DNA of 63,611 bases, filler included, from Rhizaria sp. SCN 62-66 (lineage: Eukaryota), in NCBI GenBank assembly GCA_001724265.1. It is 7 parts of 7 records of this genome, joined end to end, with 100 filler letters (N's around TTAATTAATTAA, not from the genome) between each part and the next. Parts side by side here need not be neighbours in the genome. Positions count along the whole stretch, not along the records: positions 19,776 to 30,702 come from MEDY01000686.1; positions 30,803 to 39,094 come from MEDY01000688.1; positions 39,195 to 46,940 come from MEDY01000689.1; positions 47,041 to 54,285 come from MEDY01000690.1; positions 54,386 to 63,611 come from MEDY01000691.1; 2 more parts are not named here. One strand, 5' to 3'. A program made the position numbers and the translations under genes. Every line of letters begins with the position of its first letter. The stretch's first letter is position 1. Below the pieces are notes generated by a model. The model was not told where the DNA came from. It saw nothing but the letters and a program-made list of their open reading frames with translations, and made no database searches. Positions 1 through 63,611 of the stretch are shown here, piece after piece.

Positions 1-1696
1 ATCTACATGATGGATTAGCTATAAAATTGCAATTTTACGATTGAATTCGCTTGTTCATTTGCATACATGATAACGGACATTTCCGTTATCGTGCGGTTGC
101 GTCGTCGGTTGTTTCGTGTCGTTGCCCATTGCGTTGGTCGTTCAAATATGTATATTTTTGCCCGGTTAGAATGATCAATCACTGTCTTGTCTTACGTAAC
201 CTTGTGTTACACGCCAGGCCAGTAGTAGTTGATTTTAGGAATTCGTCCAAGCAGCAACAGAGAAGAAAATTGTCTTCGTTCATGCACAACGATAACGTGA
301 TTATTCAAGCATCAGACATTTCATGGAATTAGGACGCTTTTGGGTTGTGTTGTGAGTGTACGAAGAAGAACCGCAACGCTGCATACTATCTTTGTTTAGT
401 AAGATACACTATGTCAACAAAACACCCTGTAATAAAACGCCAATTTTAGTAAGCTAATCAACTGACTGTGTACAAAACCAGCGTATAGTTGTGAATCATA
501 AAATCTTCATCGAATTGTAGTTGATTTTATCAAGCGTTACCAATGGTTACACTGCAGACACGAACCTGGAACAGGCAGAAGCGAAGCGTCTTTGTACAGT
601 CTTGACAAGATCACCGTGCAATCAAATGATCGTCAAAGTTGATATAGATTAGGCCTGGTAATTTTAAAGGTGTTTAGACTACTATATCATTCTGATATTT
701 CCAGAAAAAGTGTCTGTCACGCTTTACGGCGGGAGAAATCGGTTGTGTTTCTCAGTGGCTCTCGATCGTTGGGAGCCTCTTCTTTTTAGCGCACCACAGC
801 GGTACAGCGGCATGATTGTCGATGTATCATGCCACTTTGCTATTCTATAGCGATTTTGCGTGTTTCATTATTGACACACCCGTGGCATCTCTCATTTCAC
901 GTCGAAGTGGCGATAGGAAAACATGCTAGCTCTGCGAATGGCCCTCTATCATAGCGCACTCACATATAAACTCGCGTGCAAAACGCACAAACGTTTCCAG
1001 CGACAAGCGTAGATACCCTAGCACTAAAATAGGGTGTCCTTTTGGCATTACGTCTGGTGGTGATGCTGATATTGCTGTTTGACACTAGGCTGGCCCCCCA
1101 TTCGATTTCGTGTCTCCCACTTGCCACACGGACCTTCTGACCTTGCTCTTGCTATCGGTTAACTCTTGCTATAAGGCCTCCCGAGAGATGAATCGTGTTG
1201 GCAGTTCAGAAATTTATGTCATTCTTTTGTTGTGTCGCGATGCGATGCATTGCGACTGCGCATGCCTCAGCAAGCTGTGCACGCGGAGCTTCACATTTTT
1301 ACTCATATCGATTGCGCCTGCTTGTCGCAGCTTATCGCACAAATTATGTATGAAGCCTGCAACAAGAGAGTTTTACGGATATCATTGACTTTAATGTGTT
1401 TAACGCTGTGAACTGATGCTATCTGAATGATTTTGTCGCACTATGCTTCCGTGGACCTGCGTGCGTCACTGCCAACGCAGACTTCAATTTGCATTCATGA
1501 CACTCGTCATCAACGGCATATCATCCTCTTTAAGCGAAGTGGACATTATCTCATATGAATGTCTTCATCTGCCTTTATTTCGTCTTTTTTTATTTCTAGC
1601 AAACAGACATCATTCTTGATCTCCTTCATTCACAATCATCACCATCACCACAATTCATCACGACGCTCCCGCTGACCAGTCACCTTCGTCTTACCT

Positions 1697-2246
1697 ATGT
1701 CCGCCACATCCACTGCGCCACAAACCCCCGCTAAGGCGCCGCCCATTGCTGCTGCGGGCGCGGGCGTTGACCCGGCTTCTCCTGAGCCTGTCCGCGCCGC
1801 TGCTGCGCCCCTTCCTCCCCCCGCCGGTACGCCTTTATCTCAAACTCAACCACACAGTTCTTGGATCCACGCGAAACATTGTGTGTAGATTGCCTTTGTG
1901 GTTAGAACCATGTGTGTCTCACTTTGTTTTCTTGTGTTTTTTTTTTTTGTTTCTGTACTCAGCTGTGATCCACAAGTCGCAGTTCGCGAATCCCACGTTA
2001 GTCCGCAAGAGCTCGATCGAGACTATCCAGGCGCTCTCGGCGACCGCGCGCAGCGTTGCCATCACGCCGCGCGGCCTCCCCGCAGGCGTGGCGTGCGCAC
2101 GCGTGATGCTGGCGTCGGAACCTGTGATGGAACACACGGCATCGCACTTGAATCAAGCCGCGCGCCTGCTCGCCAGGCTCGAGACTGACATGGCTGCAGT
2201 CACGGAGACCCTTGCTGCCGCAGACATGCCTCCGCTTGCGCAGTGA
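1697..2246 (+). CDS. Small coiled-coil protein, BORCS7 (BORC subunit 7)-like; 2 exons (1697-1826, 1963-2246), 137 aa
   Basis: A phase-1 intron 1827-1962 (GTACGC...polyT...CTCAG) joins two track ORFs; the gene ends in TGA. The segment CARVMLASEPVMEHTASHLNQ resembles recalled BORCS7 AARNMVLQEDAILHSEDSLRK. Gene model is good; family call is tentative. Confidence 0.6.
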
Positions 2247-3221
2247 ACGTGGTTTTGTCACTGAACTGCCTCTGTTGTGTGTCTGTGTTGCTGTAAATAC
2301 GAATATGAACCTAAACCTGACTTATCACTCAATGTTTTTAAACGTGTTTAGTTACTACGTCTCGAGTTTGATATGAAAAATGCGCGTCCTTGATAGAAGG
2401 AAGCATGTTATGTTTATTGATTATGTGCTTAAAGTTTGTTTTGATGCCTTTGAGTCACTTTATTCCGCCATAACTACTGGTGACTGATGGCCAGATTTCT
2501 ACAAAATTGAGTATATCTCCTCGTAATCGATCACTTAAAGTCCCATAACAAACAATTAATATACTTCAAAATTTATTAAACAACATATTGCGAATTTAAT
2601 GTATTACTCTAAGATTAACTGCTCTAAATCCTTTGTGAAATTCATCAAAAAAATGTGTTGCGGACCAAATTTTATTTATGAGATTGCATTTTAAAAAAAT
2701 ACTAGCTCTGTGAAATTGCTACAAATCTTCAAATTCTATGGCAGATTCAAAAGCTTTTTATTAGTTTGTATATCACTTTTGAATGAAAGCCTCGTGAAAA
2801 ACTGGGATACAATCCAGATCTATGTGCCCATAGTTCCATACTCAAACGTGGGGTTGCAACAATCGCATGAGTGGCGTCATTATCATGAAGCATATACGGA
2901 TCACAATCGAGTCTAGAAAATGTTATTGTATTACATTTGTACATTATTTGATTGTAAATTACAACTGAAGTGACCATACCGTTTTTTCTGGGCTAAGTTA
3001 AATATCCCACTGGCCTTTATTCGTACTTTCTGAATATAGGCCATGCATAAGCTTCAACAAGCTTCGATAATAACCCGCCCCCCACACTGCGTTGAGTTGA
3101 GTTAAGCTGAATTGACACAACGCAACACAACACCCCACCACACGCAGTCCTCAGTCTTAGTCTTGAGAGCCAGAACCCTGTCAATGTCTTTCCCAGCCGC
3201 GAGACGCGTGAGTGGTGGCGC

Positions 3222-6200
3222 TCAGCCCATGGCGATGAGCGAGTTGGAGAGCACGACGCGCATCGCCAGGTCCGGCTTGGCGTAGAAGAGCAGCCCCAGC
3301 GCGGCGTTGCTGGCGGCCAGCACGGCCACCACGGGCAGCTCCGCGCCCCAGCAGTAGCCGGCCAGCGCGCCCCAGGCGACGGACACGGCGAGCACAAGCG
3401 TGGGGATGCTGATCGGCAACAGCACCTGGAACGCCACCACGTCCACCAGCACCAGCGCCACGAGCACCGCCACGTACATCGAGTCCACGCCCCCACTGCC
3501 GTTGCCGTTGCTGCGGCTGCCGTAAGCGTGGGCGGCAGAGAACGGGGCGGCGCGGGCGCCGACGATGGCGTGCTGCAGCAGCCAGTCGTCGCCGGCGCTG
3601 CCGACGACGCTGTCGTCGTCGCTGCTCGCGTCCTCGTCCTCGTCGTCGTAGTCGTCACCGAGGCTCGCGCTGGCGCTGCCGCTGCCGTTGGCACTGCCGC
3701 TGCCGAGGGGCCACAGGGCGGCCAGGGCGCGGCGCGCGGCGGGGCCCGGCGCGGGGCGGCCCGAGCGGCCGAGCAGGCGCAGCACCAGCGCCATCAGCGG
3801 GTCGCGCTGCCACACTGTCACGCCAGCGCCGGCAGCAGCAGCCGCCGCGGCGGTCTTGCTGGCGCCGCCCGCCCCGGAGGCGACGGCGGCCGAGACAGAG
3901 AGCGCGCGGCGGCGGCCCGCGGCGAGCGCGTCGACGGTCGCGGCCACGGCCGCCACGTCGGCCTGCGCCGCAGCGAGTAGCGCGTCCAGCTCGGCCGAGG
4001 ACACCGCGGCGGCGCGGGAGGCCACCAGCAGTGCGGACTCAGCCGCGGCCTCGGTCGCGGCCTCCGCAGCGGCGGCGGCGGCGGCGAACGCGGCACCCTC
4101 ACTCAGGCCACTGGCACCCGCCGAGACGGTCTCGTTACTGTCCGTCGCCTGAGTGTTATTGTCGTCGTTCGAAGAAGAAGAGGAGGAGAGCTTGTCGGTG
4201 AGGACGCCCAGCTCCAACTCCGCGACCTCGAGCCGCGCCATGCACTGCTCGAGCCCCGGCGCGGAGGGCGTGGCGACAGTGGCGGCGCGCGTGTCGGCCG
4301 CCGCGTCGGCCTCGGCGTCGGAACCGAACTCGGTGGTGAACTGCGAGAGGTAGGCGTCGCGCTGGACGACGCAGCTCGCGCGGCACTGCTCCGCCGTCTC
4401 CGCAATCAGCTTGTGCGCCTCGTCGCCGTGATCGTGCTCGTGGTCATGACCGTGGCCGTGGCCGTGATCGTGATCGTGGTGGTGGCCGTGGCTGTGGAGG
4501 GCGTCGTGGTCGCGCGCGAGCTGCTCGTCGCACTCGCTGCGGCACACGCTCTCGCCCTCGCTCGTCAGGTACCGCACGAACTCGCGGTGCTTCTGCCGCG
4601 ACTCGCGCGCGCCCGCGGCCGTGGCGCGCAGCTGGACCGCCTCGGCCGCGAGCTCGTTGTGGGCCTGCTCCAGCGCGCTGCAGTCGTCGCCGCTGCTCGT
4701 GCCGTTGCCGCTGCCACTGCAGCTGCTGCAGCTCTCGCAGACCGCGGGTTCGGGACACACAGCGCACTCAGCGCACGCAGACGGCTCAGCGCAGACCGTC
4801 GGCTCAGGGCAGACAGTGGGCTCTGCGCAAACTGTGGGCTCAGGGCAGACTGCTGGCTCGGTGGGCTCGGGGCACTGGGGAGCCTCTGGGCACACCGTGG
4901 GCTCGGCGCAGACCGTGGGCTCAGCGCACACAGGGGCCTCGGGGCATACAGTGGGCTCAGCGCAGACGGGGGCTTCGGGGCACACTGCGCAGACAGGAGC
5001 CTCAGCGCAGACAGGGGCCTCGGGGCACACGGCAGCAGGGGCCTCGGGGCAGGGCGCGGGCACGGGACACCCGGCGCTGGCGCTGAGAGCTTCGGCAGCC
5101 GCGGCGGCGCTGGCGGCGGCGTCGGCGGCGGCCGCGTTGGCGACAGCGACCGCGGCCTCGGCCTCGGCGAGCTTGACCTCTACCGCCTTGACCGCGGCCT
5201 CGGCGGCGTCCTTGCCCTTGCTGGCGCTCTCGGCGGCCGCCAGGGCCCCGTCGCGCGCGGCCTCCAGCTCGGCGACCGCAGCCGCGGCCAGCTCCAGCTT
5301 GCCGCCGCACTGCGCGAGCTCGCCCGCGGCCTCGCCGCAGCTGGCGGCGCGGACTTCGGCGGCCGCGTTGAGCCGCTTCAGCTCCACCGACTCGGCCTCA
5401 CAGCGGGCCGCCGTCGCGCGCGCCTCGGCCGCCTGGGCCACGCTGCCCTCCGCCGTCGCCAGCTCGCTCTTGGCGGCCGCCAGCGCCGTTTGCGCGTACG
5501 CAAGCTCGCCGCGCAGAGCGGCAGCAGTCACCTCGCACGCGCCGTCGGCGCTCGCGCTCGCGCTGGCGGCCGCGGCGGCGGCCTCGGCGGCGGCCGCGGT
5601 GGTGGCGGCGAAGTGGTCCTCGAGCGCGGCCACGGCCGTCTGCGCGGCCGACAGCGACGTCTCGAGCGCGGCGACGCGGTCCTGCGCCGCCGCCGACGCG
5701 GCCAGCGCGGCCGAGAGGTCCGCGCGGCGCACCGTGGCCTGCGCCGCGCCCACGCGCGCCGAGAGCTGCAACGGGGCGGCCAGGGCGCGCGCGCGGGCCA
5801 GCAAGCCGCGGGCCAGCTTGGGCGGCAGCGAGGCGTCTGCGGTCGTCACGCTCGCACCTGCACCGGCCCCGCCGCTGGCCCCGGCGTTGGCGCCGGCGTG
5901 GGCGCTGCTGGAGTCCGCGGCGGCGTCGAGGGCGGCGGCGTGCGCGGCGAGGATGCCCTGCGCCTCATCGAGCAGCGTGACGAGCTCGGTCCACTCGCGC
6001 TCCTGGTACTTGGCGACGGGGCCCCCCGCCACGCTACTATGGGGGGCCTCGCCGTCGGCCGAGGCGGCGAAGTCGGGACCCGAGGCCGCGGCGGCCGGGG
6101 AGGCGTGGGCGGCCAGGAAGGCGCGCGCGGCGGCCACAGCCTCGGGGGAGCCGGCGCTGAGGCTGCCGTCCACACTGTCCCAGTCCGAGAGGCCGCTGTA

Positions 6201-7313
6201 TGCGCCGGAGCCGGAGCCGGAGCCGAAAGGCGAGAGGTAGGATAGCACGGCGCCGAGCCCGCCCCAGAGCGACCAGCCCGCGCTCACGCCGGAGCCGGCA
6301 ACGCTGGTGGTGTTGCTGGAGAGCGCGACCGTGGGCACGGCGACGCCGACGGAGGAGAGGAAGACGGCGAGGATGCAGGCGTTGACGACGATGACGACGG
6401 CGGCCCAGAACAGCGGCAGCTCGGCCAGCCGCAACAGGCGCGCGCACAGGCGCCGCTCGCCGCCCGCCGCCGCAGAGGCCGACAACGCAGCAACGCTCGC
6501 GGAGTCGGAGGGGAAAGGAAAGCGGCCACGCGAGGGTGATCGGTAGCGGGCGCCGAAGGGGGAAGCCAGCGCCGACGCGAGTGACGAGGCGGCGGCCGTG
6601 GGCGACGTCGACGACGACTGGCCGGCGCCGCGGGGCAGCGGCGGCGGCGATGGAGAGAGCGAGCGGCCGCGCGCGGCGGGGGAAAGGAAGCCCGAGACGC
6701 CGTGCAGCTTGATGGGGCCCGCGGCCTGGACCGACGCAGCGGGTACCATGACCAGCCCGGTGCCGTCAGCGTCGTCGTCGTAGTCGTCGTCGTCGTCGTC
6801 GTCGTCGGCGCCGTGGTAGCGGATGTGGCCCGCCTGCGCCGAGGGCGGCAGTGGCACGCTCGACGGCGACACGCCGGCGCGCGCGCGGCCGCGGGCCACG
6901 GGCGCGGGCGTCTTGAAGGCGCCGCTGTCCTCGTCGTTGTCGTCGTCGTCGTCTGAGGGCGAGGAGAGGATGCGCAGCGTCGAGTCGTCCAGGTCCAGCG
7001 CAGCGCTGGGCAGGTTCGCGTACTGCTGCGCGCGGCCGGCGCCGGCGCTGGCACCGGCTGCAGCAGCGGTAGCGGACGCGGCGGCGGAGGAGCGGGCATT
7101 GACATTGGAGACTGTGGGGGGGCGGAGGCCCGAGACGCCGGAGAGCGCAGAGGCGCGGCCTGTTGAGGCGGCGGGGCGAGAGGCCGCGCTAAAAGAGACG
7201 CGCGAGGATGCGTCAAAGGCGGCGGAGGAAGAGCCGCCGGGGCCGCGGGGCGCCTTAGTGGCGGCCGCAGGCGCGGCGGCGCCACTGCCCGCGATTGAGC
7301 GGCGCCGGTTCAT
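3222..7313 (-). CDS. 1363-aa membrane protein: disordered N-terminus, TM helix, Ala-rich coiled coil, Cys-Pro-Glu repeats, His-rich loop, about 3 C-terminal TM helices
   Basis: Single long GC-rich ORF from ATG to TGA, flanked by AT-rich DNA. Hydrophobic segments include LFWAAVVIVVNACILAVFL and C-terminal YVAVLVALVLV. Confidence 0.8.
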   Translation of the reverse strand: MNRRRSIAGSGAAAPAAATKAPRGPGGSSSAAFDASSRVSFSAASRPAASTGRASALSGVSGLRPPTVSNVNARSSAAASATAAAAGASAGAGRAQQYANLPSAALDLDDSTLRILSSPSDDDDDNDEDSGAFKTPAPVARGRARAGVSPSSVPLPPSAQAGHIRYHGADDDDDDDDYDDDADGTGLVMVPAASVQAAGPIKLHGVSGFLSPAARGRSLSPSPPPLPRGAGQSSSTSPTAAASSLASALASPFGARYRSPSRGRFPFPSDSASVAALSASAAAGGERRLCARLLRLAELPLFWAAVVIVVNACILAVFLSSVGVAVPTVALSSNTTSVAGSGVSAGWSLWGGLGAVLSYLSPFGSGSGSGAYSGLSDWDSVDGSLSAGSPEAVAAARAFLAAHASPAAAASGPDFAASADGEAPHSSVAGGPVAKYQEREWTELVTLLDEAQGILAAHAAALDAAADSSSAHAGANAGASGGAGAGASVTTADASLPPKLARGLLARARALAAPLQLSARVGAAQATVRRADLSAALAASAAAQDRVAALETSLSAAQTAVAALEDHFAATTAAAAEAAAAAASASASADGACEVTAAALRGELAYAQTALAAAKSELATAEGSVAQAAEARATAARCEAESVELKRLNAAAEVRAASCGEAAGELAQCGGKLELAAAAVAELEAARDGALAAAESASKGKDAAEAAVKAVEVKLAEAEAAVAVANAAAADAAASAAAAAEALSASAGCPVPAPCPEAPAAVCPEAPVCAEAPVCAVCPEAPVCAEPTVCPEAPVCAEPTVCAEPTVCPEAPQCPEPTEPAVCPEPTVCAEPTVCPEPTVCAEPSACAECAVCPEPAVCESCSSCSGSGNGTSSGDDCSALEQAHNELAAEAVQLRATAAGARESRQKHREFVRYLTSEGESVCRSECDEQLARDHDALHSHGHHHDHDHGHGHGHDHEHDHGDEAHKLIAETAEQCRASCVVQRDAYLSQFTTEFGSDAEADAAADTRAATVATPSAPGLEQCMARLEVAELELGVLTDKLSSSSSSNDDNNTQATDSNETVSAGASGLSEGAAFAAAAAAAEAATEAAAESALLVASRAAAVSSAELDALLAAAQADVAAVAATVDALAAGRRRALSVSAAVASGAGGASKTAAAAAAAGAGVTVWQRDPLMALVLRLLGRSGRPAPGPAARRALAALWPLGSGSANGSGSASASLGDDYDDEDEDASSDDDSVVGSAGDDWLLQHAIVGARAAPFSAAHAYGSRSNGNGSGGVDSMYVAVLVALVLVDVVAFQVLLPISIPTLVLAVSVAWGALAGYCWGAELPVVAVLAASNAALGLLFYAKPDLAMRVVLSNSLIAMG
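4735..5075 (-). repeat. Coding 18-nt tandem repeat, (P-[TA]-V-C-[AP]-E)n
   Basis: VCPEAP/VCAEPT units in the translation; recurring gcagacNgtgggctc motif on the + strand. Confidence 0.85.
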
Positions 7314-9723
7314 TGCGGTGGTACGAACGAGGTGTGTTCGTTGGCGGCCAGAAAAGAAAAGTAAAAGCTGTAAAACAGAGCGAAGAGTGTGATAGTGAGC
7401 GCCTTTTCAAAACAGAGTTGAGAATAAGTCATTGGAGTGCGACTAAGCAAGACACAAGAGCAGCACCGAGAGAAGTGGCTCGACTCCAAAGACAGCCATG
7501 ATGTGATCCAAGACGAACGTGAATAGCGCTAAAAACAAGATGCAAAGACCAAACATTAACATTTCTGTAACAAAATTTCAATTAAATCATGTCCAGCTTC
7601 TCGTGGCCGTCGCAAGGAACGATGATTTGTCCAGCGAGGTCTCTTCTCTCGCGCTGACGCGGCGACCCAGTTCGCAAAAATGGCCAATGGAATTTCGGTC
7701 CAGCAGCACAGTGCGCAGAGCGAGCGAGAGCTGAGGCTGACTTCATGGCAAAGTATGAAAACCATGTTGCAGGTGGCTGTGCGTAATGCAGGCTACTCCA
7801 TCATTCTTTCATAGGATGTTTAACTATTGTTCTTATTTTGTGCGCGCTCTCTGCGTCGTCTTTCGTGCCAACGAGAGAGGTCTTGAGGCGCGGACGGAGA
7901 TAAGGCTGTGGGCAACTTGGCGAGACGCAATCAAACAACCAAAGAACCGGTTAAAGCTGAACTTCTGACTATGATGAAGAAGTCAATGAATCATAATCGC
8001 GACGGTCTTCTGAGTGAAACGATGAAGACGATTCATGACACCCTCCTGAGTCTCAAAAAGTTCAAACTTTTACCACCAAGGTTCTTGCCCCATGTTGGCT
8101 CGATTGTTGCCTCGCCTTGCTGCTCTCTGTTGACGCATCTAATGGTCATAAATAGCGCTGTTATGGCTTAAACAAGGTTCACCTAGATGTTACTCATTAA
8201 GATATGCTGTGATTTGTTCACACTTGTGTTGTTTCGTGTCGTTTCGGGCTGGGATGCATAGTGAGTGTAAAGAAACTTTCGAAGTGCCACCGTTGCAATT
8301 TGTTCGGGCTAGTCTGTTGCAACATTGCAAATAAATACCAAGCTAAACAATGCATGACATTGTTTGACATTGTTTAACGTTTCTAGGGACAAGTTAATCG
8401 CTATGAGAGCTAATTGTGGAGCTCAAGAGTCTTACCTAAGACATGTGTCAAGTGCTCGATCGTTTCGTTAAGATAGCGTTGTATGAAGCAGTAGGACCAG
8501 TTCTCGATTTCATCGCAATATATTTTAGTATTGCAGTAGTTCTACGTCTATGATATGCTTGCAAAGCTCACGATTTCAGGGAGGCGTTTCAAATGCGTGT
8601 TAGATTGAGGACTGCTCTCAAGGTCGCACGCACGAAGGCATAGCGGAGTATAAGTGGTCATGCACACTGGTAAAAAGCAGTGGAAGTTAATATATGAGGT
8701 ATAGTCTGAAAATAATGCCTTACAACTTAAAGCCACTGTTCATTGAGTCCATGCAAAGGAATATGTTGAGTTACAGCGAGACGAGTATCCTTGCATCTTT
8801 TACAAGCGCAGTTGTCCTGATGTCATTCCTGTGACCGGACAAAATCATGTTTTTGCGCGGTTAGAATTGCTACTAATGCAAACTTAGTGTTGGCAAAGGC
8901 ATCCTATTATTCAGTCTTTGCCTGCTGTCTTAGCAGCCCGGCCACCACGCTGAGATGATATCGCGGAGTCAGTGCACTTGCAACGCAGGACGTCAGCTGC
9001 ATGCGAATGTTAATCATGTGATTAAGAGGACTAGAAGTCACAATAAGCGACGTATGTTTGATTGGTATGCTAAAAGCTCGATTTGTCACTAATTCAAGTT
9101 CTAGGCTTGAATGCAGCATGTGAATGTGATCAAGTAATTAATTTCGAGAAAGAATGAACACATAGGCATTCTTGATATTTGCTGCAGATGTATTTAAAAC
9201 AAATTCATGATACAAGGAAATGCAGAAATAATAATAATCAAGTGTATAGTTACTATATTGTCATATATACAGCATTTTCAACGTATCTTAGATTGAGATT
9301 GTTGAAGAAAGACTGTTCTCAATTTAGAGAGTTTATTTGAAAAAGTATTGTTAAGCATCGCTGTGTCGATGTAAAAAACTTGACTGCAGCCACAAAACAA
9401 AAAGATCACGCTATTATGTGATAGTGTGGTTAAACAAACATTCACTGACTCTTGGCTGAGCCGCGAGAGTGAATAAAGAAGACTCGACTGGCGTGCGCCA
9501 TCGTCGTTGCATCTGTTGTGGCTTCGACCGAAACGTCATCAAAACAACAAGGTAAACAAATAACAACCAAATAACGACACTTATTTTTCAAGTGGTCAGA
9601 GCAAAGGCTAGTTTTAATACGCGCAAAGTCACTGCCGCTGTTAATGTGAACACTCGCTCGCAAAGCGGAGTGTCACACGGGACCGTTGCGCGCGTCAGTT
9701 AGCAGCTCAACACGACGGCGCAC

Positions 9724-9820
9724 TTAGAGCTGCTGGCCAGAGCCCTGGGGAGCAGAGGTGAGCTGGTCCTGGCCCTGCGATTGAGCCATCACACCCTGCG
9801 ACTGGCCCTGAAGCTGGCCC
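9724..9820 (-). CDS. C-terminal fragment of a Gln/Gly-rich protein (GQLQGQSQG...GSGQQL*), cut by the gap
   Basis: CAG-rich frame ending in TAA at 9724-9726. Confidence 0.45.
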
Positions 9821-9920
9821 NNNNNNNNNNNNNNNNNNNNNNNNNNNNNNNNNNNNNNNNNNNNTTAATTAATTAANNNNNNNNNNNNNNNNNNNNNNNN
9901 NNNNNNNNNNNNNNNNNNNN
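9821..9920. other. Artificial contig linker N44-TTAATTAATTAA-N44; identical linkers at 19676-19775, 30703-30802, 39095-39194, 46941-47040 and 54286-54385
   Basis: Six identical 100-nt spacers carrying a six-frame stop 12-mer. Confidence 0.98.
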
Positions 9921-12660
9921 GCACGGCCGCGGGCACCGTCGCCTTGGGCGGGTCCGCCAGCGAGAGCAGCCCGACGAAGGTGAAGCCCTCGGCCGGCAGC
10001 ACGTGCTCGGACCACTTGGCGGGCGCCACGGGCAGCGGCACGTCGCGCGCTGCGCCCAGCACGGGCGCCTCGTCGGCCTCGGCCGCGTCGTCGTCGTACA
10101 CCGTGTCGCACAGACCGGCGTCGGCGGCCATGCCGGGCGCCATCTCAAGGTACGCGCACGCGATGACGCGCTCACCGTCGCCGGCGAGGCGCATGTACTG
10201 CGCAGTAAAGCGGCGCTCAAACGAGGCGGACTTGGCGTAGCGACGTCCGCCGTGGTGGAACGCGGTGCAGCGCGCGAGTACGATCTCGGGCGCGCCCTTG
10301 AGCAGCACCAGCACGCGGTCGCTTGCGGGCGTGGCGCCCATCAGCGTCGTCGCAGTAAGCATGAACTTGTTGGTCGAGTTGAAAGGCATGTGGAAGATGG
10401 CGGGCAGCTTGTAGCGCAGCAATTCGATGCTTTGGCGGCCGGCGACATAGTTGAAGATGGCCATGTCGGAGGGCTCGCCGATGGCGGCGCGGCCGCTCTG
10501 CTGCTCTGCGGCTTCGGCGCGGGCTCCCTCGCGCGTCACCCAGCTCTTGCGGCGGTACGAGTCAAGGCGGCGCTCCGGCAGCGGCATGTCGTTCGTCAGC
10601 TCGGCTGGCTTGGTCGACGCGGACTCGTCCTCGTAGCGCGTCTGGTTGCACACGGCGCTGATGATGTCAACGATGGCCAGCGAGTGGTGCTCGCGCGAAA
10701 TAGCGTCACCGGCGACGGCGTTAACAAGGCTCACGAGCTCGACCAGCGACGCGGCGCGCGTGCCACGCGGGGAGCTGGGGGATTCGGGGAGCGAGGACAG
10801 AGACGCGGCAGTGGCGATAGCACGCGCGTGCGCGTTGGCATTGACAAAGCCGAGGGGGTCGAAGCGCGTGAAGACGACGGACGGGTGCGCCTGCTCAAAG
10901 GCCTGCTCGGCAGTAAACACCCTGCCGTCGGCCCACACGCGCGTCACAGTCATCTTGTTTTGCGTGAGAGTGCCGGTCTTGTCGGTGGCGATGACAGTTG
11001 CACAGCCCAGCGTCTCAATGTTAGCGAGCTGCTTGACGTATACCTGCTGACGGGTCATGCGCGCCGCGATCACTGTCATGGCGGTCATGACGACTGTGGG
11101 CAAACCCTGCGGGATGTTAGCAATAATCAACACGACGACGGCCTGGGTAAAAATTGACGCAATGTCATCACCGCGCGCGAGGCAGACGATGAGCACGATG
11201 ACAACCTGCACGGCGGCAAACACGGCCATGAGCATGACGAGGCGGGCGATCTCGCGCTGCAGCGATGAAACCTTAGGCTTGACGTTGGACGCCAGACGCA
11301 CGATCTGACCGACCATGGAGCGCGACGCCGTGGCAAAGACGATGCCAAAACCCTCTCCCTCAAGCACGTTGCAGCCGGCAAAGGCGATGTTGCGCGCCTC
11401 GTTGAGCGGCAGCGTCGCCGCCGTCAGCGCGACCTTGTCGAAGTCGTTGACTGCGGACTCGCCGCTGGCGGCCAGCGCGCGCCCGCGGCGGTACAGCTCC
11501 TCGTGGCGGATCTCGAGCGTGTCCGCGGCCTCGGGTGTGAGGTCCGCGGCGTCGGTGCCGTCGTAGTAGGGCGAGCATAGCACGGGCTCGGCCTCGCCCG
11601 TGACCGCGCTGGCGTCGATCTTGAGTCCGTTAGCGGCAATGAGACGCATGTCTGCGGCGACTTGGTCGCCCGTGCGCAGCACCACGACGTCGCCGGGCGC
11701 CAGCGTCGCCGCGGGGACGAGCTGGCGGCGGCCCGCGCGCAGCACCAGCGTCTGCCGCGGCACCAGCGCCGCGAAGGCAGACATGCGCGAGTTGGACTTG
11801 TTCTCCTGATAAAACTCGGTCGAGCAGGAGAAGATAATCACGGGGAACAGACACAGCCCGACGATGAGGTTCGTGCGGTCCGAAGGGTCGTTGCCGTACA
11901 TCGCTAGCGAGAGGATGGCGGCGGCCAGCAGCGCAAGCATGAATGGCTCGGTGTAGAGCAGCAGGTAGCGCAGAATCGCGGAGCGGCGCGCGAGCGGGCG
12001 CGTAACGTTGGGTCCCCACGCCGCGATGCGAGCCTCGTGCGCGGCGGACGTGAGCCCGCCGCTTATGCGAGGGTCCGCGTCCTCGGCCGCGATGAACGAG
12101 TGCGTCTGCATGCGCGACGTGTGACGCTCAGACAGACGCGCGCGGGTCTGCGCAGCCACGGCCGCGTCCGCAGACGCCTCAGGGGACGCGCGCGGGAGCT
12201 CGATGTTTGCCACGATGTGACGCGATGACGGCCGGTCGCTGATGCTGACAGCAGGGGCAGCAGCACCGTCAAGAGCGGCGACCGGGGCGGTCACGCCGGG
12301 GCGGTCAGGGTGAAACACCACGGGCGCGGGGGCGCCAGTAACCTTAGGAGCGGGGGCAGCAGCGACTGAAACCGCGGGCGCAGGGGCAGCAGCCACGGCG
12401 GGAGCCTTGGCGGGCGCGGGCGCGGGGGTCACGCTCTCGAGTGAGGTTTGGAACCGCGCTGCGATGGCAGCACGCGAGAGAAGATGGACGCCCTCGGTGA
12501 GATCGACCGTGGGGTCGAGGACATCCAGGGACGGCAACGGCGGAGCCGCAAAGGTCACGGCGCCACCGAACGGGGTAAGCTCGATGCCCTGGGTGGGATC
12601 GGAAGAGAACTCCGTCATATGGCCTTCACCGTTGTTGTTGTTGTCGTTAGAAGCTTGCAT
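9921..12660 (-). CDS. P-type ATPase, Na+/K+(H+/K+)-ATPase alpha-like (P2C), 3'-truncated by the gap
   Basis: Motifs TGEAEP (TGES), IIANIPQGLP (M4), DKTGTLT phosphorylation site, FNSTNKF, KGAPE, GERV, FVGLLSLADPPK. First ATG at 12660. Confidence 0.92.
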
Positions 12661-14323
12661 TTGTGAGGCTGATCGTCGCTGCTTTGCATCAAACTCGCAA
12701 GCGCGACTTAAGACTAAAGAAATCAATACGAAGAAAAAGAATGGAAATCAAAAGGAAAGGTTTTGTCACAAGAAAATGAGCATACAATAGTGTGGTTGAG
12801 AGTCAAGACTTGGAGGGCCGAGAACGTTGAGTCACGAAAAGCGGGGATTGAATTGAATGATTTAGATTCGCCTTGTTTAGCAACAGATGTTATAGGGCTT
12901 GCTTTTTGTTTGGCTCTGTTTGGTGAACGGTATCGCTGAAGAAATGCTCTCCAATTCGATGTTTAATATAGAAACCAAAGCGGTGTTTGGTGACATGACA
13001 GGACCCAACTGCTTAGTACTGAATTTAACGTAATCCTAAAGTTTTAAAAGATTTTAAAATAAAGAATTCAATACTATATAGTAGGTAGATTTCATGAAAC
13101 ATCTTGAAATGCTAAAAAACGCGACGAAAACTGCACATTCTTTGTCGAAAAGAAGTTTTGACTGCGCCGTGGCCAAGGGGTCGGGCCGAATCCGACTCCA
13201 CGACAAGGCGCAGGCGCAAATGGTTGCGGATTGGGGACTGCTCCAAGTTATCGTGTTTTCTATACACAACTACAATCTTTCACCAGTATACATTGTATTC
13301 TCGATTTAAAACGAGTGTATTCTATGCTATGTATTGTTATCATCTTTGAAAAACCACGTCTGTTGTATACTAACTCAAAATGAAAATAAAATTTTGGAGG
13401 TCCAATTTTCGGACATTGGGTGCATCACTCGTCAAGTCACATATGTCCCTGCTTTTCCAGCGGTGTCTTTCGCGTGTGCAATGCAATACCAACTGTGCTG
13501 TTGCTGTGGTCGGTGTGTTTAAATATACTCAGTGTTTCCATCGCGTTAGCACGTCAAATCGCTCCTTATGCGTGTGCGTGACAACTGTGAGGAGCACGTG
13601 CCACAATGATAGATTCGGGTTATTGATAATCGATTATTGCACGGAAATAATCCAATAACGTTGTTGCTATATAGTACAGTGCCAGAGTAGCAGTTGTTAA
13701 GGCTACCATCACTGGCCAGTGCAGTGCGTATGTCCAAACAGCTCACTCTTCATAGGCAGCAGTCTCAGCAGCCTGATTAGAGTCGCTCGCCGAGTTGTTC
13801 CACGCGCCAGTCGACTCATGCCACTGCAGCACCACAGTCTTGCGTTGATCAACGCCATGAATGCTAAGAGGAGCGACGACAACTGTTCTCAGGCCGTCAT
13901 GCAGTGGCTTCGAGAGCTCATCAGTCAACGCGACTGCAGTGAGAATATTGCTGACCTCACTACGCGCACAGGCCTGCCCTGCATGTCACCCCCAGTTCGA
14001 GCCGTCACTGACCGCTACCGTGGTGCCCTGCGTCGTGCTCTGCGTGCTCTAAGTTCCATTGTCAGGAGCGTTGAGGTCGAACTTATGCAATACTAATAAA
14101 AATGACCCTCTATCTGAAATCACTGTCACTCTCATATGCGTTGTTCCGTCGGCATTGTCGCTCTCCTGTCACGCAGAGCCAGGTGCAGTAGATGTAACGT
14201 CACCCACTATATCTGCCAAAAACCCGTAGAGCTGCGCTAGACCTTGCTTGATGTGCGTCAAGCATGTGTGGTTTATAAGGGGAAATATCCGTCTCGGTTT
14301 GGTGCGACTCTTATCTGGAATGA

Positions 14324-17300
14324 TTACAACGCCAAGTAGATGCCGCAGCGTTCACTGCACGGCCCCGTTATGCAAAGCGACTCAAACAAGCGGATGCGCT
14401 CTTCGGTAAAAGGCGGTGCGTCGTCTTGTAGAATCCTCGGGGAATAATCTTCATCGTGGTTGTCGGAGCTCACAACGCGGCCGACGGGCACAGCCCCTCG
14501 CAACAGATGTGCGGCACACGGCTTAAACACGATGAAAACCGGTGTGTCAGTGTGCAAATTGTAGGAGTTGTAAACCGTGCTGAATTGACACGGCACACTC
14601 GAACGCGGCCGCATCAGCACTGTGCCAGCAGGGTACGTCAGCGTGTCGATGTTGATTGGCACCTTGTACTCGCCAAAAGCGGTATCCGTGTCGGGCATTG
14701 CAATTGGGTGAGAAAAACAGGGTGTTTGGTTATCGTGGCAATAGAGCGTGACGAACGGTGCGTCTGATGGGCGTAAGCCAGGAGGCAAAAAACATGTGTG
14801 TAATGCTACTCCCCTTGAAAACACGTGTAAGGCAAGAGAAAAGTATGCAAGATTACAATCAAGATCACCGTAGCTATCAAAACGATTTCTCCTAACCTTG
14901 ATCTGAAATGTTTTCTTCTGATGATTATTAGGGCCGCAATGACCAAATTGTACATGTACGTTATGATAATCATAAGCCGCTGGTATATGACAATCACTCA
15001 GTTGCAAGCCCATGAAGAGGCGTGCGCGCCGGCGCAACAGAGACAGTGCCGGTAGGGACGGCGCGCCGTTGGCAAACACCGGCACAGGTGCTGGCGCGAA
15101 CACAGGTAATGGCCTAGGTTGAAGTTGAGAGGTGGTGTTGCTGCATTGGTAGTGACTCACCAAACGCCGTGGAAAGCCGTGTTCCTCAAGATCACACGCA
15201 ATGTACGCGTCAAATGCCTCCCTCCAGCCGCCCGCAAAGCCCTGAGCAAAGCGCGCCACGTCTTTGGCCCCGCGCCACCAGTCAGAGTCCCCGGCCTCGA
15301 CGAGCTCGAGGCGGTGCTGGCGCTCGGGGAACGAAAAAAGGCCGCTGCACTCGGGGGCTGCGTGCATCACCAGCAGCTCGCGCAGCACAGGGTTGTCGTC
15401 ACCACCGAGAGTGCAGTCCGCCGCCATCAGAAGGTCGAACACTGTGCAGAACACGTTGTCAGAGCTGTAGAACTTGACGAAGGGATTGGGACGCACTTCC
15501 TCGCCGCGCGCGCGCTGCTCCCGCATGACGTCAGTCTCGGCGCTTGTAATCAGCCGCCGCAACAAGCGCAGCAGTCGCGCCACGGTGTCGCTGTCAACGC
15601 CAATCGGCATGTCAGCGGGTACACCTGCGCTAGATGCAGCCAACTTCACTGTCGACCCTGTCGCTGTTGCGTTGAATCCATCGCGCAGTGTGCCTGCGTC
15701 GCTGGAGTTTATGTTATTGGAATAGCTCCACAGAGCAGCCCAGAGTAATCCGTGCGCTATTACTGATTGAATTTTCTGCAGATCTGGCCTCCACGCAATG
15801 TCATTAAACCCACTACCGTTACCTGCACCAGCCATCTCTTCCTCAAGAGCTGCGTCAGTCACCGGTGCCGTTGCCGGTGCAATCGAGACTACAGTTTGGC
15901 TCACAAGACTTTCGAGTAACCCGATTTCACATCTCAAGCTCTCACGCTCAGCCTTGCACATGTCACGAGACCGATCTGTAACGCGTTTCTGAGGACGCAT
16001 CGCTTTTACAGCCCAAGTAACGAGTGCTCCGGGAACGTACTCCCCCCCGTAGTTAAAGGAGACTGTGAAAACATGCCGTGCAAGCGCATCAGAACTCCGT
16101 ATTAGACGCGCAACCAATGAAATCAAAGCATGATTGTCACGTATACTGTTAGCGGGAATATTTCGATGAGCCAAGTCACACAGTCGTTCCTCTGTGAATA
16201 CGCGCTCTACAATGTTGGGAACAAGGCCTGCGGCACGGTTGAGCAAGAGCAGCATGGAACACCGAGCGTCAAGATTTTCCACGGAAGCGTGGGCAAAGAC
16301 TGCGTCAAAAGCAGGGCTAAGAGCGAAATCTACAAACAGAGCGCCGAGATAATCATCGCAATTTCCACGATTAGTGACATCAATTTCACCGTCGAAGTCG
16401 AGCGAGGTATCGATAATGTTATTACGACACGCTTCGGTTTGAAAGTTGTTGTTGTTGGGGTCATTAATGGTGCTACCATGTGGACTCAAATTCTCCGTCT
16501 CATGCGTGCCAGTGTTGCTTTGATTCAAGTTGTTGATGTGGGACTCGCACTTGAACAAAAAACTCAACAAGGGCATTGCGGAAATGCATATTTTCCTGCC
16601 TTCAACTAAAGGTTGTTCTTTGAGTAGCGTCAACGCCCTCATCATTACGGGTACAACATCCGCGGCGACGGCGAGATGCAGCTGGGAATCCACTGGATCA
16701 CTACCACCGCAGACCGAAAGCATCATCTCGCACCAGATGACAAGAAGATTCTGATACTCATAGACTCGCACATATAAGCCCTGCAATTGACGTGTGACAA
16801 TGCTACGCAGAGTAGCAATTAACGCTGCGATCGTATCAAGTCGTTCTGATGGCATTGTGGGCTTTGCCGAGTACGACTTAAAACACAGCTTGAGCAATGG
16901 GAGTGTAAATAGAGACTCCTCCCCGCAGTCGGACGAGCGAAGCGCGAGTAACAGTGTTGGAAGCGTTCCTGCGTCAGCAAGCCGTACATCAATCGTTTCA
17001 GACCTTGTGCCGATATTAATAAGCTCGGCGGTAAGATACTGATGATACCCAAAGTCCTCCACGAAGTCCGGGACCGACGCTATAGAAAGGAGTGACTGCG
17101 CCACAAATACGATCAAGTCAGACTCGAATAAGATGCCCATCAGCTCATAAAGAGTTTCACTTTTCCCGCGCCGGTTACTGGATTCAATCATATTCACTAT
17201 AAGCCTATCCACCCCTCTATACTCGTTGGCGCTTGCGAGCGACATCACGCTCGCCAAGCCTTGATGCATGACTAGTAAACACGAAGCATCGTCGTCTGAT

Positions 17301-17338
17301 AACATCGCGCAGGCCTTGCGTGGCACAATGCCGGGCAA
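14324..17338 (-). CDS. About 1000-aa hypothetical protein with ARM/HEAT-like helical N-terminal part; 5' end uncertain
   Basis: Long ORF ending in TAA. It shares FxxFxLSPAFDxV...RAAxL...VFT...VARL with the degenerate copy at 29.0-30.4 kb. Confidence 0.75.
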   Translation of the reverse strand: MPGIVPRKACAMLSDDDASCLLVMHQGLASVMSLASANEYRGVDRLIVNMIESSNRRGKSETLYELMGILFESDLIVFVAQSLLSIASVPDFVEDFGYHQYLTAELINIGTRSETIDVRLADAGTLPTLLLALRSSDCGEESLFTLPLLKLCFKSYSAKPTMPSERLDTIAALIATLRSIVTRQLQGLYVRVYEYQNLLVIWCEMMLSVCGGSDPVDSQLHLAVAADVVPVMMRALTLLKEQPLVEGRKICISAMPLLSFLFKCESHINNLNQSNTGTHETENLSPHGSTINDPNNNNFQTEACRNNIIDTSLDFDGEIDVTNRGNCDDYLGALFVDFALSPAFDAVFAHASVENLDARCSMLLLLNRAAGLVPNIVERVFTEERLCDLAHRNIPANSIRDNHALISLVARLIRSSDALARHVFTVSFNYGGEYVPGALVTWAVKAMRPQKRVTDRSRDMCKAERESLRCEIGLLESLVSQTVVSIAPATAPVTDAALEEEMAGAGNGSGFNDIAWRPDLQKIQSVIAHGLLWAALWSYSNNINSSDAGTLRDGFNATATGSTVKLAASSAGVPADMPIGVDSDTVARLLRLLRRLITSAETDVMREQRARGEEVRPNPFVKFYSSDNVFCTVFDLLMAADCTLGGDDNPVLRELLVMHAAPECSGLFSFPERQHRLELVEAGDSDWWRGAKDVARFAQGFAGGWREAFDAYIACDLEEHGFPRRLVSHYQCSNTTSQLQPRPLPVFAPAPVPVFANGAPSLPALSLLRRRARLFMGLQLSDCHIPAAYDYHNVHVQFGHCGPNNHQKKTFQIKVRRNRFDSYGDLDCNLAYFSLALHVFSRGVALHTCFLPPGLRPSDAPFVTLYCHDNQTPCFSHPIAMPDTDTAFGEYKVPINIDTLTYPAGTVLMRPRSSVPCQFSTVYNSYNLHTDTPVFIVFKPCAAHLLRGAVPVGRVVSSDNHDEDYSPRILQDDAPPFTEERIRLFESLCITGPCSERCGIYLAL

Positions 17339-17702
17339 ACGTAGACTAGCCTCGCAAGATTGCTGTCAGTGATGAGGAAGTAACCAGAACCTGTTAAAGA
17401 AGCAGTCGCAAACAATGCCCCCTACAAATGCATGGTGAGTGAGTTCAGACAAGAAAGGATTTCACAGCGACTTTGTCTGGTCATAAAGATATAATTTAGT
17501 ATAATAATAAAATCCGCCGTTTATAAACATTGACATGTCTGAATCCGTGTTCTCGTCTTGTGATAATGTCATGTAGATAAATGTGTTAACTCCGGGACAG
17601 TGCCTGTTAGTCGACCTCACAAGGGGCGATCTAAAACTGAGTGCAAAACCACATTTTCCATCGTCAATCGATCCCGCACTGTTTTTCAAGATATAACGCG
17701 TG

Positions 17703-18332
17703 ATGGTTGTTTCCAAAAAAGATTCTGTTTTTGCACCTGTGCTTGTGGCGCTGCCGTGTGCGCTTTCTCGTTGCCTGGCTTTAAACGTTGCGTTGGAAGG
17801 AGGCGGTGGACTCGCTCTGTTGCTCCCGATCGCGGGACCTTACATCCGCAGCATTCTTTTCGGCACGGACCAGCTGACCACTCCGGTGCTGTTTTGGTTC
17901 TCCGCTGTCGCCGCCTTCTGCGTCGCCGGTCTCGCCACGCTTCACCTCATTCTCCCGACGAACGCAACATCGAAAACAACTACGGGCCCGAGCACCTCAG
18001 CACGTCCCGCCTCTGCCTCGGTGAACGCCAACGCGAACGCCGTCCCGCCTGCACTGCCTGCACTTGTTTCCGCGCCCGTACTGTGCGCGCTGGCCGCGTA
18101 CCACGTCATCGTGACCCTGCTGACCGCTGTCAGCCTCAGCGGTATCGGTCCCGCGCCCGCGCCCGCGTCCGGGCTTCCCACCCTCGCGGCCGTTGTCACG
18201 CTCCTGCTGCACACGGTGGCTGCGGTTGCCACAGGCACAGTCGCTGCGGGCGCGTTGCGGGAAGCCGCAGAGGCGGTTGGGAAGTGCCAGACGGGCGCGA
18301 GGAAGATTGTCAGCAGTCCAAGGAGCGACTAA
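17703..18332 (+). CDS. Hypothetical small multi-pass membrane protein (about 209 aa)
   Basis: ATG to TAA, GC-rich, about 4 hydrophobic segments. Confidence 0.5.
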   Translation: MVVSKKDSVFAPVLVALPCALSRCLALNVALEGGGGLALLLPIAGPYIRSILFGTDQLTTPVLFWFSAVAAFCVAGLATLHLILPTNATSKTTTGPSTSARPASASVNANANAVPPALPALVSAPVLCALAAYHVIVTLLTAVSLSGIGPAPAPASGLPTLAAVVTLLLHTVAAVATGTVAAGALREAAEAVGKCQTGARKIVSSPRSD

Positions 18333-18435
18333 GATTCACCGGGACACTAACTTGATACGATATACATTGCAATTGAGAGTTTTTGTTCGAATAGTTTCAT
18401 TCATACATTGATTCACATCTATAGCTCTATTCTGT

Positions 18436-19675
18436 TTATTTATGTATTTTTGTGTCTGTAACTTTCATTCTTCGGCAATGGAACACCTCCGGGGTAAATC
18501 GTGACCATGATGGTGCCACAGAGTCTTCAACCGAGTTACTGCCTGAACGAAGCACGCCATATATTAATAGAGCAACGAACGTAGCCTCCCTCGCAACTGC
18601 GTCGCGTTGCGAGTTTCCAGCGCGGCTGTGGCGCAGCGCAGCGCGCAGCAGGGGATCGAAGCCTGCCACGGCGGAGTATGACACGAAAGCCCCGTACATG
18701 CATAGCGAGGACACCGCAAAGCACAAAGACAGATATGTCTCGTCAACCACCCCCAGTTTCTGTGCAAAAGCAAGCAAAATGGTGAGTGCGGCAACTTTCG
18801 TCTGGATTGTAAGTAGTGTTGACCGAGAAGCGATTTGTACAATGCGAAACAGTGACAACGTCAGCGTCTTCCGAGGGCAAGTCAAGCAGCATTCGTGCCG
18901 CAACAGCCCGGCCGTCATCGTCTTCACGGGACTCAAACAGCACGTTGTACAGCACCCACGACGTTTCGGCCGCAACAGACCACAAGTTGGATTTCGTAAC
19001 GGCGTTGCATAGCGGTGTGGGTAGCGGAATGAGCGTCTGCAGCATGTGTGACTCGAGCACGCGCGACACCATCGTTGGCCCCTCGGTCAACTAGTTTGAG
19101 AACGTCCACAACAACTCCTTTATCCCAGCAATATCAGTAGGTGCAAGAGAGACAGCAAGCCGCTGCGGGTACTCCAGCGCGGGCGCCGTAAACACGCGCG
19201 CGGGCGTGCCGCCTTCGAGCGCGGCGACGTTGCCGACGAAGCGCAGCGCGGCGACGTTGCCGACGAAGCGCAGCGCTGGCGGATGGTTCGTCTGCCTCCC
19301 GTGCAGCTGTGCAAGCATCAGCAAAAAATGTCGTTACCATGAGCAAAGACGTACTCAAACTTTGCTCCATTACTGTCCTCGCGGAATACATAGCTAATCG
19401 ACCACGGCGTGTCAGTAAGAGCGTCGGACAAGTTAGGAAGTGAGACAAATGTACGGAGTATAAAGGAGCTGGGGTAAGATCGGCATCGTAAGACTAAACG
19501 GCAGCGGTGGCTTAACGCGGAGAAAGTTGCTCAACGTTCAACTAAGAATCTTGTGAGCGGCGACGCGAGCCTGGACAATGCCTCCGTACACGTCCGTCAT
19601 AGAGCGGAACAAGTGTGCAAAGACACCGCGACTTAACGGCAGCACCGTTATCACCGGCCATGTTGCCCAGCGCCC
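18436..19675 (-). pseudogene. Degenerate paralog of the importin-alpha-like ARM gene at 55203-56678
   Basis: Colinear peptides ALGNMAGD, DVYGG, SNFLRVKPPLPF, ALRFVGNVA, MVSRVL, TKSNLWSVAAE. Lesions: frameshifting deletion near 19630, TGA at a Trp position (19538-19540), 27-nt tandem duplication (19218-19271) and further frame changes. Confidence 0.75.
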
Positions 19676-20700
19676 NNNNNNNNNNNNNNNNNNNNNNNNN
19701 NNNNNNNNNNNNNNNNNNNTTAATTAATTAANNNNNNNNNNNNNNNNNNNNNNNNNNNNNNNNNNNNNNNNNNNNATGTTTATATGTAAGGATACCAAGG
19801 AATATGCTCAATTATGCTGTATATCGAAGACTGTATTGAAGGGAAATAAAAATTAAGTTTGTACTTTCCAAGAGCAAAGGGTGCTTACAATCGTCTTTGC
19901 GGAACAGGGCATCGTGATCGCAGTCACAATCGAGTCAAGAGTCACTATGTTCAGAGCTCAACATTTTTGAAATTTGTCGTTTAGCGCGCAAGATTGAGCG
20001 CGAATAGTGCCGCACATGAAAGTCATTCATCCAAGTTTAGCACGGACGCGCACAAGGTGTGTACGTAGGTTCTGAGCGTGTCTTTCCGCAGCAACAGGAG
20101 GACGAGTCGGCAGCGCGCGCGCGCCGCCCACAGCATACATATCATCTATAGATGCCCATGGCAGCGAGAAATCTGCGTGGCAACAGTAGTAATGACGCTG
20201 GTAGTCATGGTTAGACCACGGTCTCCAAGACTAGCCAGGTAGGTTGGATCGGGCGTGAACTCCGAGCGACTCGCGAACACGTCTATTCTGACACCCTCGT
20301 TCATAAAACCACAATGTGATTACTCATAACATAGACATTGTACATTCGTATCTTTTTTCCAATTTAAAATTCCCGCTAAATATGCCTTCTATAGCGATGA
20401 ATCTTGTGGTTCAGGTGACCTTCTTGGAGTGGTATTGCTTGTTCCTCCGTTGGGCTAAACTTACTCTTCAATCCCTGCTTAAAGGACGTTCATGAAAAAC
20501 AACAACGATTCAGGCATTTAGACCGTATCCATATTACTATAATTATTGCTCAAATTCTTGTAACCTCTTTTATCACTCGCTATTGCTACTTAGCTCCTTC
20601 AACCCACTCATTCGGCCCACCAAGGTCAACCACGCTCGACAACACAACCAGCGCTTTACCACAAGCCCCGCTTGCGTGTGCACGCTTGCCAGCGGCCACA

Positions 20701-22426
20701 ATGAGTGACGACGAGTCGACCACGACAGTGGCGTACTTCTTCGCGAACGCCTTCAACGATAACGAGGACCTCTCCGACGGCAGCACTCACGTTGAGCAGT
20801 CCCGCGAAGACAAAGACGGCCGCGTGTCGGACTTGCTCAACGAGGACCGCGACTACAGCGAGACCTTCCAACTTCTCCGTAGCTCCGGACGCAGTATCTC
20901 CTATTTCATGCGCCCCGCGACGCTGGAGAACCTGCGCATCGTGAGCACCCCGTCGAACCCCGAATCGAGCAACGTCTCCGTGGTCCACATCTCGTGCCAC
21001 GCCACGCACGATGTGCTCGAACTGGAACAGAGCACGAGCATGACCTGCGACCGCGTTACGCGCCCGCGACTCCGCGACGCGCTCAGCGGCGATGGCGCCA
21101 TCGCCAGCGCCATGGAAAATCGCGCGCTGGCCAATGGGCAGGCGCCGCCTGCGTCGCGTAAGGGGTGCGTGCCGTACAAGCTCGCCGTGCTGCTCGTGTG
21201 CCACGGCGCCGCGTTCGCGCAGACGTTCCTGGACGCCGGCGCCGAGGTTGTGGTGACGGTGCACCAGGACTACGAGATCAACGATAAGGTTGCGGTCAAC
21301 TTTGCGACGAGTTTCTACGGCTATCTCATCAAAAACGGCATTTCCGTGCGCGCCGCCTTCAACAAGGCCCAGGGCGCTCTGCCGAAGTCCGAGGGCAATA
21401 AATTTGTGCTTTTGGAGTGCAAGGTTAATCACGCGGCCTCGCTGCACCTGTTCAACAGGATCTCGGCTAAGGAGCCCCCCGTGTCGCTCGACGCGCCGAT
21501 CGTGCAGTCCACGTCGCGCCCGCGCCTCATCGGCCGCGACACGGACATGAAGCTCATCACCAGTGAGCTTCACTCGGCCGGGCAGAACGGCGCGACGACA
21601 AACCAGGTTATGGTGTTGACTGGCGGCGCGGGCGTCGGCAAGGCCACGCTGGTGTAGTATCTCGCGCGCCGACTTGAGCTGCGCCGCACATACTGGCCCG
21701 TCGTCGTGCTCGACACGAAGGAGATCATCCAGGCGCTGAGCAACGCGCAGCTGGGCGCCAAGGAGCTCACGCCCGCGGTCGTCAACGCGACACTGCTGCA
21801 GTGCTTCCGGCGCTCGCTGTGCCGCGCGCTGGACATGCAGAGCGCGGCGGAAAACGCCCCCGCGATGCAGCGGAGCATGGAGGACATGTTCAAGATGCAA
21901 GGCTTCCTGCGCTCGCTGATTGAGGCGCAGCCATCGTTCCAGCAGACGCACGTCAACGTGACGCGGTATCCCACGGCGCCGTGCCTCGTGGTCATGCCCA
22001 AGGTGGACAGCATCCTGGTCCAGAGCAAGATGCTGCAGGACACGGTGCTGGCGTGGATCGACTCGTGTCGCCGCAACATCCCGGGCATGTGCTTCATCGT
22101 GACGTGCGACGACCAGCACTACGAGGCCGCCGAGGCCGACTGGAACCGCATTGCAGCACGCGTGTACCACCTGGTTCCGCTGGGCGCAGCGTCGATCCGA
22201 ATCATCATCAACTCCACCATCGCGTCGCAGCCGCTGCGCTTCACCTTCCAAGAGTGGTACAGGGAGCTGGGTGCGCGCGCTGATGCCAAGATCGCCCAGC
22301 TCAATGGCTCCGCCAAGGTCGCGCTCGACATCGCCAACAAGATCTCCCGTCTCAACTCGCACACCGTGCAGGCCTTCGACAAGATGTGGGAGGAAACCTT
22401 CGGCAAACTGCCCCTGGTCGGCGACG

Positions 22427-22463
<37 letters not shown>

Positions 22464-23559
22464 CGGCGGCAGTGGCGGTGACGGCAACAACGGCGGTCTA
22501 GGCCCCAACGGCGGCGGCGGCGGCGGCGGCGTGCCGTCTGCGCACGCGCGCGACTTCAGCGGCGCCCCGTCGACGGGCTCCACCGACGGCAGCACCAACG
22601 GCGCGGGCGAGACCTCGGCGGCCCACCACGCCGCCGTGTCGTATAACAACACCATGGTCGGCAACCGGGGCGCCGCTGCGGACGGCGCCGCGATCGAGGG
22701 CCACTACACCGTGCAGCCCGCGGATATCGCAGCGCAACAGGCGCAGGCGCAGGCGCAGGCCGAGGCTGACGCTCAGGCCGCTGCCGCTGCCGCTGCACAG
22801 GCCTCTTCTGGTGCTGGCGTCGGTGTGGGCGTGCGCAGCGCTGGCGAGCTGTTGGAGCAGCTATCGCGCGACTACGGCCAGTTCCAGGCGGTGTTGGAGA
22901 AGTGCGCCGCGGACGCGATGCCGTGGCAAGACTTCGCAGGCTACCTCAGCAACTGGTTCGTGTACTTCACTGGCGCCGCGCGACCGCTGGACCAGCTCGA
23001 CCTGGAGACGCTGCGCGAGCGGCTTTTTGGCGCGGCGGGCGGCGCCGGCAGCGTCGCCGTGTCTGCGATGGGGCCCGCCGTGCTGGAGGCGTGCAACACG
23101 CTGTTTTTCCAGTTGTTCCACACGGTGGTGCTGCTCAACGACCGCGTGCGCGAGCCGGGCGGCGTGGCGCTGTGGGACGACGGGCTCGTCACGGGCGTGC
23201 GCTCGCGCGGGTTCGTCGAGCAGTGCTTCCACGCCTGGCTCAACACGCCGCAGTGCGCCGCCGTGGGCGTGATGCGCGTCACCGTCTCCGGCGAGGAGGT
23301 CGGCATCGCCGTCGCGGGGTGGGAATCGACGCCGTTGGCCGTCGCAGCCCCGGAGCCGAACTCCGTCCCCGTTGCGCCGGGCATCCAGCACGTGCTGCTG
23401 CAGACGAGCTTCCTGGTCGAGCAGAACGCCGTACCAGTGCTCAGTCTGGTGACGGCCAATGTTGGTGTGCTCAGTCTGCTGACGCTGCGGGACGGCACGC
23501 CGCAGGCTCTGCCCATCACAACGCCGGAGTACCTACTTCAGCAGCAGCAGCAGCAGTAA
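20701..23559 (+). CDS. CHAT (caspase-like) domain + STAND/NB-ARC-like P-loop NTPase + STAT-type linker/SH2; 952 aa reading through TAG 21655-21657
   Basis: CHAT: VVHISCHA...LELE and LAVLLVCHG...INDKVAVNFATSFYGYL...SVRAAF. NTPase: LIGRDTDM and GGAGVGKATLV*YLARRL. C-terminal MPWQDF...RPLDQLDL...LWDDGLVTG...VMR...IQHVLL follows the STAT linker-SH2 pattern. Ends in TAA. Confidence 0.8.
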
Positions 23560-24247
23560 CAGCAGCAACAGTAATAACACTAAAGCGAGAGAAGCATTCT
23601 CGTTATCAATAAGAACGGAAACAAAAATAGCTTTATCGATCAGTGACGAGTCAGCAAAACATTTTTTTACGTCGACTGAAGCTTGAATAGGACTGAGTCT
23701 AGTAAAAGAGAGTGTGATCCTCAGAAGACTATAGCGACGGTGCGGCACACCACAAGTGAACACAACGATACCGTTTTTAACACGAAAGAAGTGATTTCGC
23801 TTCTGAGCAACTTTGCTGGCAGACTGAAGAGGACGAAGTGAGGTCCAATGCCATGCTGAATGACTACATAGAAACGCATAGAAATCGCCGATATGATCGG
23901 CAAAAACAAGACATAGAAAACCAAATGAACCATAGATCAGTAAAATACGACAAATTTATCCTGTACTATCTGTTTATAACGTTTTCTACTAGATAAATGA
24001 TTCTGACCACAAACGCTTTCTGTTCCTCACTATCCGCTGACTTCCGCCCCGCCGCTTGTCATTACGCGGACGTTCAGGAAAATGATAGTTTGGTACCATA
24101 ACCTCCGTCAAATCATCACTACGTTTTGGTATATTGTAAATACACGGTTTTCTGACTGTTTATATTTCCTAACACTTGTTCGTGCGACCTATCTCTCTTT
24201 TTTTATGACACAGCGAAGGACTTCGTCCCTCTCCATCATATTTGTCG

Positions 24248-27200
24248 ATGTCAGCTTATTACGAACCAACGCTAGATAATCTCGTCAATGAGTTCTCCGG
24301 AGCTTTTAGTCGAGATTTGGTATCCGAAACCTTTATATCTATGAATAGGAATGTCGCCGCCGCCTTTGCTTCTCTCTGTGAATTCTGTGGACATGCTCCT
24401 GACTACGAAGCATTCCGGAGCCGTTCTGCGGCCGCAGCTGCTGCCAATCAACCGCAGCGCAGCCAACATCCACCGGCAGCGCATAACCCCGCGAAACATG
24501 GGTTTAATTTTGACTCGAACGCCCAGGCCTACGTCCCGCAGCACTTACAGCACAATGTCCCCGCCACGAACAACTATTTTAACAGTCAGCCTCAGAATTC
24601 GCCCTACGAATCCAAAAGCCCTCCCGCACACACGAACGTCTCTAATCCCCCGCCAACCGGCTACTTTGCAGCCCACAACATAAATGGCTACTCGGGCTAC
24701 GGTGCAAATCCTGCTGCCAACAGCGCATTTAGTGGATACGGGGTTGCGAACCCTGCTCCGAACAACGGGTATCCTGGCTACGCATCAGTGAATAACGGCT
24801 ACCCGGGCTCCGGTGGTGCCGCCGGCGCCGCCACGAATACTTTTAACGCTCCCTACCACGATCTGCCAAAACAGCACGCCAACCATGGCAATCCCCCCCT
24901 GCTTGCGAGACCAGCCGCCTCGACCGCCGCCGCCCCCACTTGCGCCGCCGCCCCCGCCCCCGCCGTGGACGAGCTCGCGCTAATGCTCGTCGCCTCGTGC
25001 TACCCGCTTGTGTCCCCCACGACGCTTGCGCCCGCGCTGTCCGCGGCCCGCGGCGCGGTCCCCGTCGCGCTGAGCGCGCTGCGGACCGTGCTGGCAACGG
25101 CGTACTCGTTCGACCCCGCCGCCGCGGACGCCGACCTAAGGCTCGCCGCGCTGACCGACGCAGAGGTGCGCGACGCCATGTACATGGTCGCCAACTACGC
25201 GCGCGCCGCGGCCGACCCCGCCGCCGTCACAGTCGCTGATGCCAGCAACAACACCGCCAACGCGAACTCCGGCGGGGGCGGATCCGACAACGACGATGGC
25301 AACGACGGCAACGGTTTCGTCACCAACAACGCCCCCGCTCTCATGGCCAACAACGCAAGTTGCACCAGCAGCAGCGGCAGTAAGGGTAGCAGCGGCGGCG
25401 ATGCCGCCACGCTCGGGTTCCTCACTCCCGCGCCCGTTACCGTGACCGCGTCTGGCCGCTTCGCCGAGCCGGCACAGTGGAGCTCGCAGGACCGCGCCGA
25501 CCACGAGCTTGACGCGCGGCTGAACCGCGAAGATCAAGCCGCGTTCGAGGCCGCAACCCAGAAGCTCATCGCGGAGATGATTGCGGATGACGTGGCCGCC
25601 AGTCCGCACCTCGCCCACGACATCGCCGGCGGCTACGGCAACGGCAACGGCAATAGTAGTAGTCTCAGCAACTCAGGCCTCATTGTCAGCGCGAACGGCG
25701 TTGTGCAGTTGGCACGGACCTTCTCTAGCGGCAACAGCAACAGCGGCGGCAACAACAAGAGCGGAAAGCGCAACGATAACGCCGCCGCCGCCAACGATGA
25801 CGACGACGCTCCGTTCGACGACGGCTACGGCGGCTACGCCAGCGCCGCCGCCGCGGCCCCCCCAGCACCGCGCCGCAAGACGATCGTGACGCTGCGGTTC
25901 AGCGATGGCCCGCGCCACCTGCCGCAGCCTACGTGTCCGTACACGCGCCTGCCGACGCTGGCCGCCACCAACAACAACAACGGCGGCGGTGGCAGCGGCG
26001 GCGGCGACGGCGACGACCTGATCGCGTCCGACGTCGAGGACGCTGTGCGCGCGCACGCACGCCGCTCGCGCCGCAGCAAGAGCGGGGCCGCGGGCGGCGT
26101 CAACGCGAGCTTCGACGACGGTAACGCCGTGCCGTGCTTCCGCGAGCCGCACCACGAGTGCTTCGGCAGCGGCATGTCGCAGCTCTGCGCCGACGGCACG
26201 CTGGCCCGTGCCTACGCCCTGCTCCCGCGGCTGCCGTCGCGCGGCGGGCTGACGGAACCCGCGGAGCCGAAGCTGACCGAGATCCTCGACCGGCTGGCCG
26301 CGCTGTACCCCTTCATCGGCGTCCGCGCCGAGCTGCGCGATCTCTTCGCCGCGGCGTGCTTCAGCACCGTCAACACCGACTTCCTCATCGGCGAGCTCTA
26401 CGGGCCCGAGTGCGCGCTGGCCAACCGGCGCGACGCGGCCGCGGCCGGCGACGGCAAGAAGCAACGCAAGCACGCGCGCGGCGTCGTCAAGGAGTTTGCG
26501 CCCGCGCCTGTGATTGCCTCGCTCTCGGCGGCGCAGGCGGCGTACCGCGCCAAGCACGCCGCGCTGCTGCGGCGCGAACCCGAGTGGGAGGCCGAGCTGC
26601 GCGACACGCCCTGCGGCTACAAGCGCAGCCGCTGGGAGGACGAGCTCCGCCGCCGCTACGCGCTATGGCTAAACGCGTATCTGCCCGCGTCCTACAACGA
26701 CGCGCTCCGTGCCGGCGGCGGCCTCCGCACGCCCCCGCGCCGCAACAGCGCCAGCACCGCTGCCGCCACTGGCGCTGGCGCTGGTGCTGGGATGGGCGAT
26801 GACGACCAGGACGAGCAGCAGCAGCAGCAGCACGACCAGGAGCGGCGCGTGACGTACGTCGGCGGCGGCATGAACGGCCCCGCCGCCGGCGGTCTTGGCC
26901 CGCGGCACTACGGCGCGTCCGTCCGCGAGCGCTACACGGGCGCCGAGGACGAGGAGGGCGGTCCGGGCTCGGGCGGCGCGATGACTGCGCTCGAGCAGCT
27001 GCAGCGGCACAGCGCGAACCTGAGCCGGCTGGCGCACTACGTCGACGAGCACCCGCTCTCGATGCTGTCCGCGCCGGGGGAGCTCGAGCACTGGGAGATC
27101 GCCGGCGCGTTCACCAACTTCCCCGTTCTCGAGACGCTGCTGGCGTCGCGGCTGCGCGTGCGCGTGCTGCCCGACACCGCACCCGCGCCCGCGGCGTATG

Positions 27201-27715
27201 CTGACTGGACGCCCGAGTTCGTGGTGCGTCACAAAGACTTCTTGGAGCAGACGGCCGGCATGGCGATGCACCAAATGCAGCAGCTGACCGAGGCAGAGCG
27301 GCGCCGCGTCGACATCACGCGCAAGAAGATCTACTTCCTCGTCGTCATGCGCGCCGTGCTCAGCCTGCTGCACTCGGATTACTCCGGCGCGCAGCAAGAC
27401 GGCAAGTCCTTCGACGACACCGGAAAGATCGACCTCCACGGCTTCTCCGTGCCGCACGCCATGAGCGCCGTGCACTTTTTCCTTAACCGCTTCGCGAAGC
27501 TGCACGCTATGAGGCAAAAGGTGCCGCGTGAAGTGACATTCCTCGTCGGGCGCGGCTCGCACTCGTTCAACGGGGCGCGGCTACCGCATGCTGTGCGCGA
27601 GCGCGTGGTCTAGATGGGCATCACGTCCGCCGCAAAGTCCTCCGGCAACGCCTTTGTGGTTGTGCCCATGAACGAGCTTGTCAGGGCCGCAAAGAGCTGG
27701 AAGCGAGAACAGTAA
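24248..27715 (+). CDS. CUE-like + PAM2 + Smr-domain protein (Cue2/N4BP2/CID7-like endonuclease); reads through TAG 27611-27613 to TAA 27713-27715
   Basis: N-terminal CUE-like helices and PAM2-like FNFDSNAQAYVP. The Smr domain IDLHGFSV...VGRGSHS...LPHAVRERVV*MG...SGNAFVV has its final strand after the TAG. Confidence 0.85.
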
Positions 27716-29029
27716 GCGGGGAATCAATCCGACAAGCTATTTTTTATCAGTAACTTCATCAGTTTGTGTGTTCTACACTGACTTTGTAAGTTTAAATTTG
27801 ATTTGTTTTCTTTTAAATTGTGCATGTACATGTAAATTTTTTTTCACTCAGAACTCACAACTCGTGATTCTATATCTCAACAGTATACTTTAGTTGTGTC
27901 TCTAAGCTCTTGTTTCCTAGTTTCACTCGGCACTCTTTCAAATGTTACTTGTACATATGAACTGCGCTTCCTTTGTACTGCACATCCTTAAAAACTGTTA
28001 CTCTTAATACAGTGTAATCCTGGATAATATAAATCAAAAACACGCTGGTTAGAAAGGTGTTCGAGTAAAATTGAAGATCAACATTGGGCTCAGAAAAGAA
28101 CGTAATACATGTATTGCGAAATTATTCTCAAACATTGTACAAACATCAATCGTGTACAGATCGTCATACCGAGTGACGTGATCTCCCTGATACTAACAAT
28201 GAAAACATGTTGCATGGCTCTGCCACAATCTCTGCCACAAACTCTTCAGTCACCGCTCGCTCACAAGCGCGAAGGCGTGTGTAATTAGCTCGCGCATGGC
28301 AGCGGCGTACACGCATGTGATGAATTTATTAGGAATCGCGATTGTGGCGTTAAGCGCGCCATCAATATATCGACCTTGTTGAGTTGGACTACGCGCACCG
28401 CGACCCCCTGCGGCGGTCCGCCCGCCTGCGTACCGGTGCCTGTCGCCCTTCGCGCGCCGTAGGGACGTTGCGTCTGCTTTGTTTTCGCTCGCGCTTTGAT
28501 CTCGATTGCTCTCGCTCTCTTTGTTTTGTTTTGCGCGTCGTGTGAGCGCGTGTAGTGATTTGCGCTGCGTTCTGCTGTGCCGCCCGCGGTGCTGCCCGCC
28601 CTGCACGGCACCGCGCGCCGCGCACTGGGAAGCCGCTGTCTGTGTTCCTCTGTTGTTGTTCTGAGAAGAGTGAGGCCCCACACGGCCTGGCTTGGAGGAC
28701 CGCAGCAGTTGTGCACTGGGCCGCGGTGTCACGGTAGCAACCTGGCCCTGTCATTGGTGCATCGGTTTTGCGGCCCTGCTGGGGGTACGGCACAGCACTT
28801 TGCGCGCGGCAACGTGCTCTGTAACTAAGTTTGTGTTTGTATTTGCTTATCTTTGTCTTGGCTCTTTGACTTGAATTGCTCTTCTGACTTTGTGTTGCTT
28901 TGTGTGTGTGCGTGCGCGGGCGGCTGTGTGTGTGTCTGCTACGGTGCCGCTTGCGGTGCTGCTGTAGTCTCTCCGCGCCGCTCGTGCATGCACAGCGCTG
29001 CGCCGCGCGCACGCGCGCAGACTGCGGCC

Positions 29030-30398
29030 GCCGCAGTGTGTTGTCTAGCTTCAGTGCGTTGTCTAGCTTTAATGCGTTGTCGAGCAGCACGATGAGGTCT
29101 GCGGCCAACGATCAGGCACAAGGCTCCGTTCGCGCGCCGCACGCGGGCGCCCCCGAGAGGCCCTGTGCGAGTACGCCCTGCAGCAGGCCCGCCGAGACCA
29201 GGCGCGCAGCCAGCGCCGCGGGGCCGGCAGCAAGACGCGCGACGACGCCGGACACAAGGGCCTGCTAGAGGGCGCTAAGCTGCTACCAGCTGCTGCTAAC
29301 AAAGTCGGCGATCGCGGTCACCCGCGGCGCCGTGAAGACCGCGGCGCAGAGCTCGCCGTCGAGGTCGGCGGCGCAGCGCAGCAGGCGCACGGCTGTAAGG
29401 GACCCGTTGTCAACGCCGCGGAACAAAGGCAGCCGCAGTACGCCGTCAAAAGCAGGGCTGAGCAGAAACGCAGCAAAGTCATTGCGCAGTGAGTCGTCGT
29501 CCGCGGCCGCGCCGTCCGCAGCAGCGCACGGGGGTGGTGTGCAAGGGGGCGGTGTGCGTCGCGGCGGAGGTGAGAGCCGCGGTGAAGAGGCTGGCGAGCG
29601 CGGCATGTGCGTAGGGCGCCGGGGTGCCGACCTAGTCTCCCTTGGCGGCCGCCGCGCCGAGCAGCGGGACGAAGGGCGCGAGGTCGGCCGCGTAGTCCAT
29701 CCGCACTTCAGCCGCCGCAGCAGCAGCAGCAATAGACGCAGTAGCAGCAGACGCAGTAGCAGCAGGGACAGCAGCAGGTGCAGCTGCGGTGGTGGCGGCA
29801 GTTGCGAGGACTGACATGACATGCGAAATTGCGTACATGCAGGTGTGGTGCACAGCGGCCTTGCCCAAGTCATCTGTGCTGGCGTGCGCGGGGTCCGCAA
29901 GCAGGATGCGGGTCGCAGCAAGCAGGGACCGCAGCGCGGCGCTGCCGGCGATGCGGGGGCGCAGCTGAGGCGTGCTCAGGCGTGCGGTCTGGGCGATGAT
30001 GCCGAAAGCCATCGTGGCAACATGGTCGCTCCATCCGCAGCGGCTGACTCGCTACAACGCTCGGTGCTGCCGCTGCGTTCCTAGCTGTACAGTGTCTCGA
30101 GGATGAAGTCAAACAAACCGCTTTCGTCGCCAATCGCGACGCATGCATCTTTCAACGCAGTCTTATACCTCCTGGGATGGTACGACGCAGCGGTAGAAAA
30201 TGCGCGCATCAGAGCAACTAGTCCTTTGGAGCCAGGAACAAGATCATACGTCTCCGCGACCGCCGCGTGCATGGACAGAATAATGTCGGCGGCGTGGAAA
30301 CAGCTGTCACCGTCAAAAAGCATGTCGGTGATAGCTTTCTTGGAGGACGCGTCCTCCGTAGACCACTTGTTCCCCATTGTGTCGGAGCGATTTACCAA
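29030..30398 (-). pseudogene. Degenerate or mis-assembled paralog of the ARM-like gene at 14324-17338
   Basis: Homologous block FAAFLLSPAFDGVL...VFTAPRV...VVARL. At least two frame changes (about 30050 and 29530), an in-frame TGA at 29112-29114, several TAGs, and an 18-nt LDNALK repeat at about 29040-29085. Confidence 0.6.
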
Positions 30399-30802
30399 GT
30401 TGTGAGAGAGATGAGCTATTCTGTGTCAGTGCTCAGTGCGAAAGAAGGCCAAGACTCGAGTGTCTGCTTGTTTGTCTGTTTTCTTGGAAGGATTTACGCC
30501 GCAATTCCCTTGTATAGTTGCAAAAGAAGCTGTGTGGCAAAAGTGAAGACAAGTGTTAAACATGAATGAGCAGTCAAAGTATGAAACAACATACTCTATT
30601 GTAATACATGTGATAAAAGCGCTGGATCTGAAATAAGATTGAGGAAATCGTTTGTGGTCAGACTGGGACACAGCAAAGTCCAAGTGGGTTGAAGACTAGG
30701 AGNNNNNNNNNNNNNNNNNNNNNNNNNNNNNNNNNNNNNNNNNNNNTTAATTAATTAANNNNNNNNNNNNNNNNNNNNNNNNNNNNNNNNNNNNNNNNNN
30801 NN

Positions 30803-33800
30803 TGGCCGCGGCCGCGGCCGCGGCCGCGGCCGCCGCGTCCTGCGCCGCGGCCTCCGTCTCGAGGTTGAGCCGCTCCCAGGCCAGGGCCTCGTTGAACGCG
30901 TGGGGCAGGAAGAGGGCGGCGGAGGACGTCACTGCCTTGTCGAGCAGCGTCGTCAGCAGCGACGACGACGAGGATGAAGCCAGCGGCGGGACAGGACTGC
31001 CGTCGGCAGCAGCGCTCGCCCCACCCGCAGCTCCGGCTGAGGAAGCTGGCGAATCAGCTGAGTTCACAGCAGCAGCAGCGGAGGACGAGTCGCTAGCTGC
31101 AGCAGCGGTCAGGCCAGCGCCAGCGGTGGTGGCAGGGGACTCACCTGCCGCGCTCGCAGTCGCGCTCGCATCAGCCGCCGCAGCCGTCTTGCCAGTGTCG
31201 CCGCCAGTCGCCGCCGCGCCCGCGCCCGCGCCCGCGCCCAAGGGCGGCGCAGTCACGAACCCTGTCGCCGAGGACACAGCAGTGGCATTGGCCGCTTTGG
31301 CGACGGCGGCGAGCGCCGTGGTGATGACCTTGTGCAGCGTGAGGCGCCACACGCTGACCTGCTCGCCCAGGTCGCTGCCAACGCTCGTGCCCGTGTGCAG
31401 ACTGGCGAACTTGCCGCCCGTGGCGCCCCACACGCCGCCGCCGCTGGCGCCCGCAGAGACGACGGCGATGCGCGACGCCTTGGACACCGACTGCCGCCAG
31501 TGCTCGGCGCGCGCGCGCTCCTCACTGCCCTTGTCACTGCCGCCGGCGACACTGCCAGTGCCAGCGCCGGCACCGTTAGCGGCGGCGGCAGCGGCGTTGG
31601 CAGCAGCAGTGGTCGTGAGCGCGGCGGCGGCGGCGACGGCGGCGGCGGCGGTCTCCGCGGCCGCCACGGTCGCGGCCGAGGCGGGCGGCGGGAAGAGCGG
31701 CAGCAGCGCGGGGCGCGACCAGGCCTTGTTCTCGCCGAACAGCCACGCGGGCGCCGCGGTGCGCGTGAGCGACCCCACGCCATGCGACGGGCGCGGCAGC
31801 TCCGCCAGCGCCTCCGCGGCCGCGGCGGCCACCTCGGCGGCCTCAGGTGACGCCGGCGGGGCCAGCGTCTTGAGCGCGCGCGGCGGCAGCGGCACGTAAG
31901 ACGGCGGCGTGGACGACGGCGAGGGCGACGGGATGCGCGAGTACGTCGTGTCGGACAGCGCGGCGGCCGCGAAGCCGGCGCGGCCGATCATGTCGCGCGC
32001 CTGCAGCATCGCCTGCGCGCGCGCGCTGTAGGTGATCACGGCCACGGGCCCGCTGCTGCCGCTGCCGTCGCCCGCGCTCACGCCCGCGCCCGCGCTGGCG
32101 GATAGCGCGACGGTCGAGCTGGAGACTGCGCTGGCGCTGCCGTCGGCGCCAGCGCCAGCGGCCTGCGCGCGCGGCTCGGCCGTGGCGGCGCCGGCGCAGG
32201 GCACCTCGTGCGCCGCGCCCCAGGGCTGGTACAGCGCGTTGAGGAACGGCGCTAGCGCGCCCGAGCCGGCCGTGAGCGGCAGCGCGGCGAGCCCGCCGGT
32301 GCCGTGGAGCTCGATGTGGAGGCGCGCGACGACGACGGCGGCGGGCAGCGGCGACGCCGACTGGCACAACGACTGCAGGTATGCAGGGCCCTGCAGGTGC
32401 GGCGGCGCGGGTACCAAGGCGGCGGCGCGCGCGGCTGCGGTGAGGTGCGAGGGCGGGGACGAGGACGGCACGGAGGGCGGCGGCGGGCGGCGCGGGGACG
32501 GCGTCGCCGGGTCCCACTGCTGCGGAGACACCACCAGCGGCGTTGACGCTGACGCGAACACCACTGAGTGAGGATCGCGCAAGCAAGGAAAAACACAACA
32601 AAGAAACATGAGATTTAAAAGATAGAAATAGAACTAAGTTATATTCAGAGTGATTTTTTGTTTTTGTGCCGAAAATAGAATCGCTTGTAGCGTACCTGCG
32701 CCGAAGTTAGGAAGCGCCTTGTTGTCTTTGACGAGCTTTGAGTAGACGAGCCAGGGCCAGGAGCTTGCGTCAGTCGCCCCGCCCGCGGGCTCGGCGGCCG
32801 CGCCGGGCCACAGCGGCACCACGGGGGGTGCGCCCGCGGCCGCGGCGGCGGGTTCGAACGCCCAGGGACCGGGACACGCGCCGCCGCTGTCGCTGCCATC
32901 CTTGCCTGTGCCCGAGGGCAGCCAGCGCGGCCAGCGCAGCGCGCCCGCGGCGTGAGCGTAGCGCGCGGAGCCCAGCAGACTGAGCAGCGAGCCGTTGGCG
33001 TGGCGCGGGTACTTGTCGTCCGTGTTCCACGCCAGCCCGCGCGCGCCCCCGGCACCGGCCCCTGTGCCAGCGGCGGCTTGTCCGGCGGCGGCGGCGGCGG
33101 GGTCGGTCCAGCGGCCCTGGAGCTCTGCGACGGTGAGCGGGTGGCGCGCCAGGTCCAGCACCGCGCGCACGCGCGGGTGCGCGGCGCGCGCGGCCTCTGC
33201 GCCCAGCGTCGCCGACAGTGATGCCAGCGCGGGGTACGGCGCGCCCGCGGCGACAGAGGCCGAGGCGGCAGCGGCGGCGGCGGCGCAGGCCGCGGCGGAG
33301 GCAGCGGTCGCTGCGTTGGCGCTGTATGGCGGCGTCTCGGCAACGATGCGCGACGAAAAGCCGAACGCGGCGGCGGCGGCGGCGGCGGCGGTGGCAGCGG
33401 CGGCGGCGGAGGACTTGCTGAGGGCGTCGTAGCCGTGGCCGTCGCCGTGGCCGTGGCCGTCGCCGTGGCCGTCGCCGCCGTCGTCGCCGTGGCCGTGGCC
33501 GTCGACGTGGGAGCGGCTGCGGCGCGCGAGGGCAATCGCGCTCACGATGGCGGCCGCGGCGTCGGCGGGCGCGACCGACACGGTGCCGTTGACCGACACG
33601 TACCACAGCTCGTTCGCCTTGCTCGCCTTTGCGGCCTTGCGACTGGCCGTCGCCTCCGCCGTCGCCGTGGTGTCCGCCGCGGGAGTCGCCGCAGAGTCGG
33701 TCTCGGCGTCGGGCGCGGGTGCGGGCGCGTTGAGCAGCGAGCGCAGCGCCGGGCTGGAGGCAAGCACGCGCACGCGGCTCCACGTTGCGGCGCCGGCCCC

Positions 33801-34742
33801 GCCCCCGGCCCCGGCGGCCTCGGCGGCCTCGGCGGCGCGCTGCACCGAGGCGCTGAAGGACGAAAAGAAGGACGACGACGCGGCCGCTGCGGCCGCCGCG
33901 CTGGCCGCCGCCGCGGTGGCCGAGGAGGAGGACACGGCGCCCGCAACGCCGCCGCGCGTGACGAGCACGCTGGCCATGGTGAGCGGCAGGAAGAAGTCCG
34001 CGCCGTGGGCGTAGGCTCGAGCGGCCAGCGCGGCGTGGTGCGCGTGGATGCCCTCGGACGGGCCGCGGAAGCAGTGCCAGTCCACGGCCACCGACGGCGA
34101 CGCCACGGCCAGCGCGGGCGCCGTCTCCAGCTCGACCCACGCGCCCTGCTGCGGCTGCTGCGCGCCGTTACTGTGGCTGCTGTCAATGTCATCGTTGCCG
34201 TTGCCGTTGCTGGCGGGCGCGACGACGGAGATGACGACGCGCTTGCGGCGCCACTCGTTGAGCACGCGGCGCAGCAGCGCAGCAAAGGCCTTGCGGCGCG
34301 TCTCCAGGTCGAAAAGCGGGTCCTCTTGCTCAAAACCCAGGTAGAGTGTGTAGCTGAAGCGCGCGTCAAGCGAGGCAAGCAGCGCGGGCAGCGACGTCGT
34401 GAGGAACGGGTGCGAGGCCGTCGGCGCGGACGAGGGAAACCCGGCAGACGTAAGCGGGATCAACAGTGCGAAGTTGAGCCGGGGCGCGAAGCGGAGCGGC
34501 GCTGAAGAGTTTGCGCTGTTGCTAAGCACGTTGCTCGGGAGCGCAGACCGAGATGACAACAGAAACCGCTGTTGTTGCTGTTGTTGTTGCTGGTCTTTGC
34601 CCGCAGCAGCCCCAGTCGCACTGCTGCTGCCGCCGGCGCCGCTGCCAGAGTTGTTGCGGAGCAGCAGCGCGGCGTCGTAGGCGGCGCGACCCACCCAGAC
34701 GTCTGCGAGCTGCGGTGGCACCTGCGCCCACCTGCCCGCCCG

Positions 34743-34781
<39 letters not shown>

Positions 34782-35552
34782 AACGCCAGAAGCACCAGCA
34801 GCAGCAGCGGCAGCGGCGGCAGAGGGCGAGTGATCGAACGCGTAGGGCGAGTCGTGCACCGGGGCGAGGTGGCGCGGCGCGTGGGCCTTGCTGGCACCGG
34901 CAGCGCCGCGCAGCAGCAGCGCGGCGAGCGCGGGCAGGCGGCGCAGTTGCGAGAGCAGCGCCTCGCCGGGCAAAACGGCGGCCACGGCAGAGGCCTTGGC
35001 GGGGCGGATGTGTTTGGGCGGCGTGATGGCGAGGTGGTGCACTGCCGGGGAGAGTGCCGTCGGCAGCCGCGGGTTGCCGAGGTCGAGCCAGACGCCAGAG
35101 ATGCTGGCGTCGTAGACGAAGAGCAGTGCCGCAATCAGCAGCGTAAAGATGACGATGATGGGCAGCGACGTCGCGCGCTGTAGCACGTGGCGAAACACGG
35201 CCTCGAGCGGGGACGCAGGCGGGCGCGTAGCGAAGCCGAAGATGCCGCTGCCGTCGCCACCGCCGCCGATGCTGCCGCCGCCGTTGACGCTGCCGCGGGA
35301 GGAAATCGAGCCGGAGCGGCGCAGGTACGCGGAACGCGTGTAACCGTCGTCGTCGCCGTCAATGTCAGCGTCAGCGGGAAGAGCGGACGCGTATGAAGCG
35401 CGGGCGTCGTAGGCGTGGAAAGCGTCATCGCCGCCACCGTTGGTTGCATCGTCGTTGCCAGCTCCATCCCTGCTGCCGTTAGAACGAGACGGGCTGGTAG
35501 GAAACATCCGGCGTCGTGGAGAATCTGAATCGAGCCCAAACCTGGATAACAT
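30803..35552 (-). CDS. Type II membrane glycosyltransferase-like protein with large Ala/Gly insertions; 2 exons (35552-32696, 32563-gap), 3'-truncated
   Basis: Phase-1 intron 32695-32564 (GTACGC...CTCAG) joins the 972- and 620-aa ORFs. N-terminal TM (PIIVIFTLLIAALLFVY); GT-A-like blocks FALLIPLTS, YTLYLGFEQEDPLFD, LAARAYAHGADFF, LPNFGAV. Confidence 0.65.
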
Positions 35553-36269
35553 CGTGGGGTTTAGACTCTAAGGGGGCGCTGTGGAGACGGGCTCTAGACG
35601 CGAGCGCTCGTTTGCTTCGTCAGGTGTTGGTCTGAGTTGGACGAAAGTGTCTCTGTTGAAAGGATTTTCAAGGGTTTGAAGAAGTGTCTAAGAATTATAT
35701 TATAGAAACACATCGAGAATAATCATAAACACAACTTTATCCACTATATCCGGCTGTTATACGACGTTGCACTCATTCTTAGACGAGTGCTCTCGGCACT
35801 TGCTATGCGTTTGTGGTCCACCCCCCAGACTGTTGGCTGGGGGGACGAGAGGTCAGGATGATAAGGTCATCTATAGATTGACCGTTAACTCGACATTTGT
35901 TGATAGCTTTGAGTTTTAACTCACTATTTGGATATCATACCTAAAGGCGACACTTCATCTGCTGTCATAAAGACCGGTACCCGGAGAGGTGAGCTTCCAT
36001 CCACAAAAGGACCGACCCCTTGTTTGTTCGTTGCACATTACGATGGATTTCACGACATTAAGAATGTCCAATGCGAATCGCTTCTCCAAATGTTATACGA
36101 GCAAAATGATTTTGTGCTAATCCCCCAGTTGACTCTTGGCGTGCTCAATTCAATCTCACCGTATTTGCTGCATCACCTATAACCCTCGCATCACTGAAGA
36201 TATCCAAACAAGTCTCCTGGAAGACTTATCTACTCCGTCTCGGTTGTTCTACGCAGACCTCTGTCGGTC

Positions 36270-39094
36270 ATGTCACGCTCTGCTGTTGAATCCAAGGGCT
36301 CTGCGGGTTTTCGCTGTGTGTTGAGCCTTCCGCAGGCCTCTGCACTCCAGCACTCTCTCCTTCGGGCGCACTTACTCGCTCCGGATCTTCTCGCGCCCGG
36401 CGACTGCGCCGCCACGGCCGCGCAAGACCCAGCGTTTGCGGCCACTCTCGACTACATTTAGTCCCGGCCCTCACAGTCCTCGTCGCTTTCGTTCTCAGCT
36501 CGTGCCAGCGCGCATGTCAACAGCGACACCAGCTTCGGCGCCGACTCCGACGCCGACGCCGGCAAGGTCGACGACGGCTTGGCCGTGTTCCGCAAGTAGC
36601 GCGTGGTGACGGTGGGCAGCAGGCGCGATACCATGATGTCCATTATTACTTTCTTCGCCGACACCCGACGCGACGGCGCGAAGGAAGCTCTGCGGCGCGC
36701 CGTCGACGCCGCCGCCAAGCACGCCGCCGCCAAGCACGCCGCCGCCGTTGCGGCCGATGTTCGGTCCAATCATGATGTGTCCTCGTCGTCGGGCACAGTG
36801 ACGCTGGCTACCGGGACCATCAATTTTGCGCTCGGCGACGACAAAGCCAGGGACAAGGAGTAGGCGATGAAGCGTGTGACGCGGACTAAGGCGGCTGCAG
36901 CCGAGGCCGCCGAGGCCGCCGCTTCGTGTGCCAAAGAAATCGCCGCGGCCGCGGACGCCATTGCGGCGTACTCCCCTTTTTACCACGCACTGCCTCGCAA
37001 CAACTCAAACAACAACAACAACAACGACAGCAGCAACAACAGCAGCAACAACAACAGCAGCGACGGCAACGGCAACGGCAACAGTGCAAGCGGCGCGAAC
37101 GCGGCCGGGATCAGCGGTATCGACGTCGTGAGCTCTCTCTTGCTCACGATGATGGCCTCGCCGCAGTCGCTCACGCGCGCTCAACGCTGCGCAGTGGTCG
37201 TGCGCGGCGGCCGCGTCTATGTCACGGGCGCGCACGCCCGCAGTCTGCTCTGCGGTGCGCGCGCCGGTCACAGCTCCAGCTCCAGCTCCAGCTCCAGCTC
37301 TAGCTCTGGCTCCAGCTCTAGCTCTGGCTCTAACTCTAACCTGGGCTCTGACGCCTGTGCCGGTGCCGGCGCGAGCGCGAGCGCGGCTGAGCAGTGCGCG
37401 GCCGCCGAGAGCCACGTGGCGAGTCTGCTGCAGGATACGATCACCTGCAACTGGGGCTTGGCCAGCGCCAACGACGAGTCTGAATATGACAACTGCGCCC
37501 TCAGCAGCGACTGCGAACCAGACTGCGACGGTGGCGCTGGCGCTGCCGCTGCCAGGGCCCGCGCCTGTGCGAGCATGAACGCCGCGGACAGCGAGGGCGA
37601 GGGCGAGGGCGTGGCCGATGGTCAGCGGGGGCGAGAAGGCGATGCCGCGAGCCCAGACGCTGTTGCGACTGTCGCCGCCGTCGCTGCGCAGGCTCAGCCT
37701 GGCACGCGTGCCGCCGACGGCGCTGGACGCGCGGTATGCGTCGAGGCGCCCGACTTCACCGTATCTTAGTGGCTCACCCTGGTGCTCGCCCAGCAGTCGC
37801 AGGCGCAACCACAAGAGGAAATGCAGAGTTTACTCGCATCGACAAAGTTTACTCTGACTGCGACAGCGCCCTTTGCTCCCAGCTCAGCTTTTGCGGTCTC
37901 GCACGCCTCCGTCTTCGCTCTGGACCCGGTCGCTGCTCTCAGCCCCGTCCCTCTGCAGCCGCTGGCCCCGTCGCGGGCCGGTCCCGCGCATCTGACTGTG
38001 AACACCGGCGGCGACGACTCAACCCACGCCATGTCCGTGCCCGACTTCAGGGCCCTGCTCTAGCGCTCGGTCTTGATGGAGATGCCGGCGACGCAGACGC
38101 CGCTGGCCGTGGCGCGCTCGCCCTCGATGGCAGCCTCGCGCCACCTCAACGTCAACTCGAGGTTCTTTCCCCACGGGCCGTAGGGCTAGCCGCCGTCGCC
38201 CCGGTGCCAATCCTGCAGCCGCGAGGCCAATGTCGTCAGCGGCCCGATGGACGTTCTGATGTTGGCGGAGAAGTCCGACCTCAGCCCGAGGTTCGACCTC
38301 GGCCAGACTAGCCACGACAGCGCGGCCGCGCTCAGGACTTCACGGCACACCGCCGACGCACTGCTCGCGGTTACTGCCCGGCTGTGTCACCGCTTTCAGG
38401 CGGCCAAGGCGGCCCGAGAGGCAACGGCCAAGACTGCGCGCGACGCGGCGCGGGCGTCTGTCAAGTTCGTGGGCTGTCTCACACCGACCGTGAGGGACGT
38501 CAACGAGGTGCTGCAGTCGCTGCTCTCAGCCACCGCGGAGCTCGTGCCCCCCGCGCTCGCCTCCGCCTCGGCTGCGGCGTCAACGTCTCACGCTGGTGTG
38601 GATGCGAGCACGAGAGACTGCGCCAGTGCAAGCGCGCTCTTGCGCGCGCTAGAGCTGCAGAAAGGTTCGGACAAGATAATGGCGCGAGCGCTGTCAGACG
38701 AGCTCGCCCGCAGCGACTTGTCGTGGTTGCAGCTGCAGGCGCACCTGCCCGAGAGGGCCCTGGACGTGGCCTCTGCCGACGCCGACGCCGACGCTGGTCC
38801 CGATGTTGGCCTGGACGCGCCGAACCACAAGGAAGGCGTCATCAAGAAGCACATTGAGGTGCCTGCGAGTCTATTCGTGCAGCAAGCGCTTGAGAGCAAG
38901 AGCAAGAGCAAGAGCGAGAGCGAGAGTGCGGGCGCCGACGTGCCTTAGGGCGGGGCCCCTCCTGACTGCGAGCGCGTCAGCAGCGTCGGCCACGAGCAGC
39001 AGGGCGCCGGCGTGCGCAAGGACGAGGGTAAGGGCGAAGGCGAAGGCGAGGGCGAGGGCGAGGGCGAGGGCGAGGGCGAGGGCGAGGGCGAGGG
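36270..39094 (+). CDS. Low-complexity hypothetical protein of at least 940 codons, one frame with 8 internal TAG codons; runs into the gap, 5' end uncertain
   Basis: Track ORFs 36270, 36603, 36867, 37782 and 38247 share one frame. They are separated only by TAG (36459, 36597, 36861, 37767, 38061, 38181, 38187, 38946), with no TAA or TGA. Confidence 0.75.
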
Positions 39095-39194
39095 NNNNNN
39101 NNNNNNNNNNNNNNNNNNNNNNNNNNNNNNNNNNNNNNTTAATTAATTAANNNNNNNNNNNNNNNNNNNNNNNNNNNNNNNNNNNNNNNNNNNN

Positions 39195-39752
39195 AGCAAG
39201 CGTATTTGTGATCGCTTGCTCGTTTGGTTCGCTGCCATCTAGGTCTGCGTTCACGGATGCGCTAGCGGTCGCACTTGTGAAAGGCCAGACGGGACGTGAC
39301 ACCAGGAGTCGACCGAGGCGTGTGATACTCGGCGCATCCGTGGCACCAGTCATGCTCGCAAGTGTGTTTTGCGTCCTCGCTAGAACCTCATGTTCTTGCT
39401 TGGTGCGCTGTGACAGAAAGAGCCGCAGTTGCCTCGCCAGCGCTGACAGGGGAGCACAAGCTTGGGATGAATACTGCGCTGTTGTGGCTGAGAGTGTGGT
39501 CAGTTTGGCCTGGGTCTGCGTGTGTAAGGCTTCAGTGAGCACAGTCTCATCCTTGAGTTGCTGCGCCAGTGTGGCAATGCGCGGGGTGAGTGTGGCAGCG
39601 TGAGAGCGGAGCTCAGCATGCTTGGCGGCAACAGTGCTGATGGTGTGCTATTTGTGTTCGCCGTTAAGGAGGACACAATGACCACAGACAACCTTAACGC
39701 ACAGGTCGCACCAGTAAAGCATAAGCACGGGCTCGCCATGCTTGTAGCAATA
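39195..39752 (-). CDS. Exon encoding a B-box type 2 zinc finger + coiled coil (TRIM-like), with TAG 39650-39648 inside the HxxH motif; 3'-truncated, upstream exons unresolved
   Basis: Manual translation gives YCYKHGEPVLMLYWCDLCVKVVCGHCVLLNGEHK*HTISTVAAKHAELRSHAATLTPRIATLAQQLKDE, preceded by a pyrimidine-rich ...GTGTTAG acceptor. Confidence 0.8.
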
Positions 39753-41027
39753 CTAACACATATGATACAAGTATGAATCATAAGAGATAATATGAGTAAG
39801 GATAAATTGATACAGCAAGTTTTTGCATCGAAGAGATATCAAATCCGAGCTTCAGTTGTAGGCTTAATGATAATCGTTTTCGGAGAAGCACGTATAGAAC
39901 ACAGCAGCTTGATGTTGTCGCTGTATGATATCGGCATTCATGATGCTGAGACGTACATTAGGGTCGCGTTGCGCGGACTGGTCGAGAACAGAGACAGCAA
40001 CACCATTTGCAGTACTACCATCGCTGCCACGGCTGTTGCCCTTGCCTGGTGGAGTGTGACCATGGTGGGCGGACGAGACGACCTCGTCTTGCAGTTTACT
40101 TTCGGCCTGTGGCAGGAGAAGTGGTGAAGCAACATCAATGCTTATCAGTTAGTGAGCTTTGCATTAGTTGAGAGGCAGTTGTTGTCTATTCGATGCAATG
40201 ATATTGAAGTTTGAGAGTGAGTTGATACAGAGAAAGGTGAATTTGCAAAATATTGAGAGCGAGCACGAAGAGTCGTAACGCTGCAATTACCTTGAAGCAA
40301 GCTTGACAAAGACTTCGGGGGCAACCTTTGCCTGCGAATTGAATTGTTTTGCCACATGTCTTGCAGCTCGACACTCGTGATGTCATGGTGGGTGCCTAGT
40401 CAAAGCGCAACATGCGAAACAATGCAACTGGTTGCGAAGGTGAGAGAGGCGAAGGACGGCTTCAGGAAAATTGGTCCGTCGCAACCCAAAGTATCGAGTA
40501 TCTTAAAGCGCAATAAACAGAATATAGTAGGCACATTGGCTTGACCCCGAAGTACTTTACAATAATGTCATCTCATGTCGGCAATGGCACGATAACAACA
40601 TGTTGGTGAAGCGCGTCTCGACGTGCAAGATCTGCTTGAGTTCAAAGAGAGGTAAGGGGCACGCTTCTTGAGAGACTTGCGATGCAACACCACATCATTC
40701 ATCTTGAATAAACAATGTGAGCACACGTCATATTGATGTGGCTGGTTGATATGCTGTTATGCTATGTTTGCACTGCGCAGTAATGCTGAGGAAAAACGCG
40801 TTTCGATTAGCCGGCCCTTGCTTTTCCTGGATTCGATGGGGCCCAGCTGAAATCAGGGCGGTCAGCAGTCGCTCCCGCAATGCAACCCAGACGGCAGAAA
40901 ATGCTGTATTAATATGGCTAATTCTGCATTACATTTGGATTGCCAAATTCATAGCTCTTCGCACACGCACTAGTTCGAAGTGCAACTTTAGCCTTGTCCC
41001 TTCTTGCAGTGACTCGACTGCTGCTGC

Positions 41028-41277
41028 TTACTCCTGGTCCAGGCCAAGCGCCTCAAAGTCACTCTCAAGGTCGTCGGCAGGCTCATTCTCGTCGTCATCA
41101 TCAGCAACTACAGCGGCCGCGTTCGTCTCCTCCTCCTCCTCCATCTCAGCGGCAGAAGTGGCACTCCCCTCCCCGTTCGGCTCGGTCTCGGGGGTGAGGG
41201 CTCGCCGCGCGCGGCCGCCTCAGCGCGCATCGCCTCGCGCAGCCCGGCCAGCGCGGCCAGCGCAATAAACAAGATAC
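41028..41277 (-). CDS. Possible terminal exon of a small acidic protein; needs one extra C in a homopolymer
   Basis: After a TTGCAG acceptor it reads ILFIALAALAGLREAMR...EPSP, then ETEP...EEEE...DDDD...LDQE-TAA in a shifted frame at the C5 run near 41180-41184. Confidence 0.3.
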
Positions 41278-41587
41278 TGCAAGCGCATTAGCTTAACCCT
41301 ATAGTATTTTTTAACAATGTAATCTGACGTCAGCAATGGCACAATATAACATTTGGTGAGCTCGTCTTCTCTCTTTCTCACCCTCAAAGAAGGCTTCATA
41401 GGTTCGTGTTTTGAACACGACCTCTGATTGTTCAATTCGTCTTACCAATATATTATAGATGATTCATTCATCAAATGTGGGTTTCATACGATTTTGCAGA
41501 ATAATATTCTCTACGTGGCTCACACTGACTCTATGATTCGCAAACTCCGTCTTGTCGTTCACGGTGTCTTTCAGAGCACTTTCCAGA

Positions 41588-43285
41588 ATGCCGCTGCCCT
41601 CTGCTGCCGCGCGTATTCTTCTCCGCAGCTCCTCTCGGACTGCCAACGCTCTTGACCTGCGCCCTTTCTCTTCCCTTGCGAACACTGTTGCCAAGAACAC
41701 ACACACTACGCTTCACTGCCTGTCTCAACAGCAGCGCTGCCTCATGACTATTTCAAGCTCTCGCCACCATTCCAACAACGGTGACTCGAACACTTCCCAG
41801 CACTCGCGCTGGACGACCCCATTGGCCAGCGCCCTTTTTGCCGCTGGTTTATCGTCTGTTTTTGCCCTTGCCAGCACCCAGGACGAGCAGCAGCAGCAGC
41901 AGCGGCTGGAGCACGACCTGGCCGAGACCGCCGCGGTGTTGGCCCTGCTGCCTCCGCTGAACCTCGGCGCGCCCATCTCGGACTCGCCCGACGCGGACAG
42001 CGTGGGCGCGGTCGACGAAGACAATTACGACGCGATGTTCGAGACGGAGGAGCAGATGGAGGAGTTCCTCAAAAGTTTGGGCATCAATGAGCAGGAGCTC
42101 GAGGCCTTCGACAACGCCGACGAAGCCACACGCGCCGCCTTTATCGCGTCGCTTCGCGCGCGCCTGTCCTCGGAGAGCATCATGACGGCGCTCTCGCGCG
42201 AGGACGTGGACCGGCCGATCACGATGGCCGACGCTGTGGCTGTGGGAAACCCGGACCTGATCGACTTCCTCATCTCCAAGGGGCACAGCGTCAACGAGCC
42301 CTCGCGCGAGACCACGCTGACGCCGCTCGTCGCCGCTATTGAGGGCAAGAACGTCGCCACTGCTCGCCACCTGCTCTCGCGCGGCGCTGCGGTTAACGCG
42401 CCCACGCTCAACGGGCTGACGCCGCTGTTCCGCGCGCTGCTGGAGCCCGACACGTTGCGGCCGGCGCAGGAGATGGTGCAACTGCTGCTTAAGGCCGGCG
42501 CAGACCCGAACCTGCCCATGCCGGGCTCGGGCGCGCTGCCGCTGCACACGGCTATCCAGCGCTTCTCGCCCGTCTTTGCCGCGATGCTGATCAAGGCGGG
42601 CGCGGGCGTCAACACGCAGGCCCCCGGCACGGGCGAGACGCCTGTGTTTCTGGCGGCTCGTGTTGGCGACACGGCGACGCTGTCGACGCTGCTGAAGCAG
42701 CGCGACGTGCAGGTCGACACGCCCAACGCGGCCGACTTTACGCCGCTGGTCTCGGCGCTGCTTAACCACAACAACGACGTCGCTGGTCTGCTCGTCGCGG
42801 CGGGCGCGGACTTGACCCACGTCAATAAACACGGCGCGAGCCCCGTGTTCGCGGCCGTCATGACTAACAACGCCGCCGCGCTGGCCGCGATGCTGAGCCG
42901 CCGGAGCGCGCCGGTGCCCGCGGACGCCAACGCCGCCGTGCACGGCAAGCCGCTGCTGCAGTGGGCCCTGGAGCGCGGCAACGCAGGCGCCGTGTGGGCC
43001 CTCGCCAAGGCCGGGGCCGACGCGGACGCCCCCTTTGTCGCCGCCGCCGCTGACGGTCCTAGTTCCAGTGGCTCAAGCTCGAGTGCGAGCGCGAGCGCGA
43101 GTGCGCCGGCGCACCAGAGGACTCTGCGCGAGTTCGCCGAGGCGAGTAACGACGTGCTGGCGGACCTGCTGCTGCTGCCCGCGGGCGAGCTGCCAGAGCG
43201 CGCGCCTGTGGCCCTGAGCGACGGCGAGATGGCGGCCTACGTCGCCGAGATTAAGGAGAAGGCGCTTAAGTACAAGAGCAAGTGA
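41588..43285 (+). CDS. Ankyrin-repeat protein with mitochondrial-presequence-like N-terminus and a hydrophobic segment
   Basis: About 8 repeats of TPL..A...G....V.LLL.AGAD.N; Arg/Ser/Leu-rich N-terminus; ends in TGA. Confidence 0.9.
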   Translation: MPLPSAAARILLRSSSRTANALDLRPFSSLANTVAKNTHTTLHCLSQQQRCLMTISSSRHHSNNGDSNTSQHSRWTTPLASALFAAGLSSVFALASTQDEQQQQQRLEHDLAETAAVLALLPPLNLGAPISDSPDADSVGAVDEDNYDAMFETEEQMEEFLKSLGINEQELEAFDNADEATRAAFIASLRARLSSESIMTALSREDVDRPITMADAVAVGNPDLIDFLISKGHSVNEPSRETTLTPLVAAIEGKNVATARHLLSRGAAVNAPTLNGLTPLFRALLEPDTLRPAQEMVQLLLKAGADPNLPMPGSGALPLHTAIQRFSPVFAAMLIKAGAGVNTQAPGTGETPVFLAARVGDTATLSTLLKQRDVQVDTPNAADFTPLVSALLNHNNDVAGLLVAAGADLTHVNKHGASPVFAAVMTNNAAALAAMLSRRSAPVPADANAAVHGKPLLQWALERGNAGAVWALAKAGADADAPFVAAAADGPSSSGSSSSASASASAPAHQRTLREFAEASNDVLADLLLLPAGELPERAPVALSDGEMAAYVAEIKEKALKYKSK

Positions 43286-44180
43286 GCGAATGCGGCGATC
43301 GTATGACGCAGTGAGTGGGACTGCAACTGCCATGCGCACGTAGACGCTCTTGACTGCGAGCTCTCGTGATTACAAGTTAGTCTAGAATCCTGGCGAAGTC
43401 TCGAATCCTGGCGAAGTGTCATTGTATGGTCCGCAGGTTTTGCGTCTCGTACAGTGTTTTATTTAAGATAGTGCTTGCACATTTCGTATAACTGTTATAA
43501 TACAGATGTACTGGCCTGTCTCATGATACAGGTTGATTCTTTGAGGGAATCTTATTTGTTCATTCAAGTTGATGCAGTCAAAACACGTGTTTTTATCAGT
43601 TGAGCACATAAGAGTTGTTCGTGACTCATTATGACGATGATGCACGCGAGATTTGAAGTGTTGAGTCAGGTCAAGTTACTATTTTGATTAACGTGACTGC
43701 GCCACTCAACGGCGAAAAAAGCGTTCAATGTAGCGAATAAAGAGTTGTATTAGAAAAAAACAGATGGATCACATTCTTAGTAGTACGTTTACTGGGTCTA
43801 TAGCTACATGTACGCGTACCGATATTACAATTTCAAGCAGTTTTGTTCCCTTCTGCACACACTCCACGTGTGTTCGAACACACATGTATCCGGTGGTGTC
43901 ACAGAAAGAGGACAAAATCACGCTATCACAATTTAGTATAGAAGAAAATAAAGCAAGTATCAGCAACAACCAGCGTCATACTCTCGTTGGTGCATTATTC
44001 CATACATAAGCTTGCTTGTCTTACGTTTGTTAGTTGTTTGCAAAGTACTCATACCCACTTTGAGCAAAGCCAGCTGAGAGAAAGTCCCAAGTTCAAGTGA
44101 GGTGACTGGTTCGCAGAGGTTCTCGCGCCCCTTAGAGGCTTCGAGAGGACTCCTTCGACGGCGCCCGTGCGCTGTTTCGC

Positions 44181-44927
44181 TTAGAGGATCTCACAGGCCT
44201 GCTCGAACTCGAAGCGGGGCGAGCGGTCGAACATGCCCTCGGCGTCGCCGTAGCCGAGGTTGACGAGCAAGACGGACTTGACGGGCTGGCCAGAGAAGAA
44301 CTCCTTGTCCGCGCCAGCGGCGTCAAAACCGGCCATGGGGCCCACGTCGAGGCCCAGGCCGCGCGCGGCGAGGATGAAGTAGCCGATCTGTGTGAGATTA
44401 GAAGAACAACAAAGAAGAATAAAGGAGGAGAAGTTGTGTCAGTGTGGGGGCAAAGGGTGAAACTATCTTGACAGTGCACTTCTTTAGCTCTGCGCTGATA
44501 TGCGCTTGAAAGATGTGTGAGTACGTACCTGGATGTTGATGTTCTGCATCGCGGTGCCGGCCACGTCCTGGGGGTTCTGGACGAAGTAGTCAATGCCGCC
44601 GCGGTAGCCGCCGCCGAGGAACTCGAGGTTCTTGACGAAGTCGTGGTCGGCACCGATCAGCGCCGTCACGGGAGCCGACTTAACGTTGGGGACGTTGCCG
44701 GGCAGCACGAACGGGAGGAGGCGCTCCTTGGCGGCGGGGGAGCGGATGAACTTCACGCGCATGGGGTTGCAGTTGAAGGCGTTAGGGCCGAACTTGACGT
44801 TATCGTAGAGGGCCTTGAGGACGGAGTCGGGGACGTCCTTGGGCTGGAAGCGGCGGAAAGTGCGGCAGTTGGTAGCCGTAAAGAGACGCTTCATCGCGTC
44901 GCTGGCGATAGGACCGGTGACAGCCAT
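44181..44927 (-). CDS. RutE/HadB-like nitroreductase (malonic semialdehyde reductase-like), 201 aa; 2 exons (44927-44529, 44387-44181)
   Basis: LFT...[50 protein letters not shown]...[17 protein letters not shown]. Phase-0 intron GTACGT...ACAG. Confidence 0.92.
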
Positions 44928-45916
44928 ACTGATGGTGGTTGAACTGGGTTGGCAGAGGAGAAGCGAGCAGAGTTGGGTGAGAAATTTGTGAGAGAGGGGA
45001 GATTGTGCAAGGTATATCATGCAAACGACTAAGATAAGTCAAGTGAGGAGTTATCCAACTATACTACATCACATAGGCGCAGCTTATACATCTTGGATGC
45101 TTTGTTCTGAGACGGAGCAGAGGTGCGTTCCACTCTGATCGTAATGAAGATTCACTCTGTGACCTAGCCGGTGACATTACAGACTCGCAGAGAATTGGGA
45201 TGCGCGAGTGTAGTACCAGTAAAATAAATAAATATCTAAAACGTGTTTGTAAGTCATAGCATTGTGTTATTTCTGTGTTTTTCGATGCTTGTCGGTCGTA
45301 TTTTGAAATCTTAAGCAGGGACGAAAACGAAGGAAACCTGCAAGCGACCGTGAGCAGCCTCGCCTCTCGAAACCATCGCTGCCACAAGCACTTTTTTCTC
45401 TCGTCTCACGGTCAAAATTTGGCAACGGCTCGACGACTTGGCTGGATCGAGCAGCTCTGCGTCGCAGCCCAGGAGGGAAACGCGGACCACGGCGCGCTTC
45501 GCGTTTCTGCATTCTCTATAGCATCGGTTGATTTTCTTATTTATGATCAAGGTGTCACCAAATTTTTAGAGTTTGTTTGCACTTTTTTTCTTGTTGCCTG
45601 ACGTCGTATTTGCTTTCAAAACCACATTTTTTTTGTGTTCATTTGCCGGTTCAACACTCTTCGCCCCCACCTTGGCCCTCACGCTTCCCCCACTCCTGCA
45701 CTCTCCCACCCTTGCCCCACGCTCTGTACACCAGACAACCACAACACCTGTCGCTTTTGGCACCCAGTTTTCTGTGTCTCCGGCGTCGCTCTACAGCTCT
45801 CACCAGCAGTCGCGTCGTCGTGTCCTTGAAAGACCAGCTCACGCAGCCCCCGTCTCGGCTCCCCTTCGGACTCTCGGCTTGTACAGTCCGCAAGCCCACA
45901 CGCAGCAACAGCAACC

Positions 45917-46795
45917 ATGGGAGGCACAAGCACTAGCGGCAGCGGCATCTCCACGGGCCCGCACTCCGTCTCCGTGTCCATTGCCAACACTGCCTCGCAC
46001 TCTCACGCCCACTCGTCGTCGCACTCCGTCTCGGCCGCAGCCGCCCCTGCCGCGCCGTCTGTGCTGTCCAAGATCGCCGCCGTGTGCGCGCCGCAGCTCT
46101 ACGTCTTTATCCTGCTCGAGACCATCTCGGTGCTTACCATTGCCTCGGCCAAGGGCGCCGATGGCCGGCCTGTGTACAACTCGGCGGGCGTAGTGCTCAT
46201 CGCGGAGCTCTTCAAGCTCGGCATCTCAGTCTACGGCGCGTGGGAGGACGACCCCTGGCTGGCGTCCTTCTTCGGCGGCATCAAGTGGCGCAACTTCGCC
46301 ATGTACTCCCTGCCGGCCTTTCTCTACGCCGTGAACAACAACATCTACCTTAAGGTGCTCACAGTCATCCACCCCAGCATCTTCCAGCTCTTCATGAATC
46401 TCCGCGTCGTCTGGACTGGCATCCTCTTCCGCTTCACGCTCGGCCGCACCGTGACGCCCAAGCAGTGGGCCGCCATGCTGCTGCTCTTCACCGGTTGCGC
46501 GCTCACCGTCTACTTTCCCGCGCGCACCCCGACCCCGTCGGGCAGTTCGGCTGGCATCCTACCCCCCGCCGGCGCCGAGTCGCCAGTTGACACTGACGGG
46601 TCCTGGTGGACGACACTCACCACGCTCGTGGTTGTCTTCGCGGGGCTCTTTCTCACGCTCGCCTACACTGTCATCTCCACGGCCGCCAGTGTTATCGGTG
46701 AGGTCCTTCTCAAGTCGACCGACTCGCTCCACGTTGCCAACATCCAGCTATACTTCTTCGGCGTCGTCTTTAACCTCATCGGCATCTTCCTCCAG
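45917..46795 (+). CDS. SLC35A-family nucleotide-sugar transporter, exon 1 (rest beyond the gap)
   Basis: VVLIAELFKL, YSLPAFLYAVNNN, PSIFQLFMNLRVVWTG, QW, NIQLYFFG; splice donor CAG|GTACGA at 46796. Confidence 0.9.
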
Positions 46796-46865
46796 GTACG
46801 AGAGAGCGTATCGCCTCGGCGTAACACGCGATGGAAATCCTTTCATGATCATCTAGTGTAGTTTG

Positions 46866-46868
<3 letters not shown>

Positions 46869-46930
<62 letters not shown>

Positions 46931-46940
46931 TGTGTGTGTG
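46869..46940 (+). repeat. (TG)n microsatellite at the contig end
   Basis: Directly visible. Confidence 0.97.
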
Positions 46941-47979
46941 NNNNNNNNNNNNNNNNNNNNNNNNNNNNNNNNNNNNNNNNNNNNTTAATTAATTAANNNN
47001 NNNNNNNNNNNNNNNNNNNNNNNNNNNNNNNNNNNNNNNNTTTCATTATTAATTACAATTGTTTTATTGAGATCGGCATTTTTAAATCTGAAAATACAAA
47101 ATCAACCACTATCTCTAGAATTTTCGCTCACTATCTGTACAATCGACTGTACTACTGTTACTAGTAGTACGTACTAGTACTAGTACTAGTATGTTGAGAG
47201 GGGACACACGATTGATGTTTGTTGAAGGTGAAAACAGCACTGATCTTAGTAAGACCTCTGCAAGTGGAGAAAAGCGGGGGAGGCACTAGAAATGGCGGTC
47301 ATATCATCCGCCATTGCGCTAGGTACTTTAGTACTAGTACTTTTTGTACAAGGCTCATAACCTGTTAGAGTTAGAGGATCCAAGTCCAGGTGGAAAAGGT
47401 CGATTTGTATTGAGTTATTATAATACAAAAAGTATCATGAATTGCACCAAAGTGGTAACTACCAATTCCATCGGTTTGCTCACAGTCACTTTCCTACTAC
47501 TAGTACGTAGTAACTAACATACTCACCAGGTCACCATGGTCAAGGCGTTTGTGGTGGGAAAGGAAACGAACGTCAACCTTGCTGGGATCATAGGAATTTG
47601 TGTGTAAGGTCATAATGGCAGCATAGAAAGAAAGAGAGCATTGTTATGGTAAATTCATGCTTTTAACAGTATTTGTTTAAATTTGAATATCGGTTGTATG
47701 CGATCTATGAGTGATAGCTTGTTGTTGACCTACCACTTGCGCATGGTGCAGAAACAGGAGGTGTCGAAACGCCGATCGATATTCTCCGTCTTTGTCTTTT
47801 TCATTCCCGCTAATTATAATGTGGTTGCAACTTAACAGTTCTAAATATTAAGCAACTGATTGTTTACACTTGAAAGACACATCTTCTTACCTATCTCGCC
47901 TGTGCCCTTTTTAACCCCCTTGCTCTGGCTTTCGCCTGCTCACAACCCTCGGTTTCTAGTGCTGTGACCGTCACAAACG

Positions 47980-50659
47980 ATGTTTACAGCAGCTTCTATG
48001 CATCTTGGAGGCTTTGAGAAGCACGCACAAGCGTATTTAACCCGCATTGTGAACGCTTTATCCCTTCTCGAGTCATCCTCTCCATCTGACGCTCCTGCCG
48101 CCGTGGTTGCACTCGACAATGAGACCTCTCCTGGTGACGACGGCCCTTCGTTCTACGGAGCAGCGACCGATGATGAGGAAGAAAACGATGCACACAAACT
48201 CGCAAATAAGAGCGAGACACTCCGCAACGCAGCAATAGACCTCTGTATTGACGCCAACCTGACGATGAAGTTGCTTACACTGGGCTACTTACACCCTGAG
48301 TCGCAAACCATTCCACCTGTGACTCACCGCGACGACAGGGACAACGACGACAACAACGACGGTGGCAGCAACACAAAGCTTAACCAAATGCGCTATAGTA
48401 GCAGTGTTTCCGGTGACCAAGTGCTTGAGAGCGCGGCGAATCTCGTCTTCCGTCTCTCATACAGGCTGTCAGGTGCAATCAGCATTATCAACGCGACAAA
48501 AAACCCGAAGCACGTGCATGTGACTTTGGCCGACGTTGAAAAGTACAACAATGGCAAGTTTACCGACGAGGATGATGAAAAGTTTGCTGGCATTCGCAAG
48601 CATAAGAGCAAGGACGATGTTGATGAGAACGATGACACCAGCTACCCTTCCGTCCTTAACGACGTGTCAGTAAACTTCATGGCTAACATGAATTCTGGAC
48701 TTTCTCGCATTCCCGGAATCGTCAACAATATCGCCATGCACAGCGGGCTTCTTGCACGCTATCTCTGGGAAAACGTGCGTTAATCTTTTTATCTAACATC
48801 AAACCTTCCTGAATCACGTTTGAATTGATTTTATATCAAATCTATAGTTATTGTTTATGTAACGATCAATGGGCTATGTTTCTGCAGTCACAAGCAACTT
48901 TGAACAACAAGTCGGAAGCGCAAACTCATGACCGCTGCTGTGGCAGCGCGCAAGTTAATGACAGAAACGCACATAATTTTCACATAGATATACTTAAAGT
49001 AACTCGTTTTTTTGACTGACCTACTGCTATTGTTTTTCTATCATATCTTTGTTCGTTCTTTAGGGTGAGATCATGGCTGTGCTTTACGCTGTGGTGGGTG
49101 GAGTATGCTCAAGGCCTCTGAACTTTCCTCCTGATCTTGTCAACAAGTTCTTTGTCACACTGCAGACGTTGGTCACAAATCTCGGTAGCTGGGTGCACGT
49201 ACAGGCTTTCTTGCCATACCTGGCTCTGTTACCGCGTATTCTCGAAGCCGGTACTGATGATGCGTACACCACAGTTACTGATGACGACGGAACGGAACGT
49301 GCGGTTGTTGTGGAGTTAAGTGGTCGTAAGATGGCTGCGCTGATGGGCGCTGCAAAGAGCTACAACACTCTTTTGTCATACTTTATCCGGTATGACGTTG
49401 ACCGCGCAATGATAGCTTTGAAAAAGCCTGTCATTAATGCTGATCAAGTCAAAGACGGCAAAATCAACGCACAGTATACTGGTGAGGAAGAGAGCGCTTT
49501 TGAGCTTGCTCTTCGGCTTGGGACGGTTGACTGGAGGTCATATCAAAGCCTGCTTGCAGTTGTGGCAAAGAAAGCATAGCAGGTAACCCGGGCGAACTTC
49601 CTGAGCAAGAGGGGGTTGTTGCTGATTAAACGCATGTTTGTTGCGTACCTCGGTGATTCTCACATTCGCAACAGCACTAACTCGAACACTGTTGATGCAG
49701 TTGCTCGCGCGTTGCCGCCTGCTCTGGTTGACGACTGCGTAACGATTGCTGATAATTTATGGCGTGCTAACTTTTGCCTCAACTCATCCGACTCACTGCA
49801 CCAACTTGCTCTCCTAAGTCCTAATACAGGCTATCTCATCACAGAGATTAAGGCAATGGACCCGTTACTCCAGTGCCTCGGGCTTAAGCCGCTCTGCAGT
49901 CGGGAAGCCAGCCCCGAAAGCGGTAATGACTGCATCATTGACTCATGTCTTGCCGCTGCTGCTGACGCACAGGTTCCCAGCTTATCTCACTAGACGGTCA
50001 CAGCTCCCACCGCAGACGAAGACGAAGACGATGTCTTTGGCCTTAAAGACTATGACTTTGACGCGCTCATGAATCGGGCATTTGCTGATGACGATAATGA
50101 AGACAGTTATGACTCTCAACTGTATCGTTGCCAGTGGGGAGCGCTCACGTCCGTCTTGATGACAGCGCACACGCTGTGCAAGTTCTCTACTCATGACAGC
50201 CTTGTTGGCACTGCTTCAACTGCTGAGGATGATAACAGGTGTCGCAGTGACAACAATGAGAAAAACAGTGTGTCTGTAGGACAGTCTGAATATAGCGCAG
50301 GTTTGCGTAGTGTGCACCAGGATGTGTCAATGCTTGCTGTCTTCAAGTATCTAGTCTCTACCGGTCTTGTTGCCTTAGCCGCTAAGGTGACTGCAGCAGC
50401 ACTTGCGAACAAAAACAGTGATAGCACTGATACCGGTGTTGTGGGGCGTGACTCTGTTTCAAAGGACGGTTGTAACGCCGCTAAACAAATGCTACTTAAC
50501 TTGCTGGAGTTTGAAGAGACTGCTATCAGCAAGACCGCTGCTGAGAGTAGCAACGCGTTCAGTCTGTCAGTGAACGTTGTCAAGACTGTGGTCAGTCGTG
50601 CTGGAGGCGACAAGCTCATCAAGATGCTTGAAGAGGCGCGCACAAGCTTACCGGAGTAA
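47980..50659 (+). CDS. 796-aa helical (ARM/HEAT-like) hypothetical protein; 2 exons (47980-48774, 49064-50659) with TAGs at 49577 and 49991
   Basis: Phase-0 intron 48775-49063 (GTGCGT...TTTAG). Track ORFs 49073, 49616 and 50069 are one frame separated only by TAG; the gene ends in TAA before an AT-rich UTR. Confidence 0.75.
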
Positions 50660-51658
50660 AAATAGGAATTCAATTATCATAATAAGTTGTTTTTGTTACT
50701 TTTGTGTGTTATGACTTTCCTTCAAGTTGTTTGTCTTTGTTTGTACGTATTGTTTTGTTATGTTGCTGACCCAGTACGTATCTTAGTTATGCATTTTATG
50801 ACAGTTTTTTTTTTTTAGAAACCCCACCGTAAGGGGCAACCACCGTGATGCACGAGAACGCGTTACCGTTTTCAAAAAATGCGAGATTGTGCGATGTCTC
50901 CATGCTTACTCTCGTTGCGCCACACACCCAATTATACTATCTCTTTGTTTCCGAGCAGTTTCATCGGTACGATCTTCAGTTCAGTTAAAGTACTATATTT
51001 ATTTACAATAAAACTGAAAATATGTGCACTGTAAAGCAGCGGGAAAAAATAACACTAATTTGTGTTCATTATCTTGCTCTACAGTGGAAAAAGTACAGCC
51101 GACTTTTGAGTAACTCATGAGGCTTGCGCAGTACATTGAAGTACCACAACTTAAAAAGAACGGTAATTGTAACAAAACCTCGAATAATATAGTTTCATAA
51201 TAAAATAGTTATCATACCAAATATACATGGCGATTTGAGTCTGCTGAGAGACTCATAATGTAGTCTTTGCGCTCAGTTTGCGACCGTGACCACGAATGGC
51301 GTGACGAACTAGAGTGGTGAGCGTTGCCAGATGATTCCTGTGTATCTATAGACGTGTATCTTCCGTTTAGCCTGAATAAAAGTGTGTTTACATAAATAAT
51401 ATATGCTTTGAAACGTACTTTATACATTATTTTTTCATTAGTCGACAGTTAACACGCCTAATATCCTTTTCGTTTTCCTTACTCGCACTCACCTCTCCTA
51501 GTCAACGTCGTCGCTATTCATTGTTGAAATTCACATTACTAATTAAATTAGAAAACAGAAAATCGCTCGAAATTATTCTAAAAGCGCGTTTCTCTTGATA
51601 CCTTGCAAATTATTTCGTGTTCTATTTATATTTGCGCTTCTATAGGCCTGTTCTAGCC

Positions 51659-53644
51659 ATGCCCACAGGCATGACGAACAAGACGACGTATCGCAGCCTT
51701 CCCAAGGTGCGGCTTTTCTCATCACTATTCGTCCTCATCGGAGTTGCGCTAAGCTTGCCCGTTTGTAAAGCTGCTGCAGAGTAGTGGTACGGCGTCCTTG
51801 GTGCCGGAACAACAACCACACGTCTGCTGCTACACTTGGACCTCACGATCTCTCCTCCCAATGCCACCATCACAAACCTAGACTTCTCCGCCTCCGAGGT
51901 CGCCACTGCCGTTACCTACAATCCCTCTGCAACACCTGCACCTACGCTTTCTTTTAAGCTCGTTTCCTCCTCGTTTTCAGGCGCATTCCCGTCGTCTTCG
52001 CGGCTTGACGGCACTTTGCGTGCCCAGGCCTCGCAACTGCAATGGCCGCTGGAACTGAGCACCGAGGAAAAGTACGTGCCGCCCGCCATCCCTCTCACGG
52101 AGAGCGTATTTCACCAGCGGTTTACTACATCGCGCTTGGTTGCCCTGGGAGCCGGCTGGGCACTCACGGACAAGAAGCCCTCGAGTCTGACTCGTCAGAG
52201 TGAAAGTACGAGTGTTGACTCTTCAGACTCGAGTGTAGCTTCTAGTTCGAGCTCGAGTTCGATTAACCGTGGCTTGCTACATAAGCTCAAGTCTACATCT
52301 GCCCAGCAGATTGCCGCAACACAGCAGCAGACATCTTTTCACGACACTGCATCCAACACTGGTGCTCAACAAAACACTCTGCGCAACTCTCTGCGGAGCT
52401 CGCTGCGCAGCGACATCTTTGTGATCGGTCAACGCGCCGCGGACCCGGCCTCCCGGCCCGTGACTCCTGCGGACCGCTGGCACCTTGGCTCTGTCACTAA
52501 GTCGATCACAGCGACCCTGGCGGCCGTCGTGGTTGAGATGGGTAAACTGCACTGGAACAGCACTGTCGGTGAGATCCTCACACACTTCACAATGCACCCG
52601 GCTTATCGCACCGCGACGGTACTTCAGTTGTTGTCGCACCGGTCAGGGCTGCCGGCCAATATCCCTATGGAAGATCTTAACACTTTCTCGGGGGACCCGT
52701 TGACAACGGCTCAGACACTTAAGGAGCGCGCGCGCATGGCCGCCATCGCGCTCGCCATGGAGCCTGTCGGCCCGGCGGATACTTTCACGGGATACAGTAA
52801 CAATGGCTTTGTCGTTGCCGCGCATATGATCGAAATTGTGCTGAACGACTCATGGGAGGTACGATCTAGTACTACGTACATAAATGCATAATCACATTTC
52901 TTCATGTATATCAACAACTGTTTATCGTAAAAAGTTCACTTTCATATCTAGTTGTGTTAAATTTATTACATTTTGAAGTATCGCTTTATTAAACTGACGT
53001 AAACGTTCAAATGTTTTAATTTTGCTCATCTTTTATTATCATTGCATCTCGTGCCTTTCGTTGTTGTTCTACAGAACCTTATTATGAAGCACATTGCGGC
53101 CCCGCTGGGTTTGCTAAGCATCGGCTTTGGCCCCGCGGGCATTCCTGTGCCGCCTCCTCTTGGCGAGCCTGTCACGGCTGAGAACGCAAAGCAGCCCGTC
53201 GGCCACATTCGCGCCGACTCTGTGCTCACGCCGCTCTATCCGAACTGGGGCGCGATGCCGGACAACCCCGTGGCACTCGGCCCTGCTGGCCGCGCGCACA
53301 TAGACCTGGACGACCTGCTGACGTACCTCATGGCCCACGCCTCGCAGTCCCCTGCGCTGCTACCGCCGAAGCAGTGGGCTGTGCTTCACTCGCCCGTCGG
53401 CGACGGCGAGTTTGCGCTCGGCTGGGCCGTGTCGCCTAGTGGACTGCTCTTACACAGTGGCTCTAATACCCTCAATTTCGCTGAGGTCGCACTTGACCTC
53501 AAGCGCGGAGCTGTTGCGGCAGTCGTGAGCAACGACGCCTCAAGTCAAGGCACCATTGATGACACGATCGCGTCGGCGCTGCAAGCCGCATACGCCGCGC
53601 GCGCGCTCGCGGACAACGCTGCCATTGCTGCAGGAAGCAACTAA
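51659..53644 (+). CDS. Secreted beta-lactamase-related (class C-like) serine hydrolase, 589 aa; 2 exons (51659-52858, 53075-53644); TAG at 51782
   Basis: Signal peptide LFSSLFVLIGVALSLPVCKA, then E*WYGVL...RLLLHL. Catalytic motifs GSVTKS (SxxK), LLSHRSGL, YSN, HSGSN. Intron GTACGA...TACAG; ends in TAA. Confidence 0.88.
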
Positions 53645-54152
53645 GATGCGCAACCTTAGCGGAGTAAACAATGTAGTCTTTTACGTACTCGTGTTTCATC
53701 TGTCATGCTCCCATGCTGTTGCCAAACGCGAGCACATTGCGCACAAACACAGCGCCCGTGGGCACAGAGATTGTGCTTGAACACGCCGCATATGAGTAGA
53801 AAGTGTTGTCGTAAACACGAGCGCCAAAATTGAGAGAACGTAAAATGAAGAGAGATGTATTATTTGCTTGAAATCTCGGACTTCCCTATGCGCAGTAGAT
53901 GTGTCGAGCAGCATGTAAGAGTGAAATAAAAAACGAGGAATGAAAATATTAAGTAAAGGTGAGTTACAAGTGCAAATTATACACACGGGCTCTCTCAATC
54001 AAACTCTGCTGAGCAGAAACAAGAGTAAGTCGTCGGTCTGTAATGATGAGCAAAGATATGGATTACAACACACACAGCACAGACGTAATCACAGACATCG
54101 GTCGGTGCATGTAGCTTTCTTTGTTCAGGATTCAGAAAAGTAAGAGGACTTC

Positions 54153-54285
54153 TTAGAACTTGTTGAAGAGCTGCACGAGCCAGCCATCCTTGGGGAAGGA
54201 AGGAGCGAACACGACAGAGATAATGGCCGAGAGCTTGATGAGGATGTTGATGGCAGGGCCGGAGGTGTCCTTGAGCGGGTCACCG
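54153..54285 (-). CDS. C-terminus of a membrane H+-translocating pyrophosphatase (V-PPase), 5'-truncated by the gap
   Basis: [28 protein letters not shown]...FNKF-TAA is the conserved mPPase terminal motif; it is absent from the ORF track. Confidence 0.92.
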
Positions 54286-54385
54286 NNNNNNNNNNNNNNN
54301 NNNNNNNNNNNNNNNNNNNNNNNNNNNNNTTAATTAATTAANNNNNNNNNNNNNNNNNNNNNNNNNNNNNNNNNNNNNNNNNNNN

Positions 54386-54500
54386 GGGGGGGGAGCAGCG
54401 TTGTCACGCAGGGCCTTGCGTAGCGCGTCCATCGCGGTTAGCGTAGCAATATCACCGCCTGAAGCGGCCGTACACACGTAGCGGTCACGGTCACTGTGAC
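54386..54500 (-). CDS. Possible N-terminal fragment of another importin-alpha-like ARM protein
   Basis: TLTAMDALRKALRDNAAPP resembles the ARM1 ARKLLSxExxPP motif; cut by the gap. Confidence 0.3.
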
Positions 54501-55202
54501 AGCGTCTGTGACCTCGGCAGGAGTGTCTCACATGATCAACGTTAGACTGGAAGACAAAGGAGCGCAGCGCGGCTGCACGTATTAACGTAACCCATTGAAG
54601 CTCGGACGTCGCGTCAATCGTAGATAGGCGCGCACACGGTGCTCGTGTGCAAGGTCATGGTGAAGTCGAGCTCTGCACAAAACCTAGCCGACGTAGGTTA
54701 GTGATATCAGAATGATGTCTTCTTCCCAAGAAGTTTAATTAAGGAATTGTGCAGATATTATTCTTAACTTCCATCTATCCATATATTGGCACAAGTGACG
54801 ATCCGATTTAAGACATCTGACAAGCGAATGTCGGGCGCTTTCGAGCAAGAGAAGGAGAGGGAGGATGGCGCGACTCAGAATTCGATCACTTCGATCTGAG
54901 AAGCAACAGTTGACACATTGGTGCTTTTTAATTTACTAACTTTGTCTATTAAATCAAATATGTTTTTCTTGTTGGCACGTCTTTCCACACGAAATCTATC
55001 GTTTTCTTCATGCACTGCCGAAGGGTGGTGAGCAGGAGGTCCGACTACTATCTTTTGCACAAACAGGCTCTTTTGGGCCTTAGTTAGCGGATCAATTTCC
55101 CGACTTTATAACTTGAAACTCCGCTTTGATATTTTATGTGCTGTAGCTTTTGAGTACAACAACAGCAGAGTCTGAAACAGCGTACGCTCCACTGTTTCCG
55201 TG

Positions 55203-56678
55203 ATGTCTACCCCATTTGATCCATTCTCGTTTCATGAGGCACTCGCCGACCTGATGTCAGTAACACCAACGTCACTCGACGGACTTCGCAGTCTGAGGAG
55301 GCAGAGCGCGGCCTAGAACTACGATCTGAAGACTTTCACGACGGAATGTCTCGAGCACGGCGTGCTTGACTGGCTTTTAAGGTCGCTGGAGTATTGTGCC
55401 GACGCGGACGAGCCTCAGCGCACGCATGAGACGCTTTGGGTTTTTACGAACTTGGCTGTGACATCCGAAGGCTGCCGCGCGCTGCTATTACACGGTGTTC
55501 CGGATAAGCTGTGTTGCGTACTCTACCTTGACCAACCCACGGACATCGTCGAAAACGCGCTTTGGACGCTGGGCAACATTGCTGGCGAGGGCCGCGCGGC
55601 TGTTGACTCGCTCATTGAGCGCGGTGTCTTTGCGCACGTGTGCCGCTATATGGCGGATGTGTACGGGGGAACAGTCCACATTCGGGCCGCTTTGCACAAT
55701 GTTCTCTCGTGGACAGTATCAAATTTCCTCAGGGTCACGCCACCGCTCCCGTTCAGAGTCACTGTGACGGCCTTGCCGCAGCTCTTTTTCGCGCTACGCC
55801 ACTTTCCCGCCGCGCGTTTGACTGAAGCTCTGAACGACGTGTTGTGGTCCCTGTCGTTTGTGTTCCGCGAGGAGAGCGTAGGGGTGCGCTTTGAGTACCT
55901 GTTCCTGAGCGACGACGACATCTTTTTGCATATCCTTGCCCAGTTGCACGTGAGCCGCGGGTTGCGGACGCCTGCGCTGCGCATTGCCGGCATAGTTGCC
56001 TCGCTTTCCCACGGCGAGCCTGTCCGTGCGTTTACCCCGCCCGCGCTGGCGCACCTGCAGCGCTTTGCACGCTCTCTGGGACCCACGGACACCCACGCAA
56101 TGAAGGAGCTGTCGAGGTTGCTGTCAAACCTGCTGTCCGAGGAGGCCGCGATGGTGTCGCGCGTGCTTGCGTCCAACACGGTCCAGACGCTTATCCCACG
56201 CGTGCCCACGCCGCCGCACGGCGACGCCAAGTCCAACCTGTGGCGGGTCGCGAGCGAGCTGCTCTGGGTGATGCTGAACTTACTGACGAATGCGCCGCCC
56301 GACGACGGCGGCAAGCCCGCCATGGCGCTCGTGCTGCTAGGCTCCGGCGCGGTGACCTACTGCGCATCGACGCTGGCCGCCGCGGCCGCGCTGCCGGGGC
56401 CGCTGCCCAATAAGCCGCTGGGCCGGCTGCTCACGGTTGTGCTCACTGTCGTGCGCACGATGGTCCAGACCGGCGATACTGGCGCGGACCTCGCGGTGCG
56501 GGCCCAGGGCGCGGAACCCCGCAACGTCTTCCTGGCCGACTTCGATGCGGCGGGCGGCTGTGACGCGCTGGTGAAGCTGATCCAGAGCGAGCAGGCGCTC
56601 GCCAGTGCACGGGACGAAGCCATGCAACTGCACGAGCTGTTGGTGAGCATTTTGGGCGACACGTCCTAGTTGCCGTAA
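55203..56678 (+). CDS. Importin-alpha-like ARM-repeat protein without an IBB domain, 491 aa; TAGs at 55314 and 56667, stop TAA at 56676
   Basis: ETLWVFTNLA, ENALWTLGNIAGE, SWTVSNFLR..P, DVLWSLS, TPALRIAG. The in-frame ATG at 55203 lies upstream of the first TAG. Confidence 0.82.
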
Positions 56679-59242
56679 ACGAAATTGAAAAAAACAATCG
56701 ATAACCTTGGAGCTACTCAGACGCGACACAGCGAGGTAATTTACATCTGAAGTTAGTGGGAGACCGAACATGTTCCATGTTTAGTGTCAATTGAGTTGAG
56801 GTATATTGTGGGCAGTTGATTTTGCACGCTCTAGATCGGCGCTTTGTTTCTCCAAGCGCGACTGCGGCCGCCGCCGTCGCGGCCCCTGATCGGATCGTAA
56901 GGCGTTGCGCGTACACGCTGCCCACGCCGCACCCGGCGAGCAGCTGCCGACTTCCTTTCGCTTCCTCAATACCCCCAGCTCCCCCGCCGCAGTCGCCGCT
57001 GTAGCTACTCCGTGCACGCAGCTTCAGGGGGCCGCTACGACGAGGATGGTTGGTCGCAACGGCCGCGGTTACCACGGCCATGACCGCTGCAACGGACTGC
57101 GCCGCGTTGCTCTTACGCGTGTCAGCGTGGCCGCTGTGGGTGTGTCAGCGCGACTTAGGCCACAATGGTCGTGCTGCGCGAGGCTTTGTACATCGAGGCT
57201 GCCGCGCGCGGCGAGCCCATCCACGACACCGACTCCTTGGACTCGGACATCGAGTCTTCCATTACAGTCCGTAGCGGCACTGTAAACCGCACGTGTGTGG
57301 GGGAGGAAGAAACTGTAATAACCGTTATAGACCAGTGGTTTTAAGGCTCTTAGTCTCGACCATGAGTTAGAGACGTGGCCCCCTAAGTTACACGCTGTAG
57401 GACACAAACAGAAATATGTACGTACTATAGACTTATGAAACAATATCCATAGAAACAAATAGAAAACTAGCACCAAACCAATGTAACACGGCGACTGTCT
57501 GTGGTATACGGAGCAAGTGTGTAAAAACGATGAGTTACTAGGACATGTATAATGAATAAAACTGTTTATACATGTACGTACATAAAGCTATAAGTTTATA
57601 TGTATGTATATAATCAGAGAAACCACTAGTGCTTATGTCAGCGGGCAGATTCATAGTGATTTTTTCGTCTAGGTATTGCTAAGCTCACATTCCATATTTA
57701 GTGTTCAACTTTTAGTCAGAGTCTGTAGAAAGTCCGTTTGTGGTCTGAGTAACAGTACGCCATTCTTCTTGATTGGCCTATTACTTGTTCTTGCTCACTC
57801 ATGATTGTCGCCTTCTTTTCTCTGATACCGCTTGTTTGCTTGATTAATCTTCCGCCCGCTAAACACGCGGGCGATAGGTTTATGATAGATGCGGTATGTG
57901 GGACGAATATGAGCAAAGCGGAGCGTTTGAGTTACCTCAGCGACGCGCTAGATTTGCTGACTGCGGAGCTGCCTCCGTCCAATGTCGCTGCCTTACCACT
58001 GAATGGTTACTCGCCCTTCGAAAAGCAATTGAGGGAAGGCAACAGTCTGTCGAGTCAAAGAGGTCAGAAACGGTGAGGTGAGATCTTGCGGTAAATCAGG
58101 CTCCCAAGAAATATAATTAAGTGTATGAAAAAATATCACCGAGTAAACGTTACATATAAAAAGACAACCCTTTTGACGATTAATTCACGACTTTTGACTT
58201 GTTGGACGAAAAGCCAGTCTCGACCCCTCCCAGCCACCACAAACGCTCGTCAAGAGAAGCTATTGCAACGTAGTAACCATGGTCTAACGTACCTTCATCA
58301 ACGAGATCAAGCGCAAGGTTGCATTTTATGGCACATCCGCAAGATTGATATTGCCAGTACGAGTTATTATTTTGGAGACCATCTTTAGTGCGACATACAG
58401 TCATTGTTGTGAACGAAATATCTGTCTTCCAAGCACTCCTGGACGCCTCAGTCGATAACTTCTGAACTTGAACACTCTATGTCGAGATATCCAACACGCG
58501 TGCAGATGTATACCAACTGACTAATTTATGAAAACAAACAGAGTGATGTATTCATAATTCTTAAGACCTGAAACAGGAGCATAAAGTCTAAACACAAGCT
58601 TGATGAGCTTACTGACTACAGTTCTTCCTTGTTTAGATTAAAACACGGAGAATATGTAATTTTTGAAGACTCGTATAATAGATACTATCGTTTCAAGACC
58701 TGAAATTAGCAAAAATATTTCTACATCTGACAAAACATTCAGAAACACACTGGCACAGAAGCGTTTCACAGTGTGATCTACAAAGGACGAAAATAGGGGG
58801 ATGCAACTACGGACAGCATACAATTCAAGAATGAGATACGTTTTTGAGAAAGAACACTGGTACAAGTCATAGGAATAGCCACAGGAGTTGTCATATGACA
58901 ATCAAAACAAACACTAAAGGTTCGCACACAGAAAAATACACAGGATCCTCACTCAAAAGTTTCATTGAGTTACAAGTCGATTATACACACAACCAGAAAA
59001 ACACTTGGAATATCAGAAACAGCAGCTGTACTGAGCAAAAAATACGGAAAAACTAATAGTTATGGCTGATAGAGACCCTGTCATCTTTCTCGGGAGAGAT
59101 GCGACTAGAGTCGTCTATTTAAAAAAAAAAGAGAGACAAAAAGAGGAATGAACAAGTTTCCTATGTAATATTGGAGCGCTGCGGGATTTGGTCACGGTCA
59201 TCCCACAATACAAGAAGAATCTAACTTCTCTCCCCCTGAATC

Positions 59243-62200
59243 TTAATATGACGCAAAAGAGTGCTCATGCGTGTCCCCGCGTTCCTGGGGCGTGAGATCG
59301 ACGTCGATATCGTCTCCCACAACGCGCGCGCGAGCGCGTGCCGCAGCATGCTGACGGGCACTACTGATAGCCGCGGCTGCGACGTCATCAAGGCAGTCCG
59401 TCGCGGATGTCAGTCCCGTAACAACATCACCGCCTTCCTCCAGTAGCAACGCAATGCGAGCACCGCGCTGCGCATCGGTCATAATGGCTGCACTGTCATC
59501 ACCGCGCTCAATCATTTGTGTGGTCACTGTTGCTAAGGCATCGGCATGTGCATCTGCTCGCACGCCTGCCAAAAACTTGTTGTTTGAGTTTGTGTTACTC
59601 CGCGCAGTCAACGTAAATAGCGCTGCAGCAGCTGAGGACGATGCAGCAGTAGTGGTTGCAGTGGTGCTGTTATCGTCGTCGAATGCTGACACTGTGTTGT
59701 TTCCTGTTCCATCAACCTTAGTGTTCCCACGTTGAATCTTCGCCTCACGTGCCATCTCGATGCGCCAGGCACGGATAACAGGACCACTTTCTTGGCCCTG
59801 TGCATGTGCTTCGCGGAGAGCGTTGCGCAGCGGCATGAGTTGCGCCTCTTCCTTGGACAACATGAGGAACGCGACAACAACAATGGCAATGAACGTCACA
59901 ACCAACATGCAGATGAGTACTGTCACTACTATCTGCGCGGTGTCGCCAACTGTGCTGACAAAGAGGAAGTTTGCAAGGAAGAAGACCATAAACGACGTGA
60001 AGAGCGAAAACAACTCGACAAACTCAGGAATCCTGTTCTCAAAAGGTTTGGCCGCAATTTGCGCAAGAATACACACAAAGATGAGCAGTGATGCAAGCAT
60101 AAGCTGCGTGTGAAGCGCGCCAGGGAAGAAGACGGAGATAGCGACGAGGATGACCTTGCGTGCCATCTCCATGAGGAACCAGTAGTAACGCGTGGGCTTG
60201 TAGCCGCGGTACATAAAGGCCATCTGCGATTCGAAAATTTTCTTCTGATTGCGCATTGTTGCAGATGCGCCCTGCGCCGGCATCATAACCAGATCACGGT
60301 TCCGGTAGAGCACAAACCAAGCAAAGAAGGGAATGCCGAGCACCCAGAGGATGAGCATTGGTATGCCGAGAGCAACTATGAAAAAAACGTGTTGAGATGA
60401 GTAACAAGTCTCCATCATCTCTCCGAGAACGACATTCGCCGATGGATCCACGGTGCCACCAACGTTTTTGCACGAAAGAACGGTAAAGAACTGGCGAGTT
60501 ACGTTCGGGTGGACCATGAACATGACGACAGTGATTGTGGTGATGACATAGCCGGAAAACTCGGACAGAATCTGATTGTAGAGTGACTCAGCAACGCTCA
60601 CACGTACACGCATCTCAGCAGCCGTGAGTTTAGGCGGGTCGGCCTTCAAACGCTTGACACGTTCCTTTTCGAAAAGGGCTTTGCCGCTCTTTTCGCCATA
60701 ATTCTGCACATACCAGGAGGACTGCGCGTCAGCGCGCACACGCTGAAATGCACGTTCGCGTCGTAGCACGCGCTCACGCAGCAACTCTGCATCGTAGAGC
60801 GTGTCAAATGGCAAGCGGGAGAGGAGGCGCATGTTCTCCAAGTCTTCCTCGCTCTGCACAACCCTGGCAAAGTCTTCAGTTGTAGATGCGTTAATTTCAT
60901 CATGTGATCGCTTTTCATCGTCAAAGACCGCAATGTTCTTGACAATGGCCCCATACATCTCGACTTCACGTGCGGTGCGTTCGAAAATCTCCTCACGGCT
61001 CTGTTGAGAAAAAGCGGACGCATTTGCGAGTGCCAGTTCGCTAATGTTGGTGTCGCTCATAATGTCACGCTGAAACATAAACTCTGTGTCATCGATCGTC
61101 CGACCCTCCAGCACAGCAACTGCATCAGAAGCAACATAGTCTGTCTCAACCACACCATCGACAGTATCGTTGATATCTGTATGCGCCATGGCGTCATCAA
61201 TATCCTCTGTAGCACGAGTAACATTGAACGAAGCGTCGCGCTTGGCGATAAAGTCAGCAAGTTTCCGAGCCTTTGCGGCCTTCTCAGCTGCACGTGGGTC
61301 AAAGTCGCAGCCATTTGCGCCAGCATAAACTGAATCAGCATGGGCAGCGTCCACATCGGACTCATCATCCACAAGTTCGTTTGCGATAAACACCAAGGGT
61401 AGTGATTTCGGGGAGCCGCGTTCAATCGCAACGTCATCCAAAGCGTCACTACTGACAACACCATCTGAGCCACGCACTGTGGCTGGGATACCGCGGCTGG
61501 GCGAGGTCCGCGCTGGGGGACTATCGTACTGAAATGGCATCATTGCAGGTGGAGGTGATGATGACTCAGCAGAGTACCCTGGACGAGAGCGATCGGCTGT
61601 AGCATCGATAGGTGTGACAATACGACTAGCCTTAAGTGGCGCCATCTCGAAGCTGTTGCCAAAACGAGCATGGTCGAGTTGCTGCCGCGCTGCACCGGCG
61701 CCGAGACTGCGGCGCGGCATACTCAGATGTGGCCGTGGTTGTGCACCCCCCGTGCCAAAGAACGCATTGTGAGGATCTGAGACATTCGGAGTCGTAGAAT
61801 CGAGCTCAAACATACTAAAACTATGATGTGAGTTCATCGAAACAAACTCTGGCGATTCTTCTTTACCAAGAGCTTCCATGTGTTTTGCCGCAGATGATGA
61901 TAGCGGGATAAATGTTGATGCGCGCTCGATTTTGCCAAAGTTATTAGACACTCCGGAAAGGGTACCACTAAAAGCATGAAGAGAGATGCTGATTGCGCCT
62001 GACGTTACACTCAGAGGACCGAAGCCGCTGGCAGCAGCAAAGACTGCAGCGGGAATGCCGTCACTGCTCGCACCAGGAAGAGTTGAGGCGTTGGTAAAGG
62101 AGGCGTGGCGACGGCTCGACTGCACAGGCAGAGGGGGCTGCTCCGGAGGCGCCAGTGGACGAGGACCTGTCGTCGCGTCATCCGTGGTTGGACTATTTGA

Positions 62201-63611
62201 TTCGGCCCGGTTAGCATCCATGGTCGCGCGGATATACTGCTCTGCCTCTGAGAACTGTTGTCGTCGCTTTAAAAGACGACGACGGCGACGTGTGCCTAGA
62301 GTATTACGTGCAAGCTCAAGTTCTGACTGTGCGCTCTGTTTAAAATCAAGGTCAATGCCCGTATGAACTTCGTTTTCAATACCAGCCGTCGCTTCAGTCT
62401 TTCGTTCGGCTAAAATTCCATCATCATTTTCATCATCTACTTGGTCCCAGATCCCGATCTTGAGTGCTCCTTCCTCCAAAACACGTTGGGCAAAACGGTC
62501 CTGTGCCGCAATAAGCTTGCCACGACGACGATTGAAGTCTTCAAACTCGGTGACAATCTCGACCATAAGTCGACGCTGCTCAGCAATCTCTGCCAACACA
62601 AGCTTCTTATAACCGCGCTTGACAGTGTAATAACGAGGTGCAAAGAAGAGAAGTGGTAAGATAATCCCAAAAAGAGGCAGCGCCATAATGCCGATTGACG
62701 TAACCCAGAAAGGTTTAATCGATGGATTATCGCCAAGGAAACAGTCCAGAGACAGCATTGCCGTACCAACACCAGCGGCAGTGTCCGCACCGTTAAACAT
62801 ACCGTCGAGGAAACCTGGCCACTTAAGGTCATACCGTGACGCGATAGACATGACTTGGAGGCCTGCCATGGCGACCTTAAAGAGCAATGGCACTGCAGGC
62901 GCCGGTAACTCATTCATTGACTGCTTGCCATCCATGATCTGCTTCCAGGCAAGAATGCCGCAACCAATGATTGCAGCGAGACCACTAATGATGAGGATAA
63001 AGTATGCTAATGCAGGATCATTGCAGCGACCGCACTTAAACACTGAGTCTTTGCCGTATCCAGGGAGACAGACTGAGCAGAGTGGGCCGGTGTGCCCTTC
63101 TGCACAAACACTTCCCGGTTGACACGTGTTACCAAGACAGTATTCGAAGGAAGTAATTGCGTGGCGACTATAACTCTTATCAACAATGGGTTCACTCACG
63201 TATGCAAGCTCTGAGCTGAGCACCGAGTTGGAGTCCAACAGCAGCTGCGACAAGGCTGGATGCTGACTCTTCATTATCGTGCTCTTGAGGCACAACATCA
63301 ACAATGATTGTGTAGACAGACGTAAGATTTCCTGTCGACGAAGCCACAACATTCGCGGTAGAATGTAGCGCGCTGTTATTCGCAGCAGTTGTGCTCTGAA
63401 GCTCGGTGGATACAAACACAAAACGACCACGTGGCCGATCTGTATCATCAAACAGCGCCTTAACAGCAAGTGCCAAAGCGTTCCGACGCGCATCATCAGC
63501 TGGGACGTTTGCACTCACACAGACAGGAAATGAGAATCGAATGACACTAGTTAAGTTCCTAAACGTGACCGATGGCGAGTAGTAGTCGAGCGACATCACA
63601 TTGTAGACAGT
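59243..63611 (-). CDS. Large multi-TM receptor/TRP-like protein with Cys-rich juxtamembrane ectodomain; 5' end outside the window; apparent frameshift near 63254
   Basis: CAEGHTGPLCSVCLPGYGK...C..C, LQV...WP, SLDC, FMYRGYKPTRYYWFLMEMARK, KPFE; about 9 TM helices with a very long polar loop; ends in TAA. The upstream coding-like frame is the 63192-63599 ORF. Confidence 0.85.

Follow-up and report, generated by a model that had tools for sequence, protein, structure and literature searches.

UAG is very probably a rare sense codon in the nuclear code of the organism studied here, with UAA (predominant) and UGA still acting as terminators. The reading of TAG as sense and of TAA and TGA as stops in the original prediction was supported by TAG-only interruptions of coding frames, continuity of protein domains across them, a conserved alignment column and TAA at homology-defined gene ends. 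The organism, an uncultured, GC-rich, intron-bearing microbial eukaryote, appears to read TAG as an amino acid and to stop at TAA and TGA.

Composition and Origin of the Window

The 63.6-kb stretch of DNA that was analyzed (the window) is composed of seven metagenome contigs with linkers (N44-TTAATTAATTAA-N44) between them, and is not a single locus. The contigs came from wastewater and bioreactor samples and were joined from a metagenome bin, so that one common organism was assumed for all seven. The coding sequence was GC-rich, with GC3 values of up to 0.9. At least part of the stretch was present in 15 runs from nine studies, and the organism is abundant and recurrent in wastewater and bioreactor communities. 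At least eight TAG-bearing genes were located on five of the seven contigs. The span 20701–56678, originally described as one feature, does hold TAGs, although it covers five separate contigs.

In-Frame TAG Codons and Stop-Triplet Statistics

The TAG-bearing genes were as follows:

20701..23559, plus strand: CHAT + AAA_16 (STAND) NTPase gene of 952 codons, ending in TAA, with one in-frame TAG at 21655
24248..27715, plus strand: protein with a Smr-like C-terminal domain, 1155 codons, ending in TAA, with TAG 27611 lying 34 codons before the stop
29112..30425, minus strand: multi-frame gene starting MGNKWS, with further in-frame TAGs (29634, 29285, 29267 and one near 30130), ending in TGA 29112–29114
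36270..39094, plus strand: orphan low-complexity ORF of 941 codons that runs off the contig, with eight in-frame TAGs (36459, 36597, 36861, 37767, 38061, 38181, 38187 and 38946)
39195..39761, minus strand: B-box zinc-finger protein with its 3′ part off the contig, TAG at 39650
49073..50659, plus strand: protein of unknown family, 528 codons, ending in TAA, with TAGs at 49577 and 49991
51659..53644, plus strand: beta-lactamase-fold protein in two exons (51659–52891 and 53003–53644), ending in TAA, with TAG at 51782
55203..56678, plus strand: Armadillo-repeat protein of 491 codons, with TAGs at 55314 and 56667

All 16 sites listed in the original prediction were TAG in the frame and on the strand given, and the seven frames were free of internal TAA and TGA. 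The list was correct as far as it went, but left out the minus-strand TAGs at 29634, 29285 and 29267. Coding sequence had also been claimed after each TAG; a strict two-sided test was passed by 7 of the 16 sites (21655, 36459, 36597, 36861, 37767, 49991, and 55314, four of them among the eight of the orphan ORF), whereas nine failed, being close to gene or contig ends, beside another TAG, or in genes of lower GC3.

Long open frames are an insufficient argument in this genome, because treating TGA as sense yielded more ORFs of ≥300 aa (68) than treating TAG as sense (37), compared with 31 for TAA and 27 for the standard code; GC-rich antisense frames were closed mostly through TGA. For the two-sided test, six TAG-free genes were used to train a 3-periodic order-2 Markov model, the central codon was omitted, and a stop triplet passed when the 40 codons on each side were best explained as coding in its own frame. 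Among 3868 stop triplets tested in any frame (1913 TGA, 1090 TAA, and 865 TAG, the rarest), 11 passed, namely 10 TAG, one TGA and no TAA, with a binomial P of ∼3e-6 for at least 10 of 11 being TAG given the tested-triplet counts. The lone TGA, at 29114 on the minus strand, passed weakly (margin 0.06). This symmetric, frame-aware test was decisive in showing TAG beyond chance. Open runs past the triplet were also compared in 21 ORFs that had ≥100 codons and a coding-like end: the median was 73.5 codons for TAG (n = 10) and 6 for TAA or TGA (n = 11), with p = 0.012 in a one-sided Mann-Whitney test.

Usage of TAG was about 1.5 per 1000 codons (∼20 TAGs over ∼19 genes). It was very uneven, since the orphan ORF carried 8 of the ∼20, and five genes of 900–1400 codons carried none.

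Protein Domains Across TAG Codons

In the STAND NTPase, TAG 21655 lies five residues past the Walker A lysine (GAGVGKATLV-TAG-YLARRL). Pfam matches were obtained to AAA_16 (E 1.9e-8, 35.4 bits, cut-off 32.6) and CHAT (25.2 bits, cut-off 24), the former covering segment residues 1–141 and crossing the TAG at residue 45. Both sides of this site were coding (margins 0.09 and 0.34), and 633 open codons followed the TAG. TAG 39650 falls between the last two zinc-binding histidines of the B-box (H-K-TAG-H; B-box H-x2-H), where the zf-B_box profile scored 19.9–24.9 bits (cut-off 24.1) over positions 6–41 of 42 and all eight Cys/His ligands were present in the translation. The third codon following the ATG of this gene is another TAG, 39755, which may alternatively represent a splice acceptor. 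The Smr profile scored 17.3–23.6 bits, under the cut-off of 25.7, and the alignment to the Smr chain of NEDD4-binding protein 2 (82 aa) ended at chain residue 63, just before TAG 27611, so that termination at this TAG would cost the fold about 19 residues. The Smr and B-box matches were at or under the Pfam curated cut-offs. TAG 51782 comes after a signal-peptide-like N-terminus in a protein matching the Beta-lactamase profile with 77.5 bits (profile 40–165) and 24 bits (profile 166–326). A homology search found no homologues of the 49073..50659 protein. The AG of TAG 49061, upstream of this frame, probably belongs to a splice acceptor.

For the orphan ORF, an exhaustive search of 1.84 billion representatives returned no homologue, only its own inter-TAG fragments. 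The original prediction called for the TAGs to be confirmed in raw reads and spliced RNA-seq. In independent DNA, run X3 carried all eight TAGs of the orphan ORF unchanged, in pieces covering 35987–36997 and 37344–39040 with no differing letters, and run X4 bridged two of them. These runs belong to other studies, dated 2017 and 2025. The TAGs of this ORF are not an assembly error.

The Armadillo-repeat gene had homologues elsewhere. TAG 55314 shares alignment column 38 (TAG, TAG, E, E, D) with a TAG of L003, a JGI contig from another metagenome encoding a protein 47% identical to that in the window. L003 has a second in-frame TAG within the homologous N-terminus, and an L003 TAG is aligned with Ser (TCG) in three homologues. 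On contig L001 a TAG was followed by 41 open codons as far as the contig end. In the window gene, TAG 56667 lies three codons upstream of a TAA with a downstream coding margin of -0.74; the coding signal ends there, so 56667 may be a real stop, and the site is ambiguous between stop and sense.

A decayed copy of this gene served as an internal control for the appearance of a pseudogene in this organism:

18743..19675, minus strand: decayed paralogue of the Armadillo-repeat gene, carrying TAG 19093, frameshifts, a tandem duplication of 27 nt and a TGA that replaces a conserved Trp

Here TAG 19093 sits where homologues carry Leu or Val (TTG, CTG, GTG). The TGA, frameshifts and duplication were confined to this one evident pseudogene and absent from the TAG-bearing genes.

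Gene Ends and Intron

Three features define gene ends and splicing:

44181..44951, minus strand: nitroreductase-family gene in two exons, TAA at its homology-defined end
54153..54285, minus strand: C-terminus of a membrane H+-pyrophosphatase, 43 codons, TAA at its homology-defined end
32564..32695, minus strand: spliceosomal intron of 132 nt, GT..AG (bounds GTACGC...CTCAG), with an in-frame TAG of its own in surroundings of ∼22% GC

The tally of stop codons, taken over the genes of the window (about 13 ends), gave 10 TAA, 3 TGA and no TAG, or one TAG if 56667 is a stop. Both homology-defined ends in the window were TAA, as predicted, with C-termini aligned to those of homologues: nitroreductase residues 15–80 of 85 matched 129–194 of a 199-aa chain (E 5.5e-14; Nitroreductase profile 29.9 bits), and pyrophosphatase residues 1–40 matched 726–766 of plant enzyme chains of 766/774 aa (E 3e-10). 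The three TGA ends were not homology-defined. The claim that genes do not end in TAG therefore stood for the homology-defined ends, with 56667 as a potential exception.

The intron was skipped by record 17 of run X5 (cDNA library), which mapped to 32475–32563 and 32696–32771. Its removal was deduced from this one joined contig and the canonical boundaries, the run itself being labeled ‘RNA? (probably DNA)’. A GT..AG intron skipped in a cDNA-library contig indicates that the DNA is of nuclear type. Among the pieces listed, no transcript contig bridged a TAG with 31 letters on each side, and the sole cDNA-library piece across a TAG (38168–38318) had just 13 letters on one side.

Encoded Residue and Decoding

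Summed over three Pfam columns, Leu scored 83.7 bits, about 5 lower than Ser, Glu, Gln and Lys (87.1–88.9 bits); Gln scored 88.7 bits, with no TAG at a conserved Gln. Homologues carried E/E/D/T and S/S/K/S at TAG columns, and the only Leu-aligned TAG belongs to the pseudogene. The encoded residue is thus probably polar, with Ser, Glu, Gln and Lys indistinguishable, while Leu and aromatic residues are disfavored at the few sites available. Two known types of code are disfavored. UAG = Leu, as in the rhizarian exLh, fitted worst, against TAG columns of E, D, T, S and K, again at few sites; codes with UAR = Gln or Glu (table 6 type, peritrichs) conflict with the TAA that ends conserved genes, and no TAA was flanked by coding sequence on both sides.

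By analogy with codes already known to reassign UAG alone (Panek et al., 2017; PMC5304391), UAG would be decoded by a tRNA with anticodon CUA, unable to pair with UAA, and eRF1 would no longer recognize UAG. The eRF1 of Iotanema, with its GTS motif, exemplifies altered stop-codon recognition (PMC9161772). The window and contigs L001–L004 (63.6 kb + 9.3 kb) contained no tRNA gene and no Rfam match, and this length is far too small to expect a tRNA(CUA). Within the window there was also no marker gene, rRNA or eRF1 gene, so that an independent lineage, as the original prediction proposed, is no more than a possibility.

Alternative Explanations

An ambiguous or leaky code, in which UAG is both a stop and suppressible (through context-dependent termination, or readthrough by suppressor or near-cognate tRNAs) and not fully reassigned, is unlikely. 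It would agree with the position of 56667 at the end of a coding signal three codons before TAA, and with the rarity and unevenness of TAG, concentrated in one orphan ORF and missing from five long genes, a pattern compatible with a codon that is decoded poorly and tolerated chiefly where constraint is weak. Nevertheless, without efficient decoding the TAG behind Walker A and the one within the zinc site of the B-box would cut essential folds short, the homologue at 47% identity keeps a TAG in the same column, and neither of the two homology-defined gene ends is TAG. The standard code, with the interrupted frames being pseudogenes or sequencing and assembly errors, is even harder to credit. 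A true pseudogene with a TAG is indeed present in the window, and the ORF with eight TAGs has no homologues; however, decay would add TGA, TAA and frameshifts, as seen in the pseudogene on contig 2, whereas coding-like frames showed TAG 10, TGA 1 and TAA 0, the TAGs were identical in assemblies made years apart by other studies, and homologues from another metagenome also have in-frame TAGs.

Least probable of all is that the TAGs lie within unrecognized in-frame introns or in chance-open frames of GC-rich DNA. The 132-nt intron is a multiple of three and holds one in-frame TAG, TAGs 49061, 46859 and possibly 39755 are at likely splice sites, and frames open easily here. Against this, local GC at the listed sites was 0.51–0.75 (0.43 at 56667) compared with 0.22 around the TAG of the proven intron, the codon-position GC pattern was seen on both sides of most listed sites (GC3 up to 0.96), and Pfam domains extended over three of them. 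Reassignment of UAG as a rare sense codon hence remains the preferred reading. More tentatively, and with considerable doubt, this could be a protist lineage from engineered water systems, so far without description, whose own UAG-only change arose independently of Iotanema, exLh, Scotinosphaera and ciliates, with a residue new to UAG-only nuclear codes that keep UAA as stop, such as Glu, which is suggested by the E/E/D in the shared TAG column.

Significance

Nuclear codes that give UAG and UAA different meanings show that the cytoplasmic translation machinery can tell the two codons apart. A further case would provide a system outside the ciliates that recurs in wastewater and bioreactors and is already covered by DNA and RNA data. 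Standard gene callers cut the proteins of this organism at each TAG, making its gene content in metagenome catalogs systematically wrong; public protein collections hold just the inter-TAG fragments of one gene (36270–39094). The low UAG usage may reflect an early stage of codon capture, a question for analysis of the whole bin, which is also a possible source of the tRNA(CUA) and the eRF1 changes.

Comparison With Known Codes

Typical ciliate macronuclear DNA is AT-rich and has very short introns. Codes that separate UAG from UAA are described for a handful of lineages in the available parts of PMC5304391 and PMC11687900. Among ciliates, the available part of PMC11687900 gives UAG = Leu or Gln for phyllopharyngeans and Protocruzia, and that of PMC10553269 gives UAA = Lys and UAG = Glu in an oligohymenophorean, the two meanings being decoupled. 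They appear decoupled here too. As differences, UAA is a stop in this organism, and its GC-rich genes and proven intron of 132 nt contrast with typical ciliate macronuclear DNA. In the green alga Scotinosphaera, UAG encodes Ser and UAA is a stop, according to the same part of PMC11687900. As far as that description goes, the two share a UAG-only change outside the ciliates, and Ser is one of the residues compatible with the TAG sites of the present organism; they differ in that the present samples came from reactors and sludge, and the window had no algal sign.

The rhizarian exLh (Sainouroidea), as covered in the available part of PMC5304391, has UAG = Leu, UAA and UGA as stops, and 384 UAG in 71 genes. 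To that extent it resembles the present organism in its UAG-only change, in its stops and in being uncultured and known from sequence only, whereas Leu is the worst fit here and UAG is far denser in exLh. In Iotanema spirale (Fornicata), UAG encodes Gln, with 104 UAA versus 15 UGA stops and 204 UAG in 126 genes (PMC5304391). The likeness extends to UAG as the only in-frame triplet, to UAA as the main terminator (10 versus 3 UGA here), to moderate UAG use (∼20 in ∼19 genes here) and to Gln, which is compatible with the TAG columns tested in the window. Iotanema is a gut endobiont, in contrast to an organism found in wastewater and bioreactor metagenomes.

Composition of the Window

Six linkers, each consisting of TTAATTAATTAA flanked by 44 N on either side, split the 63,611-base window into seven contigs. 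Any feature drawn across a linker is an artefact.

Contigs and linkers (N44-TTAATTAATTAA-N44) along the window
1-9820, contig 1
9821-9920, linker
9921-19675, contig 2
19676-19775, linker
19776-30702, contig 3
30703-30802, linker
30803-39094, contig 4
39095-39194, linker
39195-46940, contig 5
46941-47040, linker
47041-54285, contig 6
54286-54385, linker
54386-63611, contig 7

The window joins short contigs binned for an uncultured organism, and the derivation of all seven from a single organism is an assumption. A 7.3-kb stretch of contig 3 was found, whole or in part, in 15 public runs from nine studies, all of them bioreactor, wastewater, activated-sludge or microbial-fuel-cell metagenomes; the run that contained most of it was flagged as its probable source. 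The P-type ATPase, compared with the ESM Atlas, fell into generic ATPase clusters from which no taxonomic placement could be drawn. Contigs 4 and 5 ended in simple repeats, (GAGGGC)n at 39040-39094 and (TG)n at 46862-46940, which are the probable cause of the assembly breaks there. GC3 was just 0.5-0.58 in three large genes, at 14324-17365 (-), 47968-50659 (+) and 59243-63514 (-), two of them without TAG, and 0.8-0.9 in the rest; codon usage may be heterogeneous inside a single genome, or the contigs may be of mixed origin.

In-Frame TAG Codons and Gene Ends

The original prediction held that TAG is a sense codon in this genome, with TAA and TGA kept as stops. All 16 positions that it listed were TAG in the claimed frame, and none of the seven frames contained an internal TAA or TGA. 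The TAG-bearing genes were found on contigs 3, 4, 5, 6 and 7, and the predicted coordinate span covers five separate contigs rather than a single chromosome stretch. Two genes with homology-defined ends stopped at TAA, as predicted: the pyrophosphatase fragment aligned to residues 726-766 of plant chains of 766-774 aa, and the nitroreductase alignment covered a 199-aa homologue up to its last five residues. The further claim that no gene convincingly ends on TAG agreed with the tally over the window (TAA 10, TGA 3, TAG 0), except that site 56667 is doubtful, with TAG, two codons and TAA in a row where the coding signal ends.

Open reading frame length was dropped as evidence, since more long frames opened with TGA as sense than with TAG: ORFs of at least 300 aa numbered 68 with TGA as sense, 37 with TAG, 31 with TAA and 27 under the standard code. 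In GC-rich antisense frames, most of the closing stops are TGA. A codon-usage window classifier was too strict (2903 codons called) to be informative. As open-frame length was weak alone, a symmetric Markov test was built, with six long genes free of TAG as the training set for a 3-periodic second-order model. In all frames, each stop triplet was scored over 40 codons on each side, the triplet itself omitted, and passed when, before as well as after it, its own frame outscored the five alternative frames and a non-coding model. Only 11 of 3868 triplets passed, namely 10 TAG, one TGA and no TAA, out of totals of 1913 TGA, 1090 TAA and 865 TAG (binomial P ~3e-6, by our own arithmetic, for at least 10 of 11 passes being the rarest triplet). 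Seven of the 16 predicted sites were among them (21655, 36459, 36597, 36861, 37767, 49991, and 55314), together with two further TAGs on the minus strand (29267 and 29634) and one inside a pseudogene (19093). The nine predicted sites that failed were close to the end of a gene or contig, had a second TAG beside them, or belonged to genes with lower GC3. The sole passing TGA, at 29114 (-), had a margin of 0.06 and lay at the end of ORF 29112-29975; TGA 29112-29114 (-) probably terminates the gene ahead of GC-rich 3' sequence, selenocysteine or another exon structure being conceivable alternatives.

Among 21 standard ORFs of at least 100 codons whose last 40 codons were coding-like, the median number of open codons past the terminator was 73.5 after TAG (n = 10) versus 6 after TAA or TGA (n = 11; one-sided Mann-Whitney p = 0.012), with a few antisense frames contaminating both groups. 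Leaving out two rows in the wrong register ('c3 exonC' and 'c4 minus exon2'), 19 TAGs were counted in ~12,600 codons, or ~1.5 per 1000. Their spread was uneven, with eight in one orphan ORF and none in five genes of 900-1400 codons. This spread could come about if a poorly decoded codon is avoided in constrained genes, as is reported for ribosomal proteins of the rhizarian exLh (PMC5304391).

Protein Domains Running Across TAGs

TAG 21655 fell five residues past the Walker A motif of a STAND NTPase (CHAT + AAA_16), whose AAA_16 match crossed the codon at 35-42 bits (cut-off 32.6); 633 more codons with a GC3 of 0.89 followed before TAA. TAG 39650 stood between the last two His of a B-box zinc finger that retained 8/8 ligands and scored 19.9-24.9 bits, around the cut-off of 24.1. 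TAG 27611 lay in an Smr-like domain with a weak score (17-24 bits, under the cut-off of 25.7), and alignment with the solved Smr chain of NEDD4-binding protein 2 ended at residue 63/82, just before the TAG; judged from this alignment, termination at this codon would leave the Smr fold without its end. A single-sequence AlphaFold model of the segment had a mean pLDDT of 57.4, too low for use, and its beta-alpha-beta-alpha-beta order, with one strand past the TAG, is only suggestive.

The STAND gene (20701-23559, +) fuses a CHAT caspase-like protease domain to the AAA_16 NTPase, followed by a long C-terminal region in which Asn-rich and Ala/Gln-rich runs occur. This architecture, here in a protist, recalls immune or cell-death switches. 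Neither the STAND protein nor that of 49073-50656 yielded homologues in searches limited by word and length, so isolation is not implied.

Independent Reads and Transcripts

Logan contigs from four public runs were compared with 30900-39040. Contigs of run X3, from another study, covered 35987-36997 and 37344-39040 with zero differing letters, which confirms in independent reads all eight TAGs of the ORF at 36270-39094 (+), and run X4, from a third study, bridged TAGs 36597 and 37767. Over this region and these runs, TAG sites showed no strain variation from which the residue might have been read; the only variants were G>A changes at 33631 and 38392. One contig each of X4 and X7 had an additional G behind 34622, within the large gene on the minus strand of contig 4, for which strain variation or a homopolymer error may be responsible.

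The ORF at 36270-39094 is an orphan of 941 codons with a TAG rate far above that elsewhere. An exhaustive search of public protein sets returned only its own three inter-TAG fragments, showing how standard gene calling breaks up the proteins of this organism.

One 165-nt contig from cDNA library X5 matched 32475-32563 and 32696-32771, skipping 132 nt that, on the minus strand, start with GTACGC, end with CAG, are AT-rich and contain an in-frame TAG of their own. On the basis of this one contig (run X5 being rated 'probably DNA') and the canonical boundaries, the skipped stretch is a canonical spliceosomal intron. None of the RNA-library pieces listed from X5 and X7 spanned a coding TAG with 31 letters to either side of it.

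Relatives of the Arm-Repeat Protein and a Decayed Copy

The Arm-repeat protein of contig 7 (55203-56678, +) had seven homologues, all metagenomic, at 43-60% identity. A metagenome scan with this family gave four short JGI contigs with members and no more, and a scan of GTDB genome contigs and viral contigs gave no match. One JGI contig, L003, encoding a protein 47% identical, carried two in-frame TAGs in the homologous N-terminal region. In a MAFFT alignment, one of them shared a column with TAG 55314, where three other loci had Glu, Glu, and Asp and a fourth homologue Thr, so that one TAG position has persisted through deep divergence. Opposite the second, three members had TCG (Ser) and one had AAA (Lys). 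In another JGI contig (L001, 2104-2396), an acidic C-terminal tail ran into a TAG followed by 41 open codons of like composition to the contig end, which suggests read-through there also. The TAGs in L003 and L001 thus make the feature common to related genomes.

An internal control for gene decay is a pseudogene of this Arm-repeat gene in the window:

18743-19675 (-), decayed Arm copy at the end of contig 2, pseudogene of the contig 7 gene

In this copy a conserved Trp was replaced by TGA, the frame was shifted, 27 nt were duplicated in tandem (RFVGNVAAL twice), and a TAG stood at a position that is TTG, CTG or GTG in homologues. Such is the picture of decay in this genome, and the TAG-bearing genes show no such signs. 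In-frame TAGs common to related genomes, one of them at a conserved position, are not what pseudogenes predict. The Leu alignment of the TAG in the decayed copy was dropped as evidence for UAG = Leu, the copy being a pseudogene.

Meaning of UAG and Comparison With Known Codes

The TAG was read as various residues and Pfam scores were compared at three domain columns.

Pfam scores (AAA_16 + Smr + B-box) by residue assigned to TAG
Lys (K), 88.9 bits
Gln (Q), 88.7 bits
Glu (E), 88.1 bits
Ser (S), 87.1 bits
Leu (L), 83.7 bits

With AAA_16 alone, Tyr and Leu scored lowest. Because homologue columns at the TAGs (E/E/D/T in the column with two TAGs, and S/S/K/S) pointed the same way, a polar residue is likely and Leu unlikely; five or six sites are too few to separate Ser, Glu, Gln and Lys.

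By analogy with the cases of Panek et al. (PMC5304391), UAG would be decoded by a tRNA whose anticodon, CUA, is unable to pair with UAA, and eRF1 would have lost UAG recognition; we infer this pair as the putative mechanism. A tRNA search and Rfam matching of the window each returned 0 hits, and the eRF1 gene was also absent from it.

In three sources (PMC5304391; PMC11687900; PMC10553269), UAG-only reassignment is described for Iotanema spirale (Gln), exLh (Leu), Scotinosphaera (Ser), Protocruzia and phyllopharyngean ciliates (Gln, Leu) and a ciliate that reads UAA as Lys and UAG as Glu. UAG-only reassignment as such is already known from several lineages, and the present genome is probably another case. 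Literature searches yielded no UAG reassignment for a wastewater or bioreactor protist, although supplements could hold further species. An independent origin with a new meaning of UAG is a real, though less likely, possibility. In the present pattern, which most resembles that of Iotanema, UAA is the main stop, a gene carries ~1-2 UAG, and the codon is likely to stand for a polar residue.

Follow-up and report, generated by a model that had tools for sequence, protein, structure and literature searches.

CHAT proteases are known as N-terminal effectors of NLR-like proteins in fungi and bacteria, as described in PMC9815663 and PMC10197012. STAND/NLR proteins usually sense ligands via repeat domains. 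SH2 domains of the STAT type belong to another field, that of phosphotyrosine (pTyr) signalling, which is otherwise best known from animals and amoebozoans. A third set of observations concerns the genetic code: according to Panek et al. 2017 (PMC5304391), UAG alone has been reassigned in the nuclear code of one rhizarian, exLh (UAG = Leu), and in Iotanema spirale (UAG = Gln). While CHAT as an NLR effector, the STAT-type SH2 domain and UAG-only codes are thus each already known, we found no paper combining CHAT, SH2 and NACHT/STAND in a search of open full text. SH2 does appear in one eLife paper, where it stands only beside TRADD-N domains. Here we describe a gene with a single in-frame TAG that encodes a CHAT protease domain, a STAND NTPase module and a C-terminus that is probably a diverged STAT-type linker and SH2 domain.

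The gene and its in-frame TAG

The window (the whole stretch of 63,611 bases that we analysed) consists of seven contigs of about 7–11 kb joined by spacers (44 N, 12 bases, 44 N), and the target gene sits on the third of these (19776–30702). Its composition is patchy, with GC-rich genes (GC3 0.8–0.9) interspersed with AT-richer spacers, and it holds at least one GT..AG intron. DNA of the window was also found in bioreactor, wastewater and activated-sludge metagenomes from several studies, and its other genes encode a P-type ATPase, a nucleotide-sugar transporter, and ankyrin and armadillo proteins. This metagenome occurrence and gene content point to an uncultured microbial eukaryote living in wastewater and bioreactor communities. 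A giant-virus origin was dropped as unsupported, a scan of viral contigs having given no match; a metagenome contig scan gave a single match, an identical contig of 2552 bases. Searches with Rfam and ARAGORN found no RNA genes in the window, and no tRNA.

The target gene (20701..23559, plus strand) runs from an ATG at 20701 to a TAA at 23557–23559 and comprises 952 codons plus this terminal TAA. Its sole in-frame stop is a TAG at codon 319 (21655–21657, plus strand), five residues past the lysine of the P-loop, and no intron was seen between 20701 and 23559. A preliminary description of the locus held that the gene becomes visible only when TAG is read through, and this was borne out by the 952-codon frame, its one TAG, and an AAA_16 domain match that extends across it. 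Independent DNA contigs of two other studies, from runs X3 (20562–22412) and X4 (20300–22412), show 0 differences to the window, and the JGI contig L001 has the same 34-mer at the TAG site. The TAG is present in all three contigs and is identical in those of the two other studies and in the JGI contig, so it is no assembly error. The target sequence is likewise identical in samples of three studies. In the polyA RNA library of run X7, small identical contigs lie on both halves of the gene, which may reflect DNA carry-over, and no RNA contig of this run bridges the TAG.

Beyond the TAG, the coding signature that we used to recognise genes (GC3 highest, GC1 above GC2) is kept for 633 codons, with a GC3 of 0.89, the strongest codon bias of the gene, and no further stop or frameshift. 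We searched 1.84 billion representatives exhaustively with HMMER and recovered 74 proteins. The first of them, P0003, has 318 amino acids, is 100% identical to residues 1–318 of the target and ends at the TAG, and the same search gave no protein for the half that lies downstream of it. Most other matches are continuous from the region of the CHAT cysteine through the P-loop and past the TAG position. The residues at this column are mostly aliphatic, serine or basic and never glutamine: among 21 homologues they are L/I/V (11), K/R (7), S (2) and D (1), and in a second alignment, of 19 sequences, S (7), L (4), I (3), T (2), V (2) and R (1). A word-indexed homologue search with the whole protein gave no match, and a phmmer comparison with PDB sequences was likewise without a significant one.

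Other genes in the window show how TAG behaves in this genome. The coding signature is retained past the codon in four of the seven signature-bearing frames that stop at TAG, and in none (0/8) of those that end at TAA or TGA. Besides the target gene, the four include its neighbour, a Smr-domain gene that continues for 33 codons past its TAG (GC3 0.79) to a TAA at 27713–27715, where AT-rich sequence follows, and two pieces (36864–37769 and 38190–38948) of one frame (36198–39094) that contains 8 TAGs and has a GC3 of 0.78–0.96. In the remaining three frames, a TAA follows two codons later, the TAG lies inside an intron, or the case is ambiguous (45830–46861). For the last of these TAG may be the true end, and clear cases of a frame terminated by TAG are absent from the window. 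A minus-strand TAG at 32634 was considered as a further site of readthrough and rejected, as it falls within a GT..AG intron. Overall, TAG stands in frame in at least four of the coding frames in the window, and TAA and TGA interrupt none. The codon is rare (12 occurrences among the 6497 codons of seven large frames, with 0 or 1 in five of them), and 8 of the 12 lie in one gene without known relatives.

Because several genes are interrupted by TAG alone, the interruptions appear to be a property of the organism and not a set of independent nonsense mutations. From this pattern we infer that TAG is translated: it is probably, indeed very probably, a sense codon in this organism, in which TAA and TGA terminate, and readthrough is probably a trait of the organism's genetic code and not of the target gene. 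As for the amino acid inserted, leucine is our best guess, taken from one paralogue site: two armadillo-like paralogues (18746–19333 on the minus strand and 55176–56678 on the plus strand; 48% identity, E 1e-29) align a TAG with a CTG leucine codon. The alignment of the Smr domain to 3fau ends just before the TAG of that gene and so gives no clue to the meaning of the codon.

The protease and NTPase modules

Residues ~57–230 of the protein (20869..21390, plus strand) form a CHAT protease domain of the caspase fold, which Pfam recognises (PF12770) at 28.8 bits against a cut-off of 24; the score with the full-length protein is 25.3 bits. In an alignment with 21 homologues, His100 (SCHA, nt 20998) and Cys167 (VCHG, nt 21199) occupy the conserved HG and CH positions of the catalytic columns, so the dyad is retained as proposed in the preliminary description. 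AlphaFold2, run with a 20-row alignment, modelled the domain confidently (pLDDT 76–93). The nearest structure is the SAVED-CHAT protease 8tl0, which was the top Foldseek match of the domain (E 7.9e-8) and was also found by sequence-profile comparison (E 7.9e-11).

The protease is followed by a STAND/AAA_16 P-loop NTPase module with a helical arm (residues ~275–567; 21523..22401, plus strand). The Pfam AAA_16 match to this module scores 41.4 bits against a cut-off of 32.6 and spans the TAG, the AlphaFold2 model of the NTPase core (20-row alignment) has a pLDDT of 71–86, and Foldseek returned matches to ORC/Cdc6 and to the plant NLR RPP1 (E 7.2e-6). These results agree with the earlier assignment to an NB-ARC/AAA_16-like module, as well as with the suggestion that its nucleotide-binding motifs are degenerate. 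In the alignment with 21 homologues, the Walker A sequence GGAGVGKA retains Lys314 and has Ala315 in place of the Ser/Thr of GxxxxGK[ST], a GKA that the target has in common with P0052 and P0059. The Walker B sequence (CLVVMP) departs from hhhhD, with Pro433 in the Asp column, which holds Asp in at least 90% of the rows of the family alignment.

The STAT/SH2-like tail and its family

In some of the relatives found, the C-terminus is easier to classify. Pfam SH2 was found at the C-terminus, behind CHAT and NACHT/AAA_16, in 7 of the 50 matches that were scanned; in a second search, made with a profile, 8/35 proteins carried it, seven of them new, including one from EukProt. A model made from the tails of these proteins recognises 19 of the 107 proteins collected. 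The family profile matches the linker and SH2 domain of Dictyostelium STATa (PDB 1uur, residues 268–430) with an E of 2.5e-20, and it also matches mammalian STAT5, 6, 2, 3 and 1, all ahead of SH2 domains of the Src type. Since 19 proteins have a STAT-type linker and SH2 domain behind CHAT–STAND, this architecture exists and recurs, and the layout that the preliminary description had read from the target copy is found with a clear SH2 domain in 19 other proteins. Many other CHAT–NTPase matches bear TPR or LRR. A homologue search with the tail of one family member, P0018, returned P0018 itself only. A quick CHAT–NTPase tree (56 rows; 51 proteins that were too short or unmatched were left out) had long branches and no resolution; it grouped the target, itself long-branched, with P0026 and did not place it within a clade of SH2 bearers.

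In the target, the NTPase module leads into a low-complexity linker rich in Asn, Gly, Ala and Gln (residues ~575–715; 22423..22845, plus strand; pLDDT 25–40), corresponding to the Asn/Gly linker described earlier. The remainder (residues 716–952; 22846..23556, plus strand) was assigned by a sub-threshold STAT_linker match and by hhalign as a divergent STAT-type linker, an SH2-like domain and a terminal tail; its landmarks are Arg761 (in the R-P-L motif of the linker), Arg836, Arg859, Thr861 (at the position of the canonical Arg), His897 and Tyr944. The Pfam STAT_linker model (PF21354) scores 20.6 bits on the target (E 6e-4), below its cut-off of 27, and the Pfam SH2 model (PF00017) has no match in residues 701–952 even at E up to 10. 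Because Pfam finds neither the coiled-coil nor the DNA-binding domain of STATs in the target, the protein is, judged by its domain content, not a STAT.

Comparison of the tail with the 19-sequence linker and SH2 profile of the family by hhalign gave a score of 30.1 (P 4.8e-4); the aligned region covers 102 columns, beginning in the linker and reaching into the third strand. The best of 150 shuffles of the tail scored 19.9 in the same comparison, and in an hmmsearch control 1 of 2000 shuffles equalled or beat the target tail. This was the third profile tried, after smaller family profiles of 7 and 10 rows, with which P was 0.087 and 0.059 and 76 and 71 of 2000 shuffles, respectively, did as well. 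The alignment is collinear, and the linker motif R-P-L-x-x-L-D-L-x-T-L is common to the target and P0079. Gly856, Ser863, Gly868, Trp874 and His897 fall without gaps in conserved columns of the family, His897 occupying the family's His column.

One landmark of the SH2 domain is missing. The preliminary description had the pTyr-binding Arg kept within VGVMR, a reading that our alignments overturned: the family's invariant SH2 Arg column, which we take to be the betaB5 position, holds Thr861 in every alignment (MAFFT, hhalign), and the Arg of VGVMR is Arg859, which lies on the same strand two residues upstream. In SH2 domains the phosphate is bound chiefly by the betaB5 Arg, and the few domains without this residue bind atypically. 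The target thus lacks the canonical Arg and the Walker B Asp, both in columns that are at least 90% conserved in the family, along with the Walker A hydroxyl, and is the odd one out.

Structural models of the tail are of low confidence. In the full-length AlphaFold2 model the linker helices have a pLDDT of 53–77 and the SH2-like part 46–57, and the elements of this part (helix, three strands, helix) follow the order found in SH2 domains. A model of the isolated tail (pLDDT 34.8) says little, its MAFFT alignment being partly misplaced, with target residues 1–108 set on the CHAT region. There is no STAT among the 48 Foldseek matches listed for the whole model, in which CHAT and AAA+ proteins dominate, and a protein atlas queried with the tail gave unrelated neighbours at 0.83–0.84, below its lead level. 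The proposed resemblance to the linker and SH2 domain of Dictyostelium STAT therefore stands in part: it is supported by the family-profile match (P 4.8e-4) but not by a Pfam SH2 match or by model confidence (pLDDT 46–57). We consider it probable, with good confidence, that the tail is a diverged STAT-type linker and SH2 domain. The target is a real but degenerate member of the CHAT–STAND–STAT/SH2 family, which is apparently undescribed.

Alternative readings, possible working and comparison with known systems

The TAG, although real, may still act as a stop. In a recent pseudogene or truncated gene it would end translation after a 318-residue CHAT fragment and leave 633 codons to decay, as the public annotation that ends there (P0003) would have it. 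NLR-like families turn over quickly, and the loss of the Walker B Asp, the Walker A Ser/Thr and the SH2 Arg could, together with the TAG, mark early decay. Decay is nevertheless hard to see in 633 codons that keep a GC3 of 0.89 and have acquired no stop or frameshift, in a sequence that is identical in samples of three studies, or in a window whose other interrupted genes contain TAG alone and never TAA or TGA, and we regard this account as quite improbable. Alternatively, TAG might be mainly a stop that is passed by leaky or gene-specific readthrough, yielding mostly a short CHAT protein and, less often, the full-length one, with a regulatory role. The scarcity of TAG (five of the seven large frames have at most one) and the lack of a cognate tRNA within the window would fit such a mechanism, but the short product would end five residues past the P-loop Lys, at no domain boundary; a frame with 8 TAGs could hardly be passed by leakiness; and the window shows no clear case of a frame that TAG terminates. 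Leaky readthrough is, on these grounds, very improbable.

The identity of the tail is a separate matter, and one on which we consider the alternative unlikely, though less remote. A helical or mixed domain particular to this lineage may form the C-terminus and resemble a STAT linker by chance or through its composition, in which case the sensor would not be an SH2 domain. The absence of a Pfam SH2 match, the failure of the protein alone to match STAT among PDB sequences, the low model confidence, and atlas neighbours that are unrelated and below the lead threshold would all be expected of such a domain. It would not readily account for the collinear alignment with the family profile of 19 rows (P 4.8e-4), the STAT_linker match (E 6e-4) or the gap-free register of G856, S863, G868, W874 and H897, and 19 relatives hold a true STAT-type SH2 domain at the same position.

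The explanation that we favour, and consider on balance a likely one, is a TAG-translated, NLR-like protein of 952 residues with a CHAT protease, a STAND module, a disordered linker and a divergent STAT/SH2-like tail. The single TAG would be translated because TAG is very probably a sense codon in this organism. STAND proteins and SAVED-CHAT suggest, by analogy, that the tail may serve as a sensor or docking module for a ligand or partner; its engagement would allow the STAND module to drive oligomerisation, and the clustered CHAT domains could then cleave substrates, forming a cell-death, immune or signalling switch. Binding, oligomerisation and proteolysis are all steps that we infer from such analogies. 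Where relatives have kept the SH2 Arg and the Walker motifs, a plausible input is a pTyr ligand or a reciprocal SH2–pTyr contact of the kind made by STATs.

The target copy may work differently. Because the Walker B Asp, the Walker A Ser/Thr and the canonical SH2 Arg are lost, it is more likely to be dead for nucleotide hydrolysis and without a canonical pTyr pocket, and it could act as a scaffold, a regulator or a differently triggered protease. The pTyr-triggered protease switch envisaged in the preliminary description is thus supported in its layout and weakened in its trigger by Thr861, the degenerate Walker motifs and the low confidence of the tail model (pLDDT about 46–57): a pTyr trigger, plausible in the family, is doubtful in the target. 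Any role for Tyr944, within the tail, is speculation. Extended further, these observations raise the tentative and rather doubtful scenario that diverse microbial eukaryotes possess NLR-like death switches in which a STAT-type SH2 domain reads pTyr, the STAND module oligomerises and CHAT fires, with the host of the target copy using a UAG-to-Leu code.

If a pTyr-reading SH2 domain does serve as the sensor, the architecture would link pTyr signalling directly to a caspase-like effector in protists and would couple tyrosine-kinase signalling directly to immunity or to cell death by proteolysis. The family would then offer a testable way to learn how organisms other than animals came to combine pTyr signalling with regulated proteolysis or cell death. 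Standard gene calling treats TAG as a stop and thereby conceals two thirds of the target protein, and probably much of the organism's proteome.

Comparison with described systems places each part of the locus close to something known. The inferred code resembles those of exLh and Iotanema spirale in that only TAG occurs in frame while TAA is still a stop, and one alignment here suggests TAG = Leu, as in exLh; it differs from both, as they are described in PMC5304391, in that TGA also appears to terminate and TAG is much rarer. Like Dictyostelium STATa (1uur) and other STATs, the family has a linker domain directly before SH2, whereas its linker–SH2 unit is fused to a protease and an NTPase and, in the target, has Thr861 in place of the canonical Arg. 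The type III CRISPR SAVED-CHAT (8tl0), whose activated form is a filament according to its PDB title, provides the closest structural match of the target protease, but it is prokaryotic, its sensor is SAVED and not SH2, and it is without a STAND NTPase. The target shares with the CHAT–NLR STAND proteins described in PMC9815663 and PMC10197012 a CHAT domain N-terminal to a NACHT/NB-ARC/AAA_16 NTPase; in contrast to them, its Walker motifs are degenerate and its C-terminus is a probable STAT-type linker and SH2 domain in place of TPR, WD40, ANK or LRR.

Open frames containing in-frame TAG

A frame of approximately 965 codons at 36198-39094 (+) contained eight in-frame TAGs, no TAA and no TGA, and displayed coding periodicity with GC at the third codon position (GC3) of 0.78-0.96. 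No Pfam family was found for this frame, which was still open when it reached the end of its contig.

The neighbor of the CHAT-STAND-SH2-like gene, a gene of 1,150 codons at 24242-27715 (+), carries a C-terminal Smr domain that scored weakly (16.7-17.3 bits, under the cut-off) and is interrupted by an in-frame TAG at 27611-27613. Past this TAG, a further 33 codon-biased codons lead up to a TAA, followed by AT-rich DNA, and the TAG is identical in contigs from the sequencing runs X3, X4, and X5.

An armadillo-like pair and the possible meaning of TAG

Two armadillo-like paralogues with 48% identity lie on separate contigs, at 18746-19333 (-) and 55176-56678 (+), and at one site a TAG in one copy stands opposite CTG (Leu) in the other. 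This site is the only direct hint as to what TAG may encode. The shorter copy (18746-19333) includes a tandem duplication, with ALRFVGNVAAL present twice, and may be a fragment.

Introns, contig ends, and joints

Inside a long Ala-rich gene on the minus strand (30803-35567), the frame is kept through an AT-rich GT..AG intron (about 32560-32695, -) that contains one TAG; we rejected this TAG as a case of readthrough, considering it a mimic since it lies within the intron. A beta-lactamase-family gene falls into two pieces, at 51785-52891 and 53003-53644 (+); the first covers positions 40-165 of the profile and the second continues over 166-326. An intron of ~110 bases probably separates them. 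At the end of the nucleotide-sugar transporter gene (45830-46940, +) stands a TAG, beyond which come a (GT)n microsatellite and the contig end; this arrangement could reflect genuine termination, an intron, or a break in the assembly.

The window (1-63611) comprises seven joined contigs, with N runs at 9821-9920, 19676-19775, 30703-30802, 39095-39194, 46941-47040, and 54286-54385. Each spacer consists of 44 N, 12 bases, and 44 N, the central 12 bases giving L-I-N-stop when translated in frame, and no feature is to be called across these joints.

CHAT relatives with kinase domains

The CHAT relatives P0050 and P0089, both database proteins, carry a fused protein kinase domain (Pkinase / PK_Tyr_Ser-Thr) in place of SH2, with LRR additionally present in P0050. 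These CHAT-kinase fusions represent another tie of CHAT proteases to phospho-signalling.

Follow-up and report, generated by a model that had tools for sequence, protein, structure and literature searches.

An in-frame TAG inside a predicted B-box zinc finger, probably a rare sense codon, in an uncultured wastewater eukaryote

Introduction

The locus described here raises one question: does a TAG codon lying in frame between the last two histidines of a zinc-binding motif end the protein, or is it translated? The codon (39650-39648, minus strand) lies in a 63,611-base stretch of DNA, here called the window. A previous reading made from the sequence alone (the sequence-only reading) placed the codon inside a B-box and held that termination there would destroy the domain. 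This holds, as a stop would remove the last zinc ligand together with more than 800 downstream codons, counted with the overlapping public protein P0017. In the available text of two reports (PMC5304391, PMC11687900), UAG-only nuclear reassignments belong to a handful of protist lineages, all with abundant in-frame UAG.

The Window and Its Source

The window consisted of seven contigs of 7.2-10.9 kb each, joined by six N44-TTAATTAATTAA-N44 spacers at 9821-9920, 19676-19775, 30703-30802, 39095-39194, 46941-47040, and 54286-54385. Because seven separate contigs were joined, ORFs and other features across the spacers are artefacts. The multi-gene argument for a sense TAG takes the seven contigs as those of one organism. 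The public runs containing the window were bioreactor, wastewater, activated-sludge, and biofilm metagenomes. Exons rich in GC, GT-AG introns that were AT-rich and about 200 nt long, and proteins of low complexity marked a eukaryotic origin.

In the window and six paralogous loci (L001-L006, see below), together about 90 kb, ARAGORN found no tRNA genes of any kind, and so none with a CUA anticodon. Rfam gave no match to an rRNA, tRNA, or other Rfam family in the window, and eRF1 was absent from the sequence. The P-type ATPase of the window matched only generic ATPase clusters (Atlas).

Gene Structure

The gene containing the TAG was modelled on the minus strand as three exons. Exon 1 (40291..40386) comprised 32 codons from an ATG and contained a short Cys-rich motif (C-x2-C...C-x2-C). 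It was followed by intron 1 (40107..40290; 184 nt, GTAATT...CACAG, GC 0.41), the 50 codons of exon 2 (39957..40106; AESKLQ...RDPN), where the sole indel among copies was 3 nt, and intron 2 (39753..39956; 204 nt, GTACGT...GTTAG, GC 0.37). Exon 3 (39195..39752) encoded the B-box and a predicted coiled coil and was located at the very edge of contig 5 (39195-46940). Since contig 5 ends at 39195, the exon is truncated there by the contig boundary rather than by the end of the gene; about 690 more codons were present in P0017 and in paralogs. Upstream of exon 1, the interval 40387..40846 (minus strand) formed part of a repeated unit common to paralog L005 (blastn). Similarity stopped at 40846, where loose ends were found in three runs.

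Exon GC was 0.48-0.58 against 0.37-0.41 in the introns. In a three-copy alignment, indels that were not multiples of three (1, 2, and 4 nt) were confined to introns, and the one exon indel was 3 nt. Introns were about as conserved as exons among the window copy and two paralogs, because the family is young. By inspection a RING was absent: exon 1 contained five Cys in the window copy and four in L004 and L005, not a C3HC4 pattern.

The sequence-only reading had named use of the TAG as a splice acceptor as the result that would overturn it. This was ruled out: paralogs whose exons are arranged alike show GAT, GAC, or AAC at this position and no AG. In the poly(A) RNA run X8, no contig covered exon 3, and the sole RNA contig on the B-box gene ran from exon 1 into intron 1, unspliced. 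Next to the gene, an upstream gene finishes within 40805-41254 (minus strand), which takes in its final exon and 3' end; this gene has an acidic tail and stops at a TAA at 41029-41027. Poly(A) RNA contigs from run X8 covered the stretch, the only one seen here to be transcribed.

The B-Box Motif

Read on the minus strand from 39752, exon 3 began Y-C-YK-H-GEPVLMLYW-C-DL-C-VKVV-C-GH-C-VLLNGE-H-K-TAG-H-TIS. From Cys 39749-39747 to His 39647-39645 this sequence formed a B-box type 2 zinc-finger motif (39645..39749, minus strand), C-x2-H-x9-C-x2-C-x4-C-x2-C-x6-H-x2-H, assigned from a Pfam PF00643 match below cut-off, ligand conservation, and AF2/Foldseek. B-box2 ligands follow the spacing C-x2-H-x7-9-C-x2-C/D-x4-C-x2-C-x3-6-H-x2-4-H, and the window motif agrees with this eight-ligand consensus. 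The minus-strand reading with a full ligand set was confirmed at 39749-39645, as was the position of the TAG just ahead of the last His: the codon (39648..39650, minus strand) separates the seventh and eighth ligands (H-K-TAG-H). All eight Cys/His ligands were unchanged in seven of seven aligned copies, and a regular expression search found the ligand pattern in 19 of 19 rows from 15 distinct relatives.

The sequence-only reading had proposed the Pfam zf-B_box profile as a check, and this was borne out in part. The alignment crossed the TAG (ORF residues 33-73, profile positions 4-41 of 42); the score of the window copy (18.0 bits, E=0.0032) was below the gathering cut-off of 24.1 bits. Paralogs scored 21.1, 17.2, and 15.7 bits (E=3.5e-4 to 0.017), all below cut-off and always spanning the HxxH. 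A family profile compared with PDB sequences matched the TRIM3 B-box best (E=0.095), followed by PML (E=0.54).

The best of five AF2 models of a 60-residue B-box piece had a pLDDT of 80.6, the other four having 41-53. This model contained a helix at residues 41-55, at the end of the modelled piece. Using the AF2 model in Foldseek, 29 of the 39 matches listed were TRIM-family or other B-box structures. The best was TRIM72 7xv2 (E=0.012, TMq 0.71, probability 1.00), and none of the matches listed was at or below 0.001. The matches were almost exclusively B-box2 or B-box-coiled-coil structures of TRIM proteins: TRIM72, TRIM28, TRIM5alpha, TRIM29, MuRF1, and MID1. Foldseek aligned the helix following the B-box to the B-box-coiled-coil structures of TRIM5alpha, TRIM28, and TRIM72. 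From the Pfam alignment, the paralog matches, the TRIM3 match, and the structural models, the domain is accepted as a predicted divergent B-box2 followed by a predicted helix, the coiled coil of the sequence-only reading corresponding to a modelled helix that aligned to TRIM coiled coils. Lacking a RING, it would not amount to a complete TRIM.

A Multi-Copy Family

A metagenome scan revealed the six paralogous loci L001-L006, at 80-90% amino-acid identity. Protein searches yielded 16 relatives, four of which were products of loci among these six. In total, the TAG column was occupied by a residue in 14 further distinct members and by the same TAG in one copy, L005. The window copy and L005 are different loci, because similarity ends at 40846. 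No paralog of the B-box gene was found elsewhere in the window. Paralogs had exon 3 as one uninterrupted exon, 770-900 codons in length. Some 250 residues towards the C-terminus (L003 2206-3045) formed a conserved region with equivalents in L005 and in P0005-P0017. A likeness of this region to cyclophilin was considered and dropped: Pfam gave no match at E up to 0.1, the AF2 model was unusable at a pLDDT of 38, and Atlas gave no match.

The family was mosaic in its similarity pattern. L001 contained an apparent frameshift at ~2560-2870, after ...IVYGEY compared with L003 and L005, and its conserved C-terminus went on in another frame; L001 is probably a dead, frameshifted copy, or else contains an assembly error. 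The family is proposed to be large, recently expanded, and recombining, in an uncultured eukaryote of wastewater and bioreactor communities.

Contigs of the four runs on this stretch were many fragments 90-95% alike, with loose ends at 40846 and 39705. In run X1, contigs with a likeness of at least 90% added up to a depth of 149-795 over 39195-40409 and 102-267 over 40410-40895, and the unique flank from 41214 had a depth of 37. The TAG could on these grounds be a mistake of assembly or consensus calling in a repeat whose copies were collapsed, since the multi-copy repeat was fragmented into ~150-nt contigs in all four runs and the window copy was the minority variant at several nearby positions; alternatively, the mRNA could be corrected by U to C editing. 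Such an artefact or RNA-level correction is very improbable. An independent metagenome assembly (L005) had the same TAG within the same B-box block, P0017 in a third record starts only past the TAG, and a second TAG of the window, in a P-loop gene, also cuts the predicted protein in another record (P0018). There was no sign of an editing system in any result.

A multi-copy family is also a setting in which, under the standard code, the window copy and L005, with a B-box block in common, could have gained a premature TAG, their frames being intact because the changes are recent or were repaired by gene conversion. The depth of 149-795 against 37 in the flank and the existence of at least 14 other distinct members fit such nonsense alleles or pseudogenes. 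So do the L001 frameshift, as a sign that decaying copies exist, and the mosaic pattern, since a dead copy maintained by gene conversion could still look constrained. The codons at the TAG column were GAT in L001, L002, and L003, GAC in L006, AAC in L004, and TAG in L005 and the window copy. With Asp, Asn, Gly, or Lys elsewhere in the column and the TAG two substitutions from GAT, the column likewise agrees with a nonsense change.

The Open Frame Downstream of the TAG

The frame remained open for 151 codons past the TAG, to the contig end at 39195; the other two frames contained five stops each. Among 20000 mononucleotide shuffles, 158 were as open as the 151-codon frame. The public protein P0017 (740 aa) was 100% identical to the window copy over a 52-residue overlap, which included substitutions unique to the window copy, and it contained no stop of any kind. 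From this identity, the window gene continues without a stop. P0017 starts at the first Met past the TAG. Of the 12 TAG-free long ORFs, nine (P0005-P0013) start at a Met within the B-box.

The lineage-specific substitutions of the window copy were four nonsynonymous against nine synonymous (pN/pS 0.15, binomial p=0.0012). Across 800 codons L005 had three in-frame TAGs and was free of TAA, TGA, and frameshifts. Its substitutions (62N:38S) gave a pN/pS of 0.54 (p=0.0025 against neutrality), compared with 0.45 in the intact L003, and the other copies were alike. The window copy and L005 differed at 52 sites, distributed 12/11/29 over the three codon positions. Within the B-box block common to these two copies, 16-18 of 45 nt differed from the other paralogs and the protein was nearly unchanged. 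These patterns point to selection on the protein that would continue downstream of the TAG, a signal that gene conversion from working copies could mimic.

For nonsense alleles, the 4N:9S of the window copy with its 740-residue open continuation is hard to accommodate, as are the 800 codons of L005, in which three TAGs are accompanied by no TAA, TGA, or frameshift and pN/pS is like that of intact copies. On the opposite side, TAGs in the family were concentrated in the window copy and L005, which was counted against a sense reading. TAG-free spans comprised 772 codons in L001 and 484 in L002; L004 contained no TAG in the ~360 codons past the acceptor TAG; and L003 ran for 890 codons without a TAG before a single one, five codons from its end at a conserved TGA. 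The 12 long public ORFs contain no TAG by construction.

Other In-Frame TAGs in the Window

ORFs were bounded by TAA or TGA, which in part builds in the pattern of TAG as the only internal stop, and composition was called sense-like where GC1 exceeded GC2 and GC3 was highest. Several unrelated genes contained in-frame TAGs within or around their domains and remained open past them: the B-box gene, a P-loop gene, a Smr gene, a beta-lactamase-family gene, and a 965-codon ORF.

The P-loop gene (20419-23556, plus strand) was an ORF of 1046 codons with CHAT and AAA_16 (STAND-type NTPase) domains. Its one TAG, at 21655, was directly past the Walker A motif (GKATLV-TAG-YLARRL) and was followed by 633 codons. 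P0018, from another record, is the product of this same ORF, cut exactly at this TAG. Relatives of the P-loop ORF were not found by word-based search, and a full HMMER scan found P0018 alone.

The Smr gene was a long ORF (24209-27712, plus strand) ending in the Smr domain, with a TAG at 27611 within the domain. Aligned to the Smr domain of N4BP2, the match ended just ahead of this TAG, at chain position 62 of 82. Past the TAG, GC3 was 0.79 over a further 33 codons as far as a TAA, beyond which GC fell to 0.34. The sequence-only reading had called the B-box TAG the best single site; this was not upheld, the B-box family being multi-copy and mosaic with one frameshifted member (L001), and the TAGs at 21655 and 27611 are cleaner.

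In the beta-lactamase-family ORF (51599-52888, plus strand) the TAG at 51782 was located between a signal-peptide-like N-terminus and the domain, and the SxxK motif came ahead of the next Met. The low-complexity ORF (36198-39092, plus strand) comprised 965 codons running off its contig end, with eight TAGs, no TAA or TGA, and no Pfam family. In 25 of 31 windows third-position GC peaked in one and the same frame; the other six were at the 5' end and at codons ~331-361 and ~451-571. An Arm-repeat ORF (55176-56675, plus strand) contained a TAG near its N-terminus (55314) and another, 56667, two codons before its TAA. The latter was at an AT-rich composition break and could be a true TAG terminator. 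The TAGs at 55314 and at 49577/49991 were less certain cases. The TAG-bearing ORFs relied on here had GC1 above GC2 and no open frame opposite.

That TAG-only ORFs are antisense artefacts was considered and rejected. Frames antisense to a GC3-rich gene can indeed be interrupted by TAG alone (e.g., 9923-11047, opposite the ATPase), and such frames have GC1 below GC2. A separate stretch, 45830-46939 (plus strand), was part of a nucleotide-sugar transporter gene, whose ORF gives way, at the contig end, to a probable intron and a (TG)n microsatellite. A TAG at 46859 was in the non-coding part of this stretch.

Sense-like ORFs, being defined by TAA/TGA, ended in TAA eight times and in TGA twice. 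Pooled counts were 259 CAG, 90 CAA, and 16 TAG. Six long ORFs totalling 6331 codons contained no TAG: 3225-7406, 14327-17365, 9922-12747, 32637-35567, 41537-43282, and 59246-63514. At the pooled rate of 16 TAG per 349 CAG+CAA, about eight TAGs would be expected in five of these six ORFs, and their absence was counted against a sense reading. Four of the six (3225-7406, 14327-17365, 59246-63514, and 32637-35567, all minus strand) had 977-1423 codons, no stop, and no Pfam match at E up to 0.1; in two of these four, GC3 was 0.53-0.56, much lower than in neighbours on the same contig.

These counts bear on two alternatives. Nonsense alleles under the standard code agree with the many long genes and paralogs without TAG and with TAG being the commonest random nonsense codon here (41-73%). 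Random nonsense mutations would give TAG in 62-73% of cases in GC3-rich genes, and eight TAGs out of eight by the mutation spectrum alone has p ~0.025. Because TAG is the commonest random nonsense codon, the occurrence of TAG only is weaker evidence than it looks. Loss of function in the B-box family nevertheless leaves unexplained the TAGs in at least four unrelated genes on other contigs (P-loop, Smr, beta-lactamase, and the 965-codon ORF), and nonsense alleles or pseudogenes, though the main rival, are considered unlikely. Decoding of the TAG is favoured, because five or more unrelated pseudogenes among about fifteen genes would be improbable.

Second, UAG could be ambiguous or leaky: a terminator at true gene ends and efficiently read through internally, by context-dependent termination or by a weak eRF1 with a near-cognate tRNA, so that less B-box protein would be made. 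This would suit a TAG that is rare and uneven (none in the 6331 codons of the six ORFs, eight in one ORF), the Arm-repeat ORF in which a TAG is followed two codons later by TAA where composition turns AT-rich, and the TAG of L003 five codons ahead of a conserved TGA. In the L003 column, though, Ser is present in both P0006 and P0012, which terminate four codons further on, and the L003 TAG is therefore derived and not an ancestral terminator. The Arm-repeat ORF provided one candidate TAG terminator among about 11 gene ends, and the internal TAGs had no common downstream nucleotide context. Leakiness of this kind is accordingly judged quite improbable, more so than nonsense alleles.

The TAG at 39650-39648 is probably a translated codon within a functional gene. 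The gene would consist of three exons, whose product would start with a short N-terminus rich in Cys and continue with a B-box2, a coiled coil, and an extended tail with a conserved C-terminal region. UAG would serve as a rare sense codon, TAA and TGA would end genes, and the ribosome would read through H-K-TAG-H, completing the predicted zinc site. The motif, the gene model, the family, the open and constrained frame past the TAG, and the in-frame TAGs of other conserved genes have been shown here; we infer all three of the decoding of the codon, its tRNA, and its residue. For the organism as a whole, the odds lean only slightly towards an uncultured, GC-rich, intron-bearing activated-sludge eukaryote at an early or incomplete stage of UAG stop-to-sense change. 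TAG would be a rare sense codon, most likely Gln, found mainly in weakly constrained or multi-copy genes, with TAA the main terminator, and decoding near gene ends may be ambiguous.

Identity of the Encoded Residue

The sequence-only reading had described the TAG column as small or polar and favouring Gln over Leu. Among 14 distinct relatives the column contained seven D, three N, three G, one K, and no Q or L, and TRIM3, the best PDB sequence match, has E. The column does tolerate small or polar residues (D/N/G/K). The preference for Gln over Leu found no support at this site, with both absent from all 14 relatives and E in TRIM3: because the column is variable, and polar or small, the B-box site cannot identify the residue.

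The family had four TAG columns, that of the B-box included. The second TAG of L005 was aligned with CAG in five of six paralogs and GAG in one. Its third TAG was aligned with CAG in the closest paralog and with CTG or CTT in three others. The terminal TAG of L003 was aligned with Ser in three relatives. The second and third L005 TAGs lean to Gln and away from Leu, as judged from the aligned codons. They would fit simple C-to-T nonsense changes equally well, each being one C-to-T step from a paralog CAG, which is a further point for nonsense alleles. If UAG is a sense codon, Gln is fairly likely to be its meaning, as suggested by TAG sites other than that in the B-box.

Comparison With Known Systems

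According to the available text of PMC5304391, UAG alone was reassigned to Gln in Iotanema spirale and to Leu in the rhizarian exLh. In that of PMC11687900, phyllopharyngean ciliates reassigned UAG to Leu, and to Gln twice; the Gln-type ciliates were Hartmannula sinica and Trochilia petrani. No described wastewater eukaryote with a reassigned UAG was found in the literature searched.

The window resembled Iotanema, Hartmannula, and Trochilia (NCBI table 15 type) in that TAG alone occurred in frame, ORFs were bounded by TAA (mostly) or TGA, and two L005 TAGs were at CAG. It differed from these Gln-type systems in several respects: with all counts pooled, TAG accounted for some 4% of putative Gln codons, and within the B-box family for roughly 1% or less; TAG was absent from many long genes; and the genome was GC-rich with GT-AG introns of roughly 200 nt.

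Likeness to exLh and to an uncultivated phyllopharyngean lineage, both with Leu, would lie in reassignment of UAG alone and in UAA as the dominant terminator. In the available text of PMC5304391, half of the exLh ribosomal-protein sequences were without UAG, so that its UAG use was uneven between gene classes, parallel to the window. The same text gives 384 UAGs in 71 exLh genes, and UAG was thus frequent there, whereas it was rare here. Unlike the Leu systems, the window and its family had no TAG column at a conserved Leu: the B-box column was D/N/G/K, and a single L005 site was Leu in certain paralogs, the closest ones having Gln.

If the preferred reading of UAG as a rare sense codon is true, the organism would add a new lineage to those with UAG-only reassignment, seen at a stage when the codon is still scarce. 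Rare and uneven in-frame UAG would then be a chance to see stop codon capture. It could address which genes first accept the codon, whether UAG termination persists, and in which order tRNA and release-factor changes occur. Standard gene callers split such genes, as seen in the fragments P0017 and P0018, and protein catalogues of wastewater metagenomes would therefore misrepresent the organism.

Compared with animal TRIM/RBCC proteins (TRIM72, TRIM28, TRIM5alpha, and TRIM3), the family differed in having no RING, exon 1 encoding only a short C-x2-C...C-x2-C motif, a Pfam score below threshold, and a C-terminal region that matched no Pfam family. Lineage-specific TRIM expansions are multi-copy and fast-evolving, as is the family here, and a large, recombining B-box/coiled-coil family in a protist would be of interest for the origin of TRIM-like proteins. 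As in these animal proteins, an eight-ligand B-box2 ran straight into a long predicted helix.
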